Positions 1 through 64,000 of a stretch of 64,000 bases of DNA are shown here, piece by piece. The stretch lies in the NCBI GenBank assembly GCA_015075745.1, contig JABTTW010000002.1:446453-510452 (forward strand), read 5' to 3'. Position numbers and translations under genes: made by a program. This stretch comes from Planctomycetia bacterium. GTDB lineage: Bacteria; Planctomycetota; Phycisphaerae; UBA1845; UTPLA1. The notes under the pieces were generated by a model. That model saw only the letters and a program-made list of their open reading frames with translations, searched no databases and was not told the DNA's origin. Numbering within the stretch: position 1 is the stretch's first letter; the number at the start of each line of letters is the position of its first letter.

Positions 1-278
1 TCGTCATCGTAAACGTAGGTGTAACCGAGTTCGACCTGCGCTCGGCCGCGCGGAACCGTCAGCGTCGACTCCGTGAAGTCCGGACGGTCCGTCACCATCG
101 GCTCATCGATCGGGTCCGCTTCCAGCCCCAGGAAGTTGACCACCGGCTCATCCGCGGGCTGCGTCGTGGCATCCTCCGCCGAAGCGACCGAACCCAGCAG
201 CATCGCAAACCCGGCAATCATCAACCGCAAGGAACCGCCGCGACGAGACTCAAGATTGCATTCGCCATAATGTTCCAT
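1..278 (-). CDS. Outer-membrane beta-barrel transporter-family protein (MetA-pathway/phenol-degradation-like), N-terminal fragment; gene continues past window start
   Basis: Hand translation of the minus strand from ATG at 278 gives MEHYGECNLESRRGGSLRLMIAGFAMLLGSVASAEDATTQPADEP...VTDRPDFTESTLTVPRGRAQVELGYTYVYDD. This is a signal peptide followed by the DRPDFTES...Q.E.GY motif typical of this family. It is absent from the ORF track because the window edge truncates it. Confidence 0.4.
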   Translation of the reverse strand, partial: MEHYGECNLESRRGGSLRLMIAGFAMLLGSVASAEDATTQPADEPVVNFLGLEADPIDEPMVTDRPDFTESTLTVPRGRAQVELGYTYVYDD

Positions 279-444
279 ATACACGAAGTTGTAGCTTATG
301 GTACATTAAAGGACCCCGTCAAGGGTTTTTTTTTTTGACGCTTCGCCCCATCAATCCCCCGTCTTGTCCCCGTGTTGACAGCCCTTATAGTCCACCGCGA
401 GCCAGACCCGATCGCGACACTTTTCCTGTTCAGGCGCGCCCCCG

Positions 445-1887
445 ATGACCGACCAAACCGCCATCCCGACTTTGGACGACGCCCAGGAACGCACCGACCC
501 CTATGCCCACACCCTCCTGGGAAAGTTCGATCGCCGCTTCCTCTCCAAGAAAATCGCCCGTCCGATCGTGGGCGTTGTTCTGCTCATCATCCTGATCGTC
601 CCCAGCATCCAGTTCGTCCACACCATCCAGAAGATCGACGACAGCCCCTTTCGAACAGGCGGCATCCGACATCGAACCGCCCTCGGCCGCTGGCTCCCCA
701 GCGCCGAAGCCCTCGCCGACTATCCGAAGGGCGACAACCCCTACGGCTACGGCCACTGGTTCCCCACGCCCCCGATGGTCCTCATCTGCCTGATCCCGCT
801 CGCCAAGATAGGTTTCGTCGGCGCCGGCATCGTCTGGTCCATCCTCAAGTTGCTCGGCCTCTTCGGCTCGATCTGCCTTCTCTTGCGCGAGTACGACCGC
901 CAGGCACGCCCCATCCCCACCGGCGTCCTCATCGTGGCCGCACTGTTCTCAATCCGCCCCATCATCTCCGACATCCAGCACGGCAACCTGAACATTTTCA
1001 TGATGATCTGGCTGACCCTCGCATGGACGTACTACCTTCGCAAGGCGGATATCGCCGCCGGCCTCTTCCTCGCCGCCGCCATCGTCACCAAGATCACCCC
1101 CGCCCTCGCCCTCGTCTATTTCCTCTACAAGAAAAACTGGAAGCTCTGCGCCGCCGCGCTCGTCTGCCTTGCCGTCTTCGTCCTGCTCATCCCCGGCCTG
1201 ATGCTCGGCTTCGAGAACAACACGGTCCTTCTGCGCACCTGGTTCGACATGCTGGTCCGCCCCTTCGCCATCGACGGCTACGCAACCCTCGAACTCCCCA
1301 ACCAGTCCCTCTACGGCGTCATCCTCCGCCTGATGGACAACACCGACTTCATCGCCATCCAGCACATGCCCGCCGAAGAGATGATAAACGTCGGCATGGA
1401 AGAAATGGCCCGCCCGAAGTCGCGCGCCTGGCGGCTCCTTCGCACGGCCATATCGCTCGTCGTCGTCGCCGTCCTCGCATGGTCGTGTCGTCGAAAGCAC
1501 TCCGATCGCTCCGACCCGATTCGTCTGCTCGAGTTCTCCGCCGTGCTGATCGCCATGCTGCTGCTTAGCGAGCGCACCTGGAAGCACCACGCCACGACGC
1601 TCCCGCTGGTCTATCTCGCCCTCTGGTACGCTGTCGCGTGTCTGCCATGGACCGACAAGTTTCGCGCCGCCCTCGTCGCCGGACTCGGGGCGCAACTCGT
1701 CCTGCTCTCACTCCTCGGAGAAGGATTCGTAGGTGACGACCTCGCCGACAAAATCCTCGACGGTGGCTTCTTCTGCTGGGGCCTTCTCCTCTGCCTCGTC
1801 CAGATCGTTATCATCCTCCGGCGCTTCCGCAATCCTCTGCAACCCACCGAACTATCGCCTTCACCACCTCCTAAGCCCGCCATATAG
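445..1887 (+). CDS. Polytopic membrane glycosyltransferase, GT87/DUF2029-like
   Basis: 480-aa ORF with many hydrophobic helices. Motifs DIQHGNLNIFMMIWL and VTKITPALALVYF resemble the HGQ.N / K..P blocks of GT87 mannosyltransferase-like proteins. Overlapping ORFs in other frames are Arg/Pro-rich shadows. Confidence 0.6.
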   Translation: MTDQTAIPTLDDAQERTDPYAHTLLGKFDRRFLSKKIARPIVGVVLLIILIVPSIQFVHTIQKIDDSPFRTGGIRHRTALGRWLPSAEALADYPKGDNPYGYGHWFPTPPMVLICLIPLAKIGFVGAGIVWSILKLLGLFGSICLLLREYDRQARPIPTGVLIVAALFSIRPIISDIQHGNLNIFMMIWLTLAWTYYLRKADIAAGLFLAAAIVTKITPALALVYFLYKKNWKLCAAALVCLAVFVLLIPGLMLGFENNTVLLRTWFDMLVRPFAIDGYATLELPNQSLYGVILRLMDNTDFIAIQHMPAEEMINVGMEEMARPKSRAWRLLRTAISLVVVAVLAWSCRRKHSDRSDPIRLLEFSAVLIAMLLLSERTWKHHATTLPLVYLALWYAVACLPWTDKFRAALVAGLGAQLVLLSLLGEGFVGDDLADKILDGGFFCWGLLLCLVQIVIILRRFRNPLQPTELSPSPPPKPAI

Positions 1888-2042
1888 GACGAATCTCTCG
1901 CGCTTTGAATCGGGCCCGCCGCCTGCAAATCGTCACGATCCGCATTCAATTCGGATTGGCATTTCGTTACAATGGGTCATGGAAGTGAGAACGCCGCGCC
2001 GCCTCTCACCAACGCTTGAGCACTCAACAGGAGCCGGGGGAA

Positions 2043-2273
2043 ATGGCTCGTTTCATCAAAGTCGCGCTCGCATGCTGCCTGCTCTTCGCCGCCGGCTGCG
2101 GTGCGTTTCAATTCTCCATCCCCGCCGGCGCCAACTTCGCCACCGCCGCCGGTCCGCCCCTGCCTCCCACCAGCAGCGACGTCAACGGCGGATTTCCCAT
2201 CTACCCCCAATTTCCCTCAGCGCCGAATCCGGTCGCAACCTTCTTTCCCGTTCTCTTCGGTCCCAACTTCTAA
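2043..2273 (+). CDS. Small putative lipoprotein
   Basis: An internal ATG at 2043 is preceded by AGGAG-like sequence at 2029-2033. The N-terminus MARFIKVALACCLLFAAGCG looks like a lipobox (LFAAGC). The remainder is Pro-rich. Confidence 0.4.
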   Translation: MARFIKVALACCLLFAAGCGAFQFSIPAGANFATAAGPPLPPTSSDVNGGFPIYPQFPSAPNPVATFFPVLFGPNF

Positions 2274-2378
2274 TCCCTACGTCGGCACAGGCCACGGCCG
2301 TCTCGCTTGACCCGCCTTCCGGGCGCGATACGCTATGGGCTGACCCGGCACCCACAGACTTCGCACGGAGGATTCACC

Positions 2379-3296
2379 ATGACCGAGCGCGTACGAGAAA
2401 TCCTGAGCTGGTATAAAAGCGACAATCCCGGCACCCTGACCAATATGGCCAGACTGCTCAACCACGGTCGCCTCGGCGGAACCGGCCGAATGGTGATCCT
2501 GCCCGTCGATCAGGGTTGGGAGCACGGCCCGGCGCGCAGCTTCGCCCCCAACGCCGAAGGTTACGACCCCCATTATCATTTCAAGATCGCCATCGAAGCC
2601 GGTCTCAGCGCCTATGCCGCGCCGCTCGGTTTCCTCGAAGCCGGCGCCGCCGACTTCGCCGGTGAAGTGCCGCTGATCCTCAAGGCAAACAATCACGACT
2701 CCCTCGCCGATGAAAAAGACTCCTGGCAGGCCCTCACCGCCTCGGTCAGGGATGCCGTTCGTCTCGGTTGTGTCGGCGTCGGCCTCACCATCTATCCCGG
2801 CTCGGCCCTGCGGCAGGAGATGTACGAGAACGTCCAGCACTACGCCGAAGAGGCCAAGGCGAACGGTCTCGTCGTCGTCATCTGGAGCTACCCCCGCGGC
2901 AGCAGCCTGAGCAAACAAGGCGAGACGGCCATCGACGTGGCCGGCTACGCGGCGCAGATCGCCTGCCAACTCGGCGCCCACATCGTCAAGGTTAAGTTGC
3001 CCACTGCCCACCTCGAACAGGACGCGGCCCGAAAAGTCTACGAGAAAGAGAAGATCGCCATCGGCACGCTCACCGAGCGCGTCAAGCACGTGACCCAGTG
3101 CTCTTTCGCCGGTCGCCGCATCGTCATCTTCAGTGGCGGCGCCAAGAACGACAACGACGCCGCGGTCTTCGACGAGTGCAAGGCGATCCGCGACGGCGGC
3201 GGCTTCGGCTCCATCATCGGCCGAAACACCTTCCAGCGCAAGCGAAACGACGCCCTCAAGTTCCTCGACGAGATCGTCAAGATCTACTCGAAGTAA
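2379..3296 (+). CDS. fbaB: Class I fructose-bisphosphate aldolase, DhnA/FbaB family
   Basis: Start taken at ATG 2379 with GGAG at 2367-2370. ILPVDQGWEHGP, LILKANNH, HIVKVKLP, FSGGAK and GRNTFQR match the conserved blocks of E. coli FbaB, including the Schiff-base lysine region. Confidence 0.85.
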   Translation: MTERVREILSWYKSDNPGTLTNMARLLNHGRLGGTGRMVILPVDQGWEHGPARSFAPNAEGYDPHYHFKIAIEAGLSAYAAPLGFLEAGAADFAGEVPLILKANNHDSLADEKDSWQALTASVRDAVRLGCVGVGLTIYPGSALRQEMYENVQHYAEEAKANGLVVVIWSYPRGSSLSKQGETAIDVAGYAAQIACQLGAHIVKVKLPTAHLEQDAARKVYEKEKIAIGTLTERVKHVTQCSFAGRRIVIFSGGAKNDNDAAVFDECKAIRDGGGFGSIIGRNTFQRKRNDALKFLDEIVKIYSK

Positions 3297-3340
3297 GTCC
3301 GCAAAACCGCCGCAAGACGATCAGCAACAAGCCCAAACCC

Positions 3341-3376
3341 AAGCCCACGGATGCCAATCCGTGGGCTTTTCTTATT
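3341..3376. terminator. Bidirectional Rho-independent terminator between convergent fbaB and the SGNH hydrolase gene
   Basis: Perfect 12-bp stem AAGCCCACGGAT / ATCCGTGGGCTT with loop GCCA, followed by TTTTCTTATTT. It is A-rich on the other side and lies between the stop at 3296 (+) and the stop at 3372 (-). Confidence 0.8.
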
Positions 3377-4466
3377 TCTGGGAAGTCAACTTGTCCGCCG
3401 CAAGCACGCGACCCACTTCCTCCGCGAGCATCGCATTACCCTCTTCCCGAAGGTGCCCGTCGCGCGGGAAATAGGGCTTCTCTCCGGCCGCAACGCGCTT
3501 CCTGAGGACCGGCAGCATGTCGATGCACTCGATCCCGTTCTTCCGGCACCAATCCGCCGTCATCGTGCAGAAGGTGTCCGCCGGCATGTCAACCGCATAC
3601 GAAATGATCTTAATCACCCGATCGTGATAGACGTACTCCTTCGCCGGTATCGCCACGACAATCAGTCTCGCCCCGATTTGATTGGCACGATTGCGAAGCT
3701 CGACAATCGCCTTTTCACTTTGCCGCCGACCCTCGTCAATGGTGGGGCTGCGCGTGTCCTGCTCCGCATAGGCGGCGCCATCGAACCGGTAACTCTCGCC
3801 GTCGATGTCGCAATCCGCGCTGCCCCCCAGCGGCGGTTGCCGCCAATCATCCGGCAGGCGATACGCATTCTGTCGAACCGCGTTGTAGATGGCGTCGGAC
3901 TGCGGATAATCGACCTGCCCTCCCAGCACCTGACGCTGGGCCCACCAAGCCTGAAAGCACGCCTCATCGAGCCAGTCATTCACGAACGTCGTAAAGATGA
4001 CCACCTTCGGATTCAGCGGCGCGCCGTACGTCTCAAAAATGCGCAGGGCCTGTGAAGGTGAGCCGCCCGACAGGCCCATGTTCACCACATCCATCTTCAG
4101 CGAGTTTTCCAGCAGCTCCGTCCACGCCTTCTCCAGCGCGACCTTGTGTCCAAACGTAAAGCTGTCCCCCACCGCCACGGCAAAAACCTCGCCGTTAATG
4201 CCGTCATCGCGAAAGCATCCTCCGCCGGGCTCGATCCTGACGGCCTTATAGCCAAACGGCCGTCCAAGCTCATTGGTGTCGGAAACGCTCACGTCGCAGC
4301 GGAGCATCTTCCCGATGATCGGATGCGCGATCCACGCGCCCTTGATCTGCCACTCAGCGGTCAGCGGGGTGTAGCCCCGGCGAAATGCGTCCTCGCCGCC
4401 GTGGTGCCACAGCCACGCAGCCGCCAAGAGTGCGACCGTCGAAAGCGCGAAAAGCAGCAGCGCCAT
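3372..4466 (-). CDS. SGNH/GDSL-family hydrolase with N-terminal membrane anchor
   Basis: The VAVGDSFTFG block (GDS catalytic Ser motif) follows a TM helix MALLLFALSTVALLAAAWLW. Start chosen at ATG 4466 because the upstream gene ends at 4516. A C-terminal DGHL block is consistent with the SGNH block V Asp/His. Confidence 0.65.
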   Translation of the reverse strand: MALLLFALSTVALLAAAWLWHHGGEDAFRRGYTPLTAEWQIKGAWIAHPIIGKMLRCDVSVSDTNELGRPFGYKAVRIEPGGGCFRDDGINGEVFAVAVGDSFTFGHKVALEKAWTELLENSLKMDVVNMGLSGGSPSQALRIFETYGAPLNPKVVIFTTFVNDWLDEACFQAWWAQRQVLGGQVDYPQSDAIYNAVRQNAYRLPDDWRQPPLGGSADCDIDGESYRFDGAAYAEQDTRSPTIDEGRRQSEKAIVELRNRANQIGARLIVVAIPAKEYVYHDRVIKIISYAVDMPADTFCTMTADWCRKNGIECIDMLPVLRKRVAAGEKPYFPRDGHLREEGNAMLAEEVGRVLAADKLTSQK

Positions 4467-4515
4467 CTTCGCGTAGAGCGGCGCTCGTTGAGACTTACCG
4501 GATTGTGCGGTGTCG

Positions 4516-6348
4516 TCAGTTTGCAAGGATCGGCTCGGTTCGTGCCATATACTCCCGCCAGTCGCGCCACGGCCTGCCGCGATGATACACGGTGCACAGA
4601 TTGCCGACCCGCTGCTGGCCCCCATAGTTCATACGAATCCACGCCTTCAGAGGCGCAAGTTCTCTGCCCTCGGCGTACTGGTGATCCGGATTCGGATCCT
4701 CCGCCAGCGAGAATCCCCCGGCGGGAACAAGCAGCTCCGGCTGGCCGTTCGACTGTTCACTCGGCGGCCCGACCCCCACGGGCGTCCAGTCGACAATCAC
4801 ATCCGGCGGATCGGCCTGAAGCCTGCGAATGATCTCCGGCATGGGCGGGTCGAGCAGGTAAATCCGGCCGCGAAAGATGTCAATCGCCTGGCACATCTCC
4901 AGCGGCGTCCGTCGATCGGCGTAGTAGCTGATCGTATGATCGGAAGGCCACAGCATGACCGACTGATCGCTCGTCGTCCGGGTCTCCAACACCTGGGTCA
5001 TCTCCCGCGTGTATCGACTCATCACCGCATACGCCTTTCGGGCGTCGCTATTGGAGTCCGACAGGAACTTGAAATGCTCGTTGAGTTGCAGCGCGCCGAC
5101 GACAAAGGCCACAAGCCCGACGGCCTTCGCAACGCGTACGGATGGCATCGGTCCGGCATCGCACAACCACGCGACGAGCACCGTCGCCGCCGGAAGCGAC
5201 TGAAGCAGATAGTGACCGTAGCCGTTGGGGGCAAACACAAAGATGAGCGTGACCGACACCGCGTACGCCGCGATGAGGGCCGGTCCCGCCGGCGCTGCGG
5301 CGACCGAGCCCTCGGAATCACCCCGCGGCTTGCCACGGTTCAACACGATGGCAAGACACGCCGCCAGCGCAGGCCCGAAGATCGCCAGCCCGAACATCAG
5401 ATGTCGGCCGACGTTGGCCCAGTGCTCGGGGTTGGCAAGCTGCGATCGCTCCGCCTCGACGCCGGACGCCCGATGAAGATCGTGCAGCAACACCTGCCGC
5501 ACAAATGCGTCCAGCGAACCGTGCAGCCCAAGCCAGAAGGTCGTGGCGATCCACGGGACCAGCGCACCCGCCAGAAAAAACGCCGCGCCGCGTTTTCGAT
5601 CGGCGCGACGATCTATCGCAATGCCGCGTACGCCGCAGACGATCGCAATCAGCAGCAAGAGAAACAGCAGCACGGCCGTCTGCTTGAAGTGAAAGGCAAC
5701 TCCGCAGCACATGCCCGCAACGACAAATCGCCCTGTCGCCATCGGCATATCTGGTTTGCCGACGTCGCGATGCTCCCCATCCTTTGCTGTCGGAATCGAA
5801 TGACTCGAAACGCCACTTGCGGGACCGCGCACCAGCAGAAGCAACGCGGCGAGTTCAAAAAAGGCGACGAACTTCTCAAGATTGTCCCCCCAATCGGCGA
5901 GGATTCGATGATTCAGCAGGACGCTGAGCAGGCAAACGAGCCACATTGCCGTGCCTCGCGATGCAAATCGCCGGGCCAGGCAAAAAGTGAGGATGCACAC
6001 CGCCGCCGTCACAACCGCATCCAGCCACAACAGCGCCCGATCGCCGCCGCCGAAAAGCCACTCGACGACCGCAAAGGTCCAGAAGATCCCCGGCGGCTTG
6101 CTCTCCCACAGATCGCGATACAGGGCCGCGCCGTCGAGCATCCGCCCCGCGAAATAGGCCCATATGCCGGTGTCGGTCTGCAGAGGAATGGTTCCCCAGA
6201 CCGTCCGCGACCAGATCAGATGCCCCAGCGCGGCCAAGACCAATATGACAGACAGTAATCCAGCCCGATCAGCATCAGGTGACCGAAGCGGCTCACTTCC
6301 CGCCTGCGAACTGACGTTTTGCGAGGGCTCCTCGGTCATGGGAGGCAT
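4516..6348 (-). CDS. ArnT/PMT-like (GT39/GT83-type) polytopic membrane glycosyltransferase
   Basis: About 610 aa with at least 10 predicted helices. The N-terminal block WAYFAGRMLDGAALYRDLWESKPPGIFW is typical of dolichyl/undecaprenyl-phosphate-sugar dependent GT-C enzymes. The C-terminal soluble domain is about 200 aa. ATG at 6348 is preferred over the TTG at 6360. Confidence 0.6.
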   Translation of the reverse strand: MPPMTEEPSQNVSSQAGSEPLRSPDADRAGLLSVILVLAALGHLIWSRTVWGTIPLQTDTGIWAYFAGRMLDGAALYRDLWESKPPGIFWTFAVVEWLFGGGDRALLWLDAVVTAAVCILTFCLARRFASRGTAMWLVCLLSVLLNHRILADWGDNLEKFVAFFELAALLLLVRGPASGVSSHSIPTAKDGEHRDVGKPDMPMATGRFVVAGMCCGVAFHFKQTAVLLFLLLLIAIVCGVRGIAIDRRADRKRGAAFFLAGALVPWIATTFWLGLHGSLDAFVRQVLLHDLHRASGVEAERSQLANPEHWANVGRHLMFGLAIFGPALAACLAIVLNRGKPRGDSEGSVAAAPAGPALIAAYAVSVTLIFVFAPNGYGHYLLQSLPAATVLVAWLCDAGPMPSVRVAKAVGLVAFVVGALQLNEHFKFLSDSNSDARKAYAVMSRYTREMTQVLETRTTSDQSVMLWPSDHTISYYADRRTPLEMCQAIDIFRGRIYLLDPPMPEIIRRLQADPPDVIVDWTPVGVGPPSEQSNGQPELLVPAGGFSLAEDPNPDHQYAEGRELAPLKAWIRMNYGGQQRVGNLCTVYHRGRPWRDWREYMARTEPILAN

Positions 6349-6546
6349 TGTATCTGCCAAACCGGCATTGACAGCCGGGAATCCCGGGCGGCGTGGAAGT
6401 AAAAAAATCAGTTAGAAAAATAATCTCCGTCGCCTCGCTAATACCCTTGTAAGAAGATTCTCCGTTTCTCGGCGCGGCATCGACTGCGCTCGGAGGGGTC
6501 TTTGTTCATTCTCAGTTTTTTCGACACATTCAATGGAGGACATGTC

Positions 6547-8445
6547 ATGATTCGATCACGCAAGACGCTGCTTGCCGTCGCCGCCCTTTTTCCATTTCTC
6601 GTCCCCCATCTCAGCCTTGCCCAATCGAGTAACGAACCCGCCCTCTACAAGGCCTTCTACCTCGAAAAGCAGGCCCGCGACTTTGCCGCCGCCCAGGCGC
6701 TTTACCGCGAAGTGCTGGGACATCGCCCGCCCGAGGAGGTCCGGCGAGTGGCACAGGCCGGCGCCGAACGATGCCGCGACGGCCTCGCCGCCGAAAACTT
6801 CGCCGGCCTCATGCCCGCCGACGCCATCGGCTACATTGAGCTGAATCGCCCCGGTCAACTCATCGAAAAAGTCGCGGGCATGATCGGCCTCACCACCGAT
6901 GACATGCGCGGCGTCCTCGCCGGCAGGCCCAGCAAAAACTCCACCTCAATGGCCTACGTGCCGAGCCAGATGGTCATCAGCCCGGCCCTCTTCGAGCATC
7001 TTGCCGCGTTCGGTGGTGTGGCCGCCGCCGTCACCGACTTCGACCCCGAGGGCGATTCACCGCCCTCCGGCGTGATCGTCCTGCACCATGGCGACGCCGC
7101 AGGCCTCAAGGGCATCCTCGAAACTGCCTTCCAATTCGCCCCCCTCGCCGAAAAGCTCGGCGACCTGCCGACCTTCGGCACAAACCTCCCCGAAGTCGGA
7201 CAAGTCACCGGTGTCCTGACCGAGTCGCTTCTCATCGTCGGCACCGGCAGAGAACTGGTGCAGGCCGCTGTCGAACGACTCATCGGCGAGCGATCCGACA
7301 GCCTCGCCTCACGGCCCGATCTCGCCGAACTCGCAAGCCAGAGAAAGGGCGCGACCCTCTTCGCCTACTGCGACCTCCAGGGCTTGATCCAGCGTGCCAC
7401 CAAGAAAATGTCCGAGCACGACCGCAGCGAAATGAAAGTCGTGGATGGTCTCGTCGATCTCGACAGCCTCCGCTGGGCCGCCTTTTCCCTGGGGATTCAG
7501 GACAACATCTTCGGCGTGCAATTCGCCGTGCGCCTCGCCGACGATCACCGCTGCATCGCGTACAATCTGATGCGCCTCCCGCCGATGACGCGCGACTGCC
7601 TCAAAAACGTCCCCACCGACGCCGCCGGCGTCTTCGGAATGGGTCTCAATCCCGCGCTCACCTACGCCGCCGCAGACGCCGCCCAGAAGCACGGCGAAGA
7701 TCGGGTCATCACCGGCTTCGACATCTTCCGCGAGTTCTTCGGCAACATCCGCGAGGTCTGCGGATTCGTCGTCCCCGGCGAAATGAAGAATGACGTCCCC
7801 AACGCCTGCATCCTGATGTCAGTCAACGACGTCGCCAAGTCGCGGGCCCTCTGGGATCAGTTCCTCAGCCTTCCCGGCCTCGTCGAGGGCAACGAGCCGA
7901 TCGAGCCGCGGTCCATGAAGATCGGCAGCACCCCGGTCACCGCCTACGCCATTCCCGAACTCGGCAGAATCTACGTATCTGAGCTCGACGGCTGCATCGC
8001 CATCGGCCTGACGCGTAGCGCCATCCGCGATGCGATTCAGGCCCACGAAAAGGGCAAGTCTCTGCTCGACGACCCAATGCTGTCCAAGGCCTTTGAGGCC
8101 CTTCCCCGCGATACCAGCATCATGGCCATCGCACACATCGGCCGACTCGCGAAAGTAGCGGCCGGCCACGCCGACAGCCCGGGCGAATCAATGCAGGCCA
8201 ACATGGCCGGCGAACTCTGCGCCAACACCATCGCCGCATTCGCCCTTGGTCAGGCCCACAACCAGATGACGATTCGCCTGTCGCTCGGCGGACTTCCCAA
8301 CATAAACGACGTGATGGAAAAGTTCGGCCCGATGATCAACGCGTTTATCCCCGCCGCCCCCGCGCACCGCCACGACAACGAAGAGCGCGTCGTGAAAAAG
8401 GAAAAGAAGCGCCGCCAACCCGTCGAGCGGCAGGAGCGACCATAA
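6547..8445 (+). CDS. Secreted hypothetical protein
   Basis: ATG 6547 follows GGAGGA at 6535-6540. The signal peptide MIRSRKTLLAVAALFPFLVPHLSLAQ is followed by a long Ala/Leu-rich coding ORF with no recognisable catalytic motif. Confidence 0.6.
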   Translation: MIRSRKTLLAVAALFPFLVPHLSLAQSSNEPALYKAFYLEKQARDFAAAQALYREVLGHRPPEEVRRVAQAGAERCRDGLAAENFAGLMPADAIGYIELNRPGQLIEKVAGMIGLTTDDMRGVLAGRPSKNSTSMAYVPSQMVISPALFEHLAAFGGVAAAVTDFDPEGDSPPSGVIVLHHGDAAGLKGILETAFQFAPLAEKLGDLPTFGTNLPEVGQVTGVLTESLLIVGTGRELVQAAVERLIGERSDSLASRPDLAELASQRKGATLFAYCDLQGLIQRATKKMSEHDRSEMKVVDGLVDLDSLRWAAFSLGIQDNIFGVQFAVRLADDHRCIAYNLMRLPPMTRDCLKNVPTDAAGVFGMGLNPALTYAAADAAQKHGEDRVITGFDIFREFFGNIREVCGFVVPGEMKNDVPNACILMSVNDVAKSRALWDQFLSLPGLVEGNEPIEPRSMKIGSTPVTAYAIPELGRIYVSELDGCIAIGLTRSAIRDAIQAHEKGKSLLDDPMLSKAFEALPRDTSIMAIAHIGRLAKVAAGHADSPGESMQANMAGELCANTIAAFALGQAHNQMTIRLSLGGLPNINDVMEKFGPMINAFIPAAPAHRHDNEERVVKKEKKRRQPVERQERP

Positions 8446-8541
8446 CTACGCGGGTGAAGTCATCGGCAGACGGTGACATCGCGTGCGTGAATTCGATTTC
8501 CGCCGCGAGATTCGGGGCCTTCGCCCCATCCGTCCGATGCG

Positions 8542-8754
8542 TCACCACATCGGATAAATAAACGGCGCCGCCCCGGTGCCGCCCAGCAGAATCAAAGCGC
8601 CGATGGCCAGAAACGCAAGCAGGATCGGCAGCAGCCACCACTTCTTGTTGTGCCTGAGGAAGTCGAAGAACTCGGCCACGAGGCCGGTCCGTGTCTCTGC
8701 GCCTGCGCGGGCAAACTCATCGTGATCGCCGGGATTATTCTTGTCTGCATGCAT
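8542..8754 (-). CDS. DUF5989-family small membrane protein
   Basis: 70-aa ORF. LVAEFFDFLRHNKKWWLLPILLAFLAIGALILLGG is the hallmark of the small protein found downstream of SxtJ and carbamoyltransferase genes. Confidence 0.7.
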   Translation of the reverse strand: MHADKNNPGDHDEFARAGAETRTGLVAEFFDFLRHNKKWWLLPILLAFLAIGALILLGGTGAAPFIYPMW

Positions 8755-8773
8755 GGCGAGTTGATCCTCAATT

Positions 8774-9220
8774 TCAGAACTGTCGGTAATAGCGCCGAAT
8801 ATCGGCCGGCGGCGTACGCCTGATCCAGTAGCTCTGCGCCGCCGGATCGAACTTTCGCCGCATCGGGTCCCTGCCTAAGAGTCTCATCGCGACGCCGATC
8901 GGCGTGATCACCAGAAAGTACATTATCAGCATGACGGCGAAGGACACAACCAACCCGATCGGGTAGCCCACCGCGGTGAGAAAAAGATAAACGGGAAGCA
9001 GCGCCTGGGGCATGATCATCGCAAAGACCCCGCAATAGCCGGCAAGCCCCAGCAGGATATTCCGCGTCATCGGAACCGCGCTCTCCGCAATCGGGAAAAT
9101 GACGATCTTGTGCTTCCACTCGACAATGCCCGCCACCACGGCGAACGCAAAGAGGCCGATCAGCCCGAAGCTGCGCAGCAACTTGGCCGACGGCTTCCAG
9201 TCGATGTCGATCAACGCCAT
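8774..9220 (-). CDS. SxtJ-family membrane protein
   Basis: ATG 9220 has GGAG 6 nt upstream. MALIDIDWKPSAKLLRSFGLIGLFAFAV plus 3-4 TM helices match the SxtJ family. It sits between the carbamoyltransferase and DUF5989 genes. Confidence 0.65.
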   Translation of the reverse strand: MALIDIDWKPSAKLLRSFGLIGLFAFAVVAGIVEWKHKIVIFPIAESAVPMTRNILLGLAGYCGVFAMIMPQALLPVYLFLTAVGYPIGLVVSFAVMLIMYFLVITPIGVAMRLLGRDPMRRKFDPAAQSYWIRRTPPADIRRYYRQF

Positions 9221-9245
9221 GACAAACTCCAACCCGGCCCGCCGC

Positions 9246-11084
9246 CTAGTCCAACTGGAACTGGGCGAGATACTCCTTGATCTCTTCCTCGCTCATCTGC
9301 TTCTGCTCGCTCTTGTGCATGATGAAGTTCTCAACCACCAGCACGTCCATATCACACGCCATAAAACACCGATAAGCGTCGCTCGGTGAGCACACGATCG
9401 GCTCGCTGCGCACATTGAAACTCGTATTGATGATCACCGGGCAGCCCGTCTTCTCCTTGAAGCGGCTCATAATCTTGTGCATCCGCGCATGTCGCACCGG
9501 GTCCACCGTCTGCACGCGCGCGGAGTAGTCCACATGAGTGATCGCGGGCACGACCGAGCGTAACTGCTTGAGCTTCTCAATGCCGAAGAGGTCCTTGCCG
9601 TCGCCGTTAAGCGGCACACGCTTGTCCTCGCGCACCGGCGCGACGAGAAGCATATAAGGACTGTCCTCGTTGGGCCGCATATCAAAATACTCGTGCACGT
9701 GCTCGCGCAGCACGCACGGGGCAAACGGCCGAAACGACTCGCGAAACTTCACCTTCAGATTCATCACCGACTGCATCCTGGGGCTTCGCGCGTCGCCGAT
9801 GATCGATCGGCATCCAAGCGCCCGCGGTCCGAACTCCATCCGCCCCGCCATGTGACCGACGACCTTCTCATCGGCAATGGCGCTCGCCACCGCATCGACA
9901 AGCTCATTCTCATCGGCGATGTAGTGATACTTCGCCCCGCACCGATCCAGAATGCTGCGAACTTCCTCCATCGGGTAGCTCGGCCCAAGCAGCGATCCAT
10001 CCTGTCCGTCGAGTTCGCTGCGCGGCGTGCGCGGATGATTGAGCAACTGATGCCACACAAACAGCGCCGCACCCAGCGCCCCGCCCGCATCGCCCGCCGC
10101 CGGCTGAATCCAGATGCGCTCAAACGGCCCCTCGCGAAGGATGCGCCCGTTCCCGACGCAGTTCAGCGCAACGCCCCCGGCGAGCACAAGATTCCGGCTG
10201 CCCGTCTCCTTGTGAACATGGTTCGACGCCCGAAGCATGATCTCTTCAGTCACCCACTGAATCGACGCCGCGATGTCCATCTCGCGCTGCGTCAGCTTGC
10301 TCTCCGGCGGTCGCGGCTCGCCCTCAAACAGCGCATGAAACGCCGGGCTGGTCATCGTCAGCCCCTGGCAATAGTTGAAATACCTCATGTTCATGCGGAT
10401 CGAGCCGTCGGCCTTGATGTCGACCAGCTCGCGCATGATCAGGTCTTTGTATTTCGGCTCGCCATAAGGCGCCAGCCCCATCAGCTTGTACTCGCCGCTG
10501 TTCGCCTTGAACCCGCAGTAGTAAGTGAACGCCGTGTAGAGCAGCCCCAGCGAATGCGGGAAGTGCATCTCGTGCGTGACATCGATGCGATTCCCCTTGC
10601 CGTGGCCATAACTCGCCGTCGCCCATTCACCGACGCCGTCGAGCGTCAGGATGGCCGCCTCCTCAAAAGGCGAAGGGAAAAAAGCGCTGGCCGCGTGAGA
10701 CTCATGGTGCTCCGTGAAAACGTAGCGGCCCTTGTATAGATGCTTCAGCCCCTTATCCATCTCGCGCGGCAGATGGAGCTTCTGCTTGAGCCAAAGCGGC
10801 ATCGCCTCCATAAAGCTGCGAAACCCCGCCGGGGCAAACGATAGATACGTCTCCAGCAATCGCTCGAACTTAAGCAGCGGCTTGTCGTAGAAAGTGACGT
10901 AGTCAAGCCGGTCGGCGCCGATCCCGCCCTCTTTCAGGCAATAGTCGATGGCGTGCTGGGGGAATCTGTAATCGTGCTTGATCCGCGAGAAGCGCTCCTC
11001 CTGAGCGGCCGCCACGATCCGCCCATCCTGAATCAGGGCGGCGGCGCTGTCGTGATAGAATGCGGAGATTCCCAGTATGTTCAT
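9246..11084 (-). CDS. Carbamoyltransferase, NodU/CmcH family
   Basis: MNILGISAFYHDSAAALIQDGRIVAAAQEERFSRIKHD is the N-terminal ASKHA/Kae1-like block. The C-terminal YrdC-like carbamoyltransferase domain shows VNTSFNVR. Start taken at ATG 11084. Confidence 0.85.
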   Translation of the reverse strand: MNILGISAFYHDSAAALIQDGRIVAAAQEERFSRIKHDYRFPQHAIDYCLKEGGIGADRLDYVTFYDKPLLKFERLLETYLSFAPAGFRSFMEAMPLWLKQKLHLPREMDKGLKHLYKGRYVFTEHHESHAASAFFPSPFEEAAILTLDGVGEWATASYGHGKGNRIDVTHEMHFPHSLGLLYTAFTYYCGFKANSGEYKLMGLAPYGEPKYKDLIMRELVDIKADGSIRMNMRYFNYCQGLTMTSPAFHALFEGEPRPPESKLTQREMDIAASIQWVTEEIMLRASNHVHKETGSRNLVLAGGVALNCVGNGRILREGPFERIWIQPAAGDAGGALGAALFVWHQLLNHPRTPRSELDGQDGSLLGPSYPMEEVRSILDRCGAKYHYIADENELVDAVASAIADEKVVGHMAGRMEFGPRALGCRSIIGDARSPRMQSVMNLKVKFRESFRPFAPCVLREHVHEYFDMRPNEDSPYMLLVAPVREDKRVPLNGDGKDLFGIEKLKQLRSVVPAITHVDYSARVQTVDPVRHARMHKIMSRFKEKTGCPVIINTSFNVRSEPIVCSPSDAYRCFMACDMDVLVVENFIMHKSEQKQMSEEEIKEYLAQFQLD

Positions 11085-11289
11085 AGCGACCCAGGCCGCC
11101 TTGTCGACGCCGTACGAACCAATCCAGGCGAGGCGGGCAGCAGAATATAGCCCGAGACTCCCTCGCATTCAAAGAACGCCTTGATCGCACGCACACAGAA
11201 ATCGCCCTGTGCGCTCGCCGGTGTCGCAATCAGCCGCGTCGCCACAATCCTCGTTGCCAGACGCGGACAATTGGAGGATCATTCCAAGG

Positions 11290-12447
11290 ATGACCCAGTG
11301 CGGTAATCTGCATTTGTTGAAATACCTGCACCTGCCCTCCCTCCGTCGACCATCGACGACTCGTGCCGTCCTCGCCGCCGCCATCATCCTTCTATGCGGA
11401 GCCGAGGTCGCGCATTCCCAGCAACCCACCCAGCAAGAGGCCCGCCCGAAGCCCAGCCAGCGCAGGCTCCCCAGGGGCTTTCTCGGCAAAACCATCACCC
11501 TCTCCAATCGGGCCCAGCGGAAGTACGCCGTGTTCACGCCGCCGCAATATGTCAAAGACAAGGACCACAAGTGGCCGCTGATCATCTTCCTCCACGGCAG
11601 CGGCGAGTGCGGTACCGACGGCATCAAGCAGACTACCGTCGGCCTGCCCCCCTATGTCGCGCGGCGGGCCATGAAATTCCCCTTCATCGTCGTCATGCCC
11701 CAGGCACAGAATATGTGGTTTCGCGGACAGGAAGCCGCCGCCGTCTGGGCCATTCTCGACGAAGTCCAATCGACCTACCGCGTCGATCCAGATCGCATCT
11801 ACCTGACCGGCCTCTCGATGGGCGGCATCGCATCGTGGGAGTTGTCCGTGCTGCGGCCGGATGTCTTCGCCGCCATCGTCCCGGTCTGCGGATTCGCCCC
11901 CAAGGACTATCTCTCAAACATCGTCGATCTGCCCACCTGGGCATTCCACGGCGCCCTCGACAACAACGTCTCCGTTCAGGGCTCTCGCGACGCCATTGAA
12001 GAACTCAAGCGACTCGGCGGCTCGCCCATCTACACCGAGTATCCCAAGCTTCAGCACATCTGCTGGGACGAGGCCTACGCCACCCCCGACCTCTGGCGCT
12101 GGCTCATCCAGCAGCGCAGGAAGCCGACGCCCCGCGTCATCGACTACGTCTTCCCCGCCGGCCTCTCCCGCGTCTGGTGGCTCGCCGTCGAAGGAGACAA
12201 GTCCTACAAAAAGCCGTGCCATGTCCACGCCGAAATCAAGGACGGGGGCCTCATCGAAATCAACAGCCAGGGCGTCCTCGGTTGGGCACTCATCTCCGAC
12301 GCCGAACCGCTCAAGCCGAACACCCCCATCGAGGTCAAATGGAACGGCCAGCCCGTCTTCAAAGGCGAGTTCACCGGCATCCTCTCGATCGAGCCCCAGC
12401 AAACCAACGGGACCGATCAGAAATCATCAACGAACCCGGCAAAATAA
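11290..12447 (+). CDS. Secreted alpha/beta-hydrolase esterase (carboxylesterase/PHB-depolymerase-like) with C-terminal beta domain
   Basis: Signal-like N-terminus, FLHGSGECGTDG, the nucleophile elbow GLSMGG, and a later FHGALDNNV block. The last 120 aa or so are unassigned. Confidence 0.65.
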   Translation: MTQCGNLHLLKYLHLPSLRRPSTTRAVLAAAIILLCGAEVAHSQQPTQQEARPKPSQRRLPRGFLGKTITLSNRAQRKYAVFTPPQYVKDKDHKWPLIIFLHGSGECGTDGIKQTTVGLPPYVARRAMKFPFIVVMPQAQNMWFRGQEAAAVWAILDEVQSTYRVDPDRIYLTGLSMGGIASWELSVLRPDVFAAIVPVCGFAPKDYLSNIVDLPTWAFHGALDNNVSVQGSRDAIEELKRLGGSPIYTEYPKLQHICWDEAYATPDLWRWLIQQRRKPTPRVIDYVFPAGLSRVWWLAVEGDKSYKKPCHVHAEIKDGGLIEINSQGVLGWALISDAEPLKPNTPIEVKWNGQPVFKGEFTGILSIEPQQTNGTDQKSSTNPAK

Positions 12448-12697
12448 CTCGGCCCCCGCAAATCGCTCGAATTCGCTTCACTCAATACTCCCAATCCCCC
12501 ATCGGCCACGGGAGCGACATTTCGGCGAACAACGTGGCATGTCAAGGGTATAATCTATGGTTGCGGCTGGACCGCGCCGGGCCCATCGCTGAGCGACCTA
12601 CCCTTGACGCAACAAGCGATATGGTTGCTCACGGCCAAACGAGCGAACGAGGAAATTCGTTATACTGTCAATGCGACGGCCCCGGAAAGTACGGAGA

Positions 12698-12719
12698 AAA
12701 TCATCCTGACACCTCTTCT
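12698..12719 (+). repeat. Left copy of 22-nt inverted repeat AAATCATCCTGACACCTCTTCT
   Basis: It matches the reverse complement of 14414-14435 at 21 of 22 positions. A third partial copy lies at 60356-60373. Confidence 0.8.
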
Positions 12720-12737
12720 TTTCAGCGCTAATTACCC

Positions 12738-14132
12738 TTGTATCAAGACCGGCAATTCCATGACACTAAACACGCCCCAGACTTCACCCCCTCCCGCGCC
12801 ATGTGTTTGTGGAGCACCAACAGTGCCTCCCGCTGGAAGATGTGGATGCTAACGAACATTGTGCGCCGTCAACTCTTTGCCTGGTTTGCCATGCTTGCAT
12901 TCTGGATTTCCGTCGCGGTGTTTGTTCTTGCGATTGTAAGCTACCCTGTAAGTCTGTACTTTCGCGCATTCGAGTTTGCCCTTCTGTACAGACCCTGTAG
13001 CAACGAAGCGGGGGCGTGTGGGCACTGTTACTCCGTTTGGGTTGATTCCGGAGTAATTGGCGCTGGGAAATATGCATACTTTGGTGGGCCACTGTTTCCT
13101 AAGCCGCGATTCCGCTTAAGGGAACCCTCCCCATTTTTTGTAGGCCAGCATCTGAGGTATTATTGGTTTTCGCTCCCAGATGGTACTCGGTCATTAGGTG
13201 TCCCCTTATGGACTGTGCTGATTCCGCCAGCGGGCGTCGCTGCTGCGCTTTGGAAAAAACGTCGCCTACCGACTCCAGGATACTGCCCTGATTGTGGATA
13301 TGATCTCTTTCGGATCACGGGCAATCGGTGTTCGGAGTGTGGTGCGGACCTTCGCGCGTTTCTTGCCTATCACGCCAGTCGGAGAAGCCCTGTCGTTTGC
13401 GCATCCTGCCGCAGCCCCGTCGAGTTTCGTAGCGACTGCAAATGCGAATATTGCGGCGAGCCTATTGACTTTGCGCAAGCGAGCTGGCAAGCTTATCATT
13501 CCACATCCTTGATGCTCCCCGCAAGGCTCAAGGGGCTTGCCCGGCCTTCAACAGTGAAACTCCTCGCAGCATGTCTGTATCCTCCGTGGTTATGGAATCG
13601 GATCGTGATTTCCCAGACGCCGTCCACCTCCTGCATTACCGCTTTGTGGCTAACGTGCGCCTTCTGGCAGGTGGCCTTGGCGCTCCCAATTGGCTTTTTG
13701 CAGCCCCACATTTCATTTGCGCTACTCGATAACAGCGGAATCGTTAAACTAACTCTTCTTCAGGTCTTCTTCTGTTGCGTCACGCCTTATTGGGCTATGT
13801 TCTGTTTTACTGCAACTGTCCCGCGATCTGCGGTCACTGTTAGAAAGTCGATACCATTGTTTTATACATTATCTATGCCAGTGTTCGCAAGCGTACTTGG
13901 AATTAGTACGATCCTCATGCTGAGAGGATATGATTTGCTTACTGCGATTGCGTTTTGCGGCGGCATGTTCTATTGGACTTATGGTGTTCATTATGCAGTT
14001 CGGCGCAACGTGACATACAGTACATATTCGGCCCGCGTCTATCCGAGTCATATTGTTGGCATTGTTGTGATTCCCGCAATCGTGGGTTGCTTATGTTTTT
14101 TTGCCGTGCTTTTGTTCGAGACTATCGGCTAA
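12738..14132 (+). CDS. Hypothetical polytopic membrane protein with two zinc-ribbon motifs
   Basis: Has CPDCGYDLFRITGNRCSECG and CASCRSPVEFRSDCKCEYCG, an N-terminal TM and a multi-helix C-terminal half. GC content is noticeably lower than in the flanks. The true start may be a downstream Met (MWMLTN...). Confidence 0.55.
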   Translation: MYQDRQFHDTKHAPDFTPSRAMCLWSTNSASRWKMWMLTNIVRRQLFAWFAMLAFWISVAVFVLAIVSYPVSLYFRAFEFALLYRPCSNEAGACGHCYSVWVDSGVIGAGKYAYFGGPLFPKPRFRLREPSPFFVGQHLRYYWFSLPDGTRSLGVPLWTVLIPPAGVAAALWKKRRLPTPGYCPDCGYDLFRITGNRCSECGADLRAFLAYHASRRSPVVCASCRSPVEFRSDCKCEYCGEPIDFAQASWQAYHSTSLMLPARLKGLARPSTVKLLAACLYPPWLWNRIVISQTPSTSCITALWLTCAFWQVALALPIGFLQPHISFALLDNSGIVKLTLLQVFFCCVTPYWAMFCFTATVPRSAVTVRKSIPLFYTLSMPVFASVLGISTILMLRGYDLLTAIAFCGGMFYWTYGVHYAVRRNVTYSTYSARVYPSHIVGIVVIPAIVGCLCFFAVLLFETIG

Positions 14133-14198
14133 CGGCCCGTGGTGAAAGTCGCTTGACACATGAACTCTACTGATAGATGAGGACTATGTCGAAGGGTT

Positions 14199-14413
14199 GG
14201 CACAGAGGACGGGGCGAACGGCGCCTTCGGCAATTCCGATGACAAAACGATCACCTACACCTATGACCCCGTCGGCCCGGCGGACCGAGGTGACCGATGA
14301 GGCCGGCCGCAAGACCACGACGACGTACAACACCCTGGGCCGCAAAACGCGGGTCACTGAGGACTCCGCCGGCCTGGCCTGGATCACTGACAGCCAGTTC
14401 GACCGCGCGGATC
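14199..14413 (+). pseudogene. RHS/YD-repeat protein remnant (frameshifted stub)
   Basis: Two frames together read ...DKTITYTYDPVG / RRTEVTDEAGRKTTTTYNTLGRKTRVTEDSAGLAWITDSQFD, which are consecutive YD-repeat units (xTYxYDxxGR). There is a frameshift near 14270 and no start codon. The stub ends exactly where the 22-nt repeat begins. Confidence 0.6.
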
Positions 14414-14435
14414 AGAAAAGGTGTCAGGATGATTT
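14414..14435 (+). repeat. Right copy of 22-nt inverted repeat (AGAAAAGGTGTCAGGATGATTT)
   Basis: Reverse complement of 12698-12719 with one mismatch. 17 nt are identical to 60356-60372. Confidence 0.8.
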
Positions 14436-14695
14436 ACTTGACGCATCCGACTTGGAAGACGCGATCTTGTCGTCAACAGTCACTCGAAACAAACAACCCG
14501 GGCTCAGAATCCCCGAAACCTGCGGGCATGGCGATATGTATAACGATACGAAGTTGAGTTCGACCGATACGACGCACTTCACAGCGGCCGGGATTAACGC
14601 CGGAATAGTTGAATGTCCCTCTTTTGCTCCCTAGGTCATCAAGAAACTCCCAGTTTATTTGACTCCGCAAAAACCCGCTGTATCTTTTAGACGGG

Positions 14696-15325
14696 ATGCA
14701 ACCGATGAACCGCGCGCTCCTAAATCCAACTTGGCGAATACTATTCAATCTATTAGTCTTGCTGGTTTGCTTCCCGATTCACTGCGCCCGGGATCCTGAA
14801 GGTCCAGTTGGCCACGAGGCCACTTCTTCCAATGGACCAATCATGGATACGACTCTGGGGTGGCGTGTTACAGATGCTGAGATCACTCAAACACAGATAA
14901 TTCTCACAGGCATGGCCAAGGCATCAGAGAGTCGCACAGTGTTCTTTGAGCAATCGAGGCCCTGGTACGTGGAGTCAAATTACGAACTCGCGCGTGTTTG
15001 GCTTCGGTCTTCTTGCTATCGGCCAAAGCCAACCGTATCTCCGGCAGAGATGCGTGTTCTCGAAATCAGCTCTTCTCCTGAGGGATCGGCCCGACTCCTA
15101 ACTGAAGAAGACCTAACGCGTACTATGGTTCCGGGAGGACTTCAACCTGTCTCGCGAAGCGTGTTTTTCGATTCGGGGGACATTCTACCTTTCCAAGCAA
15201 TCTCCCTTGCTCAACCTGCGGCAGCAAGACTTCCCCAAAGAAGGCCTCGCCATTCACGTCTCACGATGAATCGTACGCTCCGTCAACCACCCCCAGGGGC
15301 GCGGGCGCGGAGCAAGTATCAATGA
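14696..15325 (+). CDS. Hypothetical protein with N-terminal hydrophobic segment (weak call)
   Basis: 209-aa ORF in a lower-GC region, downstream of the RHS stub. WRILFNLLVLLVCFPIHC is signal-like. No recognisable motif, and the C-terminus is Arg/Pro-rich. Confidence 0.25.
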   Translation: MQPMNRALLNPTWRILFNLLVLLVCFPIHCARDPEGPVGHEATSSNGPIMDTTLGWRVTDAEITQTQIILTGMAKASESRTVFFEQSRPWYVESNYELARVWLRSSCYRPKPTVSPAEMRVLEISSSPEGSARLLTEEDLTRTMVPGGLQPVSRSVFFDSGDILPFQAISLAQPAAARLPQRRPRHSRLTMNRTLRQPPPGARARSKYQ

Positions 15326-15545
15326 ATAGAGACCGAACCAAACCCGCCCGGAGATGGAATTCTCAATGCCCGCGCGATCCAAAAGCCAAACGACTCAACC
15401 CCCTACCCCCTCTTGTGTCACCTTCCTGACTCGTTTTTCAAGGACTTACAAACGAACTTTCCCGAAACTTTCCACGCCCGTTCGGGCATGCACCGGTCTT
15501 GTTTCACCTTGCGAGTTTTCACCAAAAACCGCCCATTTCGCGAAC

Positions 15546-15615
15546 CGCCCCAACCCAAGCCCGCCACAAGCGTTGGCACAATTTCCGAATGCTGTGTGTC
15601 ACTTTATGTCACCTT
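15546..15615 (+). repeat. Interspersed about 70-nt element, copy A (CGCCCCAAC...TGTCAC-N4-TGTCAC)
   Basis: CGCCCCAACCCAAGCCCGCCACAAGCGTTG...TGTCACTTTATGTCACCTT. Compare 15902-15970 and 60065-60134, all in the same orientation. Confidence 0.75.
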
Positions 15616-15746
15616 CAACTCTTCGCACCGCCGCGACAATTATCAGTCCAAATAAACGCCGGCACGCCTTCACAAATGCATTGCCGCACATCAAGCCCCG
15701 CAACGTGCACCTGCTTGTACCAACAAGCGAATCCCCCCCGATCGAG

Positions 15747-15857
15747 CCCCGGCAGGGGCGCCGGGTTGTAGCCACTGGTGGAGCAAGGCGCAGCGAAGCA
15801 AGCCGAGCGCAACCAGTGGTCAGCATCTCAGTAAAAACCCCACCCCGGCAGGGGTGG
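15747..15857 (+). repeat. REP-like cluster of three hairpins
   Basis: Three hairpins: CCCGGC-AGGGGC-GCCGGG; CCACTGGT-N32-ACCAGTGG; CCACCCC-GGCA-GGGGTGG. The first shares a 16-nt core (CCGGCGCCCCTGCCGG, opposite orientation) with the hairpin at 60155-60178. Confidence 0.6.
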
Positions 15858-15901
15858 AGGAGTCACTCGAATGCGCGCAAAAAACCACTAAAATCGCGAG
15901 T

Positions 15902-15970
15902 CGCCCCAACACAAGCCCGTCACAAGAGTTGCAAGCGAGAAAATCCGGCTGTGTCACCTTATGTCACCTT
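15902..15970 (+). repeat. Interspersed about 70-nt element, copy B
   Basis: CGCCCCAACACAAGCCCGTCACAAGAGTTG...TGTCACCTTATGTCACCTT. Confidence 0.75.
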
Positions 15971-16040
15971 GGATTTGATGCCGCCAATCGCCCGAAATCG
16001 CAGGTCGGAGCAGTCGATGGTCGCCGCGAATTGTGTGAAT

Positions 16041-16064
16041 TTCGACGTTTCGACGTTTCGACGT
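16041..16064 (+). repeat. Micro-tandem repeat (TTCGACGT)x3
   Basis: Read directly from the sequence, immediately 3' of the rluD stop. Confidence 0.7.
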
Positions 16065-16077
16065 TTCCCCGCCGCCC

Positions 16078-17268
16078 TCAAAAGGCCGCGATCTCCTCGT
16101 CAGGCAGCCCCAGCAACCGCAGGAATTCCTGCATATCCGCCGCAAGCGGCGCGTGAAGCGTCAACGGCTTCTGATGAATCGGATGCGTCACCGTCAGCCG
16201 CGACGCATGAAGAAGCTGCCGGCGAAAATAAGGCTCGACCCCGTCCTCCGGCCTGCCGCTCACCTGGTGCCGCGAAACGTGCCGCCCGCCGTAAAACGGG
16301 TCGCCGACGATCGGGTGCCCGATATGCGACATGTGGATGCGAAGCTGATGCGTCCGTCCGGTCTTGGGGTAAAGCTCAACGACGCTGTAGCCGCGAATAC
16401 GATTCAGGACGCGATAGCGCGTGACCGCATTCTTGGCCAGCTTCTTCGCGAACTTGGCGCCGAGCCGCTCGGCGAAACCGGTGGCGACGTAGCGATCGTG
16501 AACCGTCGGATGCTGCCCAATGGGCACGTCGATGATATCCTCGTCAAACTCCGGCGCGCCGTGGACGAATGCCAGGTACACCTTCTCCGTCTTCCGCTCT
16601 TCAAATTGCAGCGAAAGCCGCCAATGCGCCTCGTCGGTCTTGGCGACGATCATGATGCCCGTCGTGTTCTTGTCGAGGCGATGAACGATGCCCGGCCGAA
16701 AGGGGTCGTCGGTCTTGGCCAGCGCCTGACAATAAAAGGCAAGGCCGTTGGCGATGGTCCCACTCTGCGTGCGCGTGGCCGGATGCACGATGATCCCCGC
16801 CTGCTTGTTGATCGCCAGCAGGTAGTCATCTTCATAAACGATATCGAGCGGAATCTCCTCCGGAACCACGTCATAGACCGGCGGCGGCGGGAAGGCGATC
16901 TCGATCACGTCACCGTCTTCAACCTCGTAGCTCTTCTTGGTCGGCTTGCCGTTGAGCGTGATGTCGCCCTGCTTGATGAGCTTTTGCAGCGTCGTGCGCG
17001 AAACCCGTGGAAACCGGGCCATGAGATATTTGTCCAGCCGCCGGCCCGGCAGCTTCCGGCGGATATGAATGACGGCGCGCCGCGCCGCCTCATCCGCGTC
17101 GGAGCACTCCAACTGAACGAGCGGTTCATCGGCATCATCGACGGCAACCGGCGCACGGCCCGAAGGCGCAGCCTCGCCGGCATCTTCCAGACCGAATACC
17201 TCGGCCAGATCGCCCTCCTCGGGAGACTCGTCGTCAGACAATGGGGGTTTGTTTGCGGCGCTCATCAT
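16078..17268 (-). CDS. rluD: RluA-family 23S rRNA pseudouridine synthase (RluD-like) with S4 domain and acidic N-terminal extension
   Basis: An S4-like block RLDKYLMARFPRVSRTTLQKLIKQGDITLNG is followed by the catalytic HRLDKNTTGIMIVAKT motif and GRTHQLRIH. Confidence 0.85.
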   Translation of the reverse strand: MMSAANKPPLSDDESPEEGDLAEVFGLEDAGEAAPSGRAPVAVDDADEPLVQLECSDADEAARRAVIHIRRKLPGRRLDKYLMARFPRVSRTTLQKLIKQGDITLNGKPTKKSYEVEDGDVIEIAFPPPPVYDVVPEEIPLDIVYEDDYLLAINKQAGIIVHPATRTQSGTIANGLAFYCQALAKTDDPFRPGIVHRLDKNTTGIMIVAKTDEAHWRLSLQFEERKTEKVYLAFVHGAPEFDEDIIDVPIGQHPTVHDRYVATGFAERLGAKFAKKLAKNAVTRYRVLNRIRGYSVVELYPKTGRTHQLRIHMSHIGHPIVGDPFYGGRHVSRHQVSGRPEDGVEPYFRRQLLHASRLTVTHPIHQKPLTLHAPLAADMQEFLRLLGLPDEEIAAF

Positions 17269-17383
17269 CGAATGGGCATGTTAATCGCTCAAAGGAGATT
17301 CCGCACGATCACCCGTCGCCGCACAAAGGGCAGAGTGACGAATGATCGCTGAATACGTGCAGGTGGTGACGAGGATCGCAATG

Positions 17384-18775
17384 CTACGTAGAGCTCTCGC
17401 GCTTCTCGCGATCCGTCTCTTTCGGCCGCTTCACCCAGATCTCGTCGTCCGGCTTCAGCCCGGAGACGATCTCGGTGTAGGTGCCGTCGGTGACGCCGAT
17501 CTTGACCGGCCGCTTCTCTTCACCCCAGCGACCGCTGCTCTTCTTGATGGGTATGTAAACAAAGCAGTCGCGCCCCTCACTGAACAACGCATCATTCTTC
17601 ACCAAGACGACATCCTGCAACTTCTCGGTCGTGAAGGACAAGTCAGCCTGAAGCCCGATGAGTTTCTTAAGGTCCTCACCAACAAGGCGGACTCGAACAT
17701 TAAACGCCAGCGCATTATTCACCCGCTGCGGCTCCGGCAGGATGCGCTCGATCACGCCCTGATACGTCTCGGCCCGATAGGCCTCGACCGTCACTTCGAC
17801 CCCCTTGCCCTCCATTTCCTTAAGGCGTTCCCCGGCACGGCGGGAATACTCTTCGTCGCTGAGCATCGTCGAAGTACCGGGTCGGGCATAGTCCGGAGCG
17901 ATCTTGCGAATCGCGCCGATGTCGGCCTCATCCACCTGCGCCATGACATAAACGGAACTGACATCGGCCAGGGTCATGATCGGCGTCCCGCCGGTAAAGC
18001 CCGACGTACCGCTCTGAATCATCTCGCCCTGCTGAACCACAATGTTGTAGACCATGCCGTCGTTGCGTGCGCGGACCGTCGTCTCGTCGAGCCGCAGCTT
18101 GGCCTCGTCAACCAGTTTCTGCGCGCTCGTGGCCGAAGCCTCTGCCTGAATCACATCCTGCTCGGCGCTGTGCAAAACGATTCGCTCGTTGTTCCTGGCC
18201 CGCTCCAGGTCCGCCTCAGCGAGCTGCTTGGCGGCCTTCGCGGCGAGGTAGGTCGCCTTGGTCGTGACACCCTCGACATCGCCGGCGACATCGGACTCAA
18301 GGTATTGCCGCATCTTGTTCCACTTGAATTCGGCGTCCTCAAACCGGGACGCCGCATCCAGCAGCCGTGACTCGGCTTGAGCCGTCTGAAGCGGAAGATC
18401 CAGTTGCTGGTTCTCCAGCGCGATCTTTGTTTTCTCAAAAACCGACTGGGCCCGGTCCAGATCCGCCTGACTGGATTCCAGCCTGCGCTTTTCATCAACC
18501 GGGTCCAGCTCGACGAGGACTTGGCCGGCCTCGACCATCTGACCTTCCACGACGTGAATCTTGGAGACCTGCCCGCTGGCCTTGCTCTTGATGGTGACGA
18601 AGCGGTTCGCCTGTACCGTGCCGGTTGCTGTCACGGGAATGATGAGATTGCCGAGCTTGGCCTGGTCCTTCTCGCCATCCAGCCATGCGTTGCTGATGCT
18701 CGCCCGCGACAGGGCGTAAAACCCCAGACAAATGAGAACGACGACTCCGCCGCCGATGATCAGTTTTCGACTCAT
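17384..18775 (-). CDS. HlyD-family periplasmic adaptor (membrane fusion protein)
   Basis: N-terminal TM, a barrel-sandwich block VTIKSKASGQVSKIHVVEGQMVEAGQVLVELD, a long coiled-coil and a beta-barrel C-terminus. No pump gene is adjacent. Confidence 0.75.
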   Translation of the reverse strand: MSRKLIIGGGVVVLICLGFYALSRASISNAWLDGEKDQAKLGNLIIPVTATGTVQANRFVTIKSKASGQVSKIHVVEGQMVEAGQVLVELDPVDEKRRLESSQADLDRAQSVFEKTKIALENQQLDLPLQTAQAESRLLDAASRFEDAEFKWNKMRQYLESDVAGDVEGVTTKATYLAAKAAKQLAEADLERARNNERIVLHSAEQDVIQAEASATSAQKLVDEAKLRLDETTVRARNDGMVYNIVVQQGEMIQSGTSGFTGGTPIMTLADVSSVYVMAQVDEADIGAIRKIAPDYARPGTSTMLSDEEYSRRAGERLKEMEGKGVEVTVEAYRAETYQGVIERILPEPQRVNNALAFNVRVRLVGEDLKKLIGLQADLSFTTEKLQDVVLVKNDALFSEGRDCFVYIPIKKSSGRWGEEKRPVKIGVTDGTYTEIVSGLKPDDEIWVKRPKETDREKRESST

Positions 18776-19003
18776 ATGGGTGTCTCCAGAGCTATCGAGC
18801 CCGACAATGCGCCGGTCGTGGTGCGACAGCCGGCGTCGATCCTAATCGTATTTCGGCGATCACGCTTCATGCGGAATACCGCATCGCCGCCGATTCCCCA
18901 TATCAGGCAAACGCGGCTTCCGGTGAATGTCTTCGCGTTGGTTCACCGCCATCGGCAATTGACACCGTGGCTGGCTACGAGGCGGGTAAATCGCAATTAA
19001 ATC

Positions 19004-20110
19004 CTAGGGCTTGTAAGGGCGGAATTCCATATTAAACACGCGAGCGACGGCTTCATTCGTCACCTGGCCGCGATAGACATCCACGCCCTCCGCCAGGCCC
19101 GCATCGGCCGCCGTTGCCTTCTTATAACCCATGTTCGCCAGCCGCAGGACATAAGGCATCGTCGCATTCGTCAGGCCAAACGTGCTGGTACGTCCCACCG
19201 CCCCCGGCATGTTGGCCACGCCATAGTGAACAACGCCGTCCACGATATACGTCGGATCGGCGTGCGTCGTCGGGCGAATCGTCTCGCAGCAGCCACCCTG
19301 ATCGACGCCGACGTCGACGATCACCGCGCCCTGCTTCATCGTCGATAGATAAGACCGGGTAATAAGCGTCGGACAAAGCGCCCCGGGGATCAGCACGGCG
19401 CCAATGACGAGATCGGCGAGGATCAGATGCTCGCGGATCATCGCGTCGCTGCTGAAGACAAGCTGCACGTTCGCGGCCATGACATCCGAGAGATATCGCA
19501 ACCGTTCAAGGTTCACGTCCATGAGGATGACGTGAGCTCCCAACCCTGCGGCGACCTTCGCGGCATTCATCCCGACAATGCCCGCGCCGAGAATCAGTAC
19601 CGTGGCAGGCTGCACACCGGGGATGCCTCCCAGCAGAATGCCGCGGCCCATCATCGGCCGTTCAAGGTACTTCGCGCCTTCCTGCACGCTCATCTTGCCG
19701 GCGACCTCGCTCATCGGAGTCAAGAGCGGCAGACGTCGTTCACGATCGCGCACGGTCTCATAGGCAATGGCTACGCACCCGCTTTTAAGGACGCCCTCGG
19801 TCAGCTTGCGGTCGGCGGCAAAGTGAAAATATGTGAAGCAAACCTGCTCTTCGCGAAGCATCGCGCACTCGGAAGGCTGCGGCTCCTTGACCTTGACGAT
19901 CAATTCTGACTTGGCGAAGACCTCCTGGGCCGTATCGACGACCGTGGCCCCGACCGCCTCATATTCCGAGTCGGTGAAACCTGAGCCGTGACCGGCGTCC
20001 TTCTCAATGAGGACCTTGTGGCCGGCGCGAACCAGGTCAGCCGCCCCGCCGGGAACGATGCCGACGCGGTACTCATCCGATTTGATCTCTTTGACACAGC
20101 CGACAATCAT
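19004..20110 (-). CDS. ald: Alanine dehydrogenase
   Basis: MIVGCVKEIKSDEYRVGIVPGGAADLVRAGHKVLIEKDAGHGSGF is followed by the NAD-binding GAGIVGMNAAKVAAGLGA block. Start at ATG 20110. Confidence 0.9.
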   Translation of the reverse strand: MIVGCVKEIKSDEYRVGIVPGGAADLVRAGHKVLIEKDAGHGSGFTDSEYEAVGATVVDTAQEVFAKSELIVKVKEPQPSECAMLREEQVCFTYFHFAADRKLTEGVLKSGCVAIAYETVRDRERRLPLLTPMSEVAGKMSVQEGAKYLERPMMGRGILLGGIPGVQPATVLILGAGIVGMNAAKVAAGLGAHVILMDVNLERLRYLSDVMAANVQLVFSSDAMIREHLILADLVIGAVLIPGALCPTLITRSYLSTMKQGAVIVDVGVDQGGCCETIRPTTHADPTYIVDGVVHYGVANMPGAVGRTSTFGLTNATMPYVLRLANMGYKKATAADAGLAEGVDVYRGQVTNEAVARVFNMEFRPYKP

Positions 20111-20557
20111 CCTGGAGGCTCCTGGGGGGACACGAATCGTGGCGGACACACTTTCAGCCGGCGTGTGAGTTCCGCCTGTTCAAGCGGCAACGCCTCTGAG
20201 AATCGCGGCCATGCTATTCAAAGGGCCGACTCTCGGCAACGCGACCGACCGCGGCCGCATCTTCGGGCCACCTGGAATACCCGGTCCCGGTGTGCCTTCC
20301 GAATCCTAATTCTGCTCGCTAACGAGACTTGGAAACCATTTGGCGGGTTACGTCCGACAATGACCGGGCAACCTGACACAGACCGGCCCATTCTCCCCAT
20401 AACCTCCAAATGATGCAAAAATGCAACATTTGGCTTGATCGAAGTTCCGACCTACCGATACTGTTAAGGCCCGCAGCGGCACCGTGAACGAGTAATTTCA
20501 CAGGGGCCAAGCGGCCTGATCACGATTTCTTGAAATAGGCAGGGGTCCATCGGCGCA

Positions 20558-21745
20558 ATGACGACCACGTCGACGAAGTCCATTCACCAAGCTCCGTCAG
20601 CGGCCGGCTCGCTGGGCGACCTGCTCGGGTCAGTCATCGAATCGCTGCCGATGGCCATGGTCCTCTTCGACAGGCGTCTGCAGGTCACCCTTGCCAACCG
20701 GTCCGCGCAGGACCTCCTCCACGGGGAGCAAGACCTGGGCGTCGCATTGTCGCGTCTGGGCGTCGAAGGGCGCTTCGAGGACTGGACCACCGAATTGCGG
20801 CAGGTCATGACGACTCAATTGCCGCGGCGATTGGATGTCTCCATCAAGAATGCGGACCGCGCCGGCGAGACTTTTCTCAATGTGATGGTCAGCCCGCTTC
20901 GCCTGAACGGGGAGGAATCCGCATCCGGCGGACTTTTGCTCGCCGAAGATGTGTCCTCTCATATCAGCATGGAGCGACGTCTCGCCGTCTCCGAGCGGCT
21001 TGCAGCCGTCGGCAAACTGGCTGCGCGCGTGGCGCACGAACTGAACAACCCGCTCGATGGAATCCTGCGGTTTACGAATCTCGCGCTGCGTCGGGCGACC
21101 GAGTTGGGCGATTCGAAGATCGTCGAGTACCTTGAGTCGGCCAGAAGCGCGGTTCATCGACTCGCCGAGATTGGCGGCGACCTGCTGGAGTTCTCGCGCG
21201 CCACGCCGAGCACCTTCGAGCAGGCGACGATCAATAAGCTCGTCGAAGACGCCCTGTCGGCCATGGAGGGACGGGCCCAGGAAGCCAAGATCACCCTGGT
21301 GTGCAACTTCCACGAATCGGACATGCCCGTCGTGCGTGGTAGCAATCTCTTTCAGATATTCTGCAACCTTATCAAGAACTCGATCGACGCCATGCCGGAC
21401 GGCGGGACCCTGACCGTGACCACCAGAATTGCCGAACCGGATGTCATCGTGACCGTTTCCGACACGGGCATCGGGCTGCCTGCGGATGTCGATCGCATCT
21501 TCGAGCCATTTTTCACCACGAAGCCCATCGGCAGCGGAACCGGCCTGGGCTTGGCGGTGTCGAAAGAATTGATCGAGAAGTATTCAGGTTCCATCACGGC
21601 GTCGCGCAACGAGCCGAAAGGCACGGTGATGACGGTTCGAATCCCGATTCGCAATTGCGAGGCCACGCCGCTCCACAAACAGGCGGGCCATCAAGGGGAT
21701 TCACAGATATCGGATTCGACGAAACCGGGAAACAATTCCCGCTAA
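20558..21745 (+). CDS. PAS-domain sensor histidine kinase (cytoplasmic)
   Basis: H-box ARVAHELNNPLDGI, N-box FCNLIKNSIDAM, G-boxes DTGIGLP and GSGTGLGLAVS. A PAS-like segment lies upstream and no TM helix is seen. Confidence 0.85.
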   Translation: MTTTSTKSIHQAPSAAGSLGDLLGSVIESLPMAMVLFDRRLQVTLANRSAQDLLHGEQDLGVALSRLGVEGRFEDWTTELRQVMTTQLPRRLDVSIKNADRAGETFLNVMVSPLRLNGEESASGGLLLAEDVSSHISMERRLAVSERLAAVGKLAARVAHELNNPLDGILRFTNLALRRATELGDSKIVEYLESARSAVHRLAEIGGDLLEFSRATPSTFEQATINKLVEDALSAMEGRAQEAKITLVCNFHESDMPVVRGSNLFQIFCNLIKNSIDAMPDGGTLTVTTRIAEPDVIVTVSDTGIGLPADVDRIFEPFFTTKPIGSGTGLGLAVSKELIEKYSGSITASRNEPKGTVMTVRIPIRNCEATPLHKQAGHQGDSQISDSTKPGNNSR

Positions 21746-21761
21746 TGGGGAGGTGCATGTA

Positions 21762-23234
21762 ATGTCGGTAAAACAAACCGTCCATCAGCCCGCCGACGCC
21801 GCATCGCGCCGCGGCGCACCGAGCGTCGAGAAGGGCCGCATTCTCATCGTGGATGATGACCGCATTGTCGTTGATTCGCTGAGCGAGTTCCTGCGCCTTG
21901 AGGGCTACGACGTGACCGGCGCTCCCGGCGTCGCGCAGGCGATCGAGGCCATCGAGCAGGAACCGTTCAATCTCGTCATCACCGACGTGAACATGCCGCA
22001 GTCCGACGGCTTCGAACTCCTTCGCACGCTTCACGACCGATGGCCCGACATCGTCACCATCGTCGTCACCGGCTACGGCACCATCGAGTCCGCCGTCGAG
22101 GCGATCAAGATGGGCGCTTACGACTATCTCACCAAACCCCTGTCGGACGACGAGATTCGTCTTGTCGTCCAGCGCGCCGTCGCCCAACAGTCGCTGCTCA
22201 AGGAAAATCGCTCACTCCGGCAGCAGCTCGATCTGCGCTACTCGCTCGATAGCGTCGTCGGCCACGACTACAAGATGCTCAAGATCTTCGACCTCGTCCA
22301 GACGGTCGCCGACAGCAAGTCGACGGTGCTGATCTCCGGTGAGTCAGGAACCGGTAAGAGCCTCGTCGCCCGGGCGATTCACCAGCGTTCCGATCGTCGC
22401 AATAAGCCGTTCATTGAGGTGTCGTGCGGCGCCATTCCCGAAGGCCTGCTCGAGTCGGAGCTGTTCGGCCACGTCAAAGGCAGCTTCACCGGGGCCGTTG
22501 CAAATAAGGAAGGCAAGTTCAAGGCGGCCGAGGGCGGGACCATCTTCCTCGACGAGATCAATTCGGCGTCGCCTGCGTTTCAGGTGAAGCTGCTGCGCGT
22601 CTTGCAGGAGCGGCGGTATGAGCCGGTCGGCTCGAATGCCACGGTCAATGCCGATGTGCGCGTGATCCTCGCGTCCAACGTCGATCTCAAGCGCGAAGTC
22701 GAGGCCGGGCGGTTTCGGCAGGACCTGTACTATCGCGTCAACGTCGTAACGCTCGCCATGCCGCCGCTCGTTGAGCGACTCGGCGATATTCCGCTCTTGG
22801 CGGAAACGTTCCTCAAGAAGTATTGCGACGAGAACAAAAAGCAGATCGTCGGCCTGACGGCGGAGGCCATCAATCTCCTCCAACGCTACCACTGGCCGGG
22901 CAACGTGCGCGAACTGGAAAATGCGATTGAACGGGCCGTCGTACTCTGCAAGAGTCGGCACATCGCGCCGGAAGACCTGCCCGCGTCGGTGATGGAGGGC
23001 CAGACGCCCGGCACGACCTCATCGACCGGCGAGATTCCCTACAAGCCCATCTCCCTGAGGGACGCCCTGGAAGAGCCCGAGCGGCGAATCATCGAAGCGG
23101 CCCTGAAGGCGAACAACTGGAACCGCCAGGAAACGGCAGAAGTCCTGCAGATCAATCGCACGACGCTTTATAAGAAGATGAAACACTTCGGGCTGGAATA
23201 CGACCCGGACAAGCACGCCGGAGGTTCGGCATAG
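21762..23234 (+). CDS. Sigma-54-dependent response regulator (NtrC/AtoC family)
   Basis: Receiver domain (ILIVDDD...DVNMP), AAA+ Walker A GESGTGKS, the sigma-54 contact loop GSFTGA (GAFTGA variant), ESELFGH, and a C-terminal Fis-type HTH. GGGGAGG lies upstream of ATG 21762. Confidence 0.9.
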
Positions 23235-23558
23235 GCGTTCGCGTCCGATTCTAACAGCCGTTGATCGCCACCCGTCGCGAGTGTGCTGTTTGAGTGTACC
23301 GCCTGGAATTGCCGGGCAATGTAAACGACTGCCGAAAGTCCTCGTTGTGTCCAAATCCACGGGCGACTCGAATTCTTGACAACACGTTCGAATTCAATGA
23401 CGTACTGCTCCCATCCCGTTGATACGCTGAAAGCGTTCAAGCCCTCTAGCCCGAATATTTCATCAGGTCGGCGTTGAATAGGAATAGAAAAAGCCTCGAA
23501 GCCTTGTAGACTGGGGTTTCGTAAGAACATTCCGGTCCATAGGCAGGGAGGCTTTTTC

Positions 23559-24902
23559 GTGACAGACTGTAACAGCAAACCGATGTTCTTTTCCAGTCTC
23601 GGCCGCAAGAAAATCGTGGCCGATTTCACAGGCGGAACGCTCACCTCAGACGCCGGGGGTCTGCTGCTTCGGGAGGTCGAGCGGCGTCTGGGCCTGGTCG
23701 ATCAACTGGCCGGGGTCATCAACGACCCGCGTGATCCGGCCTGAATTCAACATGACCAGCGGGTCATGCTGGCCCTGCCGCATCTTTGCCATTGCGATGG
23801 GCTACGAAGATCTCAACGACCATCAAGCCCTGCGGAGCGATCCCGTGCTGGCGGTCCTGACCGGGCGGCCGCCGAGCGCGGATGAGCCGCTGGCCAGCAG
23901 TCCGACCTTGTGCCGGCTGGAGAACCGCGTCACGCGCGGCGACCTGGCACGAATGTCGCGTGTGCTGGTGGAGCAGTTCATCGCGTCCTATGAATCGCCG
24001 CCGGAGGAATTGATCCTCGACTTCGACGCGACCGACGATCCGATCCACGGCAACCAGGAAGGCCGCTTCTTCCACGGCTATTACGACCACCACTGCTTCC
24101 TACCGCTGTATGTGTTCTGCGGCTCGCGGCTGCTGGTCTCCTACCTGCGGCCCAGCAACATCGACGGGGCCCATCACGCCTGGCCCATCCTGAAGCTGCT
24201 GGTGCAGCGGCTTGCGACAGGCGTGGCCCGGGGTGCGGATCATCGTCCGCGGGGATTCGGCTTCTGCCGCCGGCGAATGATGAAATGGTGCGACCGGCAC
24301 GGCGTCAAGTACGTGCTGGGCCTGGCCCGCAACACCGTCCTGAGAAAGCGGCCGAGTCCTTCATGCAGGCGGCCGAGGCCCAGTTCGCCACCACGCAGCA
24401 GAAGGTGCGGAACTTCCACGAGATCGAGTACGCGGCGCAGACCTGGGATCGCCGCGCGCGCGTGATCGTCAAGGCCGAGCGGCTGGTTCAGGGGCCCAAC
24501 GTTCGATTCGTGGTGACCAACCTGACCGACCGCACGCCGAACGATATCTACGACGGTCTGTACACGGCCCGCGGCGACATGGAGAACCGCATCAAGGAGC
24601 AGCAGCTCGGGCTCTTCGCCGATCGCACCAGTTGCCACGCCTTCCTGGCCAATCAGTTCCGGCTGCTGTTGTCCTCGGCGGCCTACGTCCTGGTGGAAAC
24701 GCTGCGCCGCACGGCCCTGGCCGGCACCGAACTGGCCGAGGCCCAGGTGAACACCATTCGCCTGAAACTCCTCAAGGTCGCCGCGCGGGTGGTCGTCTCC
24801 GTGCGCCGCGTCGTACTGCGACTGTCGAGCAGCTGCCCCCTGCAGGACCTGTGGCGATCCCTGGTTCCACGACTCCGCCTGATCCCGCCCGCCCCATCAT
24901 GA
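23559..24902 (+). mobile_element. IS1380-family transposase, pseudogenised by frameshifts (element ends not defined)
   Basis: Three overlapping frames carry FTGGTLTSDAGGLLLREVERRLGLVDQLAGVINDPRDP, then AIAMGYEDLNDHQALRSDPVL...LDFDATDDPIHGNQEG..FHGYYDHHCFLPLYVF, then ...YTARGDMENRIKEQQLGLFADRTSCHAFLANQFRLLL. Together these are classic IS1380 family blocks. Confidence 0.8.
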
Positions 24903-25044
24903 CCCGAAAAACAACCTGATCACCGCTTGGGGGTAAGGGGGCCCTGCGCGCTCCAACCTCCACCTTCGTCCCTCCGCTCACGCACAAAGCCGAAAAACTC
25001 CGTCCATCACCATTCGAAGATCACTGATGAAATATGCGGGCTAG

Positions 25045-25117
25045 CCCAGGGTTGCCGCGACGCGGCTACCCTGGGAAAATGTCCGCCAGACCCATTCAAC
25101 CCCACCGGGGTTGTGGC
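25045..25117 (+). repeat. Left REP-like hairpin pair flanking the RAYT gene
   Basis: H1 is CCCAGGGTTGCCGCGACGCGGCTACCCTGGG (25045-25075). H2 is ATTCAACCCCACCGGGGTTGTGGC (25094-25117), which mirrors 25588-25611. Confidence 0.8.
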
Positions 25118-25131
25118 ATTGAGGAGCCGTC

Positions 25132-25587
25132 ATGCCGCAGTCGCTCTCAGCCGTGCATGTTCATCTGATTTTCTCCACGAAAGGCCGACGCCCTTTACTA
25201 CACGATGTCGCCCTTCGCGAAGCCCTACACGCGTATTTGGGCGGCATCAGCAGGGAACTCGATTGTCCTCCCGTGCGTATCGGTGGTGTTGCCGATCATG
25301 TCCATATCCTTGCCCGATTGGGGCGGACTATCTCTCAGGCCGATTGGGTTAAGGAAATAAAACGAGTGTCAACCTTGTGGCTCAAGGGCCACACAGGAAA
25401 CCTCGCAGATTTCCAGTGGCAGGCAGGCTATGCATGCTTTTCAGTAAGCCAATCGAATATATCGCGAGTAGCTGATTACATTGCGCAGCAGGAGGAGCAC
25501 CACCGGCATACGACCTATCAAAACGAGCTTCTCGCGTTCTTCGAAAAGCATCAAATCGAATTCGACAAACGGTATGTGTGGGATTAG
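25132..25587 (+). CDS. REP-associated tyrosine transposase (RAYT, IS200/IS605 Y1 TnpA-like), apparently intact
   Basis: 151 aa with VHVHLIFSTKGR, the HUH motif DHVHIL and a catalytic Tyr region FQWQAGYACFSVS. GAGGAG lies 5 nt upstream of the ATG. Confidence 0.85.
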   Translation: MPQSLSAVHVHLIFSTKGRRPLLHDVALREALHAYLGGISRELDCPPVRIGGVADHVHILARLGRTISQADWVKEIKRVSTLWLKGHTGNLADFQWQAGYACFSVSQSNISRVADYIAQQEEHHRHTTYQNELLAFFEKHQIEFDKRYVWD

Positions 25588-25660
25588 GCCACAACCCCGT
25601 TGGGGTTGAATCTTCTCGACGATCATGATCCCAGGGTAGCCGCGTCGCGGCTACCCTGGG
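25588..25660 (+). repeat. Right REP-like hairpin pair flanking the RAYT gene
   Basis: GCCACAACCCCGTTGGGGTTGAAT (23 of 24 against the reverse complement of the left H2), then CCCAGGGTAGCCGCGTCGCGGCTACCCTGGG (25630-25660). Confidence 0.8.
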
Positions 25661-26678
25661 CTAGAGCAGATTGCGCGTCCCTCTAGCGCCATAGTGCACT
25701 AGAGGTTAGGCTGGTTGCCGAAGGAGTACTTTGGCATGGAAGCCTATTCGATGGATCTGCGAAAACGGGTGCTGGCGGCGTGCGATGCCGGGCATGGGAC
25801 CACGCGGGTTGCGAAGTCGTTCGAGGTGTCGCCGGCCTGGGTTCGGCGACTGAAGCAGCGACGGCGTGAGCTCGGCACCATCGCGCGTTGCCGCATCGGG
25901 CCGGACCGATCCCGAAGCTCAACGACGCTCGAAAGCGCGGCTCCGCAGGCTGGTGGAGACCCAGCCCGATGCGACCCTGGCCGAACTGCGCGACCGGCTG
26001 GGTCTGGAGGTCACCCTGGGCCACCTTTGCCGCACGCTCCACAAGATGAAGCTGTCGCTAAAAAAGTCGCTCTTTGCGGATGAGCAGAACCGTCCGGACG
26101 TGAAGGCGGCGCGGCAGCGCTGGCAGGCGGCGCTGGGCGGCCTCGATCCGGATCGCCTTGTTTTATTGATGAGAGCTCGGCCAAGACCAACCTGACGCGG
26201 CTGCGGGGCGCGCCCGCGCGGGCAGCGGGTCAAGGCCCATGCGCCCAATGGCCGTTGGCAGACCACGACGATGCTCTGCGGACTGCGGCTGAGCGGACCC
26301 ACCGCGCCGATGCTGTTGCCCGGGGCGATCGATGGCGCGGCCTTCACGGCCTATGTCCGCCAGGTTCTCGCGCCCACCCTCAAGCCGGACGACATCGTGG
26401 TGATGGACAACCTGGCCTCGCACCACGCCCCGGGCGCGATGGAGGCCATCGCTCAAGTCGGCGCCACCGCTTTGTTCCTGCCGCCGTACTCGCCCGACTT
26501 CAATCCGATTGAACCGATGTGGTCAAAGGTGAAGCAGTACCTGCGAAGTGCGGCGGCGCGAAGCTTCGAGCCGTTGTGCAAGGCGATGGGCCGCGCGATT
26601 GCCGCCGTGACGCCCGGCGATGCCATCGGCTACTTTACGCACTGCGGAATCGCTACAGAAATGCGCAAACCGCTCTAG
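25661..26678 (+). mobile_element. IS630-family element no. 1, transposase multiply frameshifted
   Basis: Terminal inverted repeats CTAGAGCAGATTGCGCGTCCCTCTAGCG (25661-25688) and 26651-26678 match at 22 of 28. The transposase starts at ATG 25736 (MEAYSMDLRKRVLAACDAGHGT..). Later blocks FIDESSAKTNLTRLRG and DNLASHH...FLPPYSPDFNPIEPMWSKVK (DDE_3) are spread over all three frames. Confidence 0.8.
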
Positions 26679-27920
26679 TGCTCCGTCATCGTTAGCTTTG
26701 CGGGTTATTTTTGGAAAGGGTCGATGTTCATGATTGGATGGCCGTGGATGGCCTGTTGATCATGGAGGATCGGCGATGAAACGGTATGTGGTTCGGCTGG
26801 AGGCGGTGGAGCGGCGGCGATTAAAGGAGTTGGTTTCGACGGGCAGGGCGGCGGCCTACAAAATTCGGCACGCGAACATTCTGCTTCAGGCGGATGAATC
26901 GAAGTCACGACCGGGCTGGCCCGATACGCGGATCGCAGAAGGCCTGGCGGTGTCGGTTCGGAGCATCGAGTACCTGCGGAAGCGGTTTGTAGAGGAAGGA
27001 TTGGAGGCCTGTTTGGCACCGAAGAAACGGCCCTTCCGCCGGTGGCGCCAAAGTTCGACGGCCGCAAGGAGGCCAAACTTGTGGCCGTGGCCTGCTCGCA
27101 GCCGCCGAAGGGATACGAACGTTGGTCGCTCCGGCTGCTGGCCGACCGGGTGGTGGAATTGAAGATCGTGGACGCGGTGTCCCATGAGACGATCCGGCGT
27201 GTTCTTCAAAAACGAGTTGAAACCGTGGCAGAAGAAGATGTGGTGCATTCCGCCGGACCAGGATGCGGCGTTCGTCTGTGCGATGGAAAATGTTCTGGAG
27301 GTTTATCACCGGCCCTATGATCCGAAACGCCCGGTGGTCTGTTTCGATGAGAAGTCCAAGCAACTGGTCTCGGAGGTACGTCGGCCGATGGCGGCGAAGC
27401 GGGGTCAGGCGGCGCGGTATGACTATGAATACGAGCGCAATGGGACGGCGAATTTGTTTGTCTTCGTGGAGCCGCTCAAAGGTTGGCGGCAGGTGACGGT
27501 GACGTCGCGGCGTTGCAAAACCGACTTTGCCGGCCAGATGCGGGCGCTGGTGGACCTCCACTACCGCCGTGCGGAGAAGATCACCGTGGTGATGGACAAT
27601 TTCAACACCCACACCGTGTCGAGCCTTTATGCCGCCTTCCCTCCAGCCGAGGCAAGACGGCTGATGGACAAGCTGGACGTGGTGCATACGCCCAAGCATG
27701 GATCGTGGTTGAATATGGCGGAGATCGAGTTCAGCGTGATGGAAAAGCAGGCTCTCAACGGCCGCGTCCCCGATGAAAAGGCCCTAACAAAGCAAGTGAA
27801 GGCATGGGAATCAAATCGGAACCATCGATCCAAACGAATCAACTGGCAGTTCACCACCGATGATGCCCGCGTGAAGCTCCATCGGCTTTACCCGCAAATT
27901 GAAACATGACGGAGTACTAG
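26675..27920 (+). mobile_element. IS630-family element no. 2, transposase with two compensating frameshifts
   Basis: Terminal inverted repeats CTAGTGCTCCGTCATCGTTAGCTTTGCGGGTTA (26675-26707) and 27888-27920 match at 26 of 33. The transposase runs from ATG 26776 (MKRYVVRLEAVERRRLKELVSTGRAAAYKIRHANILL) to ...VVMDNFNTHT...HTPKHGSWLNMAEIEFSV... The frame changes near 27040-27200. The CTAG tip overlaps the CTAG tip of element no. 1. Confidence 0.8.
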
Positions 27921-29305
27921 TCCTCGGCGATGCAGTAGAGGTTCTTTCGCCCGCGCAGGAAGATTTCGTCGCCGGCGATGGCCGGGGACGCTTCGAAGCC
28001 GTCATCCAGCACATTCGTGGCCAGCACCTCAAACTCACCGCCGTGCTTGATCACCGTCGTCTTTCCATTTCGACCGGCGATGTAGACCTTGTTGGCCGCC
28101 CCGACGAGCGAGGCGTAGATCATGTCCGGGCCTTCAATTCGCATCTTCTCGGCGAGCGGCTCGCCCTTCTTGGCATCGAGGCAGGTCAGAATCGGTCGGT
28201 TGTTGTCGAGAAAATAGAGCACGTCCTTGTAAAGGAGCGCCGAGGGCACATACGGCGTATCCTTGTCGTATCGCCATGCCACAGTGCCGGAATCGGTGAT
28301 GTCGCCCTTGGCGGCCCCATAGCGAATGGCCAGGAGCGCTGCGCCGCGAAAACCCGAAATGCAGTAGAGCAGGCCGTTGCCGATCATGGGGGTGGGGATG
28401 GTGTTGGCGGTCATCCCGCGACAGCTCCAGATGTCCTTGCCGGTCTTGAGGTCGTACGCCTGAATCGCGTTGGTCGCGGAGACGACGACCTGCGGCTTGC
28501 CGTTGGCCCGGAAGACGATGGGCGTGGACCATGTCGTCGGCTCATCGCGGTCCCGGCGCCATAATTCCTTGCCGGTCTTCTTATCCAGGGCCACGATGAA
28601 GTCGTCTCCTTCGTGATCCCAATTAACAATGATCGTGTCGCCGTAAAGGGCCGGTGAACTGCCCTCGCCGAACTCGTTGCGCGTCTTCATGTCGCCGAAA
28701 TCTTTTTCCCACTTCACCTTGCCCTTCATGTCCAGGCAGTAAAGCCCGTAGGATCCGAAGAAGGCGTAGACGTGCTCTCCGTCGGTCACCGGCGAAGCGG
28801 ACGCCTGCGACGCATCCGGGTGGCCCGCCTCGTGAGGAACCTCTTCGTGGACGGTCGTGTTCCAGATTGTCTTGCCGGTCTTGCGATCGAGGGCCATCAC
28901 CTGGAACTGATAGGCCTTGGTCGGCTTTGCGTTGCGCATGCCGAAGCCCCCGCGCCGGCGGCCTGGTTGGCCTTGCCGTCCATCACGATCGCCGGGCTGA
29001 ACATATGCGCCTGCTTCGGCCGGAGTACGATCTGATTCGACCGCCGTCACGATGAAGACCCGATCGCCCCAGACGATCGGCGTGGCGTGACTTCGCCCGG
29101 TCATCGGCACCTTCCAGCGGATGTTCTTTTCCTCCGACCACTCGGTGGGCGGATTCGCTCTCAATGCAACGCCGGTTCCGTTGGGCCCCCGCCACTGCGG
29201 CCAGAAGTCGGCCCGGCCGGGCGTCTTGGGCGGCGCGGCGGCCGCCATGTTCGCCACGGTCCATGCCAGCACCCATGCACTGATGTTTAGGCTCGTCTTC
29301 ATCAC
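27917..29305 (-). CDS. Secreted PQQ-like (BamB-type) beta-propeller repeat protein
   Basis: Signal peptide MMKTSLNISAWVLAWTVANMAAA, then repeated W-containing blades (NIRWKV, TIWNTTV, KVKWEKDF, KELWRRD, KDIWSCRG, TVAWRYD). The stop codon lies inside the IS630 no. 2 terminal CTAG. Confidence 0.75.
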   Translation of the reverse strand: MMKTSLNISAWVLAWTVANMAAAAPPKTPGRADFWPQWRGPNGTGVALRANPPTEWSEEKNIRWKVPMTGRSHATPIVWGDRVFIVTAVESDRTPAEAGAYVQPGDRDGRQGQPGRRRGGFGMRNAKPTKAYQFQVMALDRKTGKTIWNTTVHEEVPHEAGHPDASQASASPVTDGEHVYAFFGSYGLYCLDMKGKVKWEKDFGDMKTRNEFGEGSSPALYGDTIIVNWDHEGDDFIVALDKKTGKELWRRDRDEPTTWSTPIVFRANGKPQVVVSATNAIQAYDLKTGKDIWSCRGMTANTIPTPMIGNGLLYCISGFRGAALLAIRYGAAKGDITDSGTVAWRYDKDTPYVPSALLYKDVLYFLDNNRPILTCLDAKKGEPLAEKMRIEGPDMIYASLVGAANKVYIAGRNGKTTVIKHGGEFEVLATNVLDDGFEASPAIAGDEIFLRGRKNLYCIAED

Positions 29306-29374
29306 GACCGACCTCCCGTTTCATTTGAAATCATCCGTACGCCGCCCGCACAGTAGCAAGGAGAGCGCGTCGAG

Positions 29375-29653
29375 TCACGACTCCGGATCGATCCGTCGTC
29401 GCCGTCCCAATCGCACATCGCACGGCGTCGCATTTTCGTTACCAATCCAGTGATCCCAGGCCCCGTGGTCGCTGATGTCCACACCGGCGGCCTTCGCCTG
29501 TCGTTGAAGGTAGTTTTGCAGCTCGATGAGGAAATCTGTGTCCATCAGTTCCGGATGTTCCGCCAGGTGCTGATGCAGCACCCGATAGATCAACTTCAGC
29601 TCCTCGGCATCCAGCGCCGCCACCACCGCATCGCCCCGTTCTTCAAAGCTCAT
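29375..29653 (-). CDS. Small hypothetical protein (weak call)
   Basis: 92-aa ORF with protein-like composition for about 70 aa (DAEELKLIYRVLHQHLAEHPELMDTDFLIELQNYLQRQAKAAG). No known motif. Confidence 0.3.
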   Translation of the reverse strand: MSFEERGDAVVAALDAEELKLIYRVLHQHLAEHPELMDTDFLIELQNYLQRQAKAAGVDISDHGAWDHWIGNENATPCDVRLGRRRRIDPES

Positions 29654-30651
29654 GTCACACGTCCTTTCGACAGCGGGGCATTATACCGCATCCCGGCAGT
29701 TGACGCCTTCCGGGCGAATGCACGGGCGACATTCCCCCCCTATTCCGTGCAGACACCGTATCCGGGGGCCGGGCGCCGTGACGAACCGAGCCCGCGCCGT
29801 AGGTGTCACACGGGCGACACTCACCGCGGGGACGATGAATCCACCCGTTGCCGGGCGATGGCGCAGAAGGCTTGAATTCAGTACCAGGGAAAATCGAGCC
29901 AGTTGCGACCGAGGGGACTGCCCGGGCTGAGAATCGGGGTGGTCGAAGAGACGAATACGTGGATTTCATGAAGCGTTGGCACTTGTGCCAAACGGCGGCC
30001 CGGCGCACGGCTCACGCGGTCGGCCGATCATGCGCGGGATTTGTCCCTATGCTCTGCCTGTCAAGGAGGCTGCGCGACGGATGTCCCACAGTTCCCTTGT
30101 TTTGCCATGACGTTCGCATCCGAAACCGTCCGTCCCGCACCCGGCGTGACTTTACTTACTTCAGCCGCCCATGCCTCGTGCCGATAGCTCCAGGCCGGGC
30201 GAGGCGACCTTGCCACGGACGGACACAGGACGCTGACGTGAAGGGCACCACGGATGGTCATTGACGAACTTCGTCCACCCTCCAAGACGGACGCGATCAA
30301 GCCGGCCGCAAATCCAATTCGAATGGGTGTGCCCTTCATTTCTCCCAGTCATCTCGTTCGGGAAAAGGCATTTCGCATGGCCATCCGGACGGGGTGGATG
30401 CCGGACTTCAACCTCATCTGGGAGTCGCAGCGGCAACAGGGTTTCTCGATGTGCTTCGGGTCGCACTCGGCAAGCTGCGATCGTGCATGTCGCTGGTTTG
30501 AGACGTGCCACGAGCTGGTGTCTGAGCCCATCGACGCCCGACTACCCGCACCCGATTTCCAGACATCCCGTTGAGCCGCACCGGCTCAAAGTGCGTACCC
30601 GCCCCTCAGCGGGCTACGAACTTCCAACCGTTACGATGCGCCATGCGGCGA

Positions 30652-33600
30652 TTATCTCGTCTTCCTAACCATGCGCCCGGGTCGCCGTCGTCGGTAGCCG
30701 AAGGCCATAAGCGGAACGAGTCCAAGCGTGGCCGTTGCGGATGATCCCGCCCCGCACGCACCGCTGCCGATCAGTGGGTCGGTCGATCTGACGCCAGAAT
30801 CCGTGCCAGGTCCCACCCGCTCCGGATTGACCGGGGAATCCGCAAAGGGGCAACCGAACTCGTTGACCGTGGACCCCAGCAGCGAGCCCGGACACTGGTC
30901 AAGACAATCCGGCACGCCGTCACTGTCAGCATCTGCATTCGGGTTGATTTGCAGGCAGGAGCAGCCGGACTCATTCACCACAGAACCCAGAGGGGTGTTC
31001 GGGCAAGCGTCCGCACAATCGGGGACGCGGTCACGATCCAAGTCTACGATCGGGACGATCTGTGCGCAAGCACAGCCGGTGTTATCGACGGCGTTACCGG
31101 CGGGCGTATTGGGGCACAGGTCCACGCAGTCGCCGATCCCGTCGTTGTCGGAGTCACCGGGCGTGAGCTGCTGACAGGAGCAACCGTTGGCGTCCACCGC
31201 GGCGCCGGTCAGCGTGCCGGGACATGCGTCGAGGCAATCCAAAACGCCGTCACCATCGCTGTCACCGAGTTCGTCAATCAGTCCGTTGCAATCGTTGTCG
31301 ATTCCGTCGCAGACTTCGACGGCATTGGGGTTCACGGCGGCCTGACCGTCGTCGCAATCCAGGAAGTTGCTCACAAATCCGGCCGGCTGCGTACATGAAG
31401 AGATCAGGTTCAGGGGGTTTCCAAAACCGTCGCCATCGAAGTCGCGATACCAGAGGGCGGCGCTCGGTGCGATGCCGTCGCAATTGCGGTCCTGTCCGCA
31501 AACATCGACGGCATTCGGGTTGTAGGCGGCGCTGGCATCATTGCAGTCGAGATTGTTGGAGACGTAACCGGCCGGCTGCGAGCAGCCAAGCTGAAAGTCA
31601 AGCGGATTGCCAAAGCCGTCGTTGTCCGCATCGCGGTACCAGGTCATCGAAAACTGAAGAGTCAGAAGCGCCGCGTTACTGGTTGCCGAGCCGCAGGCGT
31701 TGGTGACGACGCATCGGTAGGCCCCCTGCGTGGAGGTCGAATAGCAACTGGAAGTCGCGCCGCCGATGTTGACGTTGTCCTTCTGCCACTGGTAACTGAG
31801 CGGCGTCGCGCCCGTTGCCACGACGCAGAATTGCAGAGAGTTGCCCGAGCAGACACTGCCCGAGATGGGGTGTGAAGTGATCGCGGGTGCGACATTGACC
31901 GTCAGGGTCGCACTGTTGCTCGTGGCGCTGCTGCAGCCGTTGCTGACCACGCATCGGTACGAGCCGGCCAGGCCTGCGTCGTAACAGGATGCGGTGGCGC
32001 CGGCGACATCCGCACCGTCCTTCTGCCACTGGTAGGTAAGCGTGCCGCCGCCGGTCGCGGTTATGCAAAACTGCCGCGTCTGGCCGGTGCAGACCGAGCC
32101 TGAAGTCGGATGCGAGGTCACGGCAACGCCGGTGTTGACCGTCAGAGCGACGCTGTTGCTGGCCCGCGAACCACAGGCATTCAGGATGATGCACCGATAG
32201 GAACCTGCGACCGTCGCCGAGTAGCAAGACGACGTGGCACCGACGATGTTGACGCCGTTCTTCTGCCACTGATACGTGAACGGGCCGACGCCGGAAGCGA
32301 CGACGCAGAACTGGTTGGATTGTCCCGAGCAGATCGTTGCCGCGACGGGCTGAGTGGCGACGGTGGGGACGTCGTTGACCGTCAAACCGGCTGCATTGCT
32401 GGTGGCGGAGCCGCACGAGTTGGTGACGACGCAGCGGTACGAACCTGCTGACGAAGCCGTATAACAGGAACTGTTCGCGCCCGAGACGTTGGCGCCGTCC
32501 TTCTGCCACTGATAGGTCAGGGGGGCCGCGCCGGTCGCGGTGACGCAGAATTGATTGGTCTGGCCGTTGCAAATCGTGGCTGCGGAAGGGTGACCGGTGA
32601 CCGATGGCACAGCGTTATGGGAAAGGGACGCGGAATTACTCAGGACGGATCCGCAATTGTTGGTCACGGTGCAGGTGTAAGCGCCGGCCAGCGTAGCGGA
32701 GTAGCAGGACGCCGTGGCCCCGCTGATGTCGACGCCGTTTCTGCGCCACTGATAACTCAGGGGGGGCGTACCGGTGGCCGTCACGCAGAACTGAGCGGAG
32801 CTTCCAACGCATGCGGTGACCGGAGCCGGGTGCGTCGAGATTGCGGGAGCCTGCTGGCCGTTCTGCGAACAGGAGCAACCATTCGTGTCGACGGGCTGGC
32901 TTGCGGCCGTCCCGGGACAGGTATCGGTGCAATTGAGCACGCCGTCGCCGTCGTCGTCGCCCGAGCCGCAGGTGCAGGGAAATTGCTTGTACCAGAGTAG
33001 AGAGTTCGCACCGCCGTCATCGATGGTCAAAAAGACGCTTCGCTGATCAGAGTTACAGTCGGTGTTCGACATAATGGCGAAGCCCTCAAGATTCCAGCTT
33101 GAAGGGCTTCCGGCGGGCCGGCCGTAGGTGAGAATCTCATTGAGCTTGCGCTCCCCAGAGACCTGTGTGGAGCCAAGCGTGGTGACCTCGATCCGATTCC
33201 AATCTGCCCCGTGCAGGATGTAGAGGCGACCGTCGGAGCGATCGAAGGCCAGTTCGCAGCTTTCGCCGTAGTTCGTCTTGTAGGCCCCGACGAAAGTGAA
33301 AGTGCCGTTTGAACGATTGAGATCAAATGCGTAGAGCCGTCCGCCGTTCTGGTGTGCGACGAACATGAGCCCGCCCATGCCGTTCTGGCTCAGGTAAGGA
33401 TTGCCGCTGCCATCGACAAAGCCCTGCGCGGCAAGGAATGAATCCGGCACGAAGCAAAGCCCCTCCGCCCCGGACCCGCCGTTGAGAGGGAGGTGCGGCG
33501 AGGTGTTCCAGTTATTGACAAGTACCGCGGTACCGTAGGTGGCGATGGAGTATTCCTTGATGCGCTCTTCGCCCTCGAGGAGCAGATAGATGGCTGCTTC

Positions 33601-33957
33601 GCCGTAGTGGGCCTGGGTGACGGCTTCCAGATCGCCGAAGTTGGTCCATTCGCCGCGAAGCCCGTTTTGATAGTCGATCTCGAAGCTTCCGTTTCCATCC
33701 TCGCGGAGGGCCCAGAATTTGGAACCGCCGGTGCCGCCGTTTCTGCACACCCAGAGACGGCGCGTCTGCGGATTCCAGAACGCGGAACTCATGTTGACAT
33801 GGAAGTCGTTGGTACCGGGGCCTTCAACGGCGGTGAGATTGGTCGCGGCGCTCAGCGCCTCGGCCGGCCATGGCACTTCGGCTGCGGCGACAACTGTTAC
33901 CTGTAGTGCCGCGAGAACCAAACTGGCGCTCGGCGGCAATTGAAATCGATCCCGCAT
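30652..33957 (-). CDS. Giant surface protein: phytase-like/SdiA-regulated-type propeller + 5 Ig (I-set-like) repeats + MopE-like metal-binding repeats + thrombospondin type-3 repeats + C-terminal hydrophobic/Arg-rich anchor
   Basis: Start at ATG 33957 (MRDRFQLPPSASLVLAALQVTVVAAAEV signal). Five 80-aa repeats carry FCV.ATG..PL.YQWQKDG....SCY...AGSYRCVV.N.CGS. There are two WYRD.D.DGFGNP...C.QPAG.V.N.LDC.D...NPNA.E.C repeats and five D.D.DG..DC.D.CP.T....V...GC.C repeats. The tail is LGLVPLMAFGYRRRRPGRMVRKTR. Confidence 0.85.
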   Translation of the reverse strand: MRDRFQLPPSASLVLAALQVTVVAAAEVPWPAEALSAATNLTAVEGPGTNDFHVNMSSAFWNPQTRRLWVCRNGGTGGSKFWALREDGNGSFEIDYQNGLRGEWTNFGDLEAVTQAHYGEAAIYLLLEGEERIKEYSIATYGTAVLVNNWNTSPHLPLNGGSGAEGLCFVPDSFLAAQGFVDGSGNPYLSQNGMGGLMFVAHQNGGRLYAFDLNRSNGTFTFVGAYKTNYGESCELAFDRSDGRLYILHGADWNRIEVTTLGSTQVSGERKLNEILTYGRPAGSPSSWNLEGFAIMSNTDCNSDQRSVFLTIDDGGANSLLWYKQFPCTCGSGDDDGDGVLNCTDTCPGTAASQPVDTNGCSCSQNGQQAPAISTHPAPVTACVGSSAQFCVTATGTPPLSYQWRRNGVDISGATASCYSATLAGAYTCTVTNNCGSVLSNSASLSHNAVPSVTGHPSAATICNGQTNQFCVTATGAAPLTYQWQKDGANVSGANSSCYTASSAGSYRCVVTNSCGSATSNAAGLTVNDVPTVATQPVAATICSGQSNQFCVVASGVGPFTYQWQKNGVNIVGATSSCYSATVAGSYRCIILNACGSRASNSVALTVNTGVAVTSHPTSGSVCTGQTRQFCITATGGGTLTYQWQKDGADVAGATASCYDAGLAGSYRCVVSNGCSSATSNSATLTVNVAPAITSHPISGSVCSGNSLQFCVVATGATPLSYQWQKDNVNIGGATSSCYSTSTQGAYRCVVTNACGSATSNAALLTLQFSMTWYRDADNDGFGNPLDFQLGCSQPAGYVSNNLDCNDASAAYNPNAVDVCGQDRNCDGIAPSAALWYRDFDGDGFGNPLNLISSCTQPAGFVSNFLDCDDGQAAVNPNAVEVCDGIDNDCNGLIDELGDSDGDGVLDCLDACPGTLTGAAVDANGCSCQQLTPGDSDNDGIGDCVDLCPNTPAGNAVDNTGCACAQIVPIVDLDRDRVPDCADACPNTPLGSVVNESGCSCLQINPNADADSDGVPDCLDQCPGSLLGSTVNEFGCPFADSPVNPERVGPGTDSGVRSTDPLIGSGACGAGSSATATLGLVPLMAFGYRRRRPGRMVRKTR
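31654..32853 (-). repeat. Intragenic array of five 240-nt Ig-domain repeats
   Basis: A period of about 240 nt is visible on the plus strand as recurring TTCTGCCACTG(G/A)TA near 31780, 32020, 32260, 32500 and 32740. Confidence 0.8.
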
Positions 33958-34129
33958 GACGTGTACCCTTTTTGAAACGGGGTCAATTCGCGGGTAAAGG
34001 CCAGCTCTTGCCGCCAAGCCTTTACCCAAGCTTACAATTTGCTTATTTCCATGGGCACTTTTCGAAGCCCGAATCTCCTTTTTCCAGACAAGCGGCTGAC
34101 GCGCCTGGATGTAATTAGGGGACCCCCTA

Positions 34130-34146
34130 GTCAATCTCCGTGCCAC
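34130..34146 (-). promoter_or_regulatory. Candidate sigma-54 (-24/-12) promoter upstream of the 30652-33957 gene (imperfect -12)
   Basis: The minus strand reads GTGGCACGGAGATTGAC, against the consensus TGGCACG-N4-TTGC. The -24 element is perfect and the -12 element is TTGA instead of TTGC. It lies about 175 nt upstream of ATG 33957. Confidence 0.25.
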
Positions 34147-35358
34147 TGACCAAGTGAGTCCGAAAAAGCGGATCGAAACTTGCTTAGGGATGCACGAAAG
34201 AACGTTTTACCGGCGTGAATCCCCTCCATGCTCCGTTGAGCTAACCCCCCGTCCCCGCAATGCTCGCATGGGAACTGCGGAGACTGGGCAATTTCACTCT
34301 AACGGTGGGGTCCGCGAATTGTCAAGATTACGTTAACAATTCTGGGACCTCCCCAGATCCAGGAGTTCGGAAATTGGCCGCAGACTTAGGCCAGGGCGTG
34401 AGTTAGGGGAGTCGGCACGACCCCAGGATCGCGCGGAGCCGGGACCCATCCCCAGCCCCACGGATGGCTCGCTGCGCTGCCTCGGGGGTCGGCATCCCTC
34501 CCGCAAGCCGGCGATGATGGTTTGGCTTTCGGGTCCAAGTGATCAACCGAAAGAATGGTTCGATCATCCAGGTCAGTAGGTTGCCGACGAACATCCGTCG
34601 CGGCGAAGGCAATGCACGTGCCGGGCCGGGTTGAGAAATTAAGAACCCGCATGCTCGCAGATCCATGAGGAACTGCTCCCACATGCTGCTTTCCTCGCTC
34701 AGTCATACTCGGGCGCATCGAACGCGCTTCGAGTTTTGAGCATCGAGAACCCAACACCGAGTCATCTGACGCAAATTACGTCGTTGTTAAAGATATGCGC
34801 GAACGCCATCGCGGCTTTCACGTGCATAACGACGCGCCAACCATGGATGGAGCCGCGAATGTCCCGCTTTTGAGCAAATTCGAGACGCTTATCATCGGCC
34901 ACAAGCAAATCCAAAAAAAAAGGGGCAGCACAGATTTAGCGATGGAATCGTGCATTGTGCAATGAAAAAACGCTTCCCGACACATTAGCTAAGGACAGTG
35001 CGTTTCTCTTCTTAGCTCGCGGAATCATCTGGACGCTTAAATGTGCCCGCGGCCGGTAATCAATTGAATTCTGATAATCATTTCGTTAGCATGGATCTCG
35101 CCGCAGAGAATTCGCAAAAAAAACGTGGATGGCGCGATCCGCTTTTGAGCTGGGAGGCGTTGGACTGGTGCCCCGGGGGAAAGGAGCATCCAGTTAGACT
35201 CGCGCCTGCCAATTACCGCAACAATAGGGTCAGAGTCTCGGGTACGGCCAGCGCATTTAGTGGCCAGATTTACGACCTGCTTTTCGCGACTCAGAAATTC
35301 GTTAGTTGCTCAGAATCTTGGGGCACTTCTCGCCCGGCGTTACTCGACGTTTTCGCGC

Positions 35359-38300
35359 ATGAAGCGCACTGAAAGTGATCCCATGAACAACAGCCGAAAA
35401 TCTCAACTCGCCTGGGGAATCGCACTGTTCCTGCTTACCGGCACACCGGCCTGGGCGCAGGTTCGCATCACGGAGTACATGTATTCGGGCGCCAACGGTG
35501 AGTTCATTGAGTTGACGAATCTCGGCGGAAGCGCCGTCGACCTGACCGGCTGGAGCCTGGACGACAGCACGAATACGCCGGGCTCATTAAGCTTGAGCGC
35601 CTTGGGAAGCGTTGCGGCAGGCGAGTCGGTGGTGATCACGGAGAGCGCAGAGGCGACCTTCCGTGCTGCGTGGAGCCTCGCGCCGACGGTCAAGATTCTG
35701 GACGGCTCGGGTGTCGTTGCCGGTCTGGGCCGAAATGACTCCATCTTCATCTATGACGCTTCGTCTGCGCTTGTCGATCGACTCGACTATGGCGATCAGA
35801 CATTTTCGGGATCGATCCGCACGCAGAACGCGAGCGGCTGGATCTGTACCCAGGGGCTCGGCGCGAACGATCCATTCCTCTGGGTCTTGTCCGTGGTTGC
35901 GGACGCACAGGGCTCCGTCGCCTCGACCGGCGCGGATGTCGGCAGTCCCGGCTCCTTTACGTCTGTCGCGTGTCCATCGGGGCCGACCGGCGCGTGCTGC
36001 ACCATGGGAAGCTGCGCCGACGGCGTCACGCAGGCCGATTGCGAAAACGGCGGCGGCGTCTATCAGGGCGACGCCTCGCTCTGTTCAGGTGTGACCTGTC
36101 CCCAGCCGTCCAACGCCCCGATTCGCATCACTGAGTACATGTATGCCGGTCTCGATGGCGAGTTCCTCGAACTCACGAACATCGGAATGAACCCCGTCGA
36201 TATGGCCGGCTTCAGCTTTGACGACAACACCAATCTTCCGGGCACCATCGACCTCACCAGCTTTGGAACGGTCGCCCCCGGAGAGTCCGTCATCATTACG
36301 GAAGCGGGCGAGGCCACTTTCCGAACCGCGTGGAACCTCGACCCCGGCATCAAGATCATCAGTGGCATCGCCATTGATGCAGCCCTGGGGCGGAGCGACA
36401 CCTTGAACATCTGGGACGGCTCGAATTCACTCGTTGACCGCCTTCAATACGGCGACCAGGACTTTCCCGGCACGATCCGCACGCAGAACTCCAGCGGCTG
36501 GGTCTGCGATGCCGGCCTCGGACAGAACAACCCGCACGAGTGGTTCCTTTCGTTCCCGGCGGACATTCAATCTTCCACGACATCAACCGGAGGAGACGTC
36601 GGCAGTCCCGGTTCATACACTGGGGTCGATTGTGCCAGCGGACCAATGGTCACCCTGACCGATCCTCCCTCGCTAATCAGCGTCGACGCACTGCCGTCGG
36701 TGACCGTCACCTTCAGTGCCGCCGTGTCGGGCGTTGTCGCGGGCAATCTCACTGTCAATGGTTCTCCGGCGACGAGCGTGTCCGGTTCGGGCGCGGGGCC
36801 CTACACGTTTTCGGGTTACGCGGTCCCGATTCCCGGGAATGTCGACATCAACGTCGCATCCGGCTCGATCGTTTCGTCGCCGGGCGGCGTTCCGTTCCTC
36901 GGCTATGGCTGGTCGCTGTCGGTCGGCATCCGCATCGTGATCAACGAGCTGAATTACCATCCGCACGATGTGCTTCATCCGACGCAGGACACGGAGTTCG
37001 TGGAGTTCTACAACGCCGGGGCCAGCCAGGTTGATTTGAGCGGCTGGGTGATTTCCGACGGCGTCGTGTTCACTTTCGCACCGGCGACATTTCTTGATCC
37101 GGCGTCATATCTGGTGATCGCCGTGAACCCGACCGCGCTTCAGGCTGCCACGGGCCATGCAGGCGCCCTCCAATGGACCTCCGGTGCACTGAGCAACGGC
37201 GGCGAGCGCGTCGCCATCCGGGACAGCTTCGGCAACCTGATGGACGAAGTGGAATACAGCGACGGCGGCGCGTGGCCGTCGCAGCCCGATGGCAGCGGTC
37301 CGTCGCTCGAACTGATCAATCCGAATCTGCCCAACCAGTACGCGGCCTCGTGGCGCGCTTCATCTGGAATCAACGGAACACCAGGGGCTCAGAACAGCGT
37401 TTTCAATGCCGCGCCCGCCCCCATCATTATTTCTCCGATGCACACCCCCTCGATTCCCGCGCCGAGTACGCCGGTGACGGTGACGGCCCTGGTCCTCGAT
37501 GACGGAATGTCTCCTCCCAACGTGACGCTCAACTATCGACAGGACGCCGTTTCTCCGGGGGCGTATCTGCAGACCCCGATGCTGGATGACGGGGCGCACG
37601 GCGACGGCGCAGCGGGCGATGACACCTACGGGGCCACACTGACGGGCCTCGCTAACGGTGAACAGTACGACTTCTATATCACGGCGGACGACGGCTCGGC
37701 GGTGAGCACATTCCCGCGGAATCACCCCACCGCGAACGGTTCGTGCAGCGCAGTCGGCTGCCAGGCCGATCAGAATCCAACCTGCGTTCTGTGTCAGACG
37801 CTCCTGTGCAAATTCTCGAATGAAACGCTGCCGACCGACTTCCCGGTATATCACATCATCGTGTCCCGGCCGAACAAGAGCACCCAGGAATCGCTGTCCT
37901 GCAATACAAGTCCGGTGGCGTTCGATCCTTGCAAGACCGAGTTCGACGCCACGTTTGTCGATGACACGGGGAAAGTGTATTACAACGTCACCGAACGATA
38001 TCGTGGGCAAAGCAGCATCACGCTCTTCCCCAAGTCGTACGCGGTCGACTTCGCCACCGACAACCAATTGCCCACGCCGCTTGGTTTCTCAGTTCGCAAG
38101 CTCATCTTGAACGCCAACCAGCCGACGCGGCAGAAGCTCGGCTTCGACATCTTCCGCGACGCCGGGATGCCGGCATCCGTTTGCGAATTCATCCGCCTGC
38201 GATTCACGGGCATCAATTACGACACGACGAACATCGGCTCCATCGGATTCAACGGCCTTTACGCCTGCATCGAGCGCGTCGATGGCGATTTCCTCAATTC

Positions 38301-41300
38301 TCAAGGCGGCGCCGTTGTACCGGACAGAGGCACCAGCTCAACGGGCAACCTGTATCGAGGCGAAAACACGGCCAACTTTGATTGGCGAGGAACCGCTCCT
38401 GGCCCGTATCGCGTCAATTTGTGGGGAAGAAACGGCTACTCAAAGGAAAACAACGAAGAGCTGGATGATTTCACGGACGTCATCAATCTCTGCGACGTCT
38501 TGAACAACACGCCCGCCGGCTCTTACGTCGCAACGGTGGCTGGGGCGGTGGACGAGGACGAATGGTGCCGCTACTTCGCCCTTCACAACATCCTCAGCAA
38601 CAAGGAAGGCGGCATCTATCGCGATACGGGCGATGACTACTACCTTTTTATGAACGAGGCTGGGCATGTCGACGGCCCTGACGCGAAGTTCATCACCTGG
38701 GATACCGATTCCGTTTTTCGCGACGCCTACGAAACCATCTGGCGCACGGGTAATAACAACAACACGATTGCCGCGGTTCGCAATTTTCTCCGACACAACG
38801 CCTTCGCGCCGATCTACGTCAAGGACATCAACGACCTGCTGGCGACCAATCTCTCCATCGCCAATTTCAATGCACGCATCGATACGATGCCGAATGCGGC
38901 TTTCTTCACGTCCGGCGGCAGCGCGGCCCTCCCCGCCACAAGGCAACAGTTCAAGGACTGGTTCGCGGGCAGAGTGACGTCGATCAATAACGAGACCATT
39001 GACGCCCTCACCCTGACGGGCATCCCAGTTTCCCCGTATACAAACGCGAATCCGATACTTGCCTTAAGCGGCCAACTCAATCAGGCCGGCACCCACAACG
39101 TCACGGTCAATGGAGTCCAGGCCACCTTCAGCGTGTACCAGGGCAACTGGTCGTACAACTACAACCTCTATCCGGGCCTGAACACGATCACGGTCAAGTC
39201 GTTTGACCGGCAGGCACAGGAAACGGCGAGCATCACCAGCACCGTTCTCTACGATCCTCCCCCGGCGACGCCGGGCCTGCGACTGACGGCGCCGACGCGC
39301 ATGGTCGACAGCAAGACGCTGACGCTCCGCGCGGACATCCTCGATTCTTCCGGCAACATTGACTGGCGAACGTGCACGCAACTCGGCACGGTCTCCGCGA
39401 CCCGCCTCTCGGACGGCAGCCCGGTCCCGACCTCGATCACCATCTTCGAAACACTCAACGGCGGCGCCGGCGGAGGAACCCCTCCAGCGGACTCGATTCG
39501 TTTCTACAACGGCGTCGGCAGTGTCTCGATCACACTGGACCAGGGAGCGGGAACGCCACCGGGAGATATTCTCATAACTGTCACCGTCGGCCCCATGATC
39601 GTGTCGAAGATCGTCAACGTTCTCGACGGCGATAATCCCGCGCTGTTCAGGAACCTTTCCGGGACGCTTACCGGCGCCGGATTGTTATGGGGACCGAGTG
39701 ACGGCGTCATTCATCTGACGGGCACCGTCACGGTCAATAGCGGCAACACGCTGACCATTCTGCCGGGCACCTTGATCATGGTTGATGCCGGACCGGTCAA
39801 CGACGGCACGGCAATCATCCCAACCGGCGGCGGGCAGATCAGCGCACCGGGTTCGCGCGCCGAGCCGATTTACTTCTTTGCCACCAATGGTCCCTCGGCC
39901 ATGGTCCTTCCGCAGAATGCGCAGAACAATAGTCCATCGTGGCGCGGCATCTACCATCAGGGCAATGGAAACTCTACCTACTCATTTGTGTTCTTCACCG
40001 GCGCTGGCAACGGCATCGTCTCCAGCCATCCGCGACCGCCTATTATTCGCGCGGAGAATTCGCACATACTCACGTTTAATGACTGCATCGTCGCGGACTG
40101 TCCGGGCATGGGAACTTCCGCCCTGGGCGGCTCCAGCGGCACTTACACATTCCGCCGTTGCCTCTTCTCGCGCGTCGGCATCGGCGGCGAGTGGCTCGGC
40201 TCGGGACTGACGCTGCTCATCGAAGACTCCTGGTTTACGCGCATTGGTCGCGCGCCTGAGCCGAACGGCGTGGACGGCGACATCCTGCACCTGGATCGCC
40301 CGGGCAACTCATACATCATTCGCCGAAGCGTGTTGACGGACTGCGGCGATGACATGATCGATCACAGCACGGGCGCCCAGCCGGTCGTTGAAAACTGCCT
40401 CTTATACGACTGCCGCGACAAGGTCGTGAGCATCGGCCCGTTGGTGAATGGCCCCGAGGCCACCATCACCATGACAAACTGTCTCATCTTCAACGGCCCG
40501 GGCGGCCTTCGCTGCAACCAGGCGCCGGCCATCCTGACAAATTGCACCCTGGGGGCGGGCACCAACGTAAACGGTCAGGGCTGCACCGGCACCTCGATTC
40601 AGCGTTGTATCCTCTGGACCAACAGCGCGAATACATGCTGCGGAGATGTTGACTACACCATCGTCGGGAATGCGGGACACCTCGAGTGCGGCACCGGCAA
40701 CTTGTCCACCGACCCGTTATTCGTCAATACGACCTGCAACTATGAACTACAGGCCGGTTCGCCGGCCCTCACGGCGGGCCCATCCGGCGACAGGATCGGC
40801 TGGCTCGGTTTCCCGGTTCCGCTCAACGGCTGCATTGACAACGGAGATTGCGACGACGGCGATCCCTGCACCACCGATTTCTGTAACAACGGCATCTGCG
40901 AATACACGTCTGTTCCCGGTTGTTGCCACATGGACGCTGATTGCGACGACGGCAGTCTCTGCACCGTCGACGCATGCGTCAATAACGTCTGCTCCAACAC
41001 ACCCACGGACTGCAGCGACGGAGACGCCTGCACGACGGACACCTGCAACCCACTGACCGGGTGCGAACACGCCGCCGCCAATTGCGACGACGGGAATCCC
41101 TGCACGGTCGATTCCTGCGACCCGATGCTCGGCTGTCAGAACATCCCGATTAACTGTCCGAAAGGGCATACATGCAATCAAACCAATGGTCAGTGCGAAA
41201 TCCTGCCGATCACCGTGGTCTTCCAAAACGGTCTCAACGGTTACGCCGATACTCAGGATACCTACTTCCAAGAGTCGGTTCCGACTGCGATCAATGGCGA

Positions 41301-44298
41301 TCTCGAAACCATCCGCTGGGATACCTCTAGTGGTTCGCCGGCGGGACCGGTCTATATGGTTGTTCGCTTTGACAACATCTTTGGAACGGGGCCCGGGCAG
41401 ATTCCGACGACCGCAACCATCCAATCGGCCACGCTGACCTACACGATCGGCGGCGATGCCAATGCGACCGGCAATGACGGTGATCTACGAGAGGTGCTCG
41501 TCAACTGGGATGAAGCCACAACCACCTACAACAACTTCGGCGGCACCGCCGGTGTTCAGGCGGGCGATCATACGGGCACCAGCCTCGCCGTTATGCCCGG
41601 CAGCCCGCTGGGCGCGAAGAATATCGACGTCACGAGCAGCCTCGCAACCTGGCTTGCCGCCCCGGCGACGAACCTGGGATGGATTGTGCTCCCGATAAGC
41701 ACCGACGGCGTTCAAGTTCGCTCCAGCGAGTTCGTCGCGACGCCGGTGGATCGGCCGACCCTTTCTGTCACGTTCCTGCCGATCAGTTGCGCAAACGATG
41801 GGGACTGTGACGATCTCGATCCGTGCACGATCGACGCCTGCGTCAATGACGCCTGTGAGAACACGCCCATCAACTGCGACGACATGGATCCATGTACGTC
41901 CGACGTCTGCAACGGTGGAATCTGTGATAACACGCCCATCATCGGCTGCTGCGAAGTCGATGGTGAATGCGACGACGGCAGCGTCTGCACGACCGATTCC
42001 TGCGTGAACAATATCTGTCAGAACACGCCGATCAACTGCGATGACGGCGACGCCTGCACGGAGGATACGTGTGACCCGATCAACGGTTGTCAGTACGCCG
42101 TAACAAGCTGCGACGACGGTGTTGATTGCACCGACGACTCCTGCGATCCCATGCTCGGCTGCCAGAACGTGAGCAACTGTCCGATGGGGCTGACATGCAA
42201 TACCGGCAACGGCCAGTGCGAGTCGCAGCCGGTGATGTTGATGTTCCAGGACGGCGTGTCGGGATACGACGCGACGGTGGACACCTTCATTCACGCCGGC
42301 AGTCCGACGGCCAACAACGCCGCGGCGACGGTTCTGGTTTGCGACGGTGCGATGCCGGCGGCGGCCGATGATCGCCAGGTCCTGCTTCGCTTCGACAGCA
42401 TCTTCGGCGACAACATCGATCAGATTCCACTGGGCTCGACGATCCAGTCGGCATCACTGACGGTCATGATCACCAACGCCAGCCTCACCGGCGCCTCGCT
42501 GCATCGCATGACGCAGGCCTGGCTCGACACCAACAACTGGAACACCTTCAACGTCAATGGCGACGGCATCCAGCCGGGCACCGAATGCGAAGCCGCGGCC
42601 GACGTGAGCAGCTTCCTCAACGCGACCAGCTCGCATTCCATCGACGTCACGGCGAGCCTGGTGGCATGGTCCGCCGGTCAGACGAATAACGGCTGGGTCT
42701 GGATCAACAACGGGGACGACTCCTGGCAGTTCAACTCCAGCGAGTTCGGCACCGTCGGCAGCCGGCCCAAGCTGAGCGTCACCTTCCTGCCGCCCACCGG
42801 CTGCATGAACGCCGGCGACTGCGACGACGGGAATCCCTGCACCGACGACGCCTGCAACATGGGGATGTGCGAATACACGAACAACTCTGCCGCCTGCGAC
42901 GACGGCCTCTTCTGCAACGGGCTCGAAACGTGCGATCCTCAGTTGGGTTGCGTGGCGGACCAGCCGTGTCAGCCGGGCGAGCAATGCGATGAGGCGGCCG
43001 ACCTGTGTCGTCAACCGCTGATGAGTTGCCAGATCACAGATCCGATGCCGTCGGCAGGCGGAAGCACACGCCTCGAGGTATTCCTTTCCGATGTGCTGAG
43101 CGTGCTAGGCTATGAAACCGAGATCAGCATCGTTCGCACCTCCGGCACGGGAACGGTGACCGTCGGTTGTCCGGGAGGGGTCGCCGTTGACGACGACCGT
43201 CCCGATTTCATCTTCTTTGGCGTCCCGGATGTCTTCCCGGCCGCGAACTGCGCTGCCAAGACGGCCGCCGCCGCGCGCTTGTCCGGCGGCACAAGCGTCA
43301 CCAGTGCGCCGGCTTATCTTTCGGAGTATGCCCTGACGGTCTCGCCGGACGCGTCCCCGGGCAGCACGTTTGAAATCTCAATCGTGCCCTCCCCCGGTGC
43401 CGACCTGACCAATCCGAACGGTCAGCCCATTCCGTTCCAAGTGGCGCCTGCCTGCGTCCTGACGGTCGTCGGTGGGTGCGCGGCGCCTGCCTGCCTGACC
43501 GTGCAGATCACGATACCCGGGCTCGCGGCGGGCCCTGTCGATCGCGATGTCGAGTGCACGCTGACCCGTTGCGGTTCTTCACCCGTGACGGTCACCGAGA
43601 CGGTCTTATTCACGCCGAACGCGGGCAATGGGATTGGCGCATTGACGCTGACCAATGTTGATCCGTTGACGACCTGGGTTTCGGTTCGGGAAGGACACAC
43701 CCTCAGCAGATTGGCGGCCGTGGACTTCAGCGGCGACAACGAGGACACCGTGTCGGTCTCGCTCGTATCCGGCGATCTCCAGACAGCCGTGATGCCACAG
43801 GACGACATCGTCGATATCCTCGACTTTGCGATTCTTTCGTCCCGGTTCAACACGACCGTGACCGACTGCGTGACCGGCGACCCCGAGGATTGCTCGCTGG
43901 GCGCAGACGTGACCGGCGACGGAGATCAGGACACAGTCGATTTCACGGCTCTCCAGATATATTTCTTCCAGGTCAGCGATCCACAGGATGCCTGTCCAGC
44001 CTTCGCGCCGCCGGGCAAACCGGGCCGCGAACCGCTGGCGCAGGATGATTTGAAATCGACTTCAAACAAGGCGCCGCCCCTGGCGATTCCGCGTGGGTTG
44101 GGCCGCATCGGCACAAGCCGATTGCGCGCGATGGATGCATCGCTCGTATCGGCTGATGAAAACGGCGACGGTATCGTCGACGCCGGGGACATCAGAGAAT
44201 TTTTCCGTCAGCATGGGATAGCCATTCTGCCGGCATTTGAGTTGAAGCTGCGGTCGATGGAGGCCGCTGAGAATAGTTTGCAACAGGACAGCCGCTAA
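35359..44298 (+). CDS. Giant secreted modular protein (about 2980 aa): 3 lamin-tail domains, CotH kinase-like domain, right-handed beta-helix, 3 Cys-rich modules alternating with 2 DNRLRE-like modules, cohesin-like module, dockerin-like C-terminal cassette
   Basis: Signal peptide ...SRKSQLAWGIALFLLTGTPAWAQ (alternative start ATG 35383). LTD motifs are RITEYMYSGANGEFIELTNLG..VDLTGWSLDD (35461), a paralogue at 36121, and IVINELNYHP...EFVEFYNAG..VDLSGWVISDG (36931). CotH blocks are KLILNANQPTRQKLGFDIFRDAGMP and YFALHNILSNKEGGIYRD..DYYLF. The Cys-rich repeat is C.DGDPCT.D.C....C. EF-hand loops are DVTGDGDQDTVD and DENGDGIVDAGD. Confidence 0.9.
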   Translation: MKRTESDPMNNSRKSQLAWGIALFLLTGTPAWAQVRITEYMYSGANGEFIELTNLGGSAVDLTGWSLDDSTNTPGSLSLSALGSVAAGESVVITESAEATFRAAWSLAPTVKILDGSGVVAGLGRNDSIFIYDASSALVDRLDYGDQTFSGSIRTQNASGWICTQGLGANDPFLWVLSVVADAQGSVASTGADVGSPGSFTSVACPSGPTGACCTMGSCADGVTQADCENGGGVYQGDASLCSGVTCPQPSNAPIRITEYMYAGLDGEFLELTNIGMNPVDMAGFSFDDNTNLPGTIDLTSFGTVAPGESVIITEAGEATFRTAWNLDPGIKIISGIAIDAALGRSDTLNIWDGSNSLVDRLQYGDQDFPGTIRTQNSSGWVCDAGLGQNNPHEWFLSFPADIQSSTTSTGGDVGSPGSYTGVDCASGPMVTLTDPPSLISVDALPSVTVTFSAAVSGVVAGNLTVNGSPATSVSGSGAGPYTFSGYAVPIPGNVDINVASGSIVSSPGGVPFLGYGWSLSVGIRIVINELNYHPHDVLHPTQDTEFVEFYNAGASQVDLSGWVISDGVVFTFAPATFLDPASYLVIAVNPTALQAATGHAGALQWTSGALSNGGERVAIRDSFGNLMDEVEYSDGGAWPSQPDGSGPSLELINPNLPNQYAASWRASSGINGTPGAQNSVFNAAPAPIIISPMHTPSIPAPSTPVTVTALVLDDGMSPPNVTLNYRQDAVSPGAYLQTPMLDDGAHGDGAAGDDTYGATLTGLANGEQYDFYITADDGSAVSTFPRNHPTANGSCSAVGCQADQNPTCVLCQTLLCKFSNETLPTDFPVYHIIVSRPNKSTQESLSCNTSPVAFDPCKTEFDATFVDDTGKVYYNVTERYRGQSSITLFPKSYAVDFATDNQLPTPLGFSVRKLILNANQPTRQKLGFDIFRDAGMPASVCEFIRLRFTGINYDTTNIGSIGFNGLYACIERVDGDFLNSQGGAVVPDRGTSSTGNLYRGENTANFDWRGTAPGPYRVNLWGRNGYSKENNEELDDFTDVINLCDVLNNTPAGSYVATVAGAVDEDEWCRYFALHNILSNKEGGIYRDTGDDYYLFMNEAGHVDGPDAKFITWDTDSVFRDAYETIWRTGNNNNTIAAVRNFLRHNAFAPIYVKDINDLLATNLSIANFNARIDTMPNAAFFTSGGSAALPATRQQFKDWFAGRVTSINNETIDALTLTGIPVSPYTNANPILALSGQLNQAGTHNVTVNGVQATFSVYQGNWSYNYNLYPGLNTITVKSFDRQAQETASITSTVLYDPPPATPGLRLTAPTRMVDSKTLTLRADILDSSGNIDWRTCTQLGTVSATRLSDGSPVPTSITIFETLNGGAGGGTPPADSIRFYNGVGSVSITLDQGAGTPPGDILITVTVGPMIVSKIVNVLDGDNPALFRNLSGTLTGAGLLWGPSDGVIHLTGTVTVNSGNTLTILPGTLIMVDAGPVNDGTAIIPTGGGQISAPGSRAEPIYFFATNGPSAMVLPQNAQNNSPSWRGIYHQGNGNSTYSFVFFTGAGNGIVSSHPRPPIIRAENSHILTFNDCIVADCPGMGTSALGGSSGTYTFRRCLFSRVGIGGEWLGSGLTLLIEDSWFTRIGRAPEPNGVDGDILHLDRPGNSYIIRRSVLTDCGDDMIDHSTGAQPVVENCLLYDCRDKVVSIGPLVNGPEATITMTNCLIFNGPGGLRCNQAPAILTNCTLGAGTNVNGQGCTGTSIQRCILWTNSANTCCGDVDYTIVGNAGHLECGTGNLSTDPLFVNTTCNYELQAGSPALTAGPSGDRIGWLGFPVPLNGCIDNGDCDDGDPCTTDFCNNGICEYTSVPGCCHMDADCDDGSLCTVDACVNNVCSNTPTDCSDGDACTTDTCNPLTGCEHAAANCDDGNPCTVDSCDPMLGCQNIPINCPKGHTCNQTNGQCEILPITVVFQNGLNGYADTQDTYFQESVPTAINGDLETIRWDTSSGSPAGPVYMVVRFDNIFGTGPGQIPTTATIQSATLTYTIGGDANATGNDGDLREVLVNWDEATTTYNNFGGTAGVQAGDHTGTSLAVMPGSPLGAKNIDVTSSLATWLAAPATNLGWIVLPISTDGVQVRSSEFVATPVDRPTLSVTFLPISCANDGDCDDLDPCTIDACVNDACENTPINCDDMDPCTSDVCNGGICDNTPIIGCCEVDGECDDGSVCTTDSCVNNICQNTPINCDDGDACTEDTCDPINGCQYAVTSCDDGVDCTDDSCDPMLGCQNVSNCPMGLTCNTGNGQCESQPVMLMFQDGVSGYDATVDTFIHAGSPTANNAAATVLVCDGAMPAAADDRQVLLRFDSIFGDNIDQIPLGSTIQSASLTVMITNASLTGASLHRMTQAWLDTNNWNTFNVNGDGIQPGTECEAAADVSSFLNATSSHSIDVTASLVAWSAGQTNNGWVWINNGDDSWQFNSSEFGTVGSRPKLSVTFLPPTGCMNAGDCDDGNPCTDDACNMGMCEYTNNSAACDDGLFCNGLETCDPQLGCVADQPCQPGEQCDEAADLCRQPLMSCQITDPMPSAGGSTRLEVFLSDVLSVLGYETEISIVRTSGTGTVTVGCPGGVAVDDDRPDFIFFGVPDVFPAANCAAKTAAAARLSGGTSVTSAPAYLSEYALTVSPDASPGSTFEISIVPSPGADLTNPNGQPIPFQVAPACVLTVVGGCAAPACLTVQITIPGLAAGPVDRDVECTLTRCGSSPVTVTETVLFTPNAGNGIGALTLTNVDPLTTWVSVREGHTLSRLAAVDFSGDNEDTVSVSLVSGDLQTAVMPQDDIVDILDFAILSSRFNTTVTDCVTGDPEDCSLGADVTGDGDQDTVDFTALQIYFFQVSDPQDACPAFAPPGKPGREPLAQDDLKSTSNKAPPLAIPRGLGRIGTSRLRAMDASLVSADENGDGIVDAGDIREFFRQHGIAILPAFELKLRSMEAAENSLQQDSR
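43486..44295 (+). repeat. Paralogous C-terminal cassette, copy 1 (beta-sandwich + split dockerin-like EF-hand pair)
   Basis: CLTVQITIPGL...WVSVREGHTLSRL...SGDLQTAVMPQDDIVDILDFAILSSRFNTTVTDCVTGDPEDCSLGADVTGDGDQDTVDFTALQIYFF...DENGDGIVDAGDIREFFRQHGI. Aligns along its length with 45970-46791 and 51961-52780. Confidence 0.8.
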
Positions 44299-44415
44299 GT
44301 CGGCTTCTTCGTTGCCGAATTGTTGAGAGTTTTTGAAGTTGACCGCTCTTGACAATAGAGCGGGCAACACTGGGCCATGTAGCTGTTATTGATGTCCTGA
44401 AAGGGGAAATACGTC

Positions 44416-46794
44416 ATGAAGAGCCTTTCACAAATCGCACGCAACGCCTTTTTCGGCGCCTGCCTGTTTCTGTTGATCGTGCAGTCCGCACATGCCATTA
44501 CAGGAACCGTGCAGCTTCGAACCGGCCTTGAGCCGGCGGCGGTGTGCGAGACCACGGCCACATCGACCGTCAGCGTGACCCTCGAGGTCGCTGACCTTGT
44601 GGACGCACTCGGCGTCAACGGCGTGCAGGTACGATTGAGCTACGATAACTCCGTCTTGGCGCTGAATTCCGGCAGCACCACCGAGCTCTCCGGCTTCACT
44701 CGAATCTACCTCGCCGACAGCGCCGGACTTGTCACCTACGCAATCGTCAACAATGGCGGTTCCGTCGGTCCCGGGGTTGGGCCGTTCTCCGTGGCGACGC
44801 TCGTTTTTGACGTCATGGGCGAGGGAAACACCGCGGTCACCTTTCAGGCGGATAGCAGTCCCTTCGTGACCAGCTTGACCACAGCCGAACAGAACCCCCA
44901 ATTCATCACCGGCGCGAACCTCATCAAAACTCCCTCCGGCGCCATCAGCATCGACGACACCACTGCGACCGCCTCCAGCAACAGTCCGGTCTGCGAAGGC
45001 GACTCCCTCACCCTCGACGGCGGTACCACTGGCACGCTTCCAAATTCTCCCTATTCATTCTCCTGGTCCGGCCCTGACGGCTTCTCCTCGAATGATGAGG
45101 ATCCCGAAGTCTCCGCCAGCGCCACATCCGCGATGGCAGGAACCTATACCCTGACCGTGACAAACGCCCAGGGTTGCACATTCCAGGCAATGACCGAAGT
45201 TGTCGTCAACGCGAACCCCGCTTGCTCCATTACGACTGCCTCCCCTGTTTGCTCCGGGTCCAACAACACCGCCGATGGGCCGGCCGGCATGACCACCTAC
45301 GTCTGGTCCGTCATAGGCGGCTCGCTCGACATGGGACAAGGCACTTCCCAAATTTCCTACACAGCAGGCGCAGGCCCGACGGTCACGATTGATCTGACCG
45401 TCACCGACGCCAACGGTTGCAGCAGCAGTTGTCAGGAGATCGTAACGGTTGAAACGGCCCCGACCGCCGACGCAGGCATGGATCAGACCATCTGCTCCGG
45501 CAGCGACGTCACCCTCGACGGAACCTGCGGCGGCGCAACCGGCAGCCTCTGGTCCTCCATCGGCGACGGCACCTTCGGCGACGACTCGATGGAAGACACC
45601 ACCTACACACCCGGCGCAGCTGACCTGCTCGCCGGAACCGTGACACTCACCCTGACCTGCAGCGGCAACGCCTGTCCGGCCGCGATGGACTCGCTCGTCG
45701 TGACCATCGAATCCGCACCCACCGCCGACGCCGGCATGGATCAGACCATCTGCAGCGGCAGCGACGTCACCCTCGACGGAACCTGCGGCGGCGCAACCGG
45801 CAGCCTCTGGACCTCCAGCGGCGACGGCGCCTTCGGCGACAATTCGCTCGAAGACACCACCTACACACCCGGCGCGGCCGACCTGCTCGCCGGGACTGTC
45901 ACGCTGACACTCACCTGCAATGGCAACGCCTGTCCGGCCGCGATGGACTCGCTCGTCGTGACCATTCAAGGATGCGTCACCGTAAATCTCGAAGTGCCCG
46001 GCCTGCTCGGCGACGCCGCTGAGGGCGAGCATGTGGCGGATCGGTCCGTTCAGTTCGACCTGACCACTTGCCCCGGAACGGTCGACTCCCGAACGCAGAC
46101 CGTTGAATTCAAGCGGACTGGGTTGAATGGCACGGCAACGGTGATCCTCGCCAACCCGAATCCGTCGGCGACCTGGCTGAGCGTCGTCGAAGGTCACACG
46201 TTGCGCCGGCGCGTGCCGATTGACCTCTCCATAAACGGTTCGGACGTCGTAACAGTAAGCCTGATCTCCGGAGACCTGCAGACTTCAACGGTGCCGCAGG
46301 ATGCGCTGGTTGACATCGTTGACTTTTCCATCCTTGCATCTCGATGGAATACGGTTGTGTCCGATTGCGTGGGCGGCGACCCCGAGGATTGCTCGTTGGG
46401 CGCAGACGTGACCGGCGACGGCGAACAGGACACGGTCGACTTCACCGCCATTCAAATTTACTTCTTCAGTGTCGGTGATGACGTGAGCAATTGCGGGGTG
46501 ATCAGTCCTCCCGCCGGCCCCAAGAAGAAGGACGGCGGGATCGCAGTCGCTACCGTCTCCGTCCCAGTACCGATTCGCAGGGGCGCCACCGGGCTCCCGG
46601 GCAGAACGTCGATTTCCGTCGGTGAACTGACAACTCTCGACGCCCGGGCCGCTCTGGCAGACGTCAACGGCGATGGCACCGTGGATGCCAGTGACATTCG
46701 ACTGTTCGCCCGACAGCAAGGACTTCCGATCCTCGAGTCGTTCGATCAGAAGCTCAAGGCCATCGAGGCCTCGAATTTTGAGCAGGGCAACTAA
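44416..46794 (+). CDS. Secreted protein (792 aa): N-terminal cohesin-like module, Ig/SprB-type repeats, dockerin-like C-terminal cassette
   Basis: Signal peptide MKSLSQIARNAFFGACLFLLIVQSAHA. Cohesin-like block VSVTLEVADLVDALGVNGVQVRLSYDNSVLAL. Repeats SNSPVCEGDSLTL...Y.W.GPDGF...AGTYTLTVTNAQGC and ADAGMDQTICSGSDVTLDG. Cassette as in 43486-44295. Confidence 0.9.
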   Translation: MKSLSQIARNAFFGACLFLLIVQSAHAITGTVQLRTGLEPAAVCETTATSTVSVTLEVADLVDALGVNGVQVRLSYDNSVLALNSGSTTELSGFTRIYLADSAGLVTYAIVNNGGSVGPGVGPFSVATLVFDVMGEGNTAVTFQADSSPFVTSLTTAEQNPQFITGANLIKTPSGAISIDDTTATASSNSPVCEGDSLTLDGGTTGTLPNSPYSFSWSGPDGFSSNDEDPEVSASATSAMAGTYTLTVTNAQGCTFQAMTEVVVNANPACSITTASPVCSGSNNTADGPAGMTTYVWSVIGGSLDMGQGTSQISYTAGAGPTVTIDLTVTDANGCSSSCQEIVTVETAPTADAGMDQTICSGSDVTLDGTCGGATGSLWSSIGDGTFGDDSMEDTTYTPGAADLLAGTVTLTLTCSGNACPAAMDSLVVTIESAPTADAGMDQTICSGSDVTLDGTCGGATGSLWTSSGDGAFGDNSLEDTTYTPGAADLLAGTVTLTLTCNGNACPAAMDSLVVTIQGCVTVNLEVPGLLGDAAEGEHVADRSVQFDLTTCPGTVDSRTQTVEFKRTGLNGTATVILANPNPSATWLSVVEGHTLRRRVPIDLSINGSDVVTVSLISGDLQTSTVPQDALVDIVDFSILASRWNTVVSDCVGGDPEDCSLGADVTGDGEQDTVDFTAIQIYFFSVGDDVSNCGVISPPAGPKKKDGGIAVATVSVPVPIRRGATGLPGRTSISVGELTTLDARAALADVNGDGTVDASDIRLFARQQGLPILESFDQKLKAIEASNFEQGN
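45451..45966 (+). repeat. Tandem duplication, 2 x 258 nt (86 aa) inside the 792-aa gene
   Basis: Units 45451-45708 and 45709-45966 are roughly 88-90 percent identical by eye. They share identical runs over 50 nt long, for example GGCAGCGACGTCACCCTCGACGGAACCTGCGGCGGCGCAACCGGCAGCCTCTGG. Confidence 0.9.
45970..46791 (+). repeat. Paralogous C-terminal cassette, copy 2
   Basis: CVTVNLEVPGL...WLSVVEGHTLRRR...SGDLQTSTVPQDALVDIVDFSILASRWNTVVSDCVGGDPEDCSLGADVTGDGEQDTVDFTAIQIYFF...DVNGDGTVDASDIRLFARQQGL. A nucleotide stretch of about 45 nt (GACCCCGAGGATTGCTCG.TGGGCGCAGACGTGACCGGCGACGG) is nearly identical to copy 1. Confidence 0.8.
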
Positions 46795-46823
46795 TAATGC
46801 CCGGTTCTTGGGAGTAAGTACCT

Positions 46824-47639
46824 ATGTGTGGCACAGTAAAAACACAGTTAACTTGGTTAACGGGCTTTGCGAATCGCACGTTCGCTGAGCCTTCCCGGAG
46901 GCTGCGCGGTCATCGGACGCCATGGGTGGTGCCGCTGCTCACCCTTGTCACGATGTTGCCGTCCGTTTCCATCGCCGCGATCAATCTCGAATTCCGTCCG
47001 CCGCAAAAAATTGCCCGGCCGGGAGAGTGGGTCGATGCGGGTCTCTATGCCGTATCCGACAACGCCTCGAATCAGCCGATCTCCGCCATGGACGTCCTCC
47101 TCCAATGGGACCCGACAACCCTTCAACTCATCGGCGTCATCAATAACGGGCCCTTCGGCTGGTTCCAATCGGGATTTCTTGACGACAGCGGTCTTGACGG
47201 GCTGAATAACACATTCGCCGACGGAGATGCCAAATATACGGCACTGGGGCAGTTTGCCAATCCAGCCATGGCGACTCCCGCGGGCCTGCTGGTGACGACG
47301 ATCCGCTTTCAGGCGATTGCCGAGACGCCGCTCAACACCGTCACGATACCGCTCATGCTTGGGAATTCCACCGAAACCGGGGTTTACGGCACTGCCGTTC
47401 CCGGTCAGGACGTGACCGGCACGCTTGGCGTGTCGGAGGTCATGATCTGCCCCGGGGCAGCCGACGGCGATATCAACCTCGATGGCAACACCGATGGCTT
47501 GGATATCCAAAGTTTTATCCAGGCCATGATACTAGAATCGACCGCCTTTTCCGACGTTTGTCGCGCGGATTTCAGCGGAGACAGCGAAGTGAGTGTCAAC
47601 GATATCGCCGGAATGGTTCAGTCGTTACTGGATGGATGA
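46824..47639 (+). CDS. Small secreted cohesin-like + compact dockerin-like protein (271 aa)
   Basis: GGGAG RBS at 46810. Cohesin-like block PISAMDVLLQWDPTTLQLIGV...LLVTTIRFQAI. Compact dockerin DGDINLDGNTDGLDIQSFIQAMI...ADFSGDSEVSVNDIAGMVQSLL (two D.N.DG.....D loops about 22 aa apart). Confidence 0.85.
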   Translation: MCGTVKTQLTWLTGFANRTFAEPSRRLRGHRTPWVVPLLTLVTMLPSVSIAAINLEFRPPQKIARPGEWVDAGLYAVSDNASNQPISAMDVLLQWDPTTLQLIGVINNGPFGWFQSGFLDDSGLDGLNNTFADGDAKYTALGQFANPAMATPAGLLVTTIRFQAIAETPLNTVTIPLMLGNSTETGVYGTAVPGQDVTGTLGVSEVMICPGAADGDINLDGNTDGLDIQSFIQAMILESTAFSDVCRADFSGDSEVSVNDIAGMVQSLLDG

Positions 47640-47734
47640 TCTCGTGGATCGTGTCGCCGCGCGACAAAACGTGTCACGCCGCGGCCGGGTCGTCAAGAGT
47701 TTGCTTATCATGCGAGGGTCAAGGGAGTGGCAAT

Positions 47735-50700
47735 ATGCCCGCAGGTGGTGCTCAGGTTGCGAAGGATGCTCGACATTTGATTCCCCATCGCCGCTGGTTG
47801 CCGCGGTTTCTTGCCGCGCTGGTAACTGCTGCGCTTTGCTCGACATCATTTGCCAATGTGGTCATCACCGAATTGATGTACCACCCGCTCAACGACAACG
47901 AGGCGCAAGAGTTCCTCGAAATTCAAAATACCGGGGCCTCCGCCGTTTCTCTCACCGGTTGGTGCGTCGAGGGCATTGACTACTGTTTCACCGCCGGAAC
48001 GACCATCGCACCGGGCGACTACATGCTCCTCGCGAAGGACGCCGCCCAATTCCAGACCGCCTACGGTTTTCCTCCCGACTTTGTTTACACAGGCCAGCTC
48101 AGTAACAGCGGTGAGCGCATCGCGATCAAGAACGCTTCCGCCGTCGTCCAGGATGAGGTCGAGTACTCCGACGTGGGTTTCTGGCCGACAAAGGCCGATG
48201 GCCAGGGACCATCCCTGGAAAGAATCGATCCGTTGCTCAACGGCAACACCCCGCGCAATTGGCGCGCCTGCATCGCCGGCCCGGGCCACACGGCCAATGC
48301 GGTGAACAGCGTCAACGCCGTCGGGCTTCCCCCGTGGATCAGCGAGATCACTCACACTGCCGATCCGTCCGCCATGGCGACGATCACCGTCACCGCCCGC
48401 ATCGAAGACGCGACAACAAACAGCTTCTACTACAAGATCGGTTTTACCGCCGAGGTCGCCGGCGTTATGTTCGATGACGGCGCGCATGGCGATGGCGCGG
48501 CAGGCGACGGGGTCTTCGGCGCGGAAATCCCCGGCCAGCCCGTTAGCACGCTCATCCGCTACCGGATCACAGCCAGCGGCCCCACCGGCCAGATGAGCTA
48601 CCCGCGCACCGATGACACCATCACCTACGCCGGTCTCATGGTGCAGGACCCCGGCCTCGTCACGGACCTGCCCGTGTTTCACTGGTTCATGGACCCGGCT
48701 GCCTACGCCGCGGCGATCGCCCACAAGCTGACGGATCAACTTGAGCCCGCCGTCTTCGCCTATGACGGCGTCGTCTATGATGGCGTGATGGTGCGCGTGC
48801 GCGGTCAGACATCTCGCCAATGGCCGAAGAATCACTGGAAGTTTTACATGCCGCAGGGGCACGATTTCTTCGCCCCCGGCCTGTTCGCGCTGCCGGTTGA
48901 CCAGTTCAATCTCCAGTGCAATTACTCCGACAAGGCCTACGTCCGCGAGATACTGGCTTACGAATCATTTCGTGACTCCGGCAACCCGTCGAACCAGGTT
49001 TTCCACGTCCGGCTCCAGCAGAACGGCCAGTTCTTCGGTCTGTACAACTTCCTTGAGTCCATGGATGAAGACTACATCGCACGAAACAAACTCGACACGA
49101 ATGCCGCGTGGTACAAGGCCGACGACGATTGCCGTTTTCGGTCGCTGGCTCAGCTTCCAAACGAATATCAGAAGGAACAGCGCCTGACCGAAGACTATTC
49201 CGACCTCTTCGCCCTGCTCGACGGCATCAACAACCTCACCGGCCAGGCAAAGACGGACTTCATTTTTGACAACGTCAACATCCCGGCCATGCTCAATTTC
49301 CTGGCCGCCCAGTGCATCGTTCACAACAACGATCACGTCGCCAAGAACTACTATCTCTACCGCGACACCGAGGGCACCGGTCGCTGGACATGCCAGACCT
49401 GGGACATGGACCTGACCTTCGGAAGGAATTTCGGCGCAGGCGGCGGCGTCCTCAGCGACGGAATCTGGGCAGACGACGACGCGCCCCATCCGAGCAATAC
49501 GCTTGTCTCACCCAGCCATCCGCTCTTCGGCGATACAAACCACCGCAAATGGGACGACCTCTGGAATCGGCTCATCAACGTCGTGCATGCCGATCTTAAC
49601 ATTCGCGCGATGTATCATCGCCGGCTTCGAACACTGGCCGATGAGCTCCTTCAAGCCGGTAGATACGAAGATCGCATCGACGAACTCGTCTCCCACATCG
49701 GCCCCGAGGCCGTTCTGGACGTTGCGAAGTGGGGCCAATATGGCCAATCTCAATCGCTCGCCACGGCCGTCAACATTCTCAAGAACGACTACCTCGCCGT
49801 CCGCAGAATCCACCTGCTCACGAACCATCGTGTCCCCGGCGAGATTCCCGAGGCCCAATCATTTCACCCGAAAATCGTCATCAACGAGCTGATGTATAAC
49901 CCCGCCGTCTCCGGCGATCACGAATTCATTGAGCTGTACAATCCATCTCCGACCGAGGCCGTGGACCTGTCCGGATGGCGGCTCGACGGCGTCGCACTCG
50001 TCATCCCGCCGGGATCGGTCATTCTCCCCAATGGATATATGCTCGTGGTCCGAGGCGACGTTCAGTTCCGCACACAATACGGATCGGGCAAATTCGTAGC
50101 GGCCCAATACTCCGGAAATCTCGACGGCGGAGGAGAGACCCTCACGCTGCGTCACAAGGACGGTACTGTCATCGATACAGTCACTTACGACGACGCGACC
50201 CCCTGGCCGACAAGTCCGGACGGCGGCGGCTACTCCCTGGAGTTGATCGATGCCTCCCAGGACAACGACCGAGTCGGCAACTGGGCGGCCAGCGCTTCTC
50301 CCGGCGGCACGCCCGGGCTGCCCAACAGCATGGCCGGCTTCACGCCGACCGTACCGCCGATTTTCATCAACGAGGCCCTACCGGATAACGAGTCGAAGAA
50401 TCGGGACGAGGCCGGACAGTTCGATCCCTGGGTCGAGCTTTACAACGCCGGAGAGGCGACCGTCGAAATCGGCGGAATGTATCTGACCAATACCTATGGA
50501 AATCCGACCCTTTGGCAGATTCCCCCCGAAACTCAGATTTGCGGCGGAGAGCACCTGCTCATCTGGACGGATGGTTCAGTCGGCGAGGGCCCGCTTCACG
50601 CAAACTTCACGATCGGGTTGACGACCGGCTCGGTTGGTCTTTACTCATCCACCGGGCACATTATCGACTACTTGAACTATGCCAACGTCCCTTCCAACAT

Positions 50701-52783
50701 CTCCTTTGGCCGGCTTCCCGACGGCGGTCATCAGCTGCTCCAATTTGCCATCGTCACGCCGGTCGCCCCGAATGACGGCGACGCAACGCCGATCATCCTG
50801 AATGAATACAACGCCGTCAGACCCACCGGACTCCTCAAGGACAACGGCTCCGACACGTTCTGGGGCCGTGTCCTCGCCAATGGCGGCGATTGGTTTGAAA
50901 TGGTCATCACCCGGGACCACACCGACATCAGAGGATGGCAGTTGGTCGTCAGTGACAACACGGGCATCGGGACGCCGCTGACGCTGACCCTGACCAATGA
51001 CCCGATCTGGTCAGACCTGCGCAGAGGAACCTTGATCACCGTCTCCGAAGACCTCCCCGATGACGTCTCCTACAGTCCGGCCTCGGGCGACTGGTGGATC
51101 AACGTTCGCGCGGCCAACGCCGGGACCGGCACATACATCACGGCCGCCGACTTCGAAGTGTCTCACACCAACTGGCAACTGACCATCAAGGATGAAGTCG
51201 GAGTCACGATGTTCGGTCCGGCCGGCGAGGGAATCGAGCCGGTCAGTGGGATTGGCAACGACGAAGTCTTCAAGCTTGAGCAGGATCCCGGCGCATTTAT
51301 TCACCCCAAGTCCGACTACAACGACGGAACTTCCAGCACTTTTGGTTCCCCAAACATCTATTCCGCCGGCACCGTGACACAGGACTTCACGGTGCTGCGA
51401 GGCAGTTTCATGCCCTGCATGCTTCCCGCCGAATGTGACGACGGCAATCCCTGTACCATCGACGACTGCGTCGACGGCGAATGCGTCAACACGCCAATGT
51501 CACCCTGCGACCAGCTCAGCCTCAACTGGCCGGAGGCAACGGGGCCGGAAATTAAGGCCTGTCCGGGCTCGCAAATCGTCCTGACACTCGATGTCTCCGG
51601 CCTGCACGCGCCCATCAACGGTGTCCAGGCGATTCTGAACTACGACACAAGTCTCCTGAGCCTCGTCAGCATGACGCCCGGAGACGGCGGAGCGTCGCCC
51701 TGGAATTCCGCCGCCGAAGTCTTCGAAGACGACACCGACGGACTGATCAAGTACGCCGTGATTCTCCTCGCGACAAGCTCTCAGGCGGACGCCACGGTGG
51801 CCACGTTGACGTTTGACGTTCTCGCTCCCGGCGGCAACATAAACCCCAGCCGGGTCGCCTTCTCAACGACCTGCCTGCCCGTTCGCAACAAGTTGACGAC
51901 CTTCGATAACCAGACCATCTCCCCTGTCACCATCGATTCCGATCCCATCACCATTGGACCGCGCATCGACGTGGCCCTTCAGATTCAGGGACTCGGCTTC
52001 GAGGTCACGCGGGACGTGACGTTTACGATAACGAACTGCACCCAAGTGCTGCAGGTCATCACCACCCCCGTCACGTTTGGGCCGGGAGGCCTGGCCGAAC
52101 TTGTTCTGACCAATGTCGATCCGACAGCCGAGTGGATTGCCGCGGTCGAAGGACACACGCTTCAGTCCCGATTGCCGATTGCCTTCACCACCTGTTTCGC
52201 AAGTGCCCACTTTGTGGCCTCTGATCAATTGATCTCCGGCGACCTCCGCACCAGTGGAGTGCCGCAGGATAACCTCATCGACATCCTCGACTATGCCATT
52301 CTCGCGGCACGCTGGAATACCATGGTCACCGATTGCCCGATCGGACTTCCCGCGGATTGCGGCTTTGGCGCCGACGTTAATGGTGACGGCCAGCAGGGGA
52401 CCATTGACTTCACGGCGCTTCAGATTAACTTTTTCCTCGCCGGGGATTCGGCCGCCGATTGTCCGCCGCCGACCCCGCCGCCGTCGACCGGCCCCAAGGG
52501 TGGGACGCCGATCGCGGACGCCGGCGTTGCATCGGAGCCGATCCGACCGAGGGGACCGTCGGCCGTACGGACCGGCAAGCGCTCACTGTCCGTGGCGGAG
52601 GCAGTCAGGCTCAATCCCCGCCTGGGTGTTGCCGATCAGGATTCGGACGGCATGATTGACGCGAAAGACGTCCGCGCCTTCGCCGAGAAACACGGGATCG
52701 TGATGCCCCGGGAAGCATGGGATCGCCTGTCCGATGCTGATCAGGGCGTGGGAAGTCCTGCCGTCGAAAACTCGGCTCGATAA
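47735..52783 (+). CDS. Giant secreted modular protein (about 1680 aa): LTD, CotH kinase-like domain, 3 further LTDs, Cys-rich module, cohesin-like module, dockerin-like C-terminal cassette
   Basis: ATG 47735 follows AAGGGAG, and the upstream in-frame extension overlaps the previous gene. Signal LPRFLAALVTAALCSTSFA. LTD motifs VVITELMYHP...EFLEIQNTG..VSLTGWCVEG, IVINELMYNP..EFIELYNPS..VDLSGWRLDG, IFINEALPDN and IILNEYNAV. CotH blocks VRVRGQTSRQWPKNHWKFYMP, NYSDKAYVREILAYESFRDSGNPS and NYYLYRDTEGTGRWTCQTWDMDLTFG. Cohesin block INGVQAILNYDTSLLSLVS. Confidence 0.9.
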   Translation: MPAGGAQVAKDARHLIPHRRWLPRFLAALVTAALCSTSFANVVITELMYHPLNDNEAQEFLEIQNTGASAVSLTGWCVEGIDYCFTAGTTIAPGDYMLLAKDAAQFQTAYGFPPDFVYTGQLSNSGERIAIKNASAVVQDEVEYSDVGFWPTKADGQGPSLERIDPLLNGNTPRNWRACIAGPGHTANAVNSVNAVGLPPWISEITHTADPSAMATITVTARIEDATTNSFYYKIGFTAEVAGVMFDDGAHGDGAAGDGVFGAEIPGQPVSTLIRYRITASGPTGQMSYPRTDDTITYAGLMVQDPGLVTDLPVFHWFMDPAAYAAAIAHKLTDQLEPAVFAYDGVVYDGVMVRVRGQTSRQWPKNHWKFYMPQGHDFFAPGLFALPVDQFNLQCNYSDKAYVREILAYESFRDSGNPSNQVFHVRLQQNGQFFGLYNFLESMDEDYIARNKLDTNAAWYKADDDCRFRSLAQLPNEYQKEQRLTEDYSDLFALLDGINNLTGQAKTDFIFDNVNIPAMLNFLAAQCIVHNNDHVAKNYYLYRDTEGTGRWTCQTWDMDLTFGRNFGAGGGVLSDGIWADDDAPHPSNTLVSPSHPLFGDTNHRKWDDLWNRLINVVHADLNIRAMYHRRLRTLADELLQAGRYEDRIDELVSHIGPEAVLDVAKWGQYGQSQSLATAVNILKNDYLAVRRIHLLTNHRVPGEIPEAQSFHPKIVINELMYNPAVSGDHEFIELYNPSPTEAVDLSGWRLDGVALVIPPGSVILPNGYMLVVRGDVQFRTQYGSGKFVAAQYSGNLDGGGETLTLRHKDGTVIDTVTYDDATPWPTSPDGGGYSLELIDASQDNDRVGNWAASASPGGTPGLPNSMAGFTPTVPPIFINEALPDNESKNRDEAGQFDPWVELYNAGEATVEIGGMYLTNTYGNPTLWQIPPETQICGGEHLLIWTDGSVGEGPLHANFTIGLTTGSVGLYSSTGHIIDYLNYANVPSNISFGRLPDGGHQLLQFAIVTPVAPNDGDATPIILNEYNAVRPTGLLKDNGSDTFWGRVLANGGDWFEMVITRDHTDIRGWQLVVSDNTGIGTPLTLTLTNDPIWSDLRRGTLITVSEDLPDDVSYSPASGDWWINVRAANAGTGTYITAADFEVSHTNWQLTIKDEVGVTMFGPAGEGIEPVSGIGNDEVFKLEQDPGAFIHPKSDYNDGTSSTFGSPNIYSAGTVTQDFTVLRGSFMPCMLPAECDDGNPCTIDDCVDGECVNTPMSPCDQLSLNWPEATGPEIKACPGSQIVLTLDVSGLHAPINGVQAILNYDTSLLSLVSMTPGDGGASPWNSAAEVFEDDTDGLIKYAVILLATSSQADATVATLTFDVLAPGGNINPSRVAFSTTCLPVRNKLTTFDNQTISPVTIDSDPITIGPRIDVALQIQGLGFEVTRDVTFTITNCTQVLQVITTPVTFGPGGLAELVLTNVDPTAEWIAAVEGHTLQSRLPIAFTTCFASAHFVASDQLISGDLRTSGVPQDNLIDILDYAILAARWNTMVTDCPIGLPADCGFGADVNGDGQQGTIDFTALQINFFLAGDSAADCPPPTPPPSTGPKGGTPIADAGVASEPIRPRGPSAVRTGKRSLSVAEAVRLNPRLGVADQDSDGMIDAKDVRAFAEKHGIVMPREAWDRLSDADQGVGSPAVENSAR
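51961..52780 (+). repeat. Paralogous C-terminal cassette, copy 3
   Basis: RIDVALQIQGL...WIAAVEGHTLQSRL...SGDLRTSGVPQDNLIDILDYAILAARWNTMVTDCPIGLPADCGFGADVNGDGQQGTIDFTALQINFF...DQDSDGMIDAKDVRAFAEKHGI. Confidence 0.8.
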
Positions 52784-52926
52784 AGGCGCCATCGCCCGCT
52801 GCCGAGCGGCATTCAGACTCGTAATTCAGGCCCATTTGCACATGGGGTTGCTCGGGGGATCGCGTAAGATTATTCCATAATCGGCGGTCGCCTGTGATAA
52901 CTGCCGCAGGATGGGGGGAGGGGTTT

Positions 52927-54123
52927 GTGAAGCGGTTAACGACAAGGCTATTAGCCCTCGCTGCAGGGCTCGCCGCGACTGCCGGCACGCTCGCACCAGT
53001 ACGCGGCCAGGCCGTGATGACCTGCGAACTGTCGAGCATCACAGCCGTTCCCGGCAGCGAACTGTCGATGCACACGTTACTTCAGAACGCGGCCAACGTC
53101 CGTGGCTATCAGACCAGAATTTCCATCATTCGCCTCAGCGGCGCCGGCACACTCAGCGTTCCCTGCCCCGGCGGAAACGGGGACTCCCACGTCAGCGTTA
53201 ATACGCTTCGGCCCGACTACATCTTTTTCGGCCTCTCCTCGACAAACACGGCGACGAACTGTCCGGGCAAAGCTGCCGGCGCTTTATACAACGCCGGCGG
53301 AGTGACGATCGGCACTACGCCGGCATACCTTTCAACCTATGAATTGGAAGTCTCTCTCGACGCGACTCCAGGCAGCACATTCCAGATTTCAATCGAGCCA
53401 TTTCCGCTGTCCAGCATCTCGTTGATGGGCGGCGGATTTCTTCCCTTCAAGGCGGATTCGCCCTGCATTCTGACCGTCCTGGCTTCAGAGTCGCTGACAT
53501 TCGATCTCGATTTCTGTACCACCTGCGTTCCCACTTCATCGGTCGTTCGCGTGCCGCTGCGTGTTTCAGGCCTCCTGGAGCCCGTCAACGGCGTACAGGC
53601 TCTCTTCAGCTACGATCCTTCGATCCTGACGCTCACCGGCGCCACGGTCGGAGACCAGATGGGCTCGCCCTGGGACACGGCCTCGCTCGTCCATCTAAAC
53701 GGCAACGCGGGTAATGGGGTCATCGCCGTCGGCCTGAACGGCAGTTCCTCGCAGTCCGACGCGACCGTCGCCACCCTGCTTTTTGACGCAATCGGCCCCG
53801 GAGAAACCTCCGTCGATTTCCGCGCCGCTTCGCCCCCGTTCGCAACCAAGATCACCTCGGTGACCAATGAGGTCATCGTCCCGAACGAAATCGACTCGCC
53901 AACCATCGTCTCCGGCGCTCATTCCAAGGGCGACGTCAACGGCGACGGCCAGCGCGACGGCCTCGATGTTCAGCAATTCGTCGACACGATTCTCAATCCG
54001 GGCGCCGCAACAGCAGGCGAGCTCTGTGCCGGCGACTTGAGCGGCGATGGAAGCGTGACCGGAGATCAGGACGTCCCCCTCTTCGTCGATTGTCTCGTCA
54101 ACGAAATCTGCGTTTGCCCATGA
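52927..54123 (+). CDS. Secreted double cohesin-like + compact dockerin-like protein (about 400 aa)
   Basis: GTG 52927 follows a GGGGGGAGGGG run. Signal KRLTTRLLALAAGLAATAGTLAPVRGQA. The first module is paralogous to 43021-43470 (RPDYIFFG...TPAYLSTYELEVSLDATPGSTFQISI). The second is cohesin-like (VNGVQALFSYDPSILTLTG...ATVATLLFDAIGPG). C-terminal dockerin GDVNGDGQRDGLDVQQFVDTIL...GDLSGDGSVTGDQDVPLFVDCLV. Confidence 0.85.
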   Translation: MKRLTTRLLALAAGLAATAGTLAPVRGQAVMTCELSSITAVPGSELSMHTLLQNAANVRGYQTRISIIRLSGAGTLSVPCPGGNGDSHVSVNTLRPDYIFFGLSSTNTATNCPGKAAGALYNAGGVTIGTTPAYLSTYELEVSLDATPGSTFQISIEPFPLSSISLMGGGFLPFKADSPCILTVLASESLTFDLDFCTTCVPTSSVVRVPLRVSGLLEPVNGVQALFSYDPSILTLTGATVGDQMGSPWDTASLVHLNGNAGNGVIAVGLNGSSSQSDATVATLLFDAIGPGETSVDFRAASPPFATKITSVTNEVIVPNEIDSPTIVSGAHSKGDVNGDGQRDGLDVQQFVDTILNPGAATAGELCAGDLSGDGSVTGDQDVPLFVDCLVNEICVCP

Positions 54124-54439
54124 CTTCCCAACGGTGCATGCCCGCCTTCAGGCTGGGCCGCTGCGGCCCCCCTGTGAGCCTCTGACGGCCGTCCGGACAC
54201 AGATCCCCTGTTCACTCCAGGCAGCCACCAGGCTTCCAGGCCGTTCCGCGCTCCACATGACTACGATCATTATGAGACATCGTCGCCGGCGGCGGCCGAA
54301 AATGTCGGCGTCTTTTCCTCGCAGCCGCCGGCGATCGAGATCGTAGAAGATTGCAAGCGCTGATGGATGTTCAAGCCGATCTGAGAAACCAGAGCGGCAT
54401 GGTGAAACGAGCCCAGGCGTCCGTTAACTCAATAGATGC

Positions 54440-55162
54440 ATGATTAAGTCAGTCCGACAACTTGCGATCGCCGGCATCTTCGGCGCGGCGGCCGGTTTCA
54501 TGGTCCTCCGCTTCGGCGGACAGGAAGTGCGCGAACTCAAGGCTCGCGTGGACCTTTTGGAGCAGGAGCGCGCCGAGCTCGTCGAATACGCCCGAAAGCT
54601 CACCGCCTCGCGCCGCATTGCCCAGGTCGACATCCTCGGCCAGTCCGAAATCGCCCCCCAACGGTTCACCACCACCCTTCGCTGGCAGGAGATCGCCGAC
54701 AACGGCGACATCGGCGCGCCCCAGCAATTGGACGTCTTCGGCACCTCGGTCTATTTCGAGGCCATGGTGCTTAAGTTCGAGCACGAAAAGCTCCGCGAAG
54801 GCAGCGCTGGACAATACGCGAGCCTCGCCCTGTTTCGTCGCATGTTCGGCGACCAGCAGGAGCCCGCCAGCGCTCAACAGCTCCCCGCCGCCGCCATCGC
54901 CGGCATGAACGCCGAGGCGTCGTCTCGCGGGCCCGGCGAGCGAATCTTCGACCGCTTCTGGAGCCTGATCGACGACGCCGCTCTTCGAAAGTCCCTCGGC
55001 GTACGCGTGGCCCAGCTCGAGGCCCCTGCCGTGCCAGTCAAGATCGGCCAGCGTTGGCAAATCAGCCTCGACGCCGCCGGTGGGCTGAATCTCACCCTCG
55101 CCGACACGCCCGCCCATTCAAAGTCGCCATTCGGCGTAGAACGCCAGCCACCGATTCACTAG
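54440..55162 (+). CDS. Hypothetical membrane-anchored protein with coiled-coil
   Basis: N-terminal TM LAIAGIFGAAAGFMVL, then VRELKARVDLLEQERAELVEYARKL. No recognisable family. Confidence 0.55.
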   Translation: MIKSVRQLAIAGIFGAAAGFMVLRFGGQEVRELKARVDLLEQERAELVEYARKLTASRRIAQVDILGQSEIAPQRFTTTLRWQEIADNGDIGAPQQLDVFGTSVYFEAMVLKFEHEKLREGSAGQYASLALFRRMFGDQQEPASAQQLPAAAIAGMNAEASSRGPGERIFDRFWSLIDDAALRKSLGVRVAQLEAPAVPVKIGQRWQISLDAAGGLNLTLADTPAHSKSPFGVERQPPIH

Positions 55163-55211
55163 CCATCTCTCGACTCCCCCCATTCCGCCGCCCGTTCCAT
55201 AGAATGACCCC

Positions 55212-56459
55212 ATGCCCGAACCGAGCCTCACCGCTGATCTCGCTGTCGTCGGGGCCGGAGCCGCCGGTCTCGCCGCAGCCATCTTCACGGCACGGCAAGA
55301 CCCCGCCCTTCGCATCGTCGCCCTCGACGGCGCCAAGAAACCCGGCGCGAAGATCCTCGTCAGCGGCGGCGGACGCTGCAACGTCACCAACCGCGAAGTC
55401 CGCGCGGAGGACTTCTGCGGCGGCAGTTCGCACATCATCAAGCGCATCCTGAACGAACTGCCCGTCGCCGAGACGATCGAGTTCTTCCGCGAAATCGGCG
55501 TCGATCTCCACGAAGAGGAATTCGGCAAGCTCTTCCCGGACACCAACAAAGCCCAAACCGTCCTCAGCGCCCTCCTCGCCGAGGCCCGTCGCTTAAACGT
55601 GGACCTGCGCTGCGAATATCGCGTCATCGCCATTGAAAAAACGCCTGACGGCTTCGACATCTCTACCGACCGCGAACAGCTTCGCGCCGAGCGCGTCGTC
55701 CTCGCCACCGGCGGCAAATCGCTCCCCAAAACAGGCAGCGACGGCTTCGGCTACTCCCTGGCGGAAAAGCTCGGCCACACCATCGTGCCGACCACGCCCG
55801 GCCTCGCACCCCTGCTGCTCGACGGCACCTTCCACCAACCGCTCTCCGGCATCGCCCACGACGTGCAACTGACAATCCTCGCCGAAGGCCGCAAGCCCGT
55901 TCGCATTCGCGGCCCCATGCTCTGGACCCACTTCGGCGTCAGCGGTCCGGCAGCCCTCGACTCATCGCGCCACTGGCACCGCGCAAAGATCGAAAACCGC
56001 CCCGTAACTATCAAAGCAAACCTGCTCCCCGACGAAACACTCGATTCGCTCGAAGCGCGCCTCGTGCGCCGCGCGGCAGTTCACCCCCGCCAGCAGATCG
56101 CCGGCGTCGTTGCAGACCTCCTGCCCACACGCCTCGCCGGCGCGATCCTCGACGCCCTGAAAATCAATCATCAAATACAGATGGCCCATTTCAGCCGCAC
56201 CGACCGCCGCAGACTCGCCTCCGCCCTGATCGAATGGCCCATGCCCGTCACCGGCAGTCGCGGATACGCCTACGCCGAAGTGACCGCCGGCGGCGTCAGC
56301 CTGACCGAGATCGACGCGAAGACCATGCAATCGCGCGTCTGCCCCGGGCTCTATCTTGTGGGTGAAATTCTGGACTGCGAAGGGAGACTTGGCGGGTTCA
56401 ACTTTCAATGGGCCTGGTGCACAGGTCGCGTGGCCGCGCGCGGCATCACCGGCCGCTGA
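55212..56459 (+). CDS. HI0933/BaiN-family NAD(P)/FAD-dependent oxidoreductase
   Basis: Dinucleotide fold DLAVVGAGAAGLAAAIF, the family signature KILVSGGGRCNVTN and a C-terminal GEILDCEGRLGGFNFQWAW block. Confidence 0.8.
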   Translation: MPEPSLTADLAVVGAGAAGLAAAIFTARQDPALRIVALDGAKKPGAKILVSGGGRCNVTNREVRAEDFCGGSSHIIKRILNELPVAETIEFFREIGVDLHEEEFGKLFPDTNKAQTVLSALLAEARRLNVDLRCEYRVIAIEKTPDGFDISTDREQLRAERVVLATGGKSLPKTGSDGFGYSLAEKLGHTIVPTTPGLAPLLLDGTFHQPLSGIAHDVQLTILAEGRKPVRIRGPMLWTHFGVSGPAALDSSRHWHRAKIENRPVTIKANLLPDETLDSLEARLVRRAAVHPRQQIAGVVADLLPTRLAGAILDALKINHQIQMAHFSRTDRRRLASALIEWPMPVTGSRGYAYAEVTAGGVSLTEIDAKTMQSRVCPGLYLVGEILDCEGRLGGFNFQWAWCTGRVAARGITGR

Positions 56460-56462
56460 GCG

Positions 56463-56795
56463 CTATTCGTCCGCTTCCATCGTTACCGTAATCTTGCACG
56501 ATGCGAATTGCTCGACGTACAGCTCGGCACGCTCCTTGTGCGTCACCAGCAGCAGGGCACAGCCCGTCTTGTGCGCCTCGAGCATGCGAAGAATTGCTTC
56601 CTGCTCACGCAGCGGCGTCAGCATCAAAATGGAGGCCACCACGTCCTCCATCATATTCTTGTCGTCGTTGTGCAAGAGCACCTTGAACGGCGGCAACATC
56701 TTCGGCTTCGGCTTCCGCCGTGCGGGAGCGGGCTTCACGGCCGTCATCGACTTCTCACTCGATTGCCCCGAATTGTCTGCACGCTTGTCTGCCAT
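56463..56795 (-). CDS. clpS: ATP-dependent Clp protease adaptor ClpS
   Basis: PPFKVLLHNDDKNMMEDVVASILMLTPLREQEAILRMLEAHKTGCALLLVTHKERAELYVEQF is a typical ClpS core. Start at ATG 56795; the longer ORF extension upstream looks non-coding. Confidence 0.85.
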   Translation of the reverse strand: MADKRADNSGQSSEKSMTAVKPAPARRKPKPKMLPPFKVLLHNDDKNMMEDVVASILMLTPLREQEAILRMLEAHKTGCALLLVTHKERAELYVEQFASCKITVTMEADE

Positions 56796-56931
56796 CAAAA
56801 TGCCCTCGCCTGACCCGTTGATCCCGCTAACCTCAATATAACTTTCGGCCGCCCGCCGAAGCAAGTGCCCGCACGATGCGTGCCTCAGGCGCCTTTCCGT
56901 ATTATAATTCGACCGACCACCGGGCACCAAC

Positions 56932-57849
56932 ATGACGCAATCCACAATTTCACCCGCCCCACCCAAAGCCCGCCAGCCGCTGCTCGATCCCGATTTTCTC
57001 GCCCGGCTGGAGCAATTGGAGATCATCTCCCGCAAAATCACCGCCTCCCGCAACAAGGGCGAACGCAAGTCCCGCCGAAAGGGCGAATCCGCCGAGTTCG
57101 CCGACTACCGCAATTACGTGTCCGGCGACGACATCCGCCACGTCGATTGGAATATCTACGCCCGGCTCGACCGCCTCTTCCTCAAGCTCTTTCTGGAAGA
57201 AGAGGAACTGAACGTCTCCATCATCGTCGATGTCTCGGGCTCGATGGACACCGGCGATCCTTCCAAGGAGCGCTATGCCCGCCGCGTCGCCGCCGCCGTC
57301 GGTTACATCGGCCTCTGCAACTACGATCGCGTCAATCTGTATGCATATGCCGACGGCCTGGTCGCCTCTCGCATCGGTCTGCGAAGCCGGCGCGTCCTGC
57401 CGCAACTGCTCCAATTCCTGGAGGAAACGCCATTGGGCGGTCCCAGCAAGTTCGTCTCCGCCGCCAAGCAGTTCGCCATGCGCCACACCCAAAAAGGCGT
57501 CTGCCTGGTCATTTCCGACCTGCTCGACAAATCCGGCTTCGAGCAGGGCCTCCCGTACCTCCTCGGTCGCAATCTCGACATCTACGTCCTCCAGGTCCTC
57601 AGCCCGCAGGAATTGGAACCCGACCTCACCGGCGACCTCAAGCTCGTCGACTGCGAAGACGAAGACATCGCCGAGATCACCGTCAGCAAGCTCCTCCTCG
57701 ACAAATACAAATCGAATCTCCAGGCCTACTGCGAGTCCATTCGCGCATACTGCAACGGCCGCGGCATCAACTACATGCTCGCCGCCACCAACCACCCCTT
57801 TGAAACGCTCATCCTGACCTACCTCCGCGCCAGGGGGCTCGTCCGATGA
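56932..57849 (+). CDS. DUF58 (VWA-like) domain protein
   Basis: RRKGESAEFADYRNYVSGDDIRHVDWNIYARLDRLFLKLFLEEEELNVSIIVDVSGSM is the DUF58 signature. Confidence 0.8.
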   Translation: MTQSTISPAPPKARQPLLDPDFLARLEQLEIISRKITASRNKGERKSRRKGESAEFADYRNYVSGDDIRHVDWNIYARLDRLFLKLFLEEEELNVSIIVDVSGSMDTGDPSKERYARRVAAAVGYIGLCNYDRVNLYAYADGLVASRIGLRSRRVLPQLLQFLEETPLGGPSKFVSAAKQFAMRHTQKGVCLVISDLLDKSGFEQGLPYLLGRNLDIYVLQVLSPQELEPDLTGDLKLVDCEDEDIAEITVSKLLLDKYKSNLQAYCESIRAYCNGRGINYMLAATNHPFETLILTYLRARGLVR

Positions 57850-59882
57850 CCTTCCTCTCCTGGCCCGTCGGTCTCCTCTTCGCGGGCATCACCATCCCGC
57901 TTCTGCTGCTGCTCTACTTCCTCAAGCTCCGCCGCCAGGAGCGCAAAGTCTCATCGACCTTCCTCTGGAAGAAGGCCGTTCAGGACCTTCAGGTCAACGC
58001 CCCGTTCCAGAAGCTCCGCAAGAACCTCCTGCTCTTCCTGCAACTTCTCCTGCTCGCCGCCCTGCTCTTCGGCATCGCCGAGCCGATCGCCAACTTCACC
58101 CGCGAATCGCAGCGCAACATCGTCATTATGATCGACCGCTCCGCCTCCATGAAAACCCTTGAGGCCGACGGCCGCACCCGACTGGAGCACGCCCAACAGG
58201 CCGCCACCGAGTTTGTCTCGCGCCTCCCCGACAATTCCAACGCCATGGTCATCGCCTTCGGCAGCGTGCCCTCTGTCGGCTGCACCTTCACCGACGACAA
58301 GCGCCGTCTCGAACAGGCCATCCGCAACATCGAGCCTTCTGACGAGCGCAGCCTCGTCGGCGAGGCCCTCCCGCTGGCCATCGCCTACTCCTCCAATCTC
58401 GTCGATGTCGGCGGCGCCGAAGGCGCGGCGGTCCCAAGCGGCGGTAGCCCCCTCTCGCAGTCCTTCGCCGACATCGAATTCTTCAGCGACGGCCGCATCG
58501 CCGACGCCGGCCAGCAGTTCGTCACCCGCGGCAAGATGCGCTTCTACCGCGTCGGCCAGACCGCCGACAACGTCGGCATCACCGCCTTCGACGTCCGCCG
58601 CGACTTCGAGCGACCCGGCATGTTGTCCGTCTTCGTCCAGGTGGAGAACTTCGGCCCCACTGCCGTCAAGGCCGACATCACCATCGCGTTGGACGGCAAG
58701 CCCCTGCCCGGCCCCGGTTCGATCCGCGAACTGCACCTCGGCCCCGCCCGCGACCCCGCTCAGCCGCCGACCACCAGCGCCCCCGCCTCCGGTTCAATCG
58801 AGTCTCAGATCGCCCCCGCCCAAAACGTCATCTTCGAGTTCCATCATGAATCCGGCGGAATCATCCAGGTCGAGCTGCACCACGACGACGCCCTGGCCGT
58901 CGACAACATCGCCAGCGCCCCCATCGACCCCCCGCGCGAAGTCCGCGTCCTCACCGTCTCCGGCCGCTCCGCCGTCGAGCGATTTTTCGGCAAGGCCCTC
59001 CGCGCCCTCGAGATTCCCGATGTCACTACCATGACACCCGAGGAATACGAAAAATCCCCCGACGACGCCCTCATCCGCGACGGCCGCAGCGCCTTCGACC
59101 TCGTCCTCCTCGACAACCACGACACCGATCGACTCCCCCCCGGCAATTACCTCTTCTTCGGCGGCGTCCCCAAGGTCGACGGCGTCGCCGCGACCGACGA
59201 AATCGAAGGCCAGCCCATCATCTTCGGCCGGCAGGACGACCCGCTCATGCGCAACGTCAACTACGACGGCCTCTACGTCACCCGATGGCGAAAGCTCACC
59301 CTGCCCGAACACGCCCTCGGCCTCCTCGAAGGGCCTGACAGCCGCGTCATCGCCCTCCTCAGCGATCCCGGCCATCGGTATGTCATCTGCGCATTCGACC
59401 TGCTCGATTCAAACTTCCCCCTCAAAGAGGCCTTCCCCATCTTCATCCAGAACGCCGTCGGCTACCTCGCCTCCGGCGGCCTCATCGATGTCACCCGCAT
59501 GTTCCGCCCGGGCGAGACCCTCGCCGCCGCCAACCCCGCAGGAGCAACCGAGGTCGAAGTCGTCCGCCCCGATGGCCACATCGACAAGTCCCCGGTCCGC
59601 GCCGGCGGCACCTTCACCTATGCCCGCACCAAGGACGCCGGCGTCTATCGCCTCACCTTTAACGACGCCGCCAGGACCACCGAGCTCTTCGCCGCCAACC
59701 TGCTCGACCCCGAAGAGTCGCGCATCCTCCCCAACGAAAAGTTCTCCATCGGCGCCGAGGCCGTCGAGTCCGTCACCGCCGAGACAAAGGTGAACCAGCC
59801 CCTCTGGCCCTACGCCGTCCTCGCCGCCATCGCCATACTCATCATCGAATGGTGGGTCTACAACAAACGCGTGATGATCTGA
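57846..59882 (+). CDS. BatA-type N-terminal membrane domain + VWA domain protein, C-terminal TM
   Basis: LLFAGITIPLLLLLYFLKLRRQERKVSSTFLWKK is the aerotolerance BatA N-terminal motif. The VWA MIDAS block is IVIMIDRSASM. The ATGA start/stop overlaps the DUF58 gene at 57846-57849. Confidence 0.8.
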   Translation: MTFLSWPVGLLFAGITIPLLLLLYFLKLRRQERKVSSTFLWKKAVQDLQVNAPFQKLRKNLLLFLQLLLLAALLFGIAEPIANFTRESQRNIVIMIDRSASMKTLEADGRTRLEHAQQAATEFVSRLPDNSNAMVIAFGSVPSVGCTFTDDKRRLEQAIRNIEPSDERSLVGEALPLAIAYSSNLVDVGGAEGAAVPSGGSPLSQSFADIEFFSDGRIADAGQQFVTRGKMRFYRVGQTADNVGITAFDVRRDFERPGMLSVFVQVENFGPTAVKADITIALDGKPLPGPGSIRELHLGPARDPAQPPTTSAPASGSIESQIAPAQNVIFEFHHESGGIIQVELHHDDALAVDNIASAPIDPPREVRVLTVSGRSAVERFFGKALRALEIPDVTTMTPEEYEKSPDDALIRDGRSAFDLVLLDNHDTDRLPPGNYLFFGGVPKVDGVAATDEIEGQPIIFGRQDDPLMRNVNYDGLYVTRWRKLTLPEHALGLLEGPDSRVIALLSDPGHRYVICAFDLLDSNFPLKEAFPIFIQNAVGYLASGGLIDVTRMFRPGETLAAANPAGATEVEVVRPDGHIDKSPVRAGGTFTYARTKDAGVYRLTFNDAARTTELFAANLLDPEESRILPNEKFSIGAEAVESVTAETKVNQPLWPYAVLAAIAILIIEWWVYNKRVMI

Positions 59883-60064
59883 TCACCCGCCTCAGGTTTC
59901 CTGCATTTCGGCGCGAACGGGGAGCAAGAATCTCCCAATAGAGCCCAATCCGCGCAGACTCAACAAAGATGAACCTGATGCATGCAACGCCCATCATCCA
60001 AACCACAAGCCCCAGGCCTCAGGTCCCAGGCCCGTTTCGCGCGCTTTTCACCTTTTTCGCGCAT

Positions 60065-60134
60065 CACCCCAACACACGACCACCACAAGAGTTGACACAC
60101 TTTCCAAAGCCCGTGTGTCACTATATGTCACCTT
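60065..60134 (+). repeat. Interspersed about 70-nt element, copy C
   Basis: CACCCCAACACACGACCACCACAAGAGTTGACA...TGTCACTATATGTCACCTT. Confidence 0.75.
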
Positions 60135-60355
60135 CGATTTCGGCGCTCCCCGTAGCGTCCGGCGCCCCTGCCGGACGCATGACACCGACTCGCTCTCGAA
60201 TGCATCCGCGCGACTCAGCCGCCGCGAAATGTACTGACGACTTGACTCGTTGCCGTCCGGCAGTTTTCCCCCATCCCTCAAGCCTCAGGTCTCAGGCCTC
60301 TTCGCGCGTTTTCACCCAAATCGCACACCGCCCCAAACCACGCTCCGGCCAAGAG

Positions 60356-60373
60356 AGAAAAGGTGTCAGGATG
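60356..60373 (+). repeat. Third copy of the AGAAAAGGTGTCAGGATG motif, abutting the IS4-like element
   Basis: 18 of 18 identical to 14414-14431. It is immediately followed by the IS inverted repeat. Confidence 0.75.
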
Positions 60374-61404
60374 GAATGGCACTAACCTAAGCTGATTTTC
60401 TGCGTAATTCCAGCTCTTTTCGAAATACGGCGCGAGGTTTCGTCATCAGCTTGTGAGACTTCGGCCGCCGCTTGACGACGCGAGGCTCGATTCGATTCGG
60501 GCGTAACGGGTTAACGACGAGTGCCGGAAGCGTGGCAGCGGCCGGCGCGGCGGCCAGCCAGCGCAGGGCATCGACAAAGCTGATGCGATCCATCGCGACG
60601 TTCTGCCGGCGGGCGGCCTCCAGCATGACCATGCGTACCAGATTGTAGACCAGTGCAAACATCCATAGTTCCTTCATCACGCCGGCCACGCTCTTGCAGT
60701 GCAGCTTCTCCATGCGCATTGTGGTCTTGAGGTGACCGAAACTGGTTTCCACCGCCCATCGCGCTTGGTACAATTCCGCGAGATCCTCGGCCGTCTAAGT
60801 CTCCGCGTTCAGCAGTGTGGTGACCAGGGTGATTTCGCCGGGACGATAGCCCGGCGCCTCGATGCGGTAACGCAGCTCGCGGACCGTGACCGTATCCGGC
60901 ATCGAGAAGCTCGAACCATCGATCAGAATCGTGCGATGGCCCATCCACAATCCGGTGTGGGCCGCGGCCTGCTGCATGCGAGCGCCAATTCTGGATACGA
61001 GCGTCTTGATGACCTCCAGCGGCAGTCGAGATCGCGCCTGGCAGTAGGCAGCGGCGCTGAACGCCTCGCTTGCCAGATGCCGCAAGTGGCTGCATGCCGT
61101 ATTGCCATGGAGAATCTGCAGAATGAACAAGTGAATCGTCGTGACCGGATCCAGCACCCGGTCGCGCCAGTGGTGTCCGACCTCTCGGCAGATCGACTCG
61201 ACAAATGCGGCGGACAAGTACGTCGCCAGATCGTCCTTGATCTGACGCAACGCGCGCGTGATACTGACCATCCGTGGCCTCCTTTTGATGACGGTGTGTC
61301 TTGACAACAACATCATCCCAGGAGGCCACGCTCCGCGCCAGCGCGCGTAAGTGCGCCGTGTAAAAGAACTTACGGCATCAAGATCGCAAACTTAATGCCA
61401 TTCC
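60373..61404 (-). mobile_element. IS4-family-like element, decayed (internal deletion plus in-frame TAG)
   Basis: Terminal inverted repeats GGAATGGCACTAA (60373-60385) and TTAATGCCATTCC (61392-61404) match at 12 of 13. The N-terminal ORF 60795-61316 ends ...GHRTILIDGSSFSMPDT(V)TVRELRYRIEAPGYRPGEITLVTTLLNAET, followed by TAG. The same frame continues TAEDLAELYQARWAVETSFGHLKTTM (the Y-R-E-K signature). The second catalytic-Asp region appears to be missing, and the total is only about 300 aa. Confidence 0.75.
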
Positions 61405-61644
61405 TTACGGGCTCCATTGTCATGGGCACGTCGGATTACCTGCGGGTCGCTCGCCCGACGATGGGCCATTTCGCAACAATGCCTGAAACGGACGGTCCGA
61501 AGGCCTGAAAATCGCCGGTCCCTTGACCGACAGCCTCTGGTTCCGTACGACATAGGATAAGACTTACCGCTTTGCGGCCCTCCCGACGCGCCGGGCCGGC
61601 GAAGCCTTGCCCGCCTCGCAAGCGCAACAGAGGCTGCGTCATGG

Positions 61645-62589
61645 ATGAGCCGGCAGGACATGGATAAGCCGATCGTCAGCGTCGTCATACCGACTTATAA
61701 CCGGGCGGGCTACCTGCGCGAGGCGCTGGATTCCGTCGCTGCGCAGACGTTTCAGGACTTCGAAGTCGTTGTAGTGGATGACGGCTCGGATGAGGATATC
61801 GCGTCGTCCGTCAGCGGACATGCCGCCCGTCCTCGCCTGATTCGCCAGGCGCGCCAGGGCCCGGCGGCGGCGAGAAATCGGGGTATTTTCGAGTCGCGGG
61901 GCGAATTCATCGCATTTCTGGATAGCGACGATCACTGGCTACCGAACAAATTGGCGGTTTTCGTGACGGCCCTTCAAGAGGCCAAGAATGTCAATGTTTT
62001 CTACGGCCCGATGATCCCGGTCGATGACGCGGGGAGGACGGTCAGCGGCCGGACAAAGCCGCGGTACGAGGGCTGGATCACGCAGCGACTCTTTGAGAGT
62101 TGCTTCGTTGATGTGCCCAGCGTCGTTTGTCGGAAATCCGTGCTCGTTGACGCCGGTTGCTTCGATGCTTCATTGCCGGTTTGCGAAGATTACGACCTCT
62201 GGCTCCGGATCAGTGTGGCAGAGCCATTCGGCCTCATCAGCGAACCTCTTGCCAAGCGAAGATTGCACGATAATCGGCTTAGCAAGCAATTAATGAGTCG
62301 CAACCTTGGTGTGAAGGCCCGCGTGCTCGAAAGGTTCTACGAACAGCATCGCGATGGTCGCCTATTGGATCAGCGTTCGGCCGCCGCTCGCCTCTCCCGG
62401 GTTTACTTTCAGGCCGGGCGGGCGGCATTTCATGACGGGGCCTATCAGCAAGCCGTCGAGTATTGCAGAGCCAGCCGGGCGCACGGCAGATCGCCATTTC
62501 GAACGATTCTGTTTTCGGCCGCCGCCGCCACGATGGCCATGTTGTCGGGCGACCGAAAGAAAGTCGCCGCAGGGGCAGCAAAGGTCTGA
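61645..62589 (+). CDS. Family 2 glycosyltransferase
   Basis: VSVVIPTYNRAGYLREALDSVAAQTFQDFEVVVVDDGSDEDI plus DSDDHWLPNK (DxD region). Confidence 0.85.
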   Translation: MSRQDMDKPIVSVVIPTYNRAGYLREALDSVAAQTFQDFEVVVVDDGSDEDIASSVSGHAARPRLIRQARQGPAAARNRGIFESRGEFIAFLDSDDHWLPNKLAVFVTALQEAKNVNVFYGPMIPVDDAGRTVSGRTKPRYEGWITQRLFESCFVDVPSVVCRKSVLVDAGCFDASLPVCEDYDLWLRISVAEPFGLISEPLAKRRLHDNRLSKQLMSRNLGVKARVLERFYEQHRDGRLLDQRSAAARLSRVYFQAGRAAFHDGAYQQAVEYCRASRAHGRSPFRTILFSAAAATMAMLSGDRKKVAAGAAKV

Positions 62590-62640
62590 CGGCCCGGAAA
62601 ATGCCCTCACTTTGCCATTACGCTGAACTATGATGCATTG

Positions 62641-62934
62641 ATGGATCAAGACGACCAGATCTGCTATTGCTACCACGTGTCCCTTAGAAAACTGGTGGCG
62701 TTTGCCCGGCGCGAGAAGCCACAACGGGCTTCGCAGATGTCTAATTGTCTGGGGGCCGGAACGGGCTGTGGATGGTGCATCCCCGTCTTGATGCGGATTC
62801 AGCAGCAGGCACTCGCCTCGGATGCAGATTCCGTCGGCGAAGACGCGCCGGCACTCCCGGAATCGGCCGGGGATTATGCCTCAGCGAGGCGCGAGTACCT
62901 GCGATCGCCCACGAAGAATACCTTCGAGGGTTGA
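62641..62934 (+). CDS. BFD-like [2Fe-2S]-binding domain protein
   Basis: ICYCYHV...CLGAGTGCGWC is the four-Cys pattern of bacterioferritin-associated ferredoxin-like domains. ATG 62641 is preferred over the TTG at 62638. Confidence 0.7.
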   Translation: MDQDDQICYCYHVSLRKLVAFARREKPQRASQMSNCLGAGTGCGWCIPVLMRIQQQALASDADSVGEDAPALPESAGDYASARREYLRSPTKNTFEG

Positions 62935-63066
62935 CGTATTCCCGGCAACTCAGTTCGTCGCCGTAAGACTTGCAATCGACGCCCGATTGCCGGTACTCTT
63001 TACACCATCGTCCCGAGCAGAATCCTCCGCGCACAGTTGCGCACAGCCAATGGAGAACTCGGGACC

Positions 63067-63879
63067 ATGTACACTCATCAAACTTCAGCAGGCTTTCTCT
63101 TCGCCATTCTCATGGTGGCCCTCTTCGGCGCGCCGGCCACCGCTTTCATCACCGCCGGTCAGATTGATGATTTCGAGGACGGCACCGTCATGGGCTGGGG
63201 CGGCGGAGATAATCCGACCAACTTCGCAAGCGGCGGTCCGGCAGGCGTCGACGATCATTTCCTGCGGATCGTCGCCAATCAACCAGTCGGCCCGGGCAGT
63301 CGTTTGGCCATGACGAACGACCTTCAATGGTCGGGCAACTACATCGCCCAAGGCGTGACGGCCATCGGCCTGGATATTCGCAATACCAGTCCTGTGCCTG
63401 TCCAACTTCGAGTGCTGTCTCTTTTCGGCCCGGGCGGCGACTTCACGTCCGCGACGCCGGTCATGGTTGCGAATGACGGCCAGTGGCGCCACATTGTGCT
63501 GAGCATCCTTTCGGCAGACATGTTGCCGGTCGGCAGCGCACCTATTGGTGGGTTTAATTACGCTGCGACATTCAGCGCCTTGCCGCGTCTGATGCTGCGA
63601 CACGATCCCGATCCACCGAGCCCATCAGGGTCAGGCGACCCGATCAACGGCGTGCTGGATTTCGACAACATCACTGCGATTGTCCCTTGCCCATGTGAAG
63701 GCGATGTTGATTCCGACACGACACCGAATGGACAGGATATTCAGGTCTTCACCGAAATGTTTCTTGGCTCGATAACCGCAACGAACTGCGCCGATCTCGC
63801 CGCCCCGATCGGCGGGCCCCTGGACGCGTCAGACCTGGCTGCGTTCGTGGATCGCCTTCTTGACGGAAACTGCTCCTAG
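63067..63879 (+). CDS. Secreted beta-sandwich protein with C-terminal dockerin-like segment
   Basis: Signal FLFAILMVALFGAPATA. The C-terminus is CEGDVDSDTTPNGQDIQVFTEMFL...PIGGPLDASDLAAFVDRLLDG, resembling the compact dockerins at 47460-47636 and 53930-54100. Confidence 0.65.
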   Translation: MYTHQTSAGFLFAILMVALFGAPATAFITAGQIDDFEDGTVMGWGGGDNPTNFASGGPAGVDDHFLRIVANQPVGPGSRLAMTNDLQWSGNYIAQGVTAIGLDIRNTSPVPVQLRVLSLFGPGGDFTSATPVMVANDGQWRHIVLSILSADMLPVGSAPIGGFNYAATFSALPRLMLRHDPDPPSPSGSGDPINGVLDFDNITAIVPCPCEGDVDSDTTPNGQDIQVFTEMFLGSITATNCADLAAPIGGPLDASDLAAFVDRLLDGNCS

Positions 63880-64000
63880 TCGGTAGCGCGTCGAAAATCC
63901 CCGGTTGCTGTAATCCGAAGGAGATCTCCGGGGGATAAAGGGCCAGCGCCGATGCCTGATAACTTCTGGGATTGTCGTCTCGGACCTTGCAATCTACCGC

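Follow-up and report, generated by a model that had tools for sequence, protein, structure and literature searches.

Positions 35359–54123 hold an operon-like cluster of an uncultured Planctomycetota bacterium, in which five consecutive + strand ORFs (P1–P5) probably encode a non-cellulolytic cohesin–dockerin assembly of the 'planctosome' type. This is the best reading of the locus because the dockerin and cohesin identities and the synteny hold. An earlier note on the window, the whole stretch of 64,000 nucleotides that was analysed, had described a five-gene cohesin/dockerin locus at this site. That observation is confirmed and the locus is real; the interpretation placed on it is partly supported. 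The genes are as follows.

35359 (or 35383)–44298, + strand, P1, 2979 aa; gene callers choose the start at 35383
44416–46794, + strand, P2, 792 aa
46824–47639, + strand, P3, 271 aa
47735–52783, + strand, P4, 1682 aa
52894 (or 52927)–54123, + strand, P5, 409/398 aa
63067..63879, + strand, possible sixth component, a secreted protein of 270 aa with a C-terminal P3-type dockerin-like segment

The ORF coordinates agree with the earlier description of consecutive same-strand genes with gaps of 29–143 nt (117, 29, 95 and 110/143 nt from P1 to P5), and the true start of P3 probably lies later than 46824. All five products carry the N-terminal hydrophobic segment expected of the signal peptides claimed for them, and a sequence scan of P1–P5 finds no TM-like segment beyond it. 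SLH, TM, lipobox and PEP-CTERM anchors were not found in P1–P5, which counts against the preferred explanation, and none of the five is an anchoring scaffoldin of the cellulosome style (SLH or sortase signal). The possible sixth gene lies 9 kb downstream of the cluster. NCBIfam holds no model for P2, P3, P5, a 240-aa downstream protein or the 63067 dockerin protein. A scan for sigma-70 promoters and terminators gives sites that are fewer than, or no more than, those in shuffled sequence, and no tRNA or Rfam family was found within the window. Horizontal acquisition, as an island or mobile element, was rejected, as GC is uniform (0.59–0.63) and housekeeping genes flank the locus; a defence or phage system was also rejected, with nothing suggestive of either.

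P1 is a giant protein in which a signal peptide is followed by three LTDs, a CotH domain, a beta-helix, a Cys-rich/DNRLRE array, the CohB module and a C-terminal module termed XDoc-tail. P4 runs from a signal peptide through an LTD, a choice_anch_X motif, CotH, two further LTDs, CTDC and CohA to its own XDoc-tail.

35452..37278, + strand, P1 LTDs, three (aa 32–149, 252–368 and 521–640; Pfam LTD 169 bits in three stretches; jackhmmer)
37996..38889, + strand, P1 CotH (aa 880–1177; Pfam 80.6 bits)
40303..40626, + strand, P1 right-handed beta-helix repeats (aa ~1649–1756; PF13229)
40828..43008, + strand, P1 Cys-rich Dicty_CTDC repeats with two interleaved DNRLRE/CBM96 modules (Pfam, NCBIfam)
43012..43470, + strand, P1 CohB beta-sandwich (aa 2552–2704), a homologue of the first P5 domain
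43489..44265, + strand, P1 XDoc-tail, comprising X-module, dockerin, linker and Ca-loop/helix tail
47846–48187, 49850–50209 and 50426–50686, + strand, P4 LTDs, three (Pfam)
48791–49786, + strand, P4 CotH (Pfam 173 bits)
51563–51958, + strand, P4 CohA (Pfam Cohesin)
51959–52744, + strand, P4 XDoc-tail

Both CotH domains reported earlier are recovered at these Pfam scores. The P4 domain matches Bacillus cereus CotH (5JD9) with an E of 2e-14, and its motif HNNDH..KN..WDMD aligns with the catalytic Asp, the Asn and the metal-binding Asp of that structure, so that all D/N/D positions are kept and the kinase looks catalytically intact from its sequence. The catalytic loop of the P1 domain is altered (NKE..DD vs NND..KN in P4) and its WDTD motif is retained; this CotH appears divergent, and its kinase activity is uncertain. 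Six of the seven LTDs that had been counted are detected, three each in P1 and P4; a fourth LTD that had been proposed in P4 (aa ~1056–1239) has no match to Pfam at E<=10 or to a locus-specific LTD profile.

The remaining cargo is largely as first described. Scanned alone, the P1 segment thought to be a pectate-lyase-type beta-helix reaches 28.2 bits with Beta_helix PF13229 (cut-off 25.9), which supports right-handed beta-helix repeats; no relative was found for it among PDB sequences. The supposed Cys-rich knots correspond to the seven Dicty_CTDC matches that Pfam gives over P1–P5. The DNRLRE-like sandwiches (P1 aa 1966–2138 and 2304–2475) score 93.5 bits with NCBIfam DNRLRE_dom in two stretches. 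Pfam names the same two modules CBM96, a carbohydrate-binding family, so the statement that no classical CBM is visible was not quite right. Catalytic families of the GH, PL and CE classes are absent from P1–P5 in Pfam and NCBIfam, and the claim that no glycoside hydrolase is visible therefore stands. CBM96 was established from an alginate lyase, and its founding member is alginate-specific (PMC9971899). As a whole, the cargo (LTD, CotH, beta-helix, CBM96/DNRLRE, PKD/Ig and Cys-rich modules) points to adhesion, matrix building or the capture of acidic polysaccharides, not to cellulose hydrolysis.

P2, P3 and P5 combine cohesin-like modules with a dockerin. P2 has a signal peptide, CohA, PKD/Ig repeats (PKD at aa 189–264) and an XDoc-tail; P3 has a signal peptide, the cohesin-like module CohC and a dockerin; and P5 has a signal peptide, CohB, CohA and a dockerin.

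44554–44910, + strand, P2 CohA cohesin (aa 47–165)
45967–46773, + strand, P2 XDoc-tail (aa 518–786)
46974–47432, + strand, P3 CohC cohesin-like module
47439–47636, + strand, P3 dockerin
53008–53490, + strand, P5 CohB
53509–53916, + strand, P5 CohA cohesin
53911–54120, + strand, P5 dockerin

The two small proteins are thus, as proposed, cohesin plus dockerin almost alone (Coh-Doc in P3, Coh-Coh-Doc in P5). By their domain content, P3 is a putative small adaptor and P5 a putative adaptor scaffoldin with two cohesin-like modules.

The three large proteins P1, P2 and P4 share a C-terminal module of ~280 aa, with pairwise identities of 43–50%, that was absent from the earlier note, as was its X-module. 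An AF2 model of the P2 XDoc-tail (pLDDT 87.4, pTM 0.81) has as its top five Foldseek matches chains that are all XDocs of type II complexes (4u3s_B, 2b59_B, 4fl4_L, 5k39_B and 5g5d_B), each with a probability of 1.0 over ~178 aligned columns. The four single XDoc chains have TM values of 0.60–0.65, against 0.34 for 4fl4_L, a longer Coh-X-Doc chain; sequence identity to PDB XDocs is only 14–16%. The module is accordingly modelled as an X-module–dockerin unit, with an Ig-like X-module directly N-terminal to the dockerin; in P4, this gives a cohesin-X-dockerin arrangement. The first Ca loop of the dockerin is atypical. The unit continues into a flexible linker and then an additional Ca-loop/helix tail of ~65 aa that is without structural precedent. 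A T9SS-type CTD was rejected as the identity of the module, since fold and position differ.

P1–P5 together contain six cohesin-like modules and five dockerins. Dockerin_1 scores are 17.7 bits in P1, 31.1 in P2, 20.6 in P3, 16.5 in P4 and 22.4 in P5 (gathering cut-off 22.9), which places P2 above the cut-off and P3 and P5 at its border. Pfam Cohesin (cut-off 24.1 bits) scores 33.1 in P4, 22.0 in P5 and 13.4–18.5 in P2; several relatives, at 31–44 bits, are likewise above the cut-off. Cohesins make up 9 of the 12 weak PDB matches to a CohA profile. The best Foldseek match of a P5 AF2 model, built from a seven-sequence alignment and with a pLDDT of only 52, is the type II cohesin dyad 3l8q (E 1.5e-7). 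As single queries, P5 and the P4 C-terminus match nothing significantly among PDB sequences. CohC of P3 aligns with CohA at an hhalign probability of 88%, and CohB does so at 23%; hhalign finds nothing between CohB and CohC, and neither profile finds anything among PDB sequences. The CohA modules of P2, P4 and P5 are true cohesins, CohC is, on profile similarity, a remote cohesin homologue, and CohB of P1 and P5 is no more than a candidate, only weakly cohesin-like.

These profile and structure comparisons do not show the putative cohesins and dockerins adopting unrelated folds: CohA is a cohesin and the C-terminal module matches XDoc. The Ca-loop motif D.N.DG.....D ascribed to every product occurs in all five. 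The NGVQ....YD..L.L block, likewise ascribed to all, is found in P2, P4 and P5, has diverged in P3 and is missing from P1. The idea that every product carries both halves of a plug-and-socket pair is not secure for P1, whose sole candidate cohesin is CohB.

Proteins with an XDoc-tail module are rare: when 1.84 billion representatives were searched exhaustively by HMM, 510 matched, 198 of them below 1e-10, or ~200 protein clusters in 1.8 billion. The module lies at the C-terminus of the full-length proteins listed, which span 245–3503 aa, and conservation is far higher in its dockerin part than in the cargo. All 76 genomic loci belong to Planctomycetota or to unclassified uncultured-bacterium MAGs, mostly labelled Phycisphaerae, and genomes carry several copies (at least 15 in CSMAG_1437). 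Among 32 family members scanned with Pfam, 14 have Dockerin_1, eight have Cohesin and one has Peptidase_M6; no glycoside hydrolase, PL or CE appears among the 25 commonest families listed. Laminin_G_3, BNR and PL4-type CBM-like domains occur in relatives.

A linkage scan of 79 sources, the window included, finds cohesin modules within 10 kb of an XDoc in most loci (CohA in 54/79, CohC in 34/79). The proteins encountered include 34 with CohA fused directly to XDoc, ten of Coh-Coh-Doc type and ten of Coh-Doc type. At least seven related MAGs or contigs (L007, L008, L011, L012, L013, L014 and L016) show the P2/P5/P3/P4/P1-like genes in synteny, in keeping with a conserved five-gene order; all relatives of the cluster are MAGs. 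Cluster and module family alike are conserved in the genomes scanned and confined there to a Planctomycetota lineage.

In the proposed assembly, XDocs and simple dockerins would, going by homology, dock Ca2+-dependently onto cohesins of other subunits. Docking of this kind would join the five products to each other and to further dockerin proteins with genes elsewhere, giving a network outside the cell or on its surface, which could branch or concatenate because nearly every subunit has a plug and a socket. If the analogy with CipA holds, CohA would accept the simple dockerins of P3, P5 and the 63067 protein, and the XDocs would bind another cohesin type, CohB or CohC. A more far-reaching version, which we regard as unlikely, is a dedicated extracellular assembly system, present throughout the class Phycisphaerae and resting on a type-II-like XDoc and its Ca-binding tail, with subunits concatenating into a mechanically stable surface lattice or fibre that in this lineage recruits an active secreted CotH kinase and forms a phosphorylation-matured matrix, comparable to spore-coat assembly. 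Head-to-tail concatenation would be possible because nearly every subunit has both a cohesin and a dockerin, as in the 34 Coh-X-Doc proteins.

The products could also be independent secreted adhesins or surface proteins, in which cohesin- and dockerin-like modules are only Ca-stabilised structural or ligand-binding units and no docking occurs between subunits. Several module scores do lie below the Pfam cut-offs, CohB is doubtful, and adhesion-type cargo (PKD, Ig, Laminin_G, disintegrin, CTDC) predominates in the family; moreover, according to Peer et al. (2009), as relayed in PMC6461901, mutual binding has never been demonstrated for most non-cellulosomal cohesin and dockerin modules. The genomic linkage of plug and socket modules throughout a bacterial class, the retention in synteny of proteins made only of Coh and Doc (P3 and P5) and the far stronger conservation of the XDoc dockerin part than of the cargo nevertheless make this a minority possibility.

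Two further readings are improbable. The XDoc-tail might act chiefly as a C-terminal signal that sorts or anchors a lineage-specific secretome to the envelope, following the logic of a T9SS CTD or PEP-CTERM and with no cohesin plug. Its position at the extreme C-terminus of >100 otherwise unrelated full-length proteins, its many copies per genome, the lack of any other anchor in P1–P5 and the Arg cluster that often ends the tail in relatives would fit such a signal, but the three tails in the window are not basic, the beta-sandwich does not form the very C-terminus, where T9SS CTDs have theirs, the best structural matches are XDoc chains of cohesin complexes, and Dockerin_1 matches in 14/32 members accompany co-localised cohesin genes. 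There is similarly little chance that the locus encodes a cellulosome analogue that degrades acidic polysaccharides of algae or EPS, with the P1 beta-helix as a lyase or hydrolase targeted by CBM96. The pairing of that helix with two CBM96/DNRLRE modules, the alginate lyase origin of CBM96 and the Laminin_G_3, BNR and PL4-type domains of relatives speak for it; against it, PL, GH and CE are absent from P1–P5 and from the commonest families listed, the beta-helix lacks a sequence relative among solved structures, and the cargo is mostly non-enzymatic.

X-dockerin is the strongest known class of cohesin–dockerin connection. If the non-cellulolytic assembly is real, this connection reaches beyond Gram-positive cellulolytic anaerobes to diderm, non-cellulolytic Planctomycetota, and the 'planctosome' idea, so far sketchy, gains a concrete basis in the conservation of the gene cluster and in a C-terminal module that is diagnostic. 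To our knowledge, the role of LTD-CotH proteins in cellulosomes has stayed unexplained for 20 years. Such proteins are here tied to cohesin–dockerin systems in a second, unrelated lineage, a recurrence that suggests a cargo function in the assembly itself and not in cellulose breakdown. The modules of the locus could also serve as orthogonal protein-assembly parts.

One of the closest known systems is the type II cohesin–XDoc pairing of clostridial cellulosomes, as between the CipA XDoc and SdbA/OlpB/ScaC in C. thermocellum or the ScaA XDoc and ScaB in A. cellulolyticus. Shared features are a C-terminal Ig-like X-module fused to a two-repeat dockerin, adaptor proteins joining cohesins with a dockerin and, in P4 and 34 relatives, the cohesin-X-dockerin order of CipA CohI9-X-DocII (4fl4). 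Unlike the clostridial system, the locus belongs to a planctomycete and not a Gram-positive anaerobe, is without glycoside hydrolases, CBM3, SLH or a sortase anchor, and has an XDoc with an atypical first Ca loop, an extra linker and a ~65-aa tail. A true cellulosome was rejected, given the lack of CAZyme catalytic domains.

The contrast with cellulosomes was nonetheless overdrawn in the earlier note, because the C. thermocellum cellulosome includes CotH/LTD dockerin proteins, namely CseP Cthe_0044 (CotH) and Cthe_0239, an LTD-LTD-Fn3-CotH-dockerin protein (PMC6083626); cellulosomes are recognised to contain CotH-dockerin proteins (PMC12484212). These, like the anaerobic-fungal CotH-dockerin proteins, resemble P1 and P4 in joining LTD(s) and CotH to a dockerin. 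They differ in using type I or fungal dockerins within cellulolytic complexes, whereas the CotH proteins of the locus have an XDoc and their own cohesin (in P1, the candidate CohB), with no cellulases in the locus. Like the Bacillus spore-coat kinase CotH (5JD9/5JDA), P4 CotH retains the catalytic Asp and Asn as well as the Asp that binds metal; unlike it, this domain is secreted as part of a multidomain protein of 1682 aa in a non-sporulating planctomycete. The toxin complexes of C. perfringens are an example of cohesin and dockerin use outside cellulosomes. As with the non-cellulosomal modules of Peer et al. (2009), plug and socket are employed here outside plant cell-wall degradation; those modules are usually scattered and single, whereas the locus is a conserved multi-gene cluster with a class-wide XDoc family.

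The earlier note, which knew of no characterised system with such a composition, drew the novelty too broadly, since LTD/CotH dockerin proteins occur in the cellulosome and a 'planctosome' was proposed in 2019 (PMC6083626, PMC6461901). The latter hypothesis describes a Phycisphaerae LTD protein with a cohesin and Doc-HYR-Coh adaptors (Andrei et al. 2019, ISME J, PMC6461901). The locus shares with it a Planctomycetota/Phycisphaerae host, an LTD protein carrying a cohesin, small Coh+Doc adaptors and a non-cellulolytic character, and one distant relative of the cluster (L040) has a Cohesin-HYR protein resembling its adaptor. Components of the 'planctosome' model are P domains of proprotein convertases, TSP3 repeats, HYR, and M12B/M14 peptidases that bear dockerins, whereas the locus has CotH, beta-helix, CBM96, CTDC and PKD; Pfam finds no peptidase or HYR domain in the window, and HYR appears only in the distant relative. 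Neither the XDoc-tail module nor the conserved cluster is part of the 'planctosome' description (PMC6461901), and both systems are known from computation alone. The locus is thus less unprecedented than first claimed and is a further form of the hypothesised 'planctosome'.

The five consecutive + strand genes at 35359-54123, described in an earlier note as a locus of secreted cohesin/dockerin proteins, are a real feature, and that observation holds with minor corrections. Gene boundaries match those called independently on identical metagenomic contigs, and the gaps between the genes are, in order, 117, 29, 95 and 110 or 143 nt. Each of the five proteins, P1 to P5, begins with a hydrophobic segment of the signal-peptide type; no later transmembrane-like anchor, SLH, lipobox or PEP-CTERM signal was found in any of them. 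In the architectures below, CohA, CohB and CohC are three classes of cohesin-like module, Doc is a simple dockerin, and XDoc-tail is a unit of X-module, dockerin, linker and Ca-loop/helix tail. The Pfam cut-offs are 22.9 bits for Dockerin_1 and 24.1 bits for Cohesin.

P1, 35359 (or 35383)-44298, + strand: ORF of 2979 aa, cargo-CohB-XDoc-tail; Pfam LTD (three), CotH, Dicty_CTDC (seven), CBM96 (two), weak Dockerin_1
P2, 44416-46794, + strand: ORF of 792 aa, CohA-PKD-XDoc-tail; Pfam PKD, Dockerin_1 (31.1 bits, above cut-off), weak Cohesin
P3, 46824-47639, + strand: ORF of 271 aa, CohC-Doc; Pfam Dockerin_1 (20.6 bits)
P4, 47735-52783, + strand: ORF of 1682 aa, cargo-CohA-XDoc-tail; Pfam CotH (173 bits), LTD (three), Cohesin (33.1 bits, above cut-off), CTDC, weak Dockerin_1
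P5, 52894 (or 52927)-54123, + strand: ORF of 409 or 398 aa, CohB-CohA-Doc; Pfam Dockerin_1 (22.4 bits), Cohesin (22.0 bits)

Missed by the earlier note is a C-terminal module of ~280 aa that internal BLAST reveals in P1 (aa 2687-2970), P2 (aa 502-786) and P4 (aa 1387-1655), at 43-46% identity (43-50% in a MAFFT alignment). The P2 copy, modelled with confidence from a 33-sequence alignment (pLDDT 87.4, pTM 0.81), runs from a beta-sandwich through a helical Ca-loop pair and a disordered linker rich in Pro to a helix-loop-helix with a long helix. Its top five Foldseek matches in the PDB (4u3s_B, 2b59_B, 4fl4_L, 5k39_B and 5g5d_B) have a probability of 1.0 over ~178 aligned columns; the four single XDoc chains score TM 0.60-0.65, and 4fl4_L, a longer Coh-X-Doc chain, scores 0.34. 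Because all five are type II XDoc chains, the module is, by its predicted structure, an X-module-dockerin unit. Across P1, P2 and P4, conservation is far stronger in its dockerin part than in the remaining protein.

Beyond the XDoc lies a tail of ~65 aa with the consensus ADLNGDGVVDxxDIRAFAxxHxLxLLPEFxxKLxxLE, which no known XDoc covers and for which the XDocs in the PDB offer no structural precedent. In P2 (aa 729-786, 46600-46773), and at the corresponding positions of P1 and P4, it consists of a lone third EF-hand-like Ca loop and a long helix, modelled in P2 at pLDDT >90. The tail ends in an Arg cluster in many relatives.

The cohesin-like modules were separated by locus-specific profiles into CohA (the N-terminus of P2, directly before the XDoc in P4, and the second domain of P5), CohB (before the XDoc in P1 and the first domain of P5) and CohC (P3). 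CohA is, by its sequence, a true cohesin: Pfam Cohesin exceeds its cut-off in P4 and in relatives (31-44 bits in the latter), and nine of the 12 weak matches of the CohA profile to PDB sequences are cohesins. CohC, judged by profile comparison, is a remote homologue of CohA (hhalign probability 88%, E 3e-6), and Cohesin is its sole recurring weak Pfam match. CohB reaches 23% against CohA in hhalign, with no match to CohC and none in the PDB; Pfam Cohesin matches two of 14 CohB members (E 0.008). A low-confidence model of P5 (pLDDT 52) has as its best match the type II cohesin dyad 3l8q (E 1.5e-7), spanning both domains. Almost every subunit combines a plug with a socket, CohB being a candidate cohesin. 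The XDoc model and the CohA Pfam matches speak against unrelated folds for the segments first read as dockerins and cohesins, and the synteny in relatives speaks against scattered genes.

Pfam, NCBIfam and a scan of P1 aa ~1649-1756 alone, which matches Beta_helix (PF13229) at 28.2 bits, agree with the original domain list, which is essentially right. Six lamin-tail domains are detectable, three each in P1 and P4, rather than the seven counted; the NGVQ...YD motif ascribed to all five proteins occurs in P2, P4 and P5 only. The DNRLRE-like sandwiches are present (DNRLRE_dom in NCBIfam, two copies, 93.5 bits) and belong to CBM96, a carbohydrate-binding family whose founding module is alginate-specific (PMC9971899). 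Aligned to Bacillus cereus CotH (5JD9), the P4 CotH domain keeps the catalytic Asp/Asn and the metal-binding Asp; the P1 domain has an altered loop. The cargo speaks for a role in adhesion, in forming a matrix or in capturing acidic glycans. NCBIfam also places a choice-of-anchor X motif (choice_anch_X, NF041940) in P4 at aa 245-266 (~48467-48532, 30.8 bits). The motif is weak in P1 (aa 740-768), and NCBI links NF041940 to proteins with alternative C-terminal anchors.

An exhaustive profile search of 1.84 billion representative proteins returned 510 XDoc-tail matches, 198 of them below 1e-10 and 103 below 1e-30. Full-length matches (245 to 3503 aa) carry the module at the extreme C-terminus. 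Among 32 full-length members, Pfam detects Dockerin_1 in 14 and Cohesin in eight. Their cargo is mostly of binding or adhesion type (CTDC, PKD, disintegrin, Laminin_G_3, Ig_7, CBM96 and LTD), enzymes are few (metallophosphatase, peptidase M6), and the 25 commonest families listed include no glycoside hydrolase. When one genome per GTDB species was scanned, 76 loci came up, every one in a MAG whose label is Planctomycetota or unclassified uncultured bacterium; most belong to Phycisphaerae or Phycisphaerales, and none comes from a cultured isolate. Genomes hold several copies, with at least 15 in CSMAG_1437.

Cohesin genes adjoin XDoc genes across these loci: of 79 sources including the window, 54 contain CohA, 34 CohC and 19 CohB. 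The same sources contain 34 proteins with CohA fused directly to XDoc-tail, 10 CohB-CohA-Doc proteins and 10 CohC-Doc proteins. The five-gene cluster is kept in relatives, with the orders P2-P3-P4-P5 (locus L011), P1-P2-P5-P3-P4 (L014), P2-P5-P3-P4(-P1-like) (L012, L016) and P2-P5'-P3-P4-P5-P1-like (L007, L008), and orthologues of P3 and P4 are 48% to 90% identical. More distant Phycisphaerae MAGs (L040 at 455-3913; L028, L029, L034 and L050) keep a Coh/Doc cluster of five or six genes that lacks LTD and CotH; each of its proteins has a cohesin and a dockerin-like C-terminus.

A genomic island was considered and rejected: the GC content of the cluster matches that of its flanks, where the genes are of ordinary chromosomal kinds (GT87, carbamoyltransferase, alanine dehydrogenase, a sigma-54 two-component pair, HI0933-like and DUF58/BatA). 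The locus is thus resident in the chromosome. The window contains no tRNA and no Rfam family. The nearby features are:

30652-34146, - strand: divergent 1164-aa protein with Ig I-set and MopE/TSP3-like Cys/Asp repeats
34147-35358: 1.2-kb intergenic region between that gene and P1
54440-55162, + strand: 240-aa protein without a family; N-terminal TM segment, coiled coil
63067-63879, + strand: sixth secreted protein, 270 aa, with a C-terminal P3-type dockerin-like segment

The divergent protein lacks cohesin and dockerin modules; the hydrophobic helix and RRRR cluster at its end resemble a PEP-CTERM anchor, although no PEP motif is obvious. The intergenic region, around which GC falls to 0.57 (34001-36000 bin), is presumably the cluster's regulatory region; no sigma-70-like promoter was found upstream of P1 in the part scanned, 34500 onward. 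The 240-aa protein lies downstream of P5 only in the closest relatives and is thus probably outside the system. The sixth secreted protein matches no Pfam or NCBIfam family; given its P3-type dockerin, the simple dockerin type seems to be used by proteins outside the cluster. Two proteins of relatives have the P3-type simple dockerin only, one carrying LTD (L022, 1946-3823, - strand) and one a BNR/sialidase-like propeller (L032, 11084-14131, - strand), hinting at a wider cargo set.

Beyond the established folds, common XDoc-tail, genomic linkage, synteny and plug-plus-socket make-up of almost every subunit, homology to cellulosomal systems suggests that the subunits would be linked outside the cell by Ca-dependent docking. 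The XDocs of P1, P2 and P4 would probably compete for one socket. By analogy with CipA of Clostridium thermocellum, CohA may take simple dockerins, those of P3 and P5 as well as those of other proteins such as the one at 63067-63879, and the XDoc may bind a cohesin class other than CohA. Most subunits being bivalent, the networks could branch or form chains.

The C-terminal Coh-X-Doc order of P4 is that of CipA (PDB 4fl4). Lacking both CAZyme cargo and an SLH anchor, the locus differs from a cellulosome proper; its predicted modules are those of a general cohesin-dockerin system, and its modelled C-terminal module has the XDoc fold. The earlier note knew of no characterised system of this composition, which overstated its uniqueness. 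The C. thermocellum cellulosome includes Cthe_0239 (LTD-LTD-Fn3-CotH-dockerin) and CseP (CotH-dockerin) (PMC6083626), and the structural or regulatory role of cellulosomal CotH proteins is unclear (PMC12484212). The planctosome, a hypothetical assembly proposed in 2019 from freshwater Phycisphaerae genomes, combines a cohesin-bearing LTD protein with a Doc-HYR-Coh adaptor and with peptidases that carry dockerins (PMC6461901). The window differs from the planctosome as drawn in having no HYR domain and no peptidases; one protein of the distant Phycisphaerae clusters carries a Cohesin-HYR pair and recalls the published adaptor. The interpretation as a non-cellulolytic assembly system is partly supported. 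Cohesin-dockerin assemblies, non-cellulosomal ones included, are already known as a kind; judging from the literature searched, three elements are new: a protein family across the class marked by a type-II-like XDoc with an extra tail, the conservation of the five-gene cluster, and the CotH/CBM96/beta-helix cargo.

Follow-up and report, generated by a model that had tools for sequence, protein, structure and literature searches.

In cellulosomes, the X-dockerin (XDoc) dyad docks a scaffoldin onto the type II cohesins of anchoring proteins. In the type II dyads of Clostridium thermocellum CipA (PDB 5g5d, 4fl4) and Acetivibrio cellulolyticus ScaA (4u3s, 4wi0), an Ig-like X module lies directly N-terminal to, and packs along, a two-repeat Ca-binding dockerin, and the dyad stands at the C-terminal end of big, secreted proteins built of many modules, often with cohesins among them. 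Organisms that are not cellulolytic also have dockerin and cohesin modules, on a variety of extracellular proteins, where they are described as mostly isolated and single (Peer et al. 2009, as cited in PMC6461901). For freshwater Phycisphaerae (Nemodlikiaceae), a non-cellulolytic cohesin/dockerin assembly, the 'planctosome', has been hypothesised (Andrei et al., ISME J 2019, PMC6461901). In its available text, this model is framed in Pfam cohesin and dockerin domains and peptidase cargo, and includes lamin-tail-domain giants and adaptors with both cohesin and dockerin. Our literature search found no paper joining 'X-dockerin' with Planctomycetes. Other C-terminal modules of varied extracellular proteins include the sorting domains (T9SS CTD; PEP-CTERM, LPXTG and others) and NCBIfam NF041540 (GC-type dockerin domain), a model of a dockerin-derived C-terminal anchoring domain.

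Three large proteins share a C-terminal cassette

The window, the whole 64,000-nucleotide stretch of DNA analysed, contains three clustered ORFs on one strand, 35260–44298 (3012 aa), 44416–46794 (792 aa) and 47558–52783 (1741 aa), that have their C-terminal ~270 aa in common. The initial annotation had taken these C-termini to be homologous from end to end, and they indeed align over their whole length (270–300 aa), with 50% (copy 2) and 39% (copy 3) identity to copy 1 and the motifs in the order it had given. As the alignment spans the whole length and its 86 invariant columns fall in the beta-sandwich and the tail as well as in the two Ca-loop regions, the similarity extends beyond the Ca loops. 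Some details needed correction. Copy 3 begins in frame at 51962 rather than 51961. The cassette had been assigned to the three largest proteins, and it does occur in three big ORFs, but a cassette-less 1164-aa ORF (30652–34146, minus strand; Ig I-set and MopE domains) exceeds the 792-aa ORF, which is thus outside the top three. Two EF-hand loops had been annotated; the stretch before the first of them (SGDLQT...ILxxRxN) is a degenerate third repeat, which together with that first loop makes one complete dockerin. The parts of each cassette are as follows.

43489–43761 (+): copy 1 (3012-aa protein), X-like beta-sandwich; boundaries from local HMM, seven strands in AF2, structural alignment with the type II XDoc X module
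43762–43983 (+): copy 1, dockerin; Pfam Dockerin_1 23.0 bits (cut-off 22.9), AF2 helices, Foldseek XDoc matches
43984–44100 (+): copy 1, Pro/Gly-rich variable loop; pLDDT <50 at residues 183–195
44101–44295 (+): copy 1, third EF-hand lobe with final Arg; local Ct HMM E=3e-24, AF2 pLDDT 87–98
45970–46260 (+): copy 2 (792-aa protein), X-like beta-sandwich; alignment, model, local HMM
46261–46482 (+): copy 2, dockerin; Pfam Dockerin_1 32 bits, local HMM
46483–46602 (+): copy 2, Pro-rich loop; pLDDT <50 at residues 177–210
46603–46791 (+): copy 2, third EF-hand lobe and tail; Pfam scan, model, local HMM
51962–52213 (+): copy 3 (1741-aa protein), X-like beta-sandwich with a cohesin directly before it; alignment, local HMM
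52229–52450 (+): copy 3, dockerin; Pfam Dockerin_1 21.8 bits (just under cut-off), local HMM E=4e-37
52451–52576 (+): copy 3, Pro-rich loop; alignment, local HMM
52577–52780 (+): copy 3, third EF-hand lobe and tail, final Arg; Pfam scan, local HMM

The cassette is predicted to fold as an X-dockerin dyad with a third lobe

We modelled the copy 1 cassette with AF2 from a 55-sequence alignment. The whole cassette was predicted to be compact (pLDDT 91.6, pTM 0.84), the Pro-rich loop being its sole disordered part. The model comprises a beta-sandwich of seven strands (residues 2–92, pLDDT ~97), a two-repeat dockerin with helices at 111–119, 133–135 and 150–159, and a third EF-hand/helical lobe laid out as helix-helix-DENGDGIVDAGD-helix-long helix. 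The pTM for the full cassette implies that the third lobe packs against the X-dockerin pair; folded back through the disordered loop in this way, it would make all 270 aa one unit. In a Foldseek search against the PDB at E≤1e-3, only type II XDoc dyads (4u3s_B, 4fl4_L, 5g5d_B) were reported, over the first ~180 residues, with the best match to 4u3s_B (E=1.3e-6, TM 0.64 over the target, 177 columns). A separate model of copy 2 ranked 4wi0_B first.

Pfam Dockerin_1 matched the SGDLQT...QIxFF segment at or near its gathering score in all three copies, and was also found in 21 of 40 relatives. By this sequence signature, a dockerin occupies the central part of the cassette. In copy 1, its first Ca loop is long and atypical (17 residues, GDLQT..PQDDIVDILDF), and the second, followed by a conserved Cys, is canonical (DVTGDGDQDTVD). 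Likeness to solved dockerins at the sequence level is slight (the top PDB profile match, E=0.009, covers one Ca loop only), so the predicted XDoc membership rests on the modelled structure, at TM 0.6 and 15–18% identity. NF041540 matched only weakly (copy 2, E=0.067; copy 3, E=0.0035), and membership of that family was rejected because the scores (13.6–17.7 bits) fall short of its cut-off of 29.

The module order and, in the predicted structure, the packing of the type II dyads recur in the cassette, as does their C-terminal place in big, secreted proteins of many modules, often with cohesins of their own. In contrast to these dyads, with which it shares no useful sequence-level match, the cassette occurs in Planctomycetota rather than Firmicutes, its cargo is not cellulolytic, its first Ca loop is the atypical one, and near-invariant Cys residues occur within the X module and directly behind the dockerin. 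It also adds ~100 residues that are always present (Pro-rich loop, third EF-hand lobe, long helix and terminal Arg). The third lobe, invariable in the family, and the terminal Arg are features that known XDoc modules lack; they could point to a different or additional function.

Cohesin genes adjoin the cassette genes

A profile search recovered at least 132 sequence clusters at E≤1e-30; the proteins are ~250–3500 aa long, and the cassette always lies at their very C-terminus. The family covers ~35 genomes (species representatives) and was seen in Planctomycetota/Phycisphaerae MAGs only, with several copies per genome. All three parts were present in 82 of 104 matching ORFs, with a median of 12 residues beyond the last module. 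The cassette is attached to extracellular cargo of many kinds, among them CotH kinase/LTD giants, PKD/Ig arrays, Cys-rich repeats, lectin-like domains and one peptidase. In the window, the gene after each of the three cassette genes starts with a cohesin (two of these downstream genes are small), and the 1741-aa protein has a cohesin of its own.

44518–44922 (+): cohesin-like module, N-terminus of the 792-aa protein (gene directly downstream of the copy 1 gene); Pfam Cohesin E=0.0046, iterated local HMM E=1e-29
46824–47639 (+): 271-aa secreted protein, directly downstream of the copy 2 gene; cohesin-like module (46983–47381) and canonical C-terminal dockerin (47466–47627); HMM/Pfam
51533–51943 (+): cohesin of the 1741-aa protein, directly upstream of the cassette; Pfam Cohesin E=8e-8 to 4e-9
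52894–54123 (+): 409-aa secreted protein, directly downstream of the copy 3 gene; 'U' domain of no recognised kind, cohesin (53497–53901) and canonical dockerin (53926–54060); HMM/Pfam

Across the family, a cohesin starts 0–2 kb downstream on the same strand for 36 of 71 cassette genes, compared with 6 of 64 at 2–4 kb (Fisher p=1e-7). About half of the cassette genes have a small cohesin-plus-dockerin gene ≤2 kb downstream on the same strand; the other half have no cohesin gene within that distance. Cohesins occur in 40/88 cassette ORFs and at 55/79 loci, and Pfam Cohesin confirms 40 of 59 sampled modules. The cassette is limited to Planctomycetota, and its adjacency to cohesin genes is conserved. 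Within the window, we found no cohesin protein with a membrane or wall anchor.

Together, these data suggest a model, to which we give a probability of about 0.65, where the cassette is a divergent X-dockerin C-terminal docking module of a non-cellulolytic, 'planctosome'-like cohesin-dockerin assembly. A docking role had been among the functions proposed initially, and the central dockerin, the structural match to XDoc and the cohesins in the cluster and directly downstream across the ~35 genomes all speak for it, as does a dN/dS of 0.27–0.33. Cargo proteins would be exported through N-terminal Sec signal peptides, which all three cassette proteins carry. Their Ig-like X module, packed against the two-repeat Ca-binding dockerin, would then probably bind a partner's cohesin in a Ca-dependent manner, with the third lobe perhaps acting as a clamp or extra binding face. 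Gene adjacency points to the small cohesin-plus-dockerin proteins encoded directly downstream, or to cohesins on other cassette proteins, as the best partner candidates. Varied extracellular cargo might so be gathered into a multi-protein, cellulosome-like but non-cellulolytic complex, and uncultured Planctomycetota may in this way connect a range of surface proteins to cohesin-bearing partners whose genes lie alongside. Like the planctosome as set out in the available text of PMC6461901, the window combines LTD/CotH giants, cohesins and small cohesin-plus-dockerin proteins. That text describes neither the X-module/dockerin/EF-hand composite nor the cassette-then-cohesin gene pairing, and the fixed three-part cassette with a conserved cohesin gene neighbour likewise differs from the mostly isolated modules cited there.

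Alternative explanations and age of the copies

The cassette could instead be a sorting or attachment signal, also proposed initially, that is read by dedicated export or anchoring machinery in the manner of T9SS CTD or exosortase/sortase systems and is processed or fixes its cargo to the envelope. Like such signals, it occupies the extreme C-terminus of unrelated cargo, in many copies per genome, and its tail is basic: 103 of 150 unique cassettes (69%) end in Arg, against a background of 18%, and RR or RRR tails are frequent. However, this tail neither contains nor follows a hydrophobic transmembrane segment, the signature motifs of sorting domains are missing, and three folded modules in 270 aa far exceed known sorting signals, with the beta-sandwich ~170 aa from the C-terminus, unlike in a T9SS CTD. 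As export is already accounted for by the Sec signals, the window genes scanned include no sortase- or exosortase-like gene or other sorting-enzyme partner, and the fold matches XDoc only, we find no support for a secretion or sorting signal and regard this explanation as unlikely. A Ca-dependent anchor to carbohydrate or surface, which would use the beta-sandwich and EF-hand lobes to keep cargo on the cell's own glycan/peptidoglycan layer or on a substrate and need no cohesin, would fit the half of the cassette genes that lack an adjacent cohesin gene, the many non-cellulosomal dockerin-like modules without a known cohesin partner (Peer et al. 2009, as cited in PMC6461901), and weaker Foldseek matches of the beta-sandwich to CBM41 (2j72, 2j71). 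Yet these matches cover ~100 residues at E 4e-4 to 3e-2, compared with ~180 residues at E 1e-6 for XDoc, and a Pfam scan detected no CBM family in the cassette. Given also the strong enrichment of cohesin genes directly downstream, an anchor of this kind appears quite improbable.

Finally, the shared cassette, and especially a near-identical patch in copies 1 and 2, might reflect recent duplication or shuffling within the locus rather than a long-kept functional module, as the clustering of the three genes on one strand would allow. The patch, noted initially as a sign of gene conversion or recent module shuffling, is real:

43876–43922 (+): near-identical tract, copy 1 side, probable gene-conversion tract; 46/47 nt identical to 46375–46421
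46375–46421 (+): near-identical tract, copy 2 side; 46/47 nt identical to copy 1

With one mismatch in 47 nt and 92% identity over 71 nt, it stands out from the rest of copies 1 and 2, which has diverged to a nucleotide identity of 0.2–0.65 (0.17–0.33 in the Pro/Gly-rich loop). The tract is beyond chance, since both copies use the same codon at 15 of 16 consecutive conserved positions, against a background of 44% (permutation p 0.0008; 0.0026 with an amino-acid-specific codon-usage null). Within it, copy 1 is closer to copy 2 (0.92–0.94) than to its own orthologue (0.79–0.85), and 11 of 14 informative sites favour the grouping of copies 1 and 2, compared with 33 of 98 elsewhere (p=0.002), a pattern typical of conversion over a short tract between paralogues that are themselves old. 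Gene conversion is thus probable, limited to this one tract of about 50–90 nt. Recent shuffling, in contrast, finds no support: synonymous sites outside the tract are saturated (pS ~0.68; 62 same codons, with 62.5 expected from codon usage alone), and each of the three copies has its own orthologue in other MAGs. Because of this saturation, the cassette paralogues are, judged from their sequences, ancient. Together with the spread of the family, this largely refutes recent duplication, which we consider highly improbable.

A shared C-terminal cassette within a five-gene cluster

The cassette region of the window is made up of five genes in one shared direction, three of which encode proteins that end in the shared module of ~270 aa (copies 1–3).

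Genes of the cassette region
35260–44298, forward strand: 3012-aa ORF, with cassette copy 1 (43486–44295)
44416–46794, forward strand: 792-aa ORF, with cassette copy 2 (45970–46791)
46824–47639, forward strand: 271-aa ORF, with a cohesin and a C-terminal canonical dockerin
47558–52783, forward strand: 1741-aa ORF, with cassette copy 3 (51962–52780)
52894–54123, forward strand: 409-aa ORF, with a 'U' domain, a cohesin and a canonical dockerin

The true start of the 1741-aa ORF probably lies near 47732, after a signal-peptide-like N-terminus. The three cassettes align end to end over ~270–300 aa, with identities to copy 1 of 50% (792-aa protein) and 39% (1741-aa protein), and their motifs follow the order that the initial annotation had given. 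Similarity extends beyond the Ca loops, as 86 invariant columns are distributed along the whole cassette length. Two details of that annotation needed correction: the reading frame of copy 3 begins at 51962 rather than 51961, and the 792-aa ORF falls outside the top three by size, being exceeded by a 1164-aa ORF on the minus strand (30652–34146) that carries no cassette, cohesin or dockerin. This divergent ORF lies just upstream of the cluster and encodes Ig I-set domains and a MopE-type putative metal-binding motif.

The cassette is predicted to adopt an X-dockerin-like fold

Pfam Dockerin_1 (PF00404; gathering score, 22.9 bits) matched the SGDLQT...QIxFF region of the excised cassettes with 23.0 (copy 1), 32.0 (copy 2) and 21.8 bits (copy 3), and scored 17.7 bits in the full-length 3012-aa protein; 21 of 40 relatives matched at E ≤ 1e-3. 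Apart from Dockerin_1, Pfam and NCBIfam scans of the cassette returned only sub-threshold EF-hand and GC-type dockerin matches, with no match to the first ~100 aa (the X part). Despite scores of 11.7–14.5 bits against EF-hand profiles (PF13202, PF00036, PF13405), below cut-offs of ~25, the 12-residue third loop (DxNGDGxVDxxD) is by eye a canonical EF-hand. The second Ca loop of the dockerin, DVTGDGDQDTVD, is canonical as well, and both follow DxNGDGxxDxxD. The first Ca loop is atypical, comprising ~17 residues with invariant D97, D106, D110 and D113.

An AlphaFold2 model built from 14 sequences was mediocre (pLDDT 69) and was superseded by one based on a 55-sequence alignment, which was confident for copy 1 (pLDDT 91.6, pTM 0.84).

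Predicted parts of the cassette (AlphaFold2, residues of copy 1)
2–92: seven-strand beta-sandwich
~96–165: three-helix dockerin
~178–205: disordered Pro-rich loop
207–270: helix-helix-loop-helix-long-helix lobe

The dockerin is predicted to consist of two tandem F-hand segments (a Ca loop plus a helix), with helices at 111–119, 133–135 and 150–159 (pLDDT >95). We infer that the whole cassette would form one compact unit, with its last lobe placed against the first two modules, because a pTM of 0.84 over 270 residues is unreachable unless that lobe is confidently placed. Two Cys are (nearly) invariant in the family: the first lies in the sandwich (TxC), the second directly after the dockerin (DxCP). 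They could plausibly be linked by a disulfide staple.

Foldseek comparison of the confident copy 1 model with the PDB gave three matches at E ≤ 1e-3, all of them type II X-dockerin (XDoc) dyads: 4u3s_B of A. cellulolyticus ScaA, the best match (E=1.3e-6, TM 0.64 normalised to target, 177 columns), and 4fl4_L and 5g5d_B, both from C. thermocellum CipA. The alignments span 177–185 columns across both modules (E 1e-6 to 5e-5), with TM values of 0.61–0.64 normalised to the 156-residue chains 4u3s_B and 5g5d_B, and 0.33 for the 306-residue 4fl4_L. The weaker first model, of another copy, also had a type II XDoc (4wi0_B) as its top match. As in these dyads, the Ig-like X module of the model is contiguous with the dockerin and packed against it. 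When PDB sequences were searched with the profile, the strongest match (E 0.009) covered just one Ca loop, in a type I dockerin, and the X module had no match; with only such marginal Ca-loop matches, sequence alone cannot place the cassette. We describe the cassette as XDoc-like in its predicted architecture and do not claim descent from clostridial modules, because the X part has no sequence match and the PDB profile matches are marginal. In type II XDoc the X module buttresses the dockerin; the cassette would add the third EF-hand lobe as a buttress.

A family of terminal cassettes on putative extracellular proteins

A word-index homologue search returned only 12 relatives and badly understated the family, so that an exhaustive profile search was needed. 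Across 1.84 billion representatives, this search recovered 1366 proteins at E ≤ 1e-3 and 132 at E ≤ 1e-30, and nearly all of the latter, ~250–3500 aa long, carry the full profile at their extreme C-terminus. Scanning one genome per species yielded 77 loci in ~35 genomes, with up to 11 loci per genome; all were in metagenome-assembled genomes labelled Planctomycetota/Phycisphaerae except for a few labelled 'uncultured bacterium'. With local HMMs, all three cassette parts were found in 82 of the 104 matching ORFs, the remainder being mostly cut by contig ends. None of the 104 contained two cassettes, and a median of 12 residues followed the last module. Of 150 unique cassettes, 103 (69%) end in Arg, as against a share of 18% among the other long ORFs of these loci, and the tail often reads RR or RRR; in the window, the Arg codons lie at 44293–44295 (copy 1) and 52778–52780 (copy 3).

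The cargo preceding the cassette is diverse and, as judged from its domains, extracellular in character, including Dicty_CTDC/Disintegrin Cys-rich repeats, PKD/Ig, Laminin_G_3, cohesin, LTD, CotH, peptidase M6 and phosphoesterase. No glycoside-hydrolase family was among the top cargo families, which indicates that the system is not a cellulosome. In one 338-aa ENA protein (P0012), WD40 repeats run straight into the dockerin and third lobe, with no X module between them; this may reflect either a chimeric assembly or a genuinely different architecture.

Cohesin genes adjoin many cassette genes

The window cluster encodes four cohesin-like modules, located at the N-terminus of the 792-aa protein (44518–44922), in the 271-aa protein (46983–47381), directly before the cassette in the 1741-aa protein (51533–51943) and in the 409-aa protein (53497–53901). 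Pfam Cohesin matches those of the 1741-aa and 409-aa proteins and, more weakly, those of the 792-aa and 271-aa proteins. Two canonical compact dockerins form the C-termini of the 271-aa and 409-aa proteins. For all three cassette genes, the product of the next gene opens, past its signal peptide, with a cohesin, which in the 409-aa protein is preceded by the 'U' domain. Inspection by eye revealed no lipoprotein or transmembrane anchor on the cohesin proteins of the window.

This arrangement recurs in related loci. At least one cohesin was present in 55 of 79 loci and one lay within the cassette ORF itself in 40 of 88 cases; Pfam Cohesin confirmed 40 of 59 sampled modules. A same-strand cohesin started within 2 kb downstream of 36 of 71 cassette genes, at a median of 242 nt past the stop codon, as against 6 of 64 at 2–4 kb (Fisher p=1.2e-7), and none of the cohesins downstream of these 71 genes was on the opposite strand. 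By size, the downstream proteins form two classes (~250–275 aa and ~365–440 aa) and usually terminate in a dockerin-type Ca loop. Cohesins near cassette genes (loci L004–L080 of the related set) formed two clades with different contexts. Of the 40 cohesins inside cassette proteins, 38 fall in the larger clade (79 modules). Of the 33 modules in the other, 28 sit in products of genes that directly follow cassette genes (<520 aa in 27 cases), and a single one lies inside a cassette protein. The two clades are reminiscent of the division into type I and type II in cellulosomes.

The cassette as a docking unit

The initial annotation had suggested a docking, sorting or secretion signal. Docking is the best-supported of these roles, given the predicted dockerin and XDoc-like fold and the cohesin genes adjoining cassette genes. 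The dockerin would engage a cohesin Ca-dependently, with the X module and the third EF-hand lobe as buttresses, and the adjoining small cohesin-plus-dockerin proteins are candidate partners or adaptors. Many cassette proteins themselves contain a cohesin, which would allow for assemblies built as hierarchies or chains. We infer binding, the identity of the partner and the role of the third lobe, the adjacent cohesin genes being what argues for binding.

A role in secretion is not supported: N-terminal Sec signal peptides are present on all three cassette proteins of the window, and thus the cassette is not needed for inner-membrane export. A sorting signal would agree with the strict terminal position and the terminal Arg, but the cassette has no transmembrane segment, as the last 60 aa before the tail form an amphipathic helical EF-hand lobe without a hydrophobic stretch; the size and fold of the unit also speak against sorting, and no processing-enzyme partner was found among the genes examined. 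Sortase and exosortase signals comprise a signature motif, then a hydrophobic transmembrane helix and then a basic tail; the cassette shares the basic tail with its terminal Arg, but not this organisation as a whole. The C-terminal domain of the type IX secretion system (T9SS) is a beta-sandwich of 80–100 aa at the extreme C-terminus, whereas the sandwich of the cassette occupies residues 1–95 and is followed by ~175 more residues. Weak CBM41-like fold matches of the sandwich would fit a cohesin-independent glycan anchor, an unlikely alternative that leaves the cohesin adjacency unexplained.

Taking the docking unit further, a cassette could be the cognate partner of the small cohesin-plus-dockerin product of the next gene, and this could be the building rule of a Phycisphaerae-wide extracellular assembly, a speculative step to which we give about one chance in four. 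Under such pairing, the adaptor-confined cohesin clade (28/33 modules) would bind the X-dockerin-EF-hand cassette, and the canonical dockerin of the adaptor would bind the second clade (38/40 in-cassette cohesins), so that adhesin-like proteins and CotH/LTD giants would be strung together as a lattice or fibre at the surface. In this scheme, the specificity or Ca-switching of the interaction would be set by a new structural element, the third EF-hand lobe.

To our knowledge, cohesin–dockerin assembly is understood almost entirely from Firmicutes cellulosomes, and our literature search found no paper linking X-dockerins to Planctomycetes. A 'planctosome' hypothesis has proposed non-cellulolytic cohesin-dockerin complexes with LTD giants in Phycisphaerae, in a description whose sections considered here contain neither the composite cassette nor its gene pairing with cohesins (PMC6461901). 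What appears new is an X-dockerin-like docking cassette extended by an EF-hand lobe, from a phylum and a functional setting without characterised modules of this kind: a predicted but structurally recognisable unit, C-terminal on >100 different putative extracellular proteins of uncultured Planctomycetota and regularly adjoined by a cohesin gene. The speculative 'planctosome' would thereby become a concrete hypothesis with defined parts, framed as the question of which cassette binds which cohesin. It would also offer a handle on the organisation of giant surface proteins, such as CotH kinase/lamin-tail proteins, and may be a source of new connectors between proteins, orthogonal and of high affinity, for use in synthetic biology.

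A probable short conversion tract on ancient paralogues

Synonymous sites are saturated between the cassette paralogues (pS ~0.68–0.70, dS 1.8–2.1, Nei-Gojobori), with dN/dS of 0.27–0.33 across the cassette. Copies 1 and 2 use the same codon at 62 of 140 conserved degenerate codons, where codon usage alone predicts 62.5. Each copy also has a separate orthologue elsewhere: that of copy 1 is in L003, a related metagenomic contig, those of copy 2 are in L002 (93%), L004 (82%) and L001 (61%), and that of copy 3 is a 1722-aa protein of L001. These comparisons indicate that the paralogues are ancient, and both the saturation and the separate orthologues refute a recent duplication as well as the recent module shuffling that had been proposed.

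The near-identical patch noted between copies 1 and 2 is nonetheless real, with 46 of 47 nt the same (43876–43922 versus 46375–46421) and 92% identity over 71 nt. Within this tract, 15 of 16 consecutive conserved codons are identical, a run with scan-wide p values of 0.0008 (permutation) and 0.0026 (amino-acid-specific null); no comparable excess was found between copies 1 and 3 or copies 2 and 3. Here copy 1 is nearer to copy 2 (0.92–0.94) than to its L003 orthologue (0.79–0.85), and at sites where it differs from that orthologue it matches copy 2 in 11 of 14 cases, compared with 33 of 98 elsewhere (Fisher p=0.002). Such a tract-limited excess on a saturated background is the signature of short gene conversion, not recent shuffling. 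The earlier suggestion of conversion thus holds for one tract of ~50–90 nt in copies 1 and 2, and not beyond it.

Further features of the cluster and its surroundings

The remaining window is ordinary chromosomal context, including a two-component/sigma-54 regulator pair, alanine dehydrogenase, a carbamoyltransferase, BatA/VWA and a GT2 glycosyltransferase. Promoter and terminator scanning of the cluster was uninformative (23 terminator-like sites versus 15.8 ± 3.7 expected). At 12001–16000, G+C falls to ~0.546 from ~0.61 elsewhere and its ORFs lack Pfam matches apart from a sub-threshold C1_1; this segment may be foreign or fast-evolving.

The 3012-aa and 1741-aa giants (35260–44298 and 47558–52783) each contain a CotH kinase domain and three lamin-tail domains (LTD), and the former additionally contains CBM96 and a glucodextranase-B-like domain. 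The 3012-aa protein contains arrays of 23–24-aa repeats rich in Cys (CDDGNPCTxDxC; Pfam Dicty_CTDC; 40820–42920), and a single repeat of this type lies just ahead of the cohesin in the 1741-aa protein (51404–51500); with Disintegrin, such repeats are the commonest cargo across the family. The 'U' domain (~155 aa, no Pfam match) is found directly before the cassette of the 3012-aa protein (43009–43473) and at the N-terminus of the 409-aa protein (53005–53484), with 42% identity between the two, and also in a 391-aa protein of L001. For the 'U' domain ahead of cassette copy 1, hhalign gave a probability of 0.5% of its being a divergent cohesin, and this idea was rejected. Inside the 792-aa gene, a 258-nt tandem duplication (45463–45965; 1.9 copies, 91% identical) encodes two 86-aa repeats (APTADAGMDQTICSGSDVTLDGTCGGATGSLW...) just upstream of cassette copy 2, and is far more recent than the cassette paralogy.
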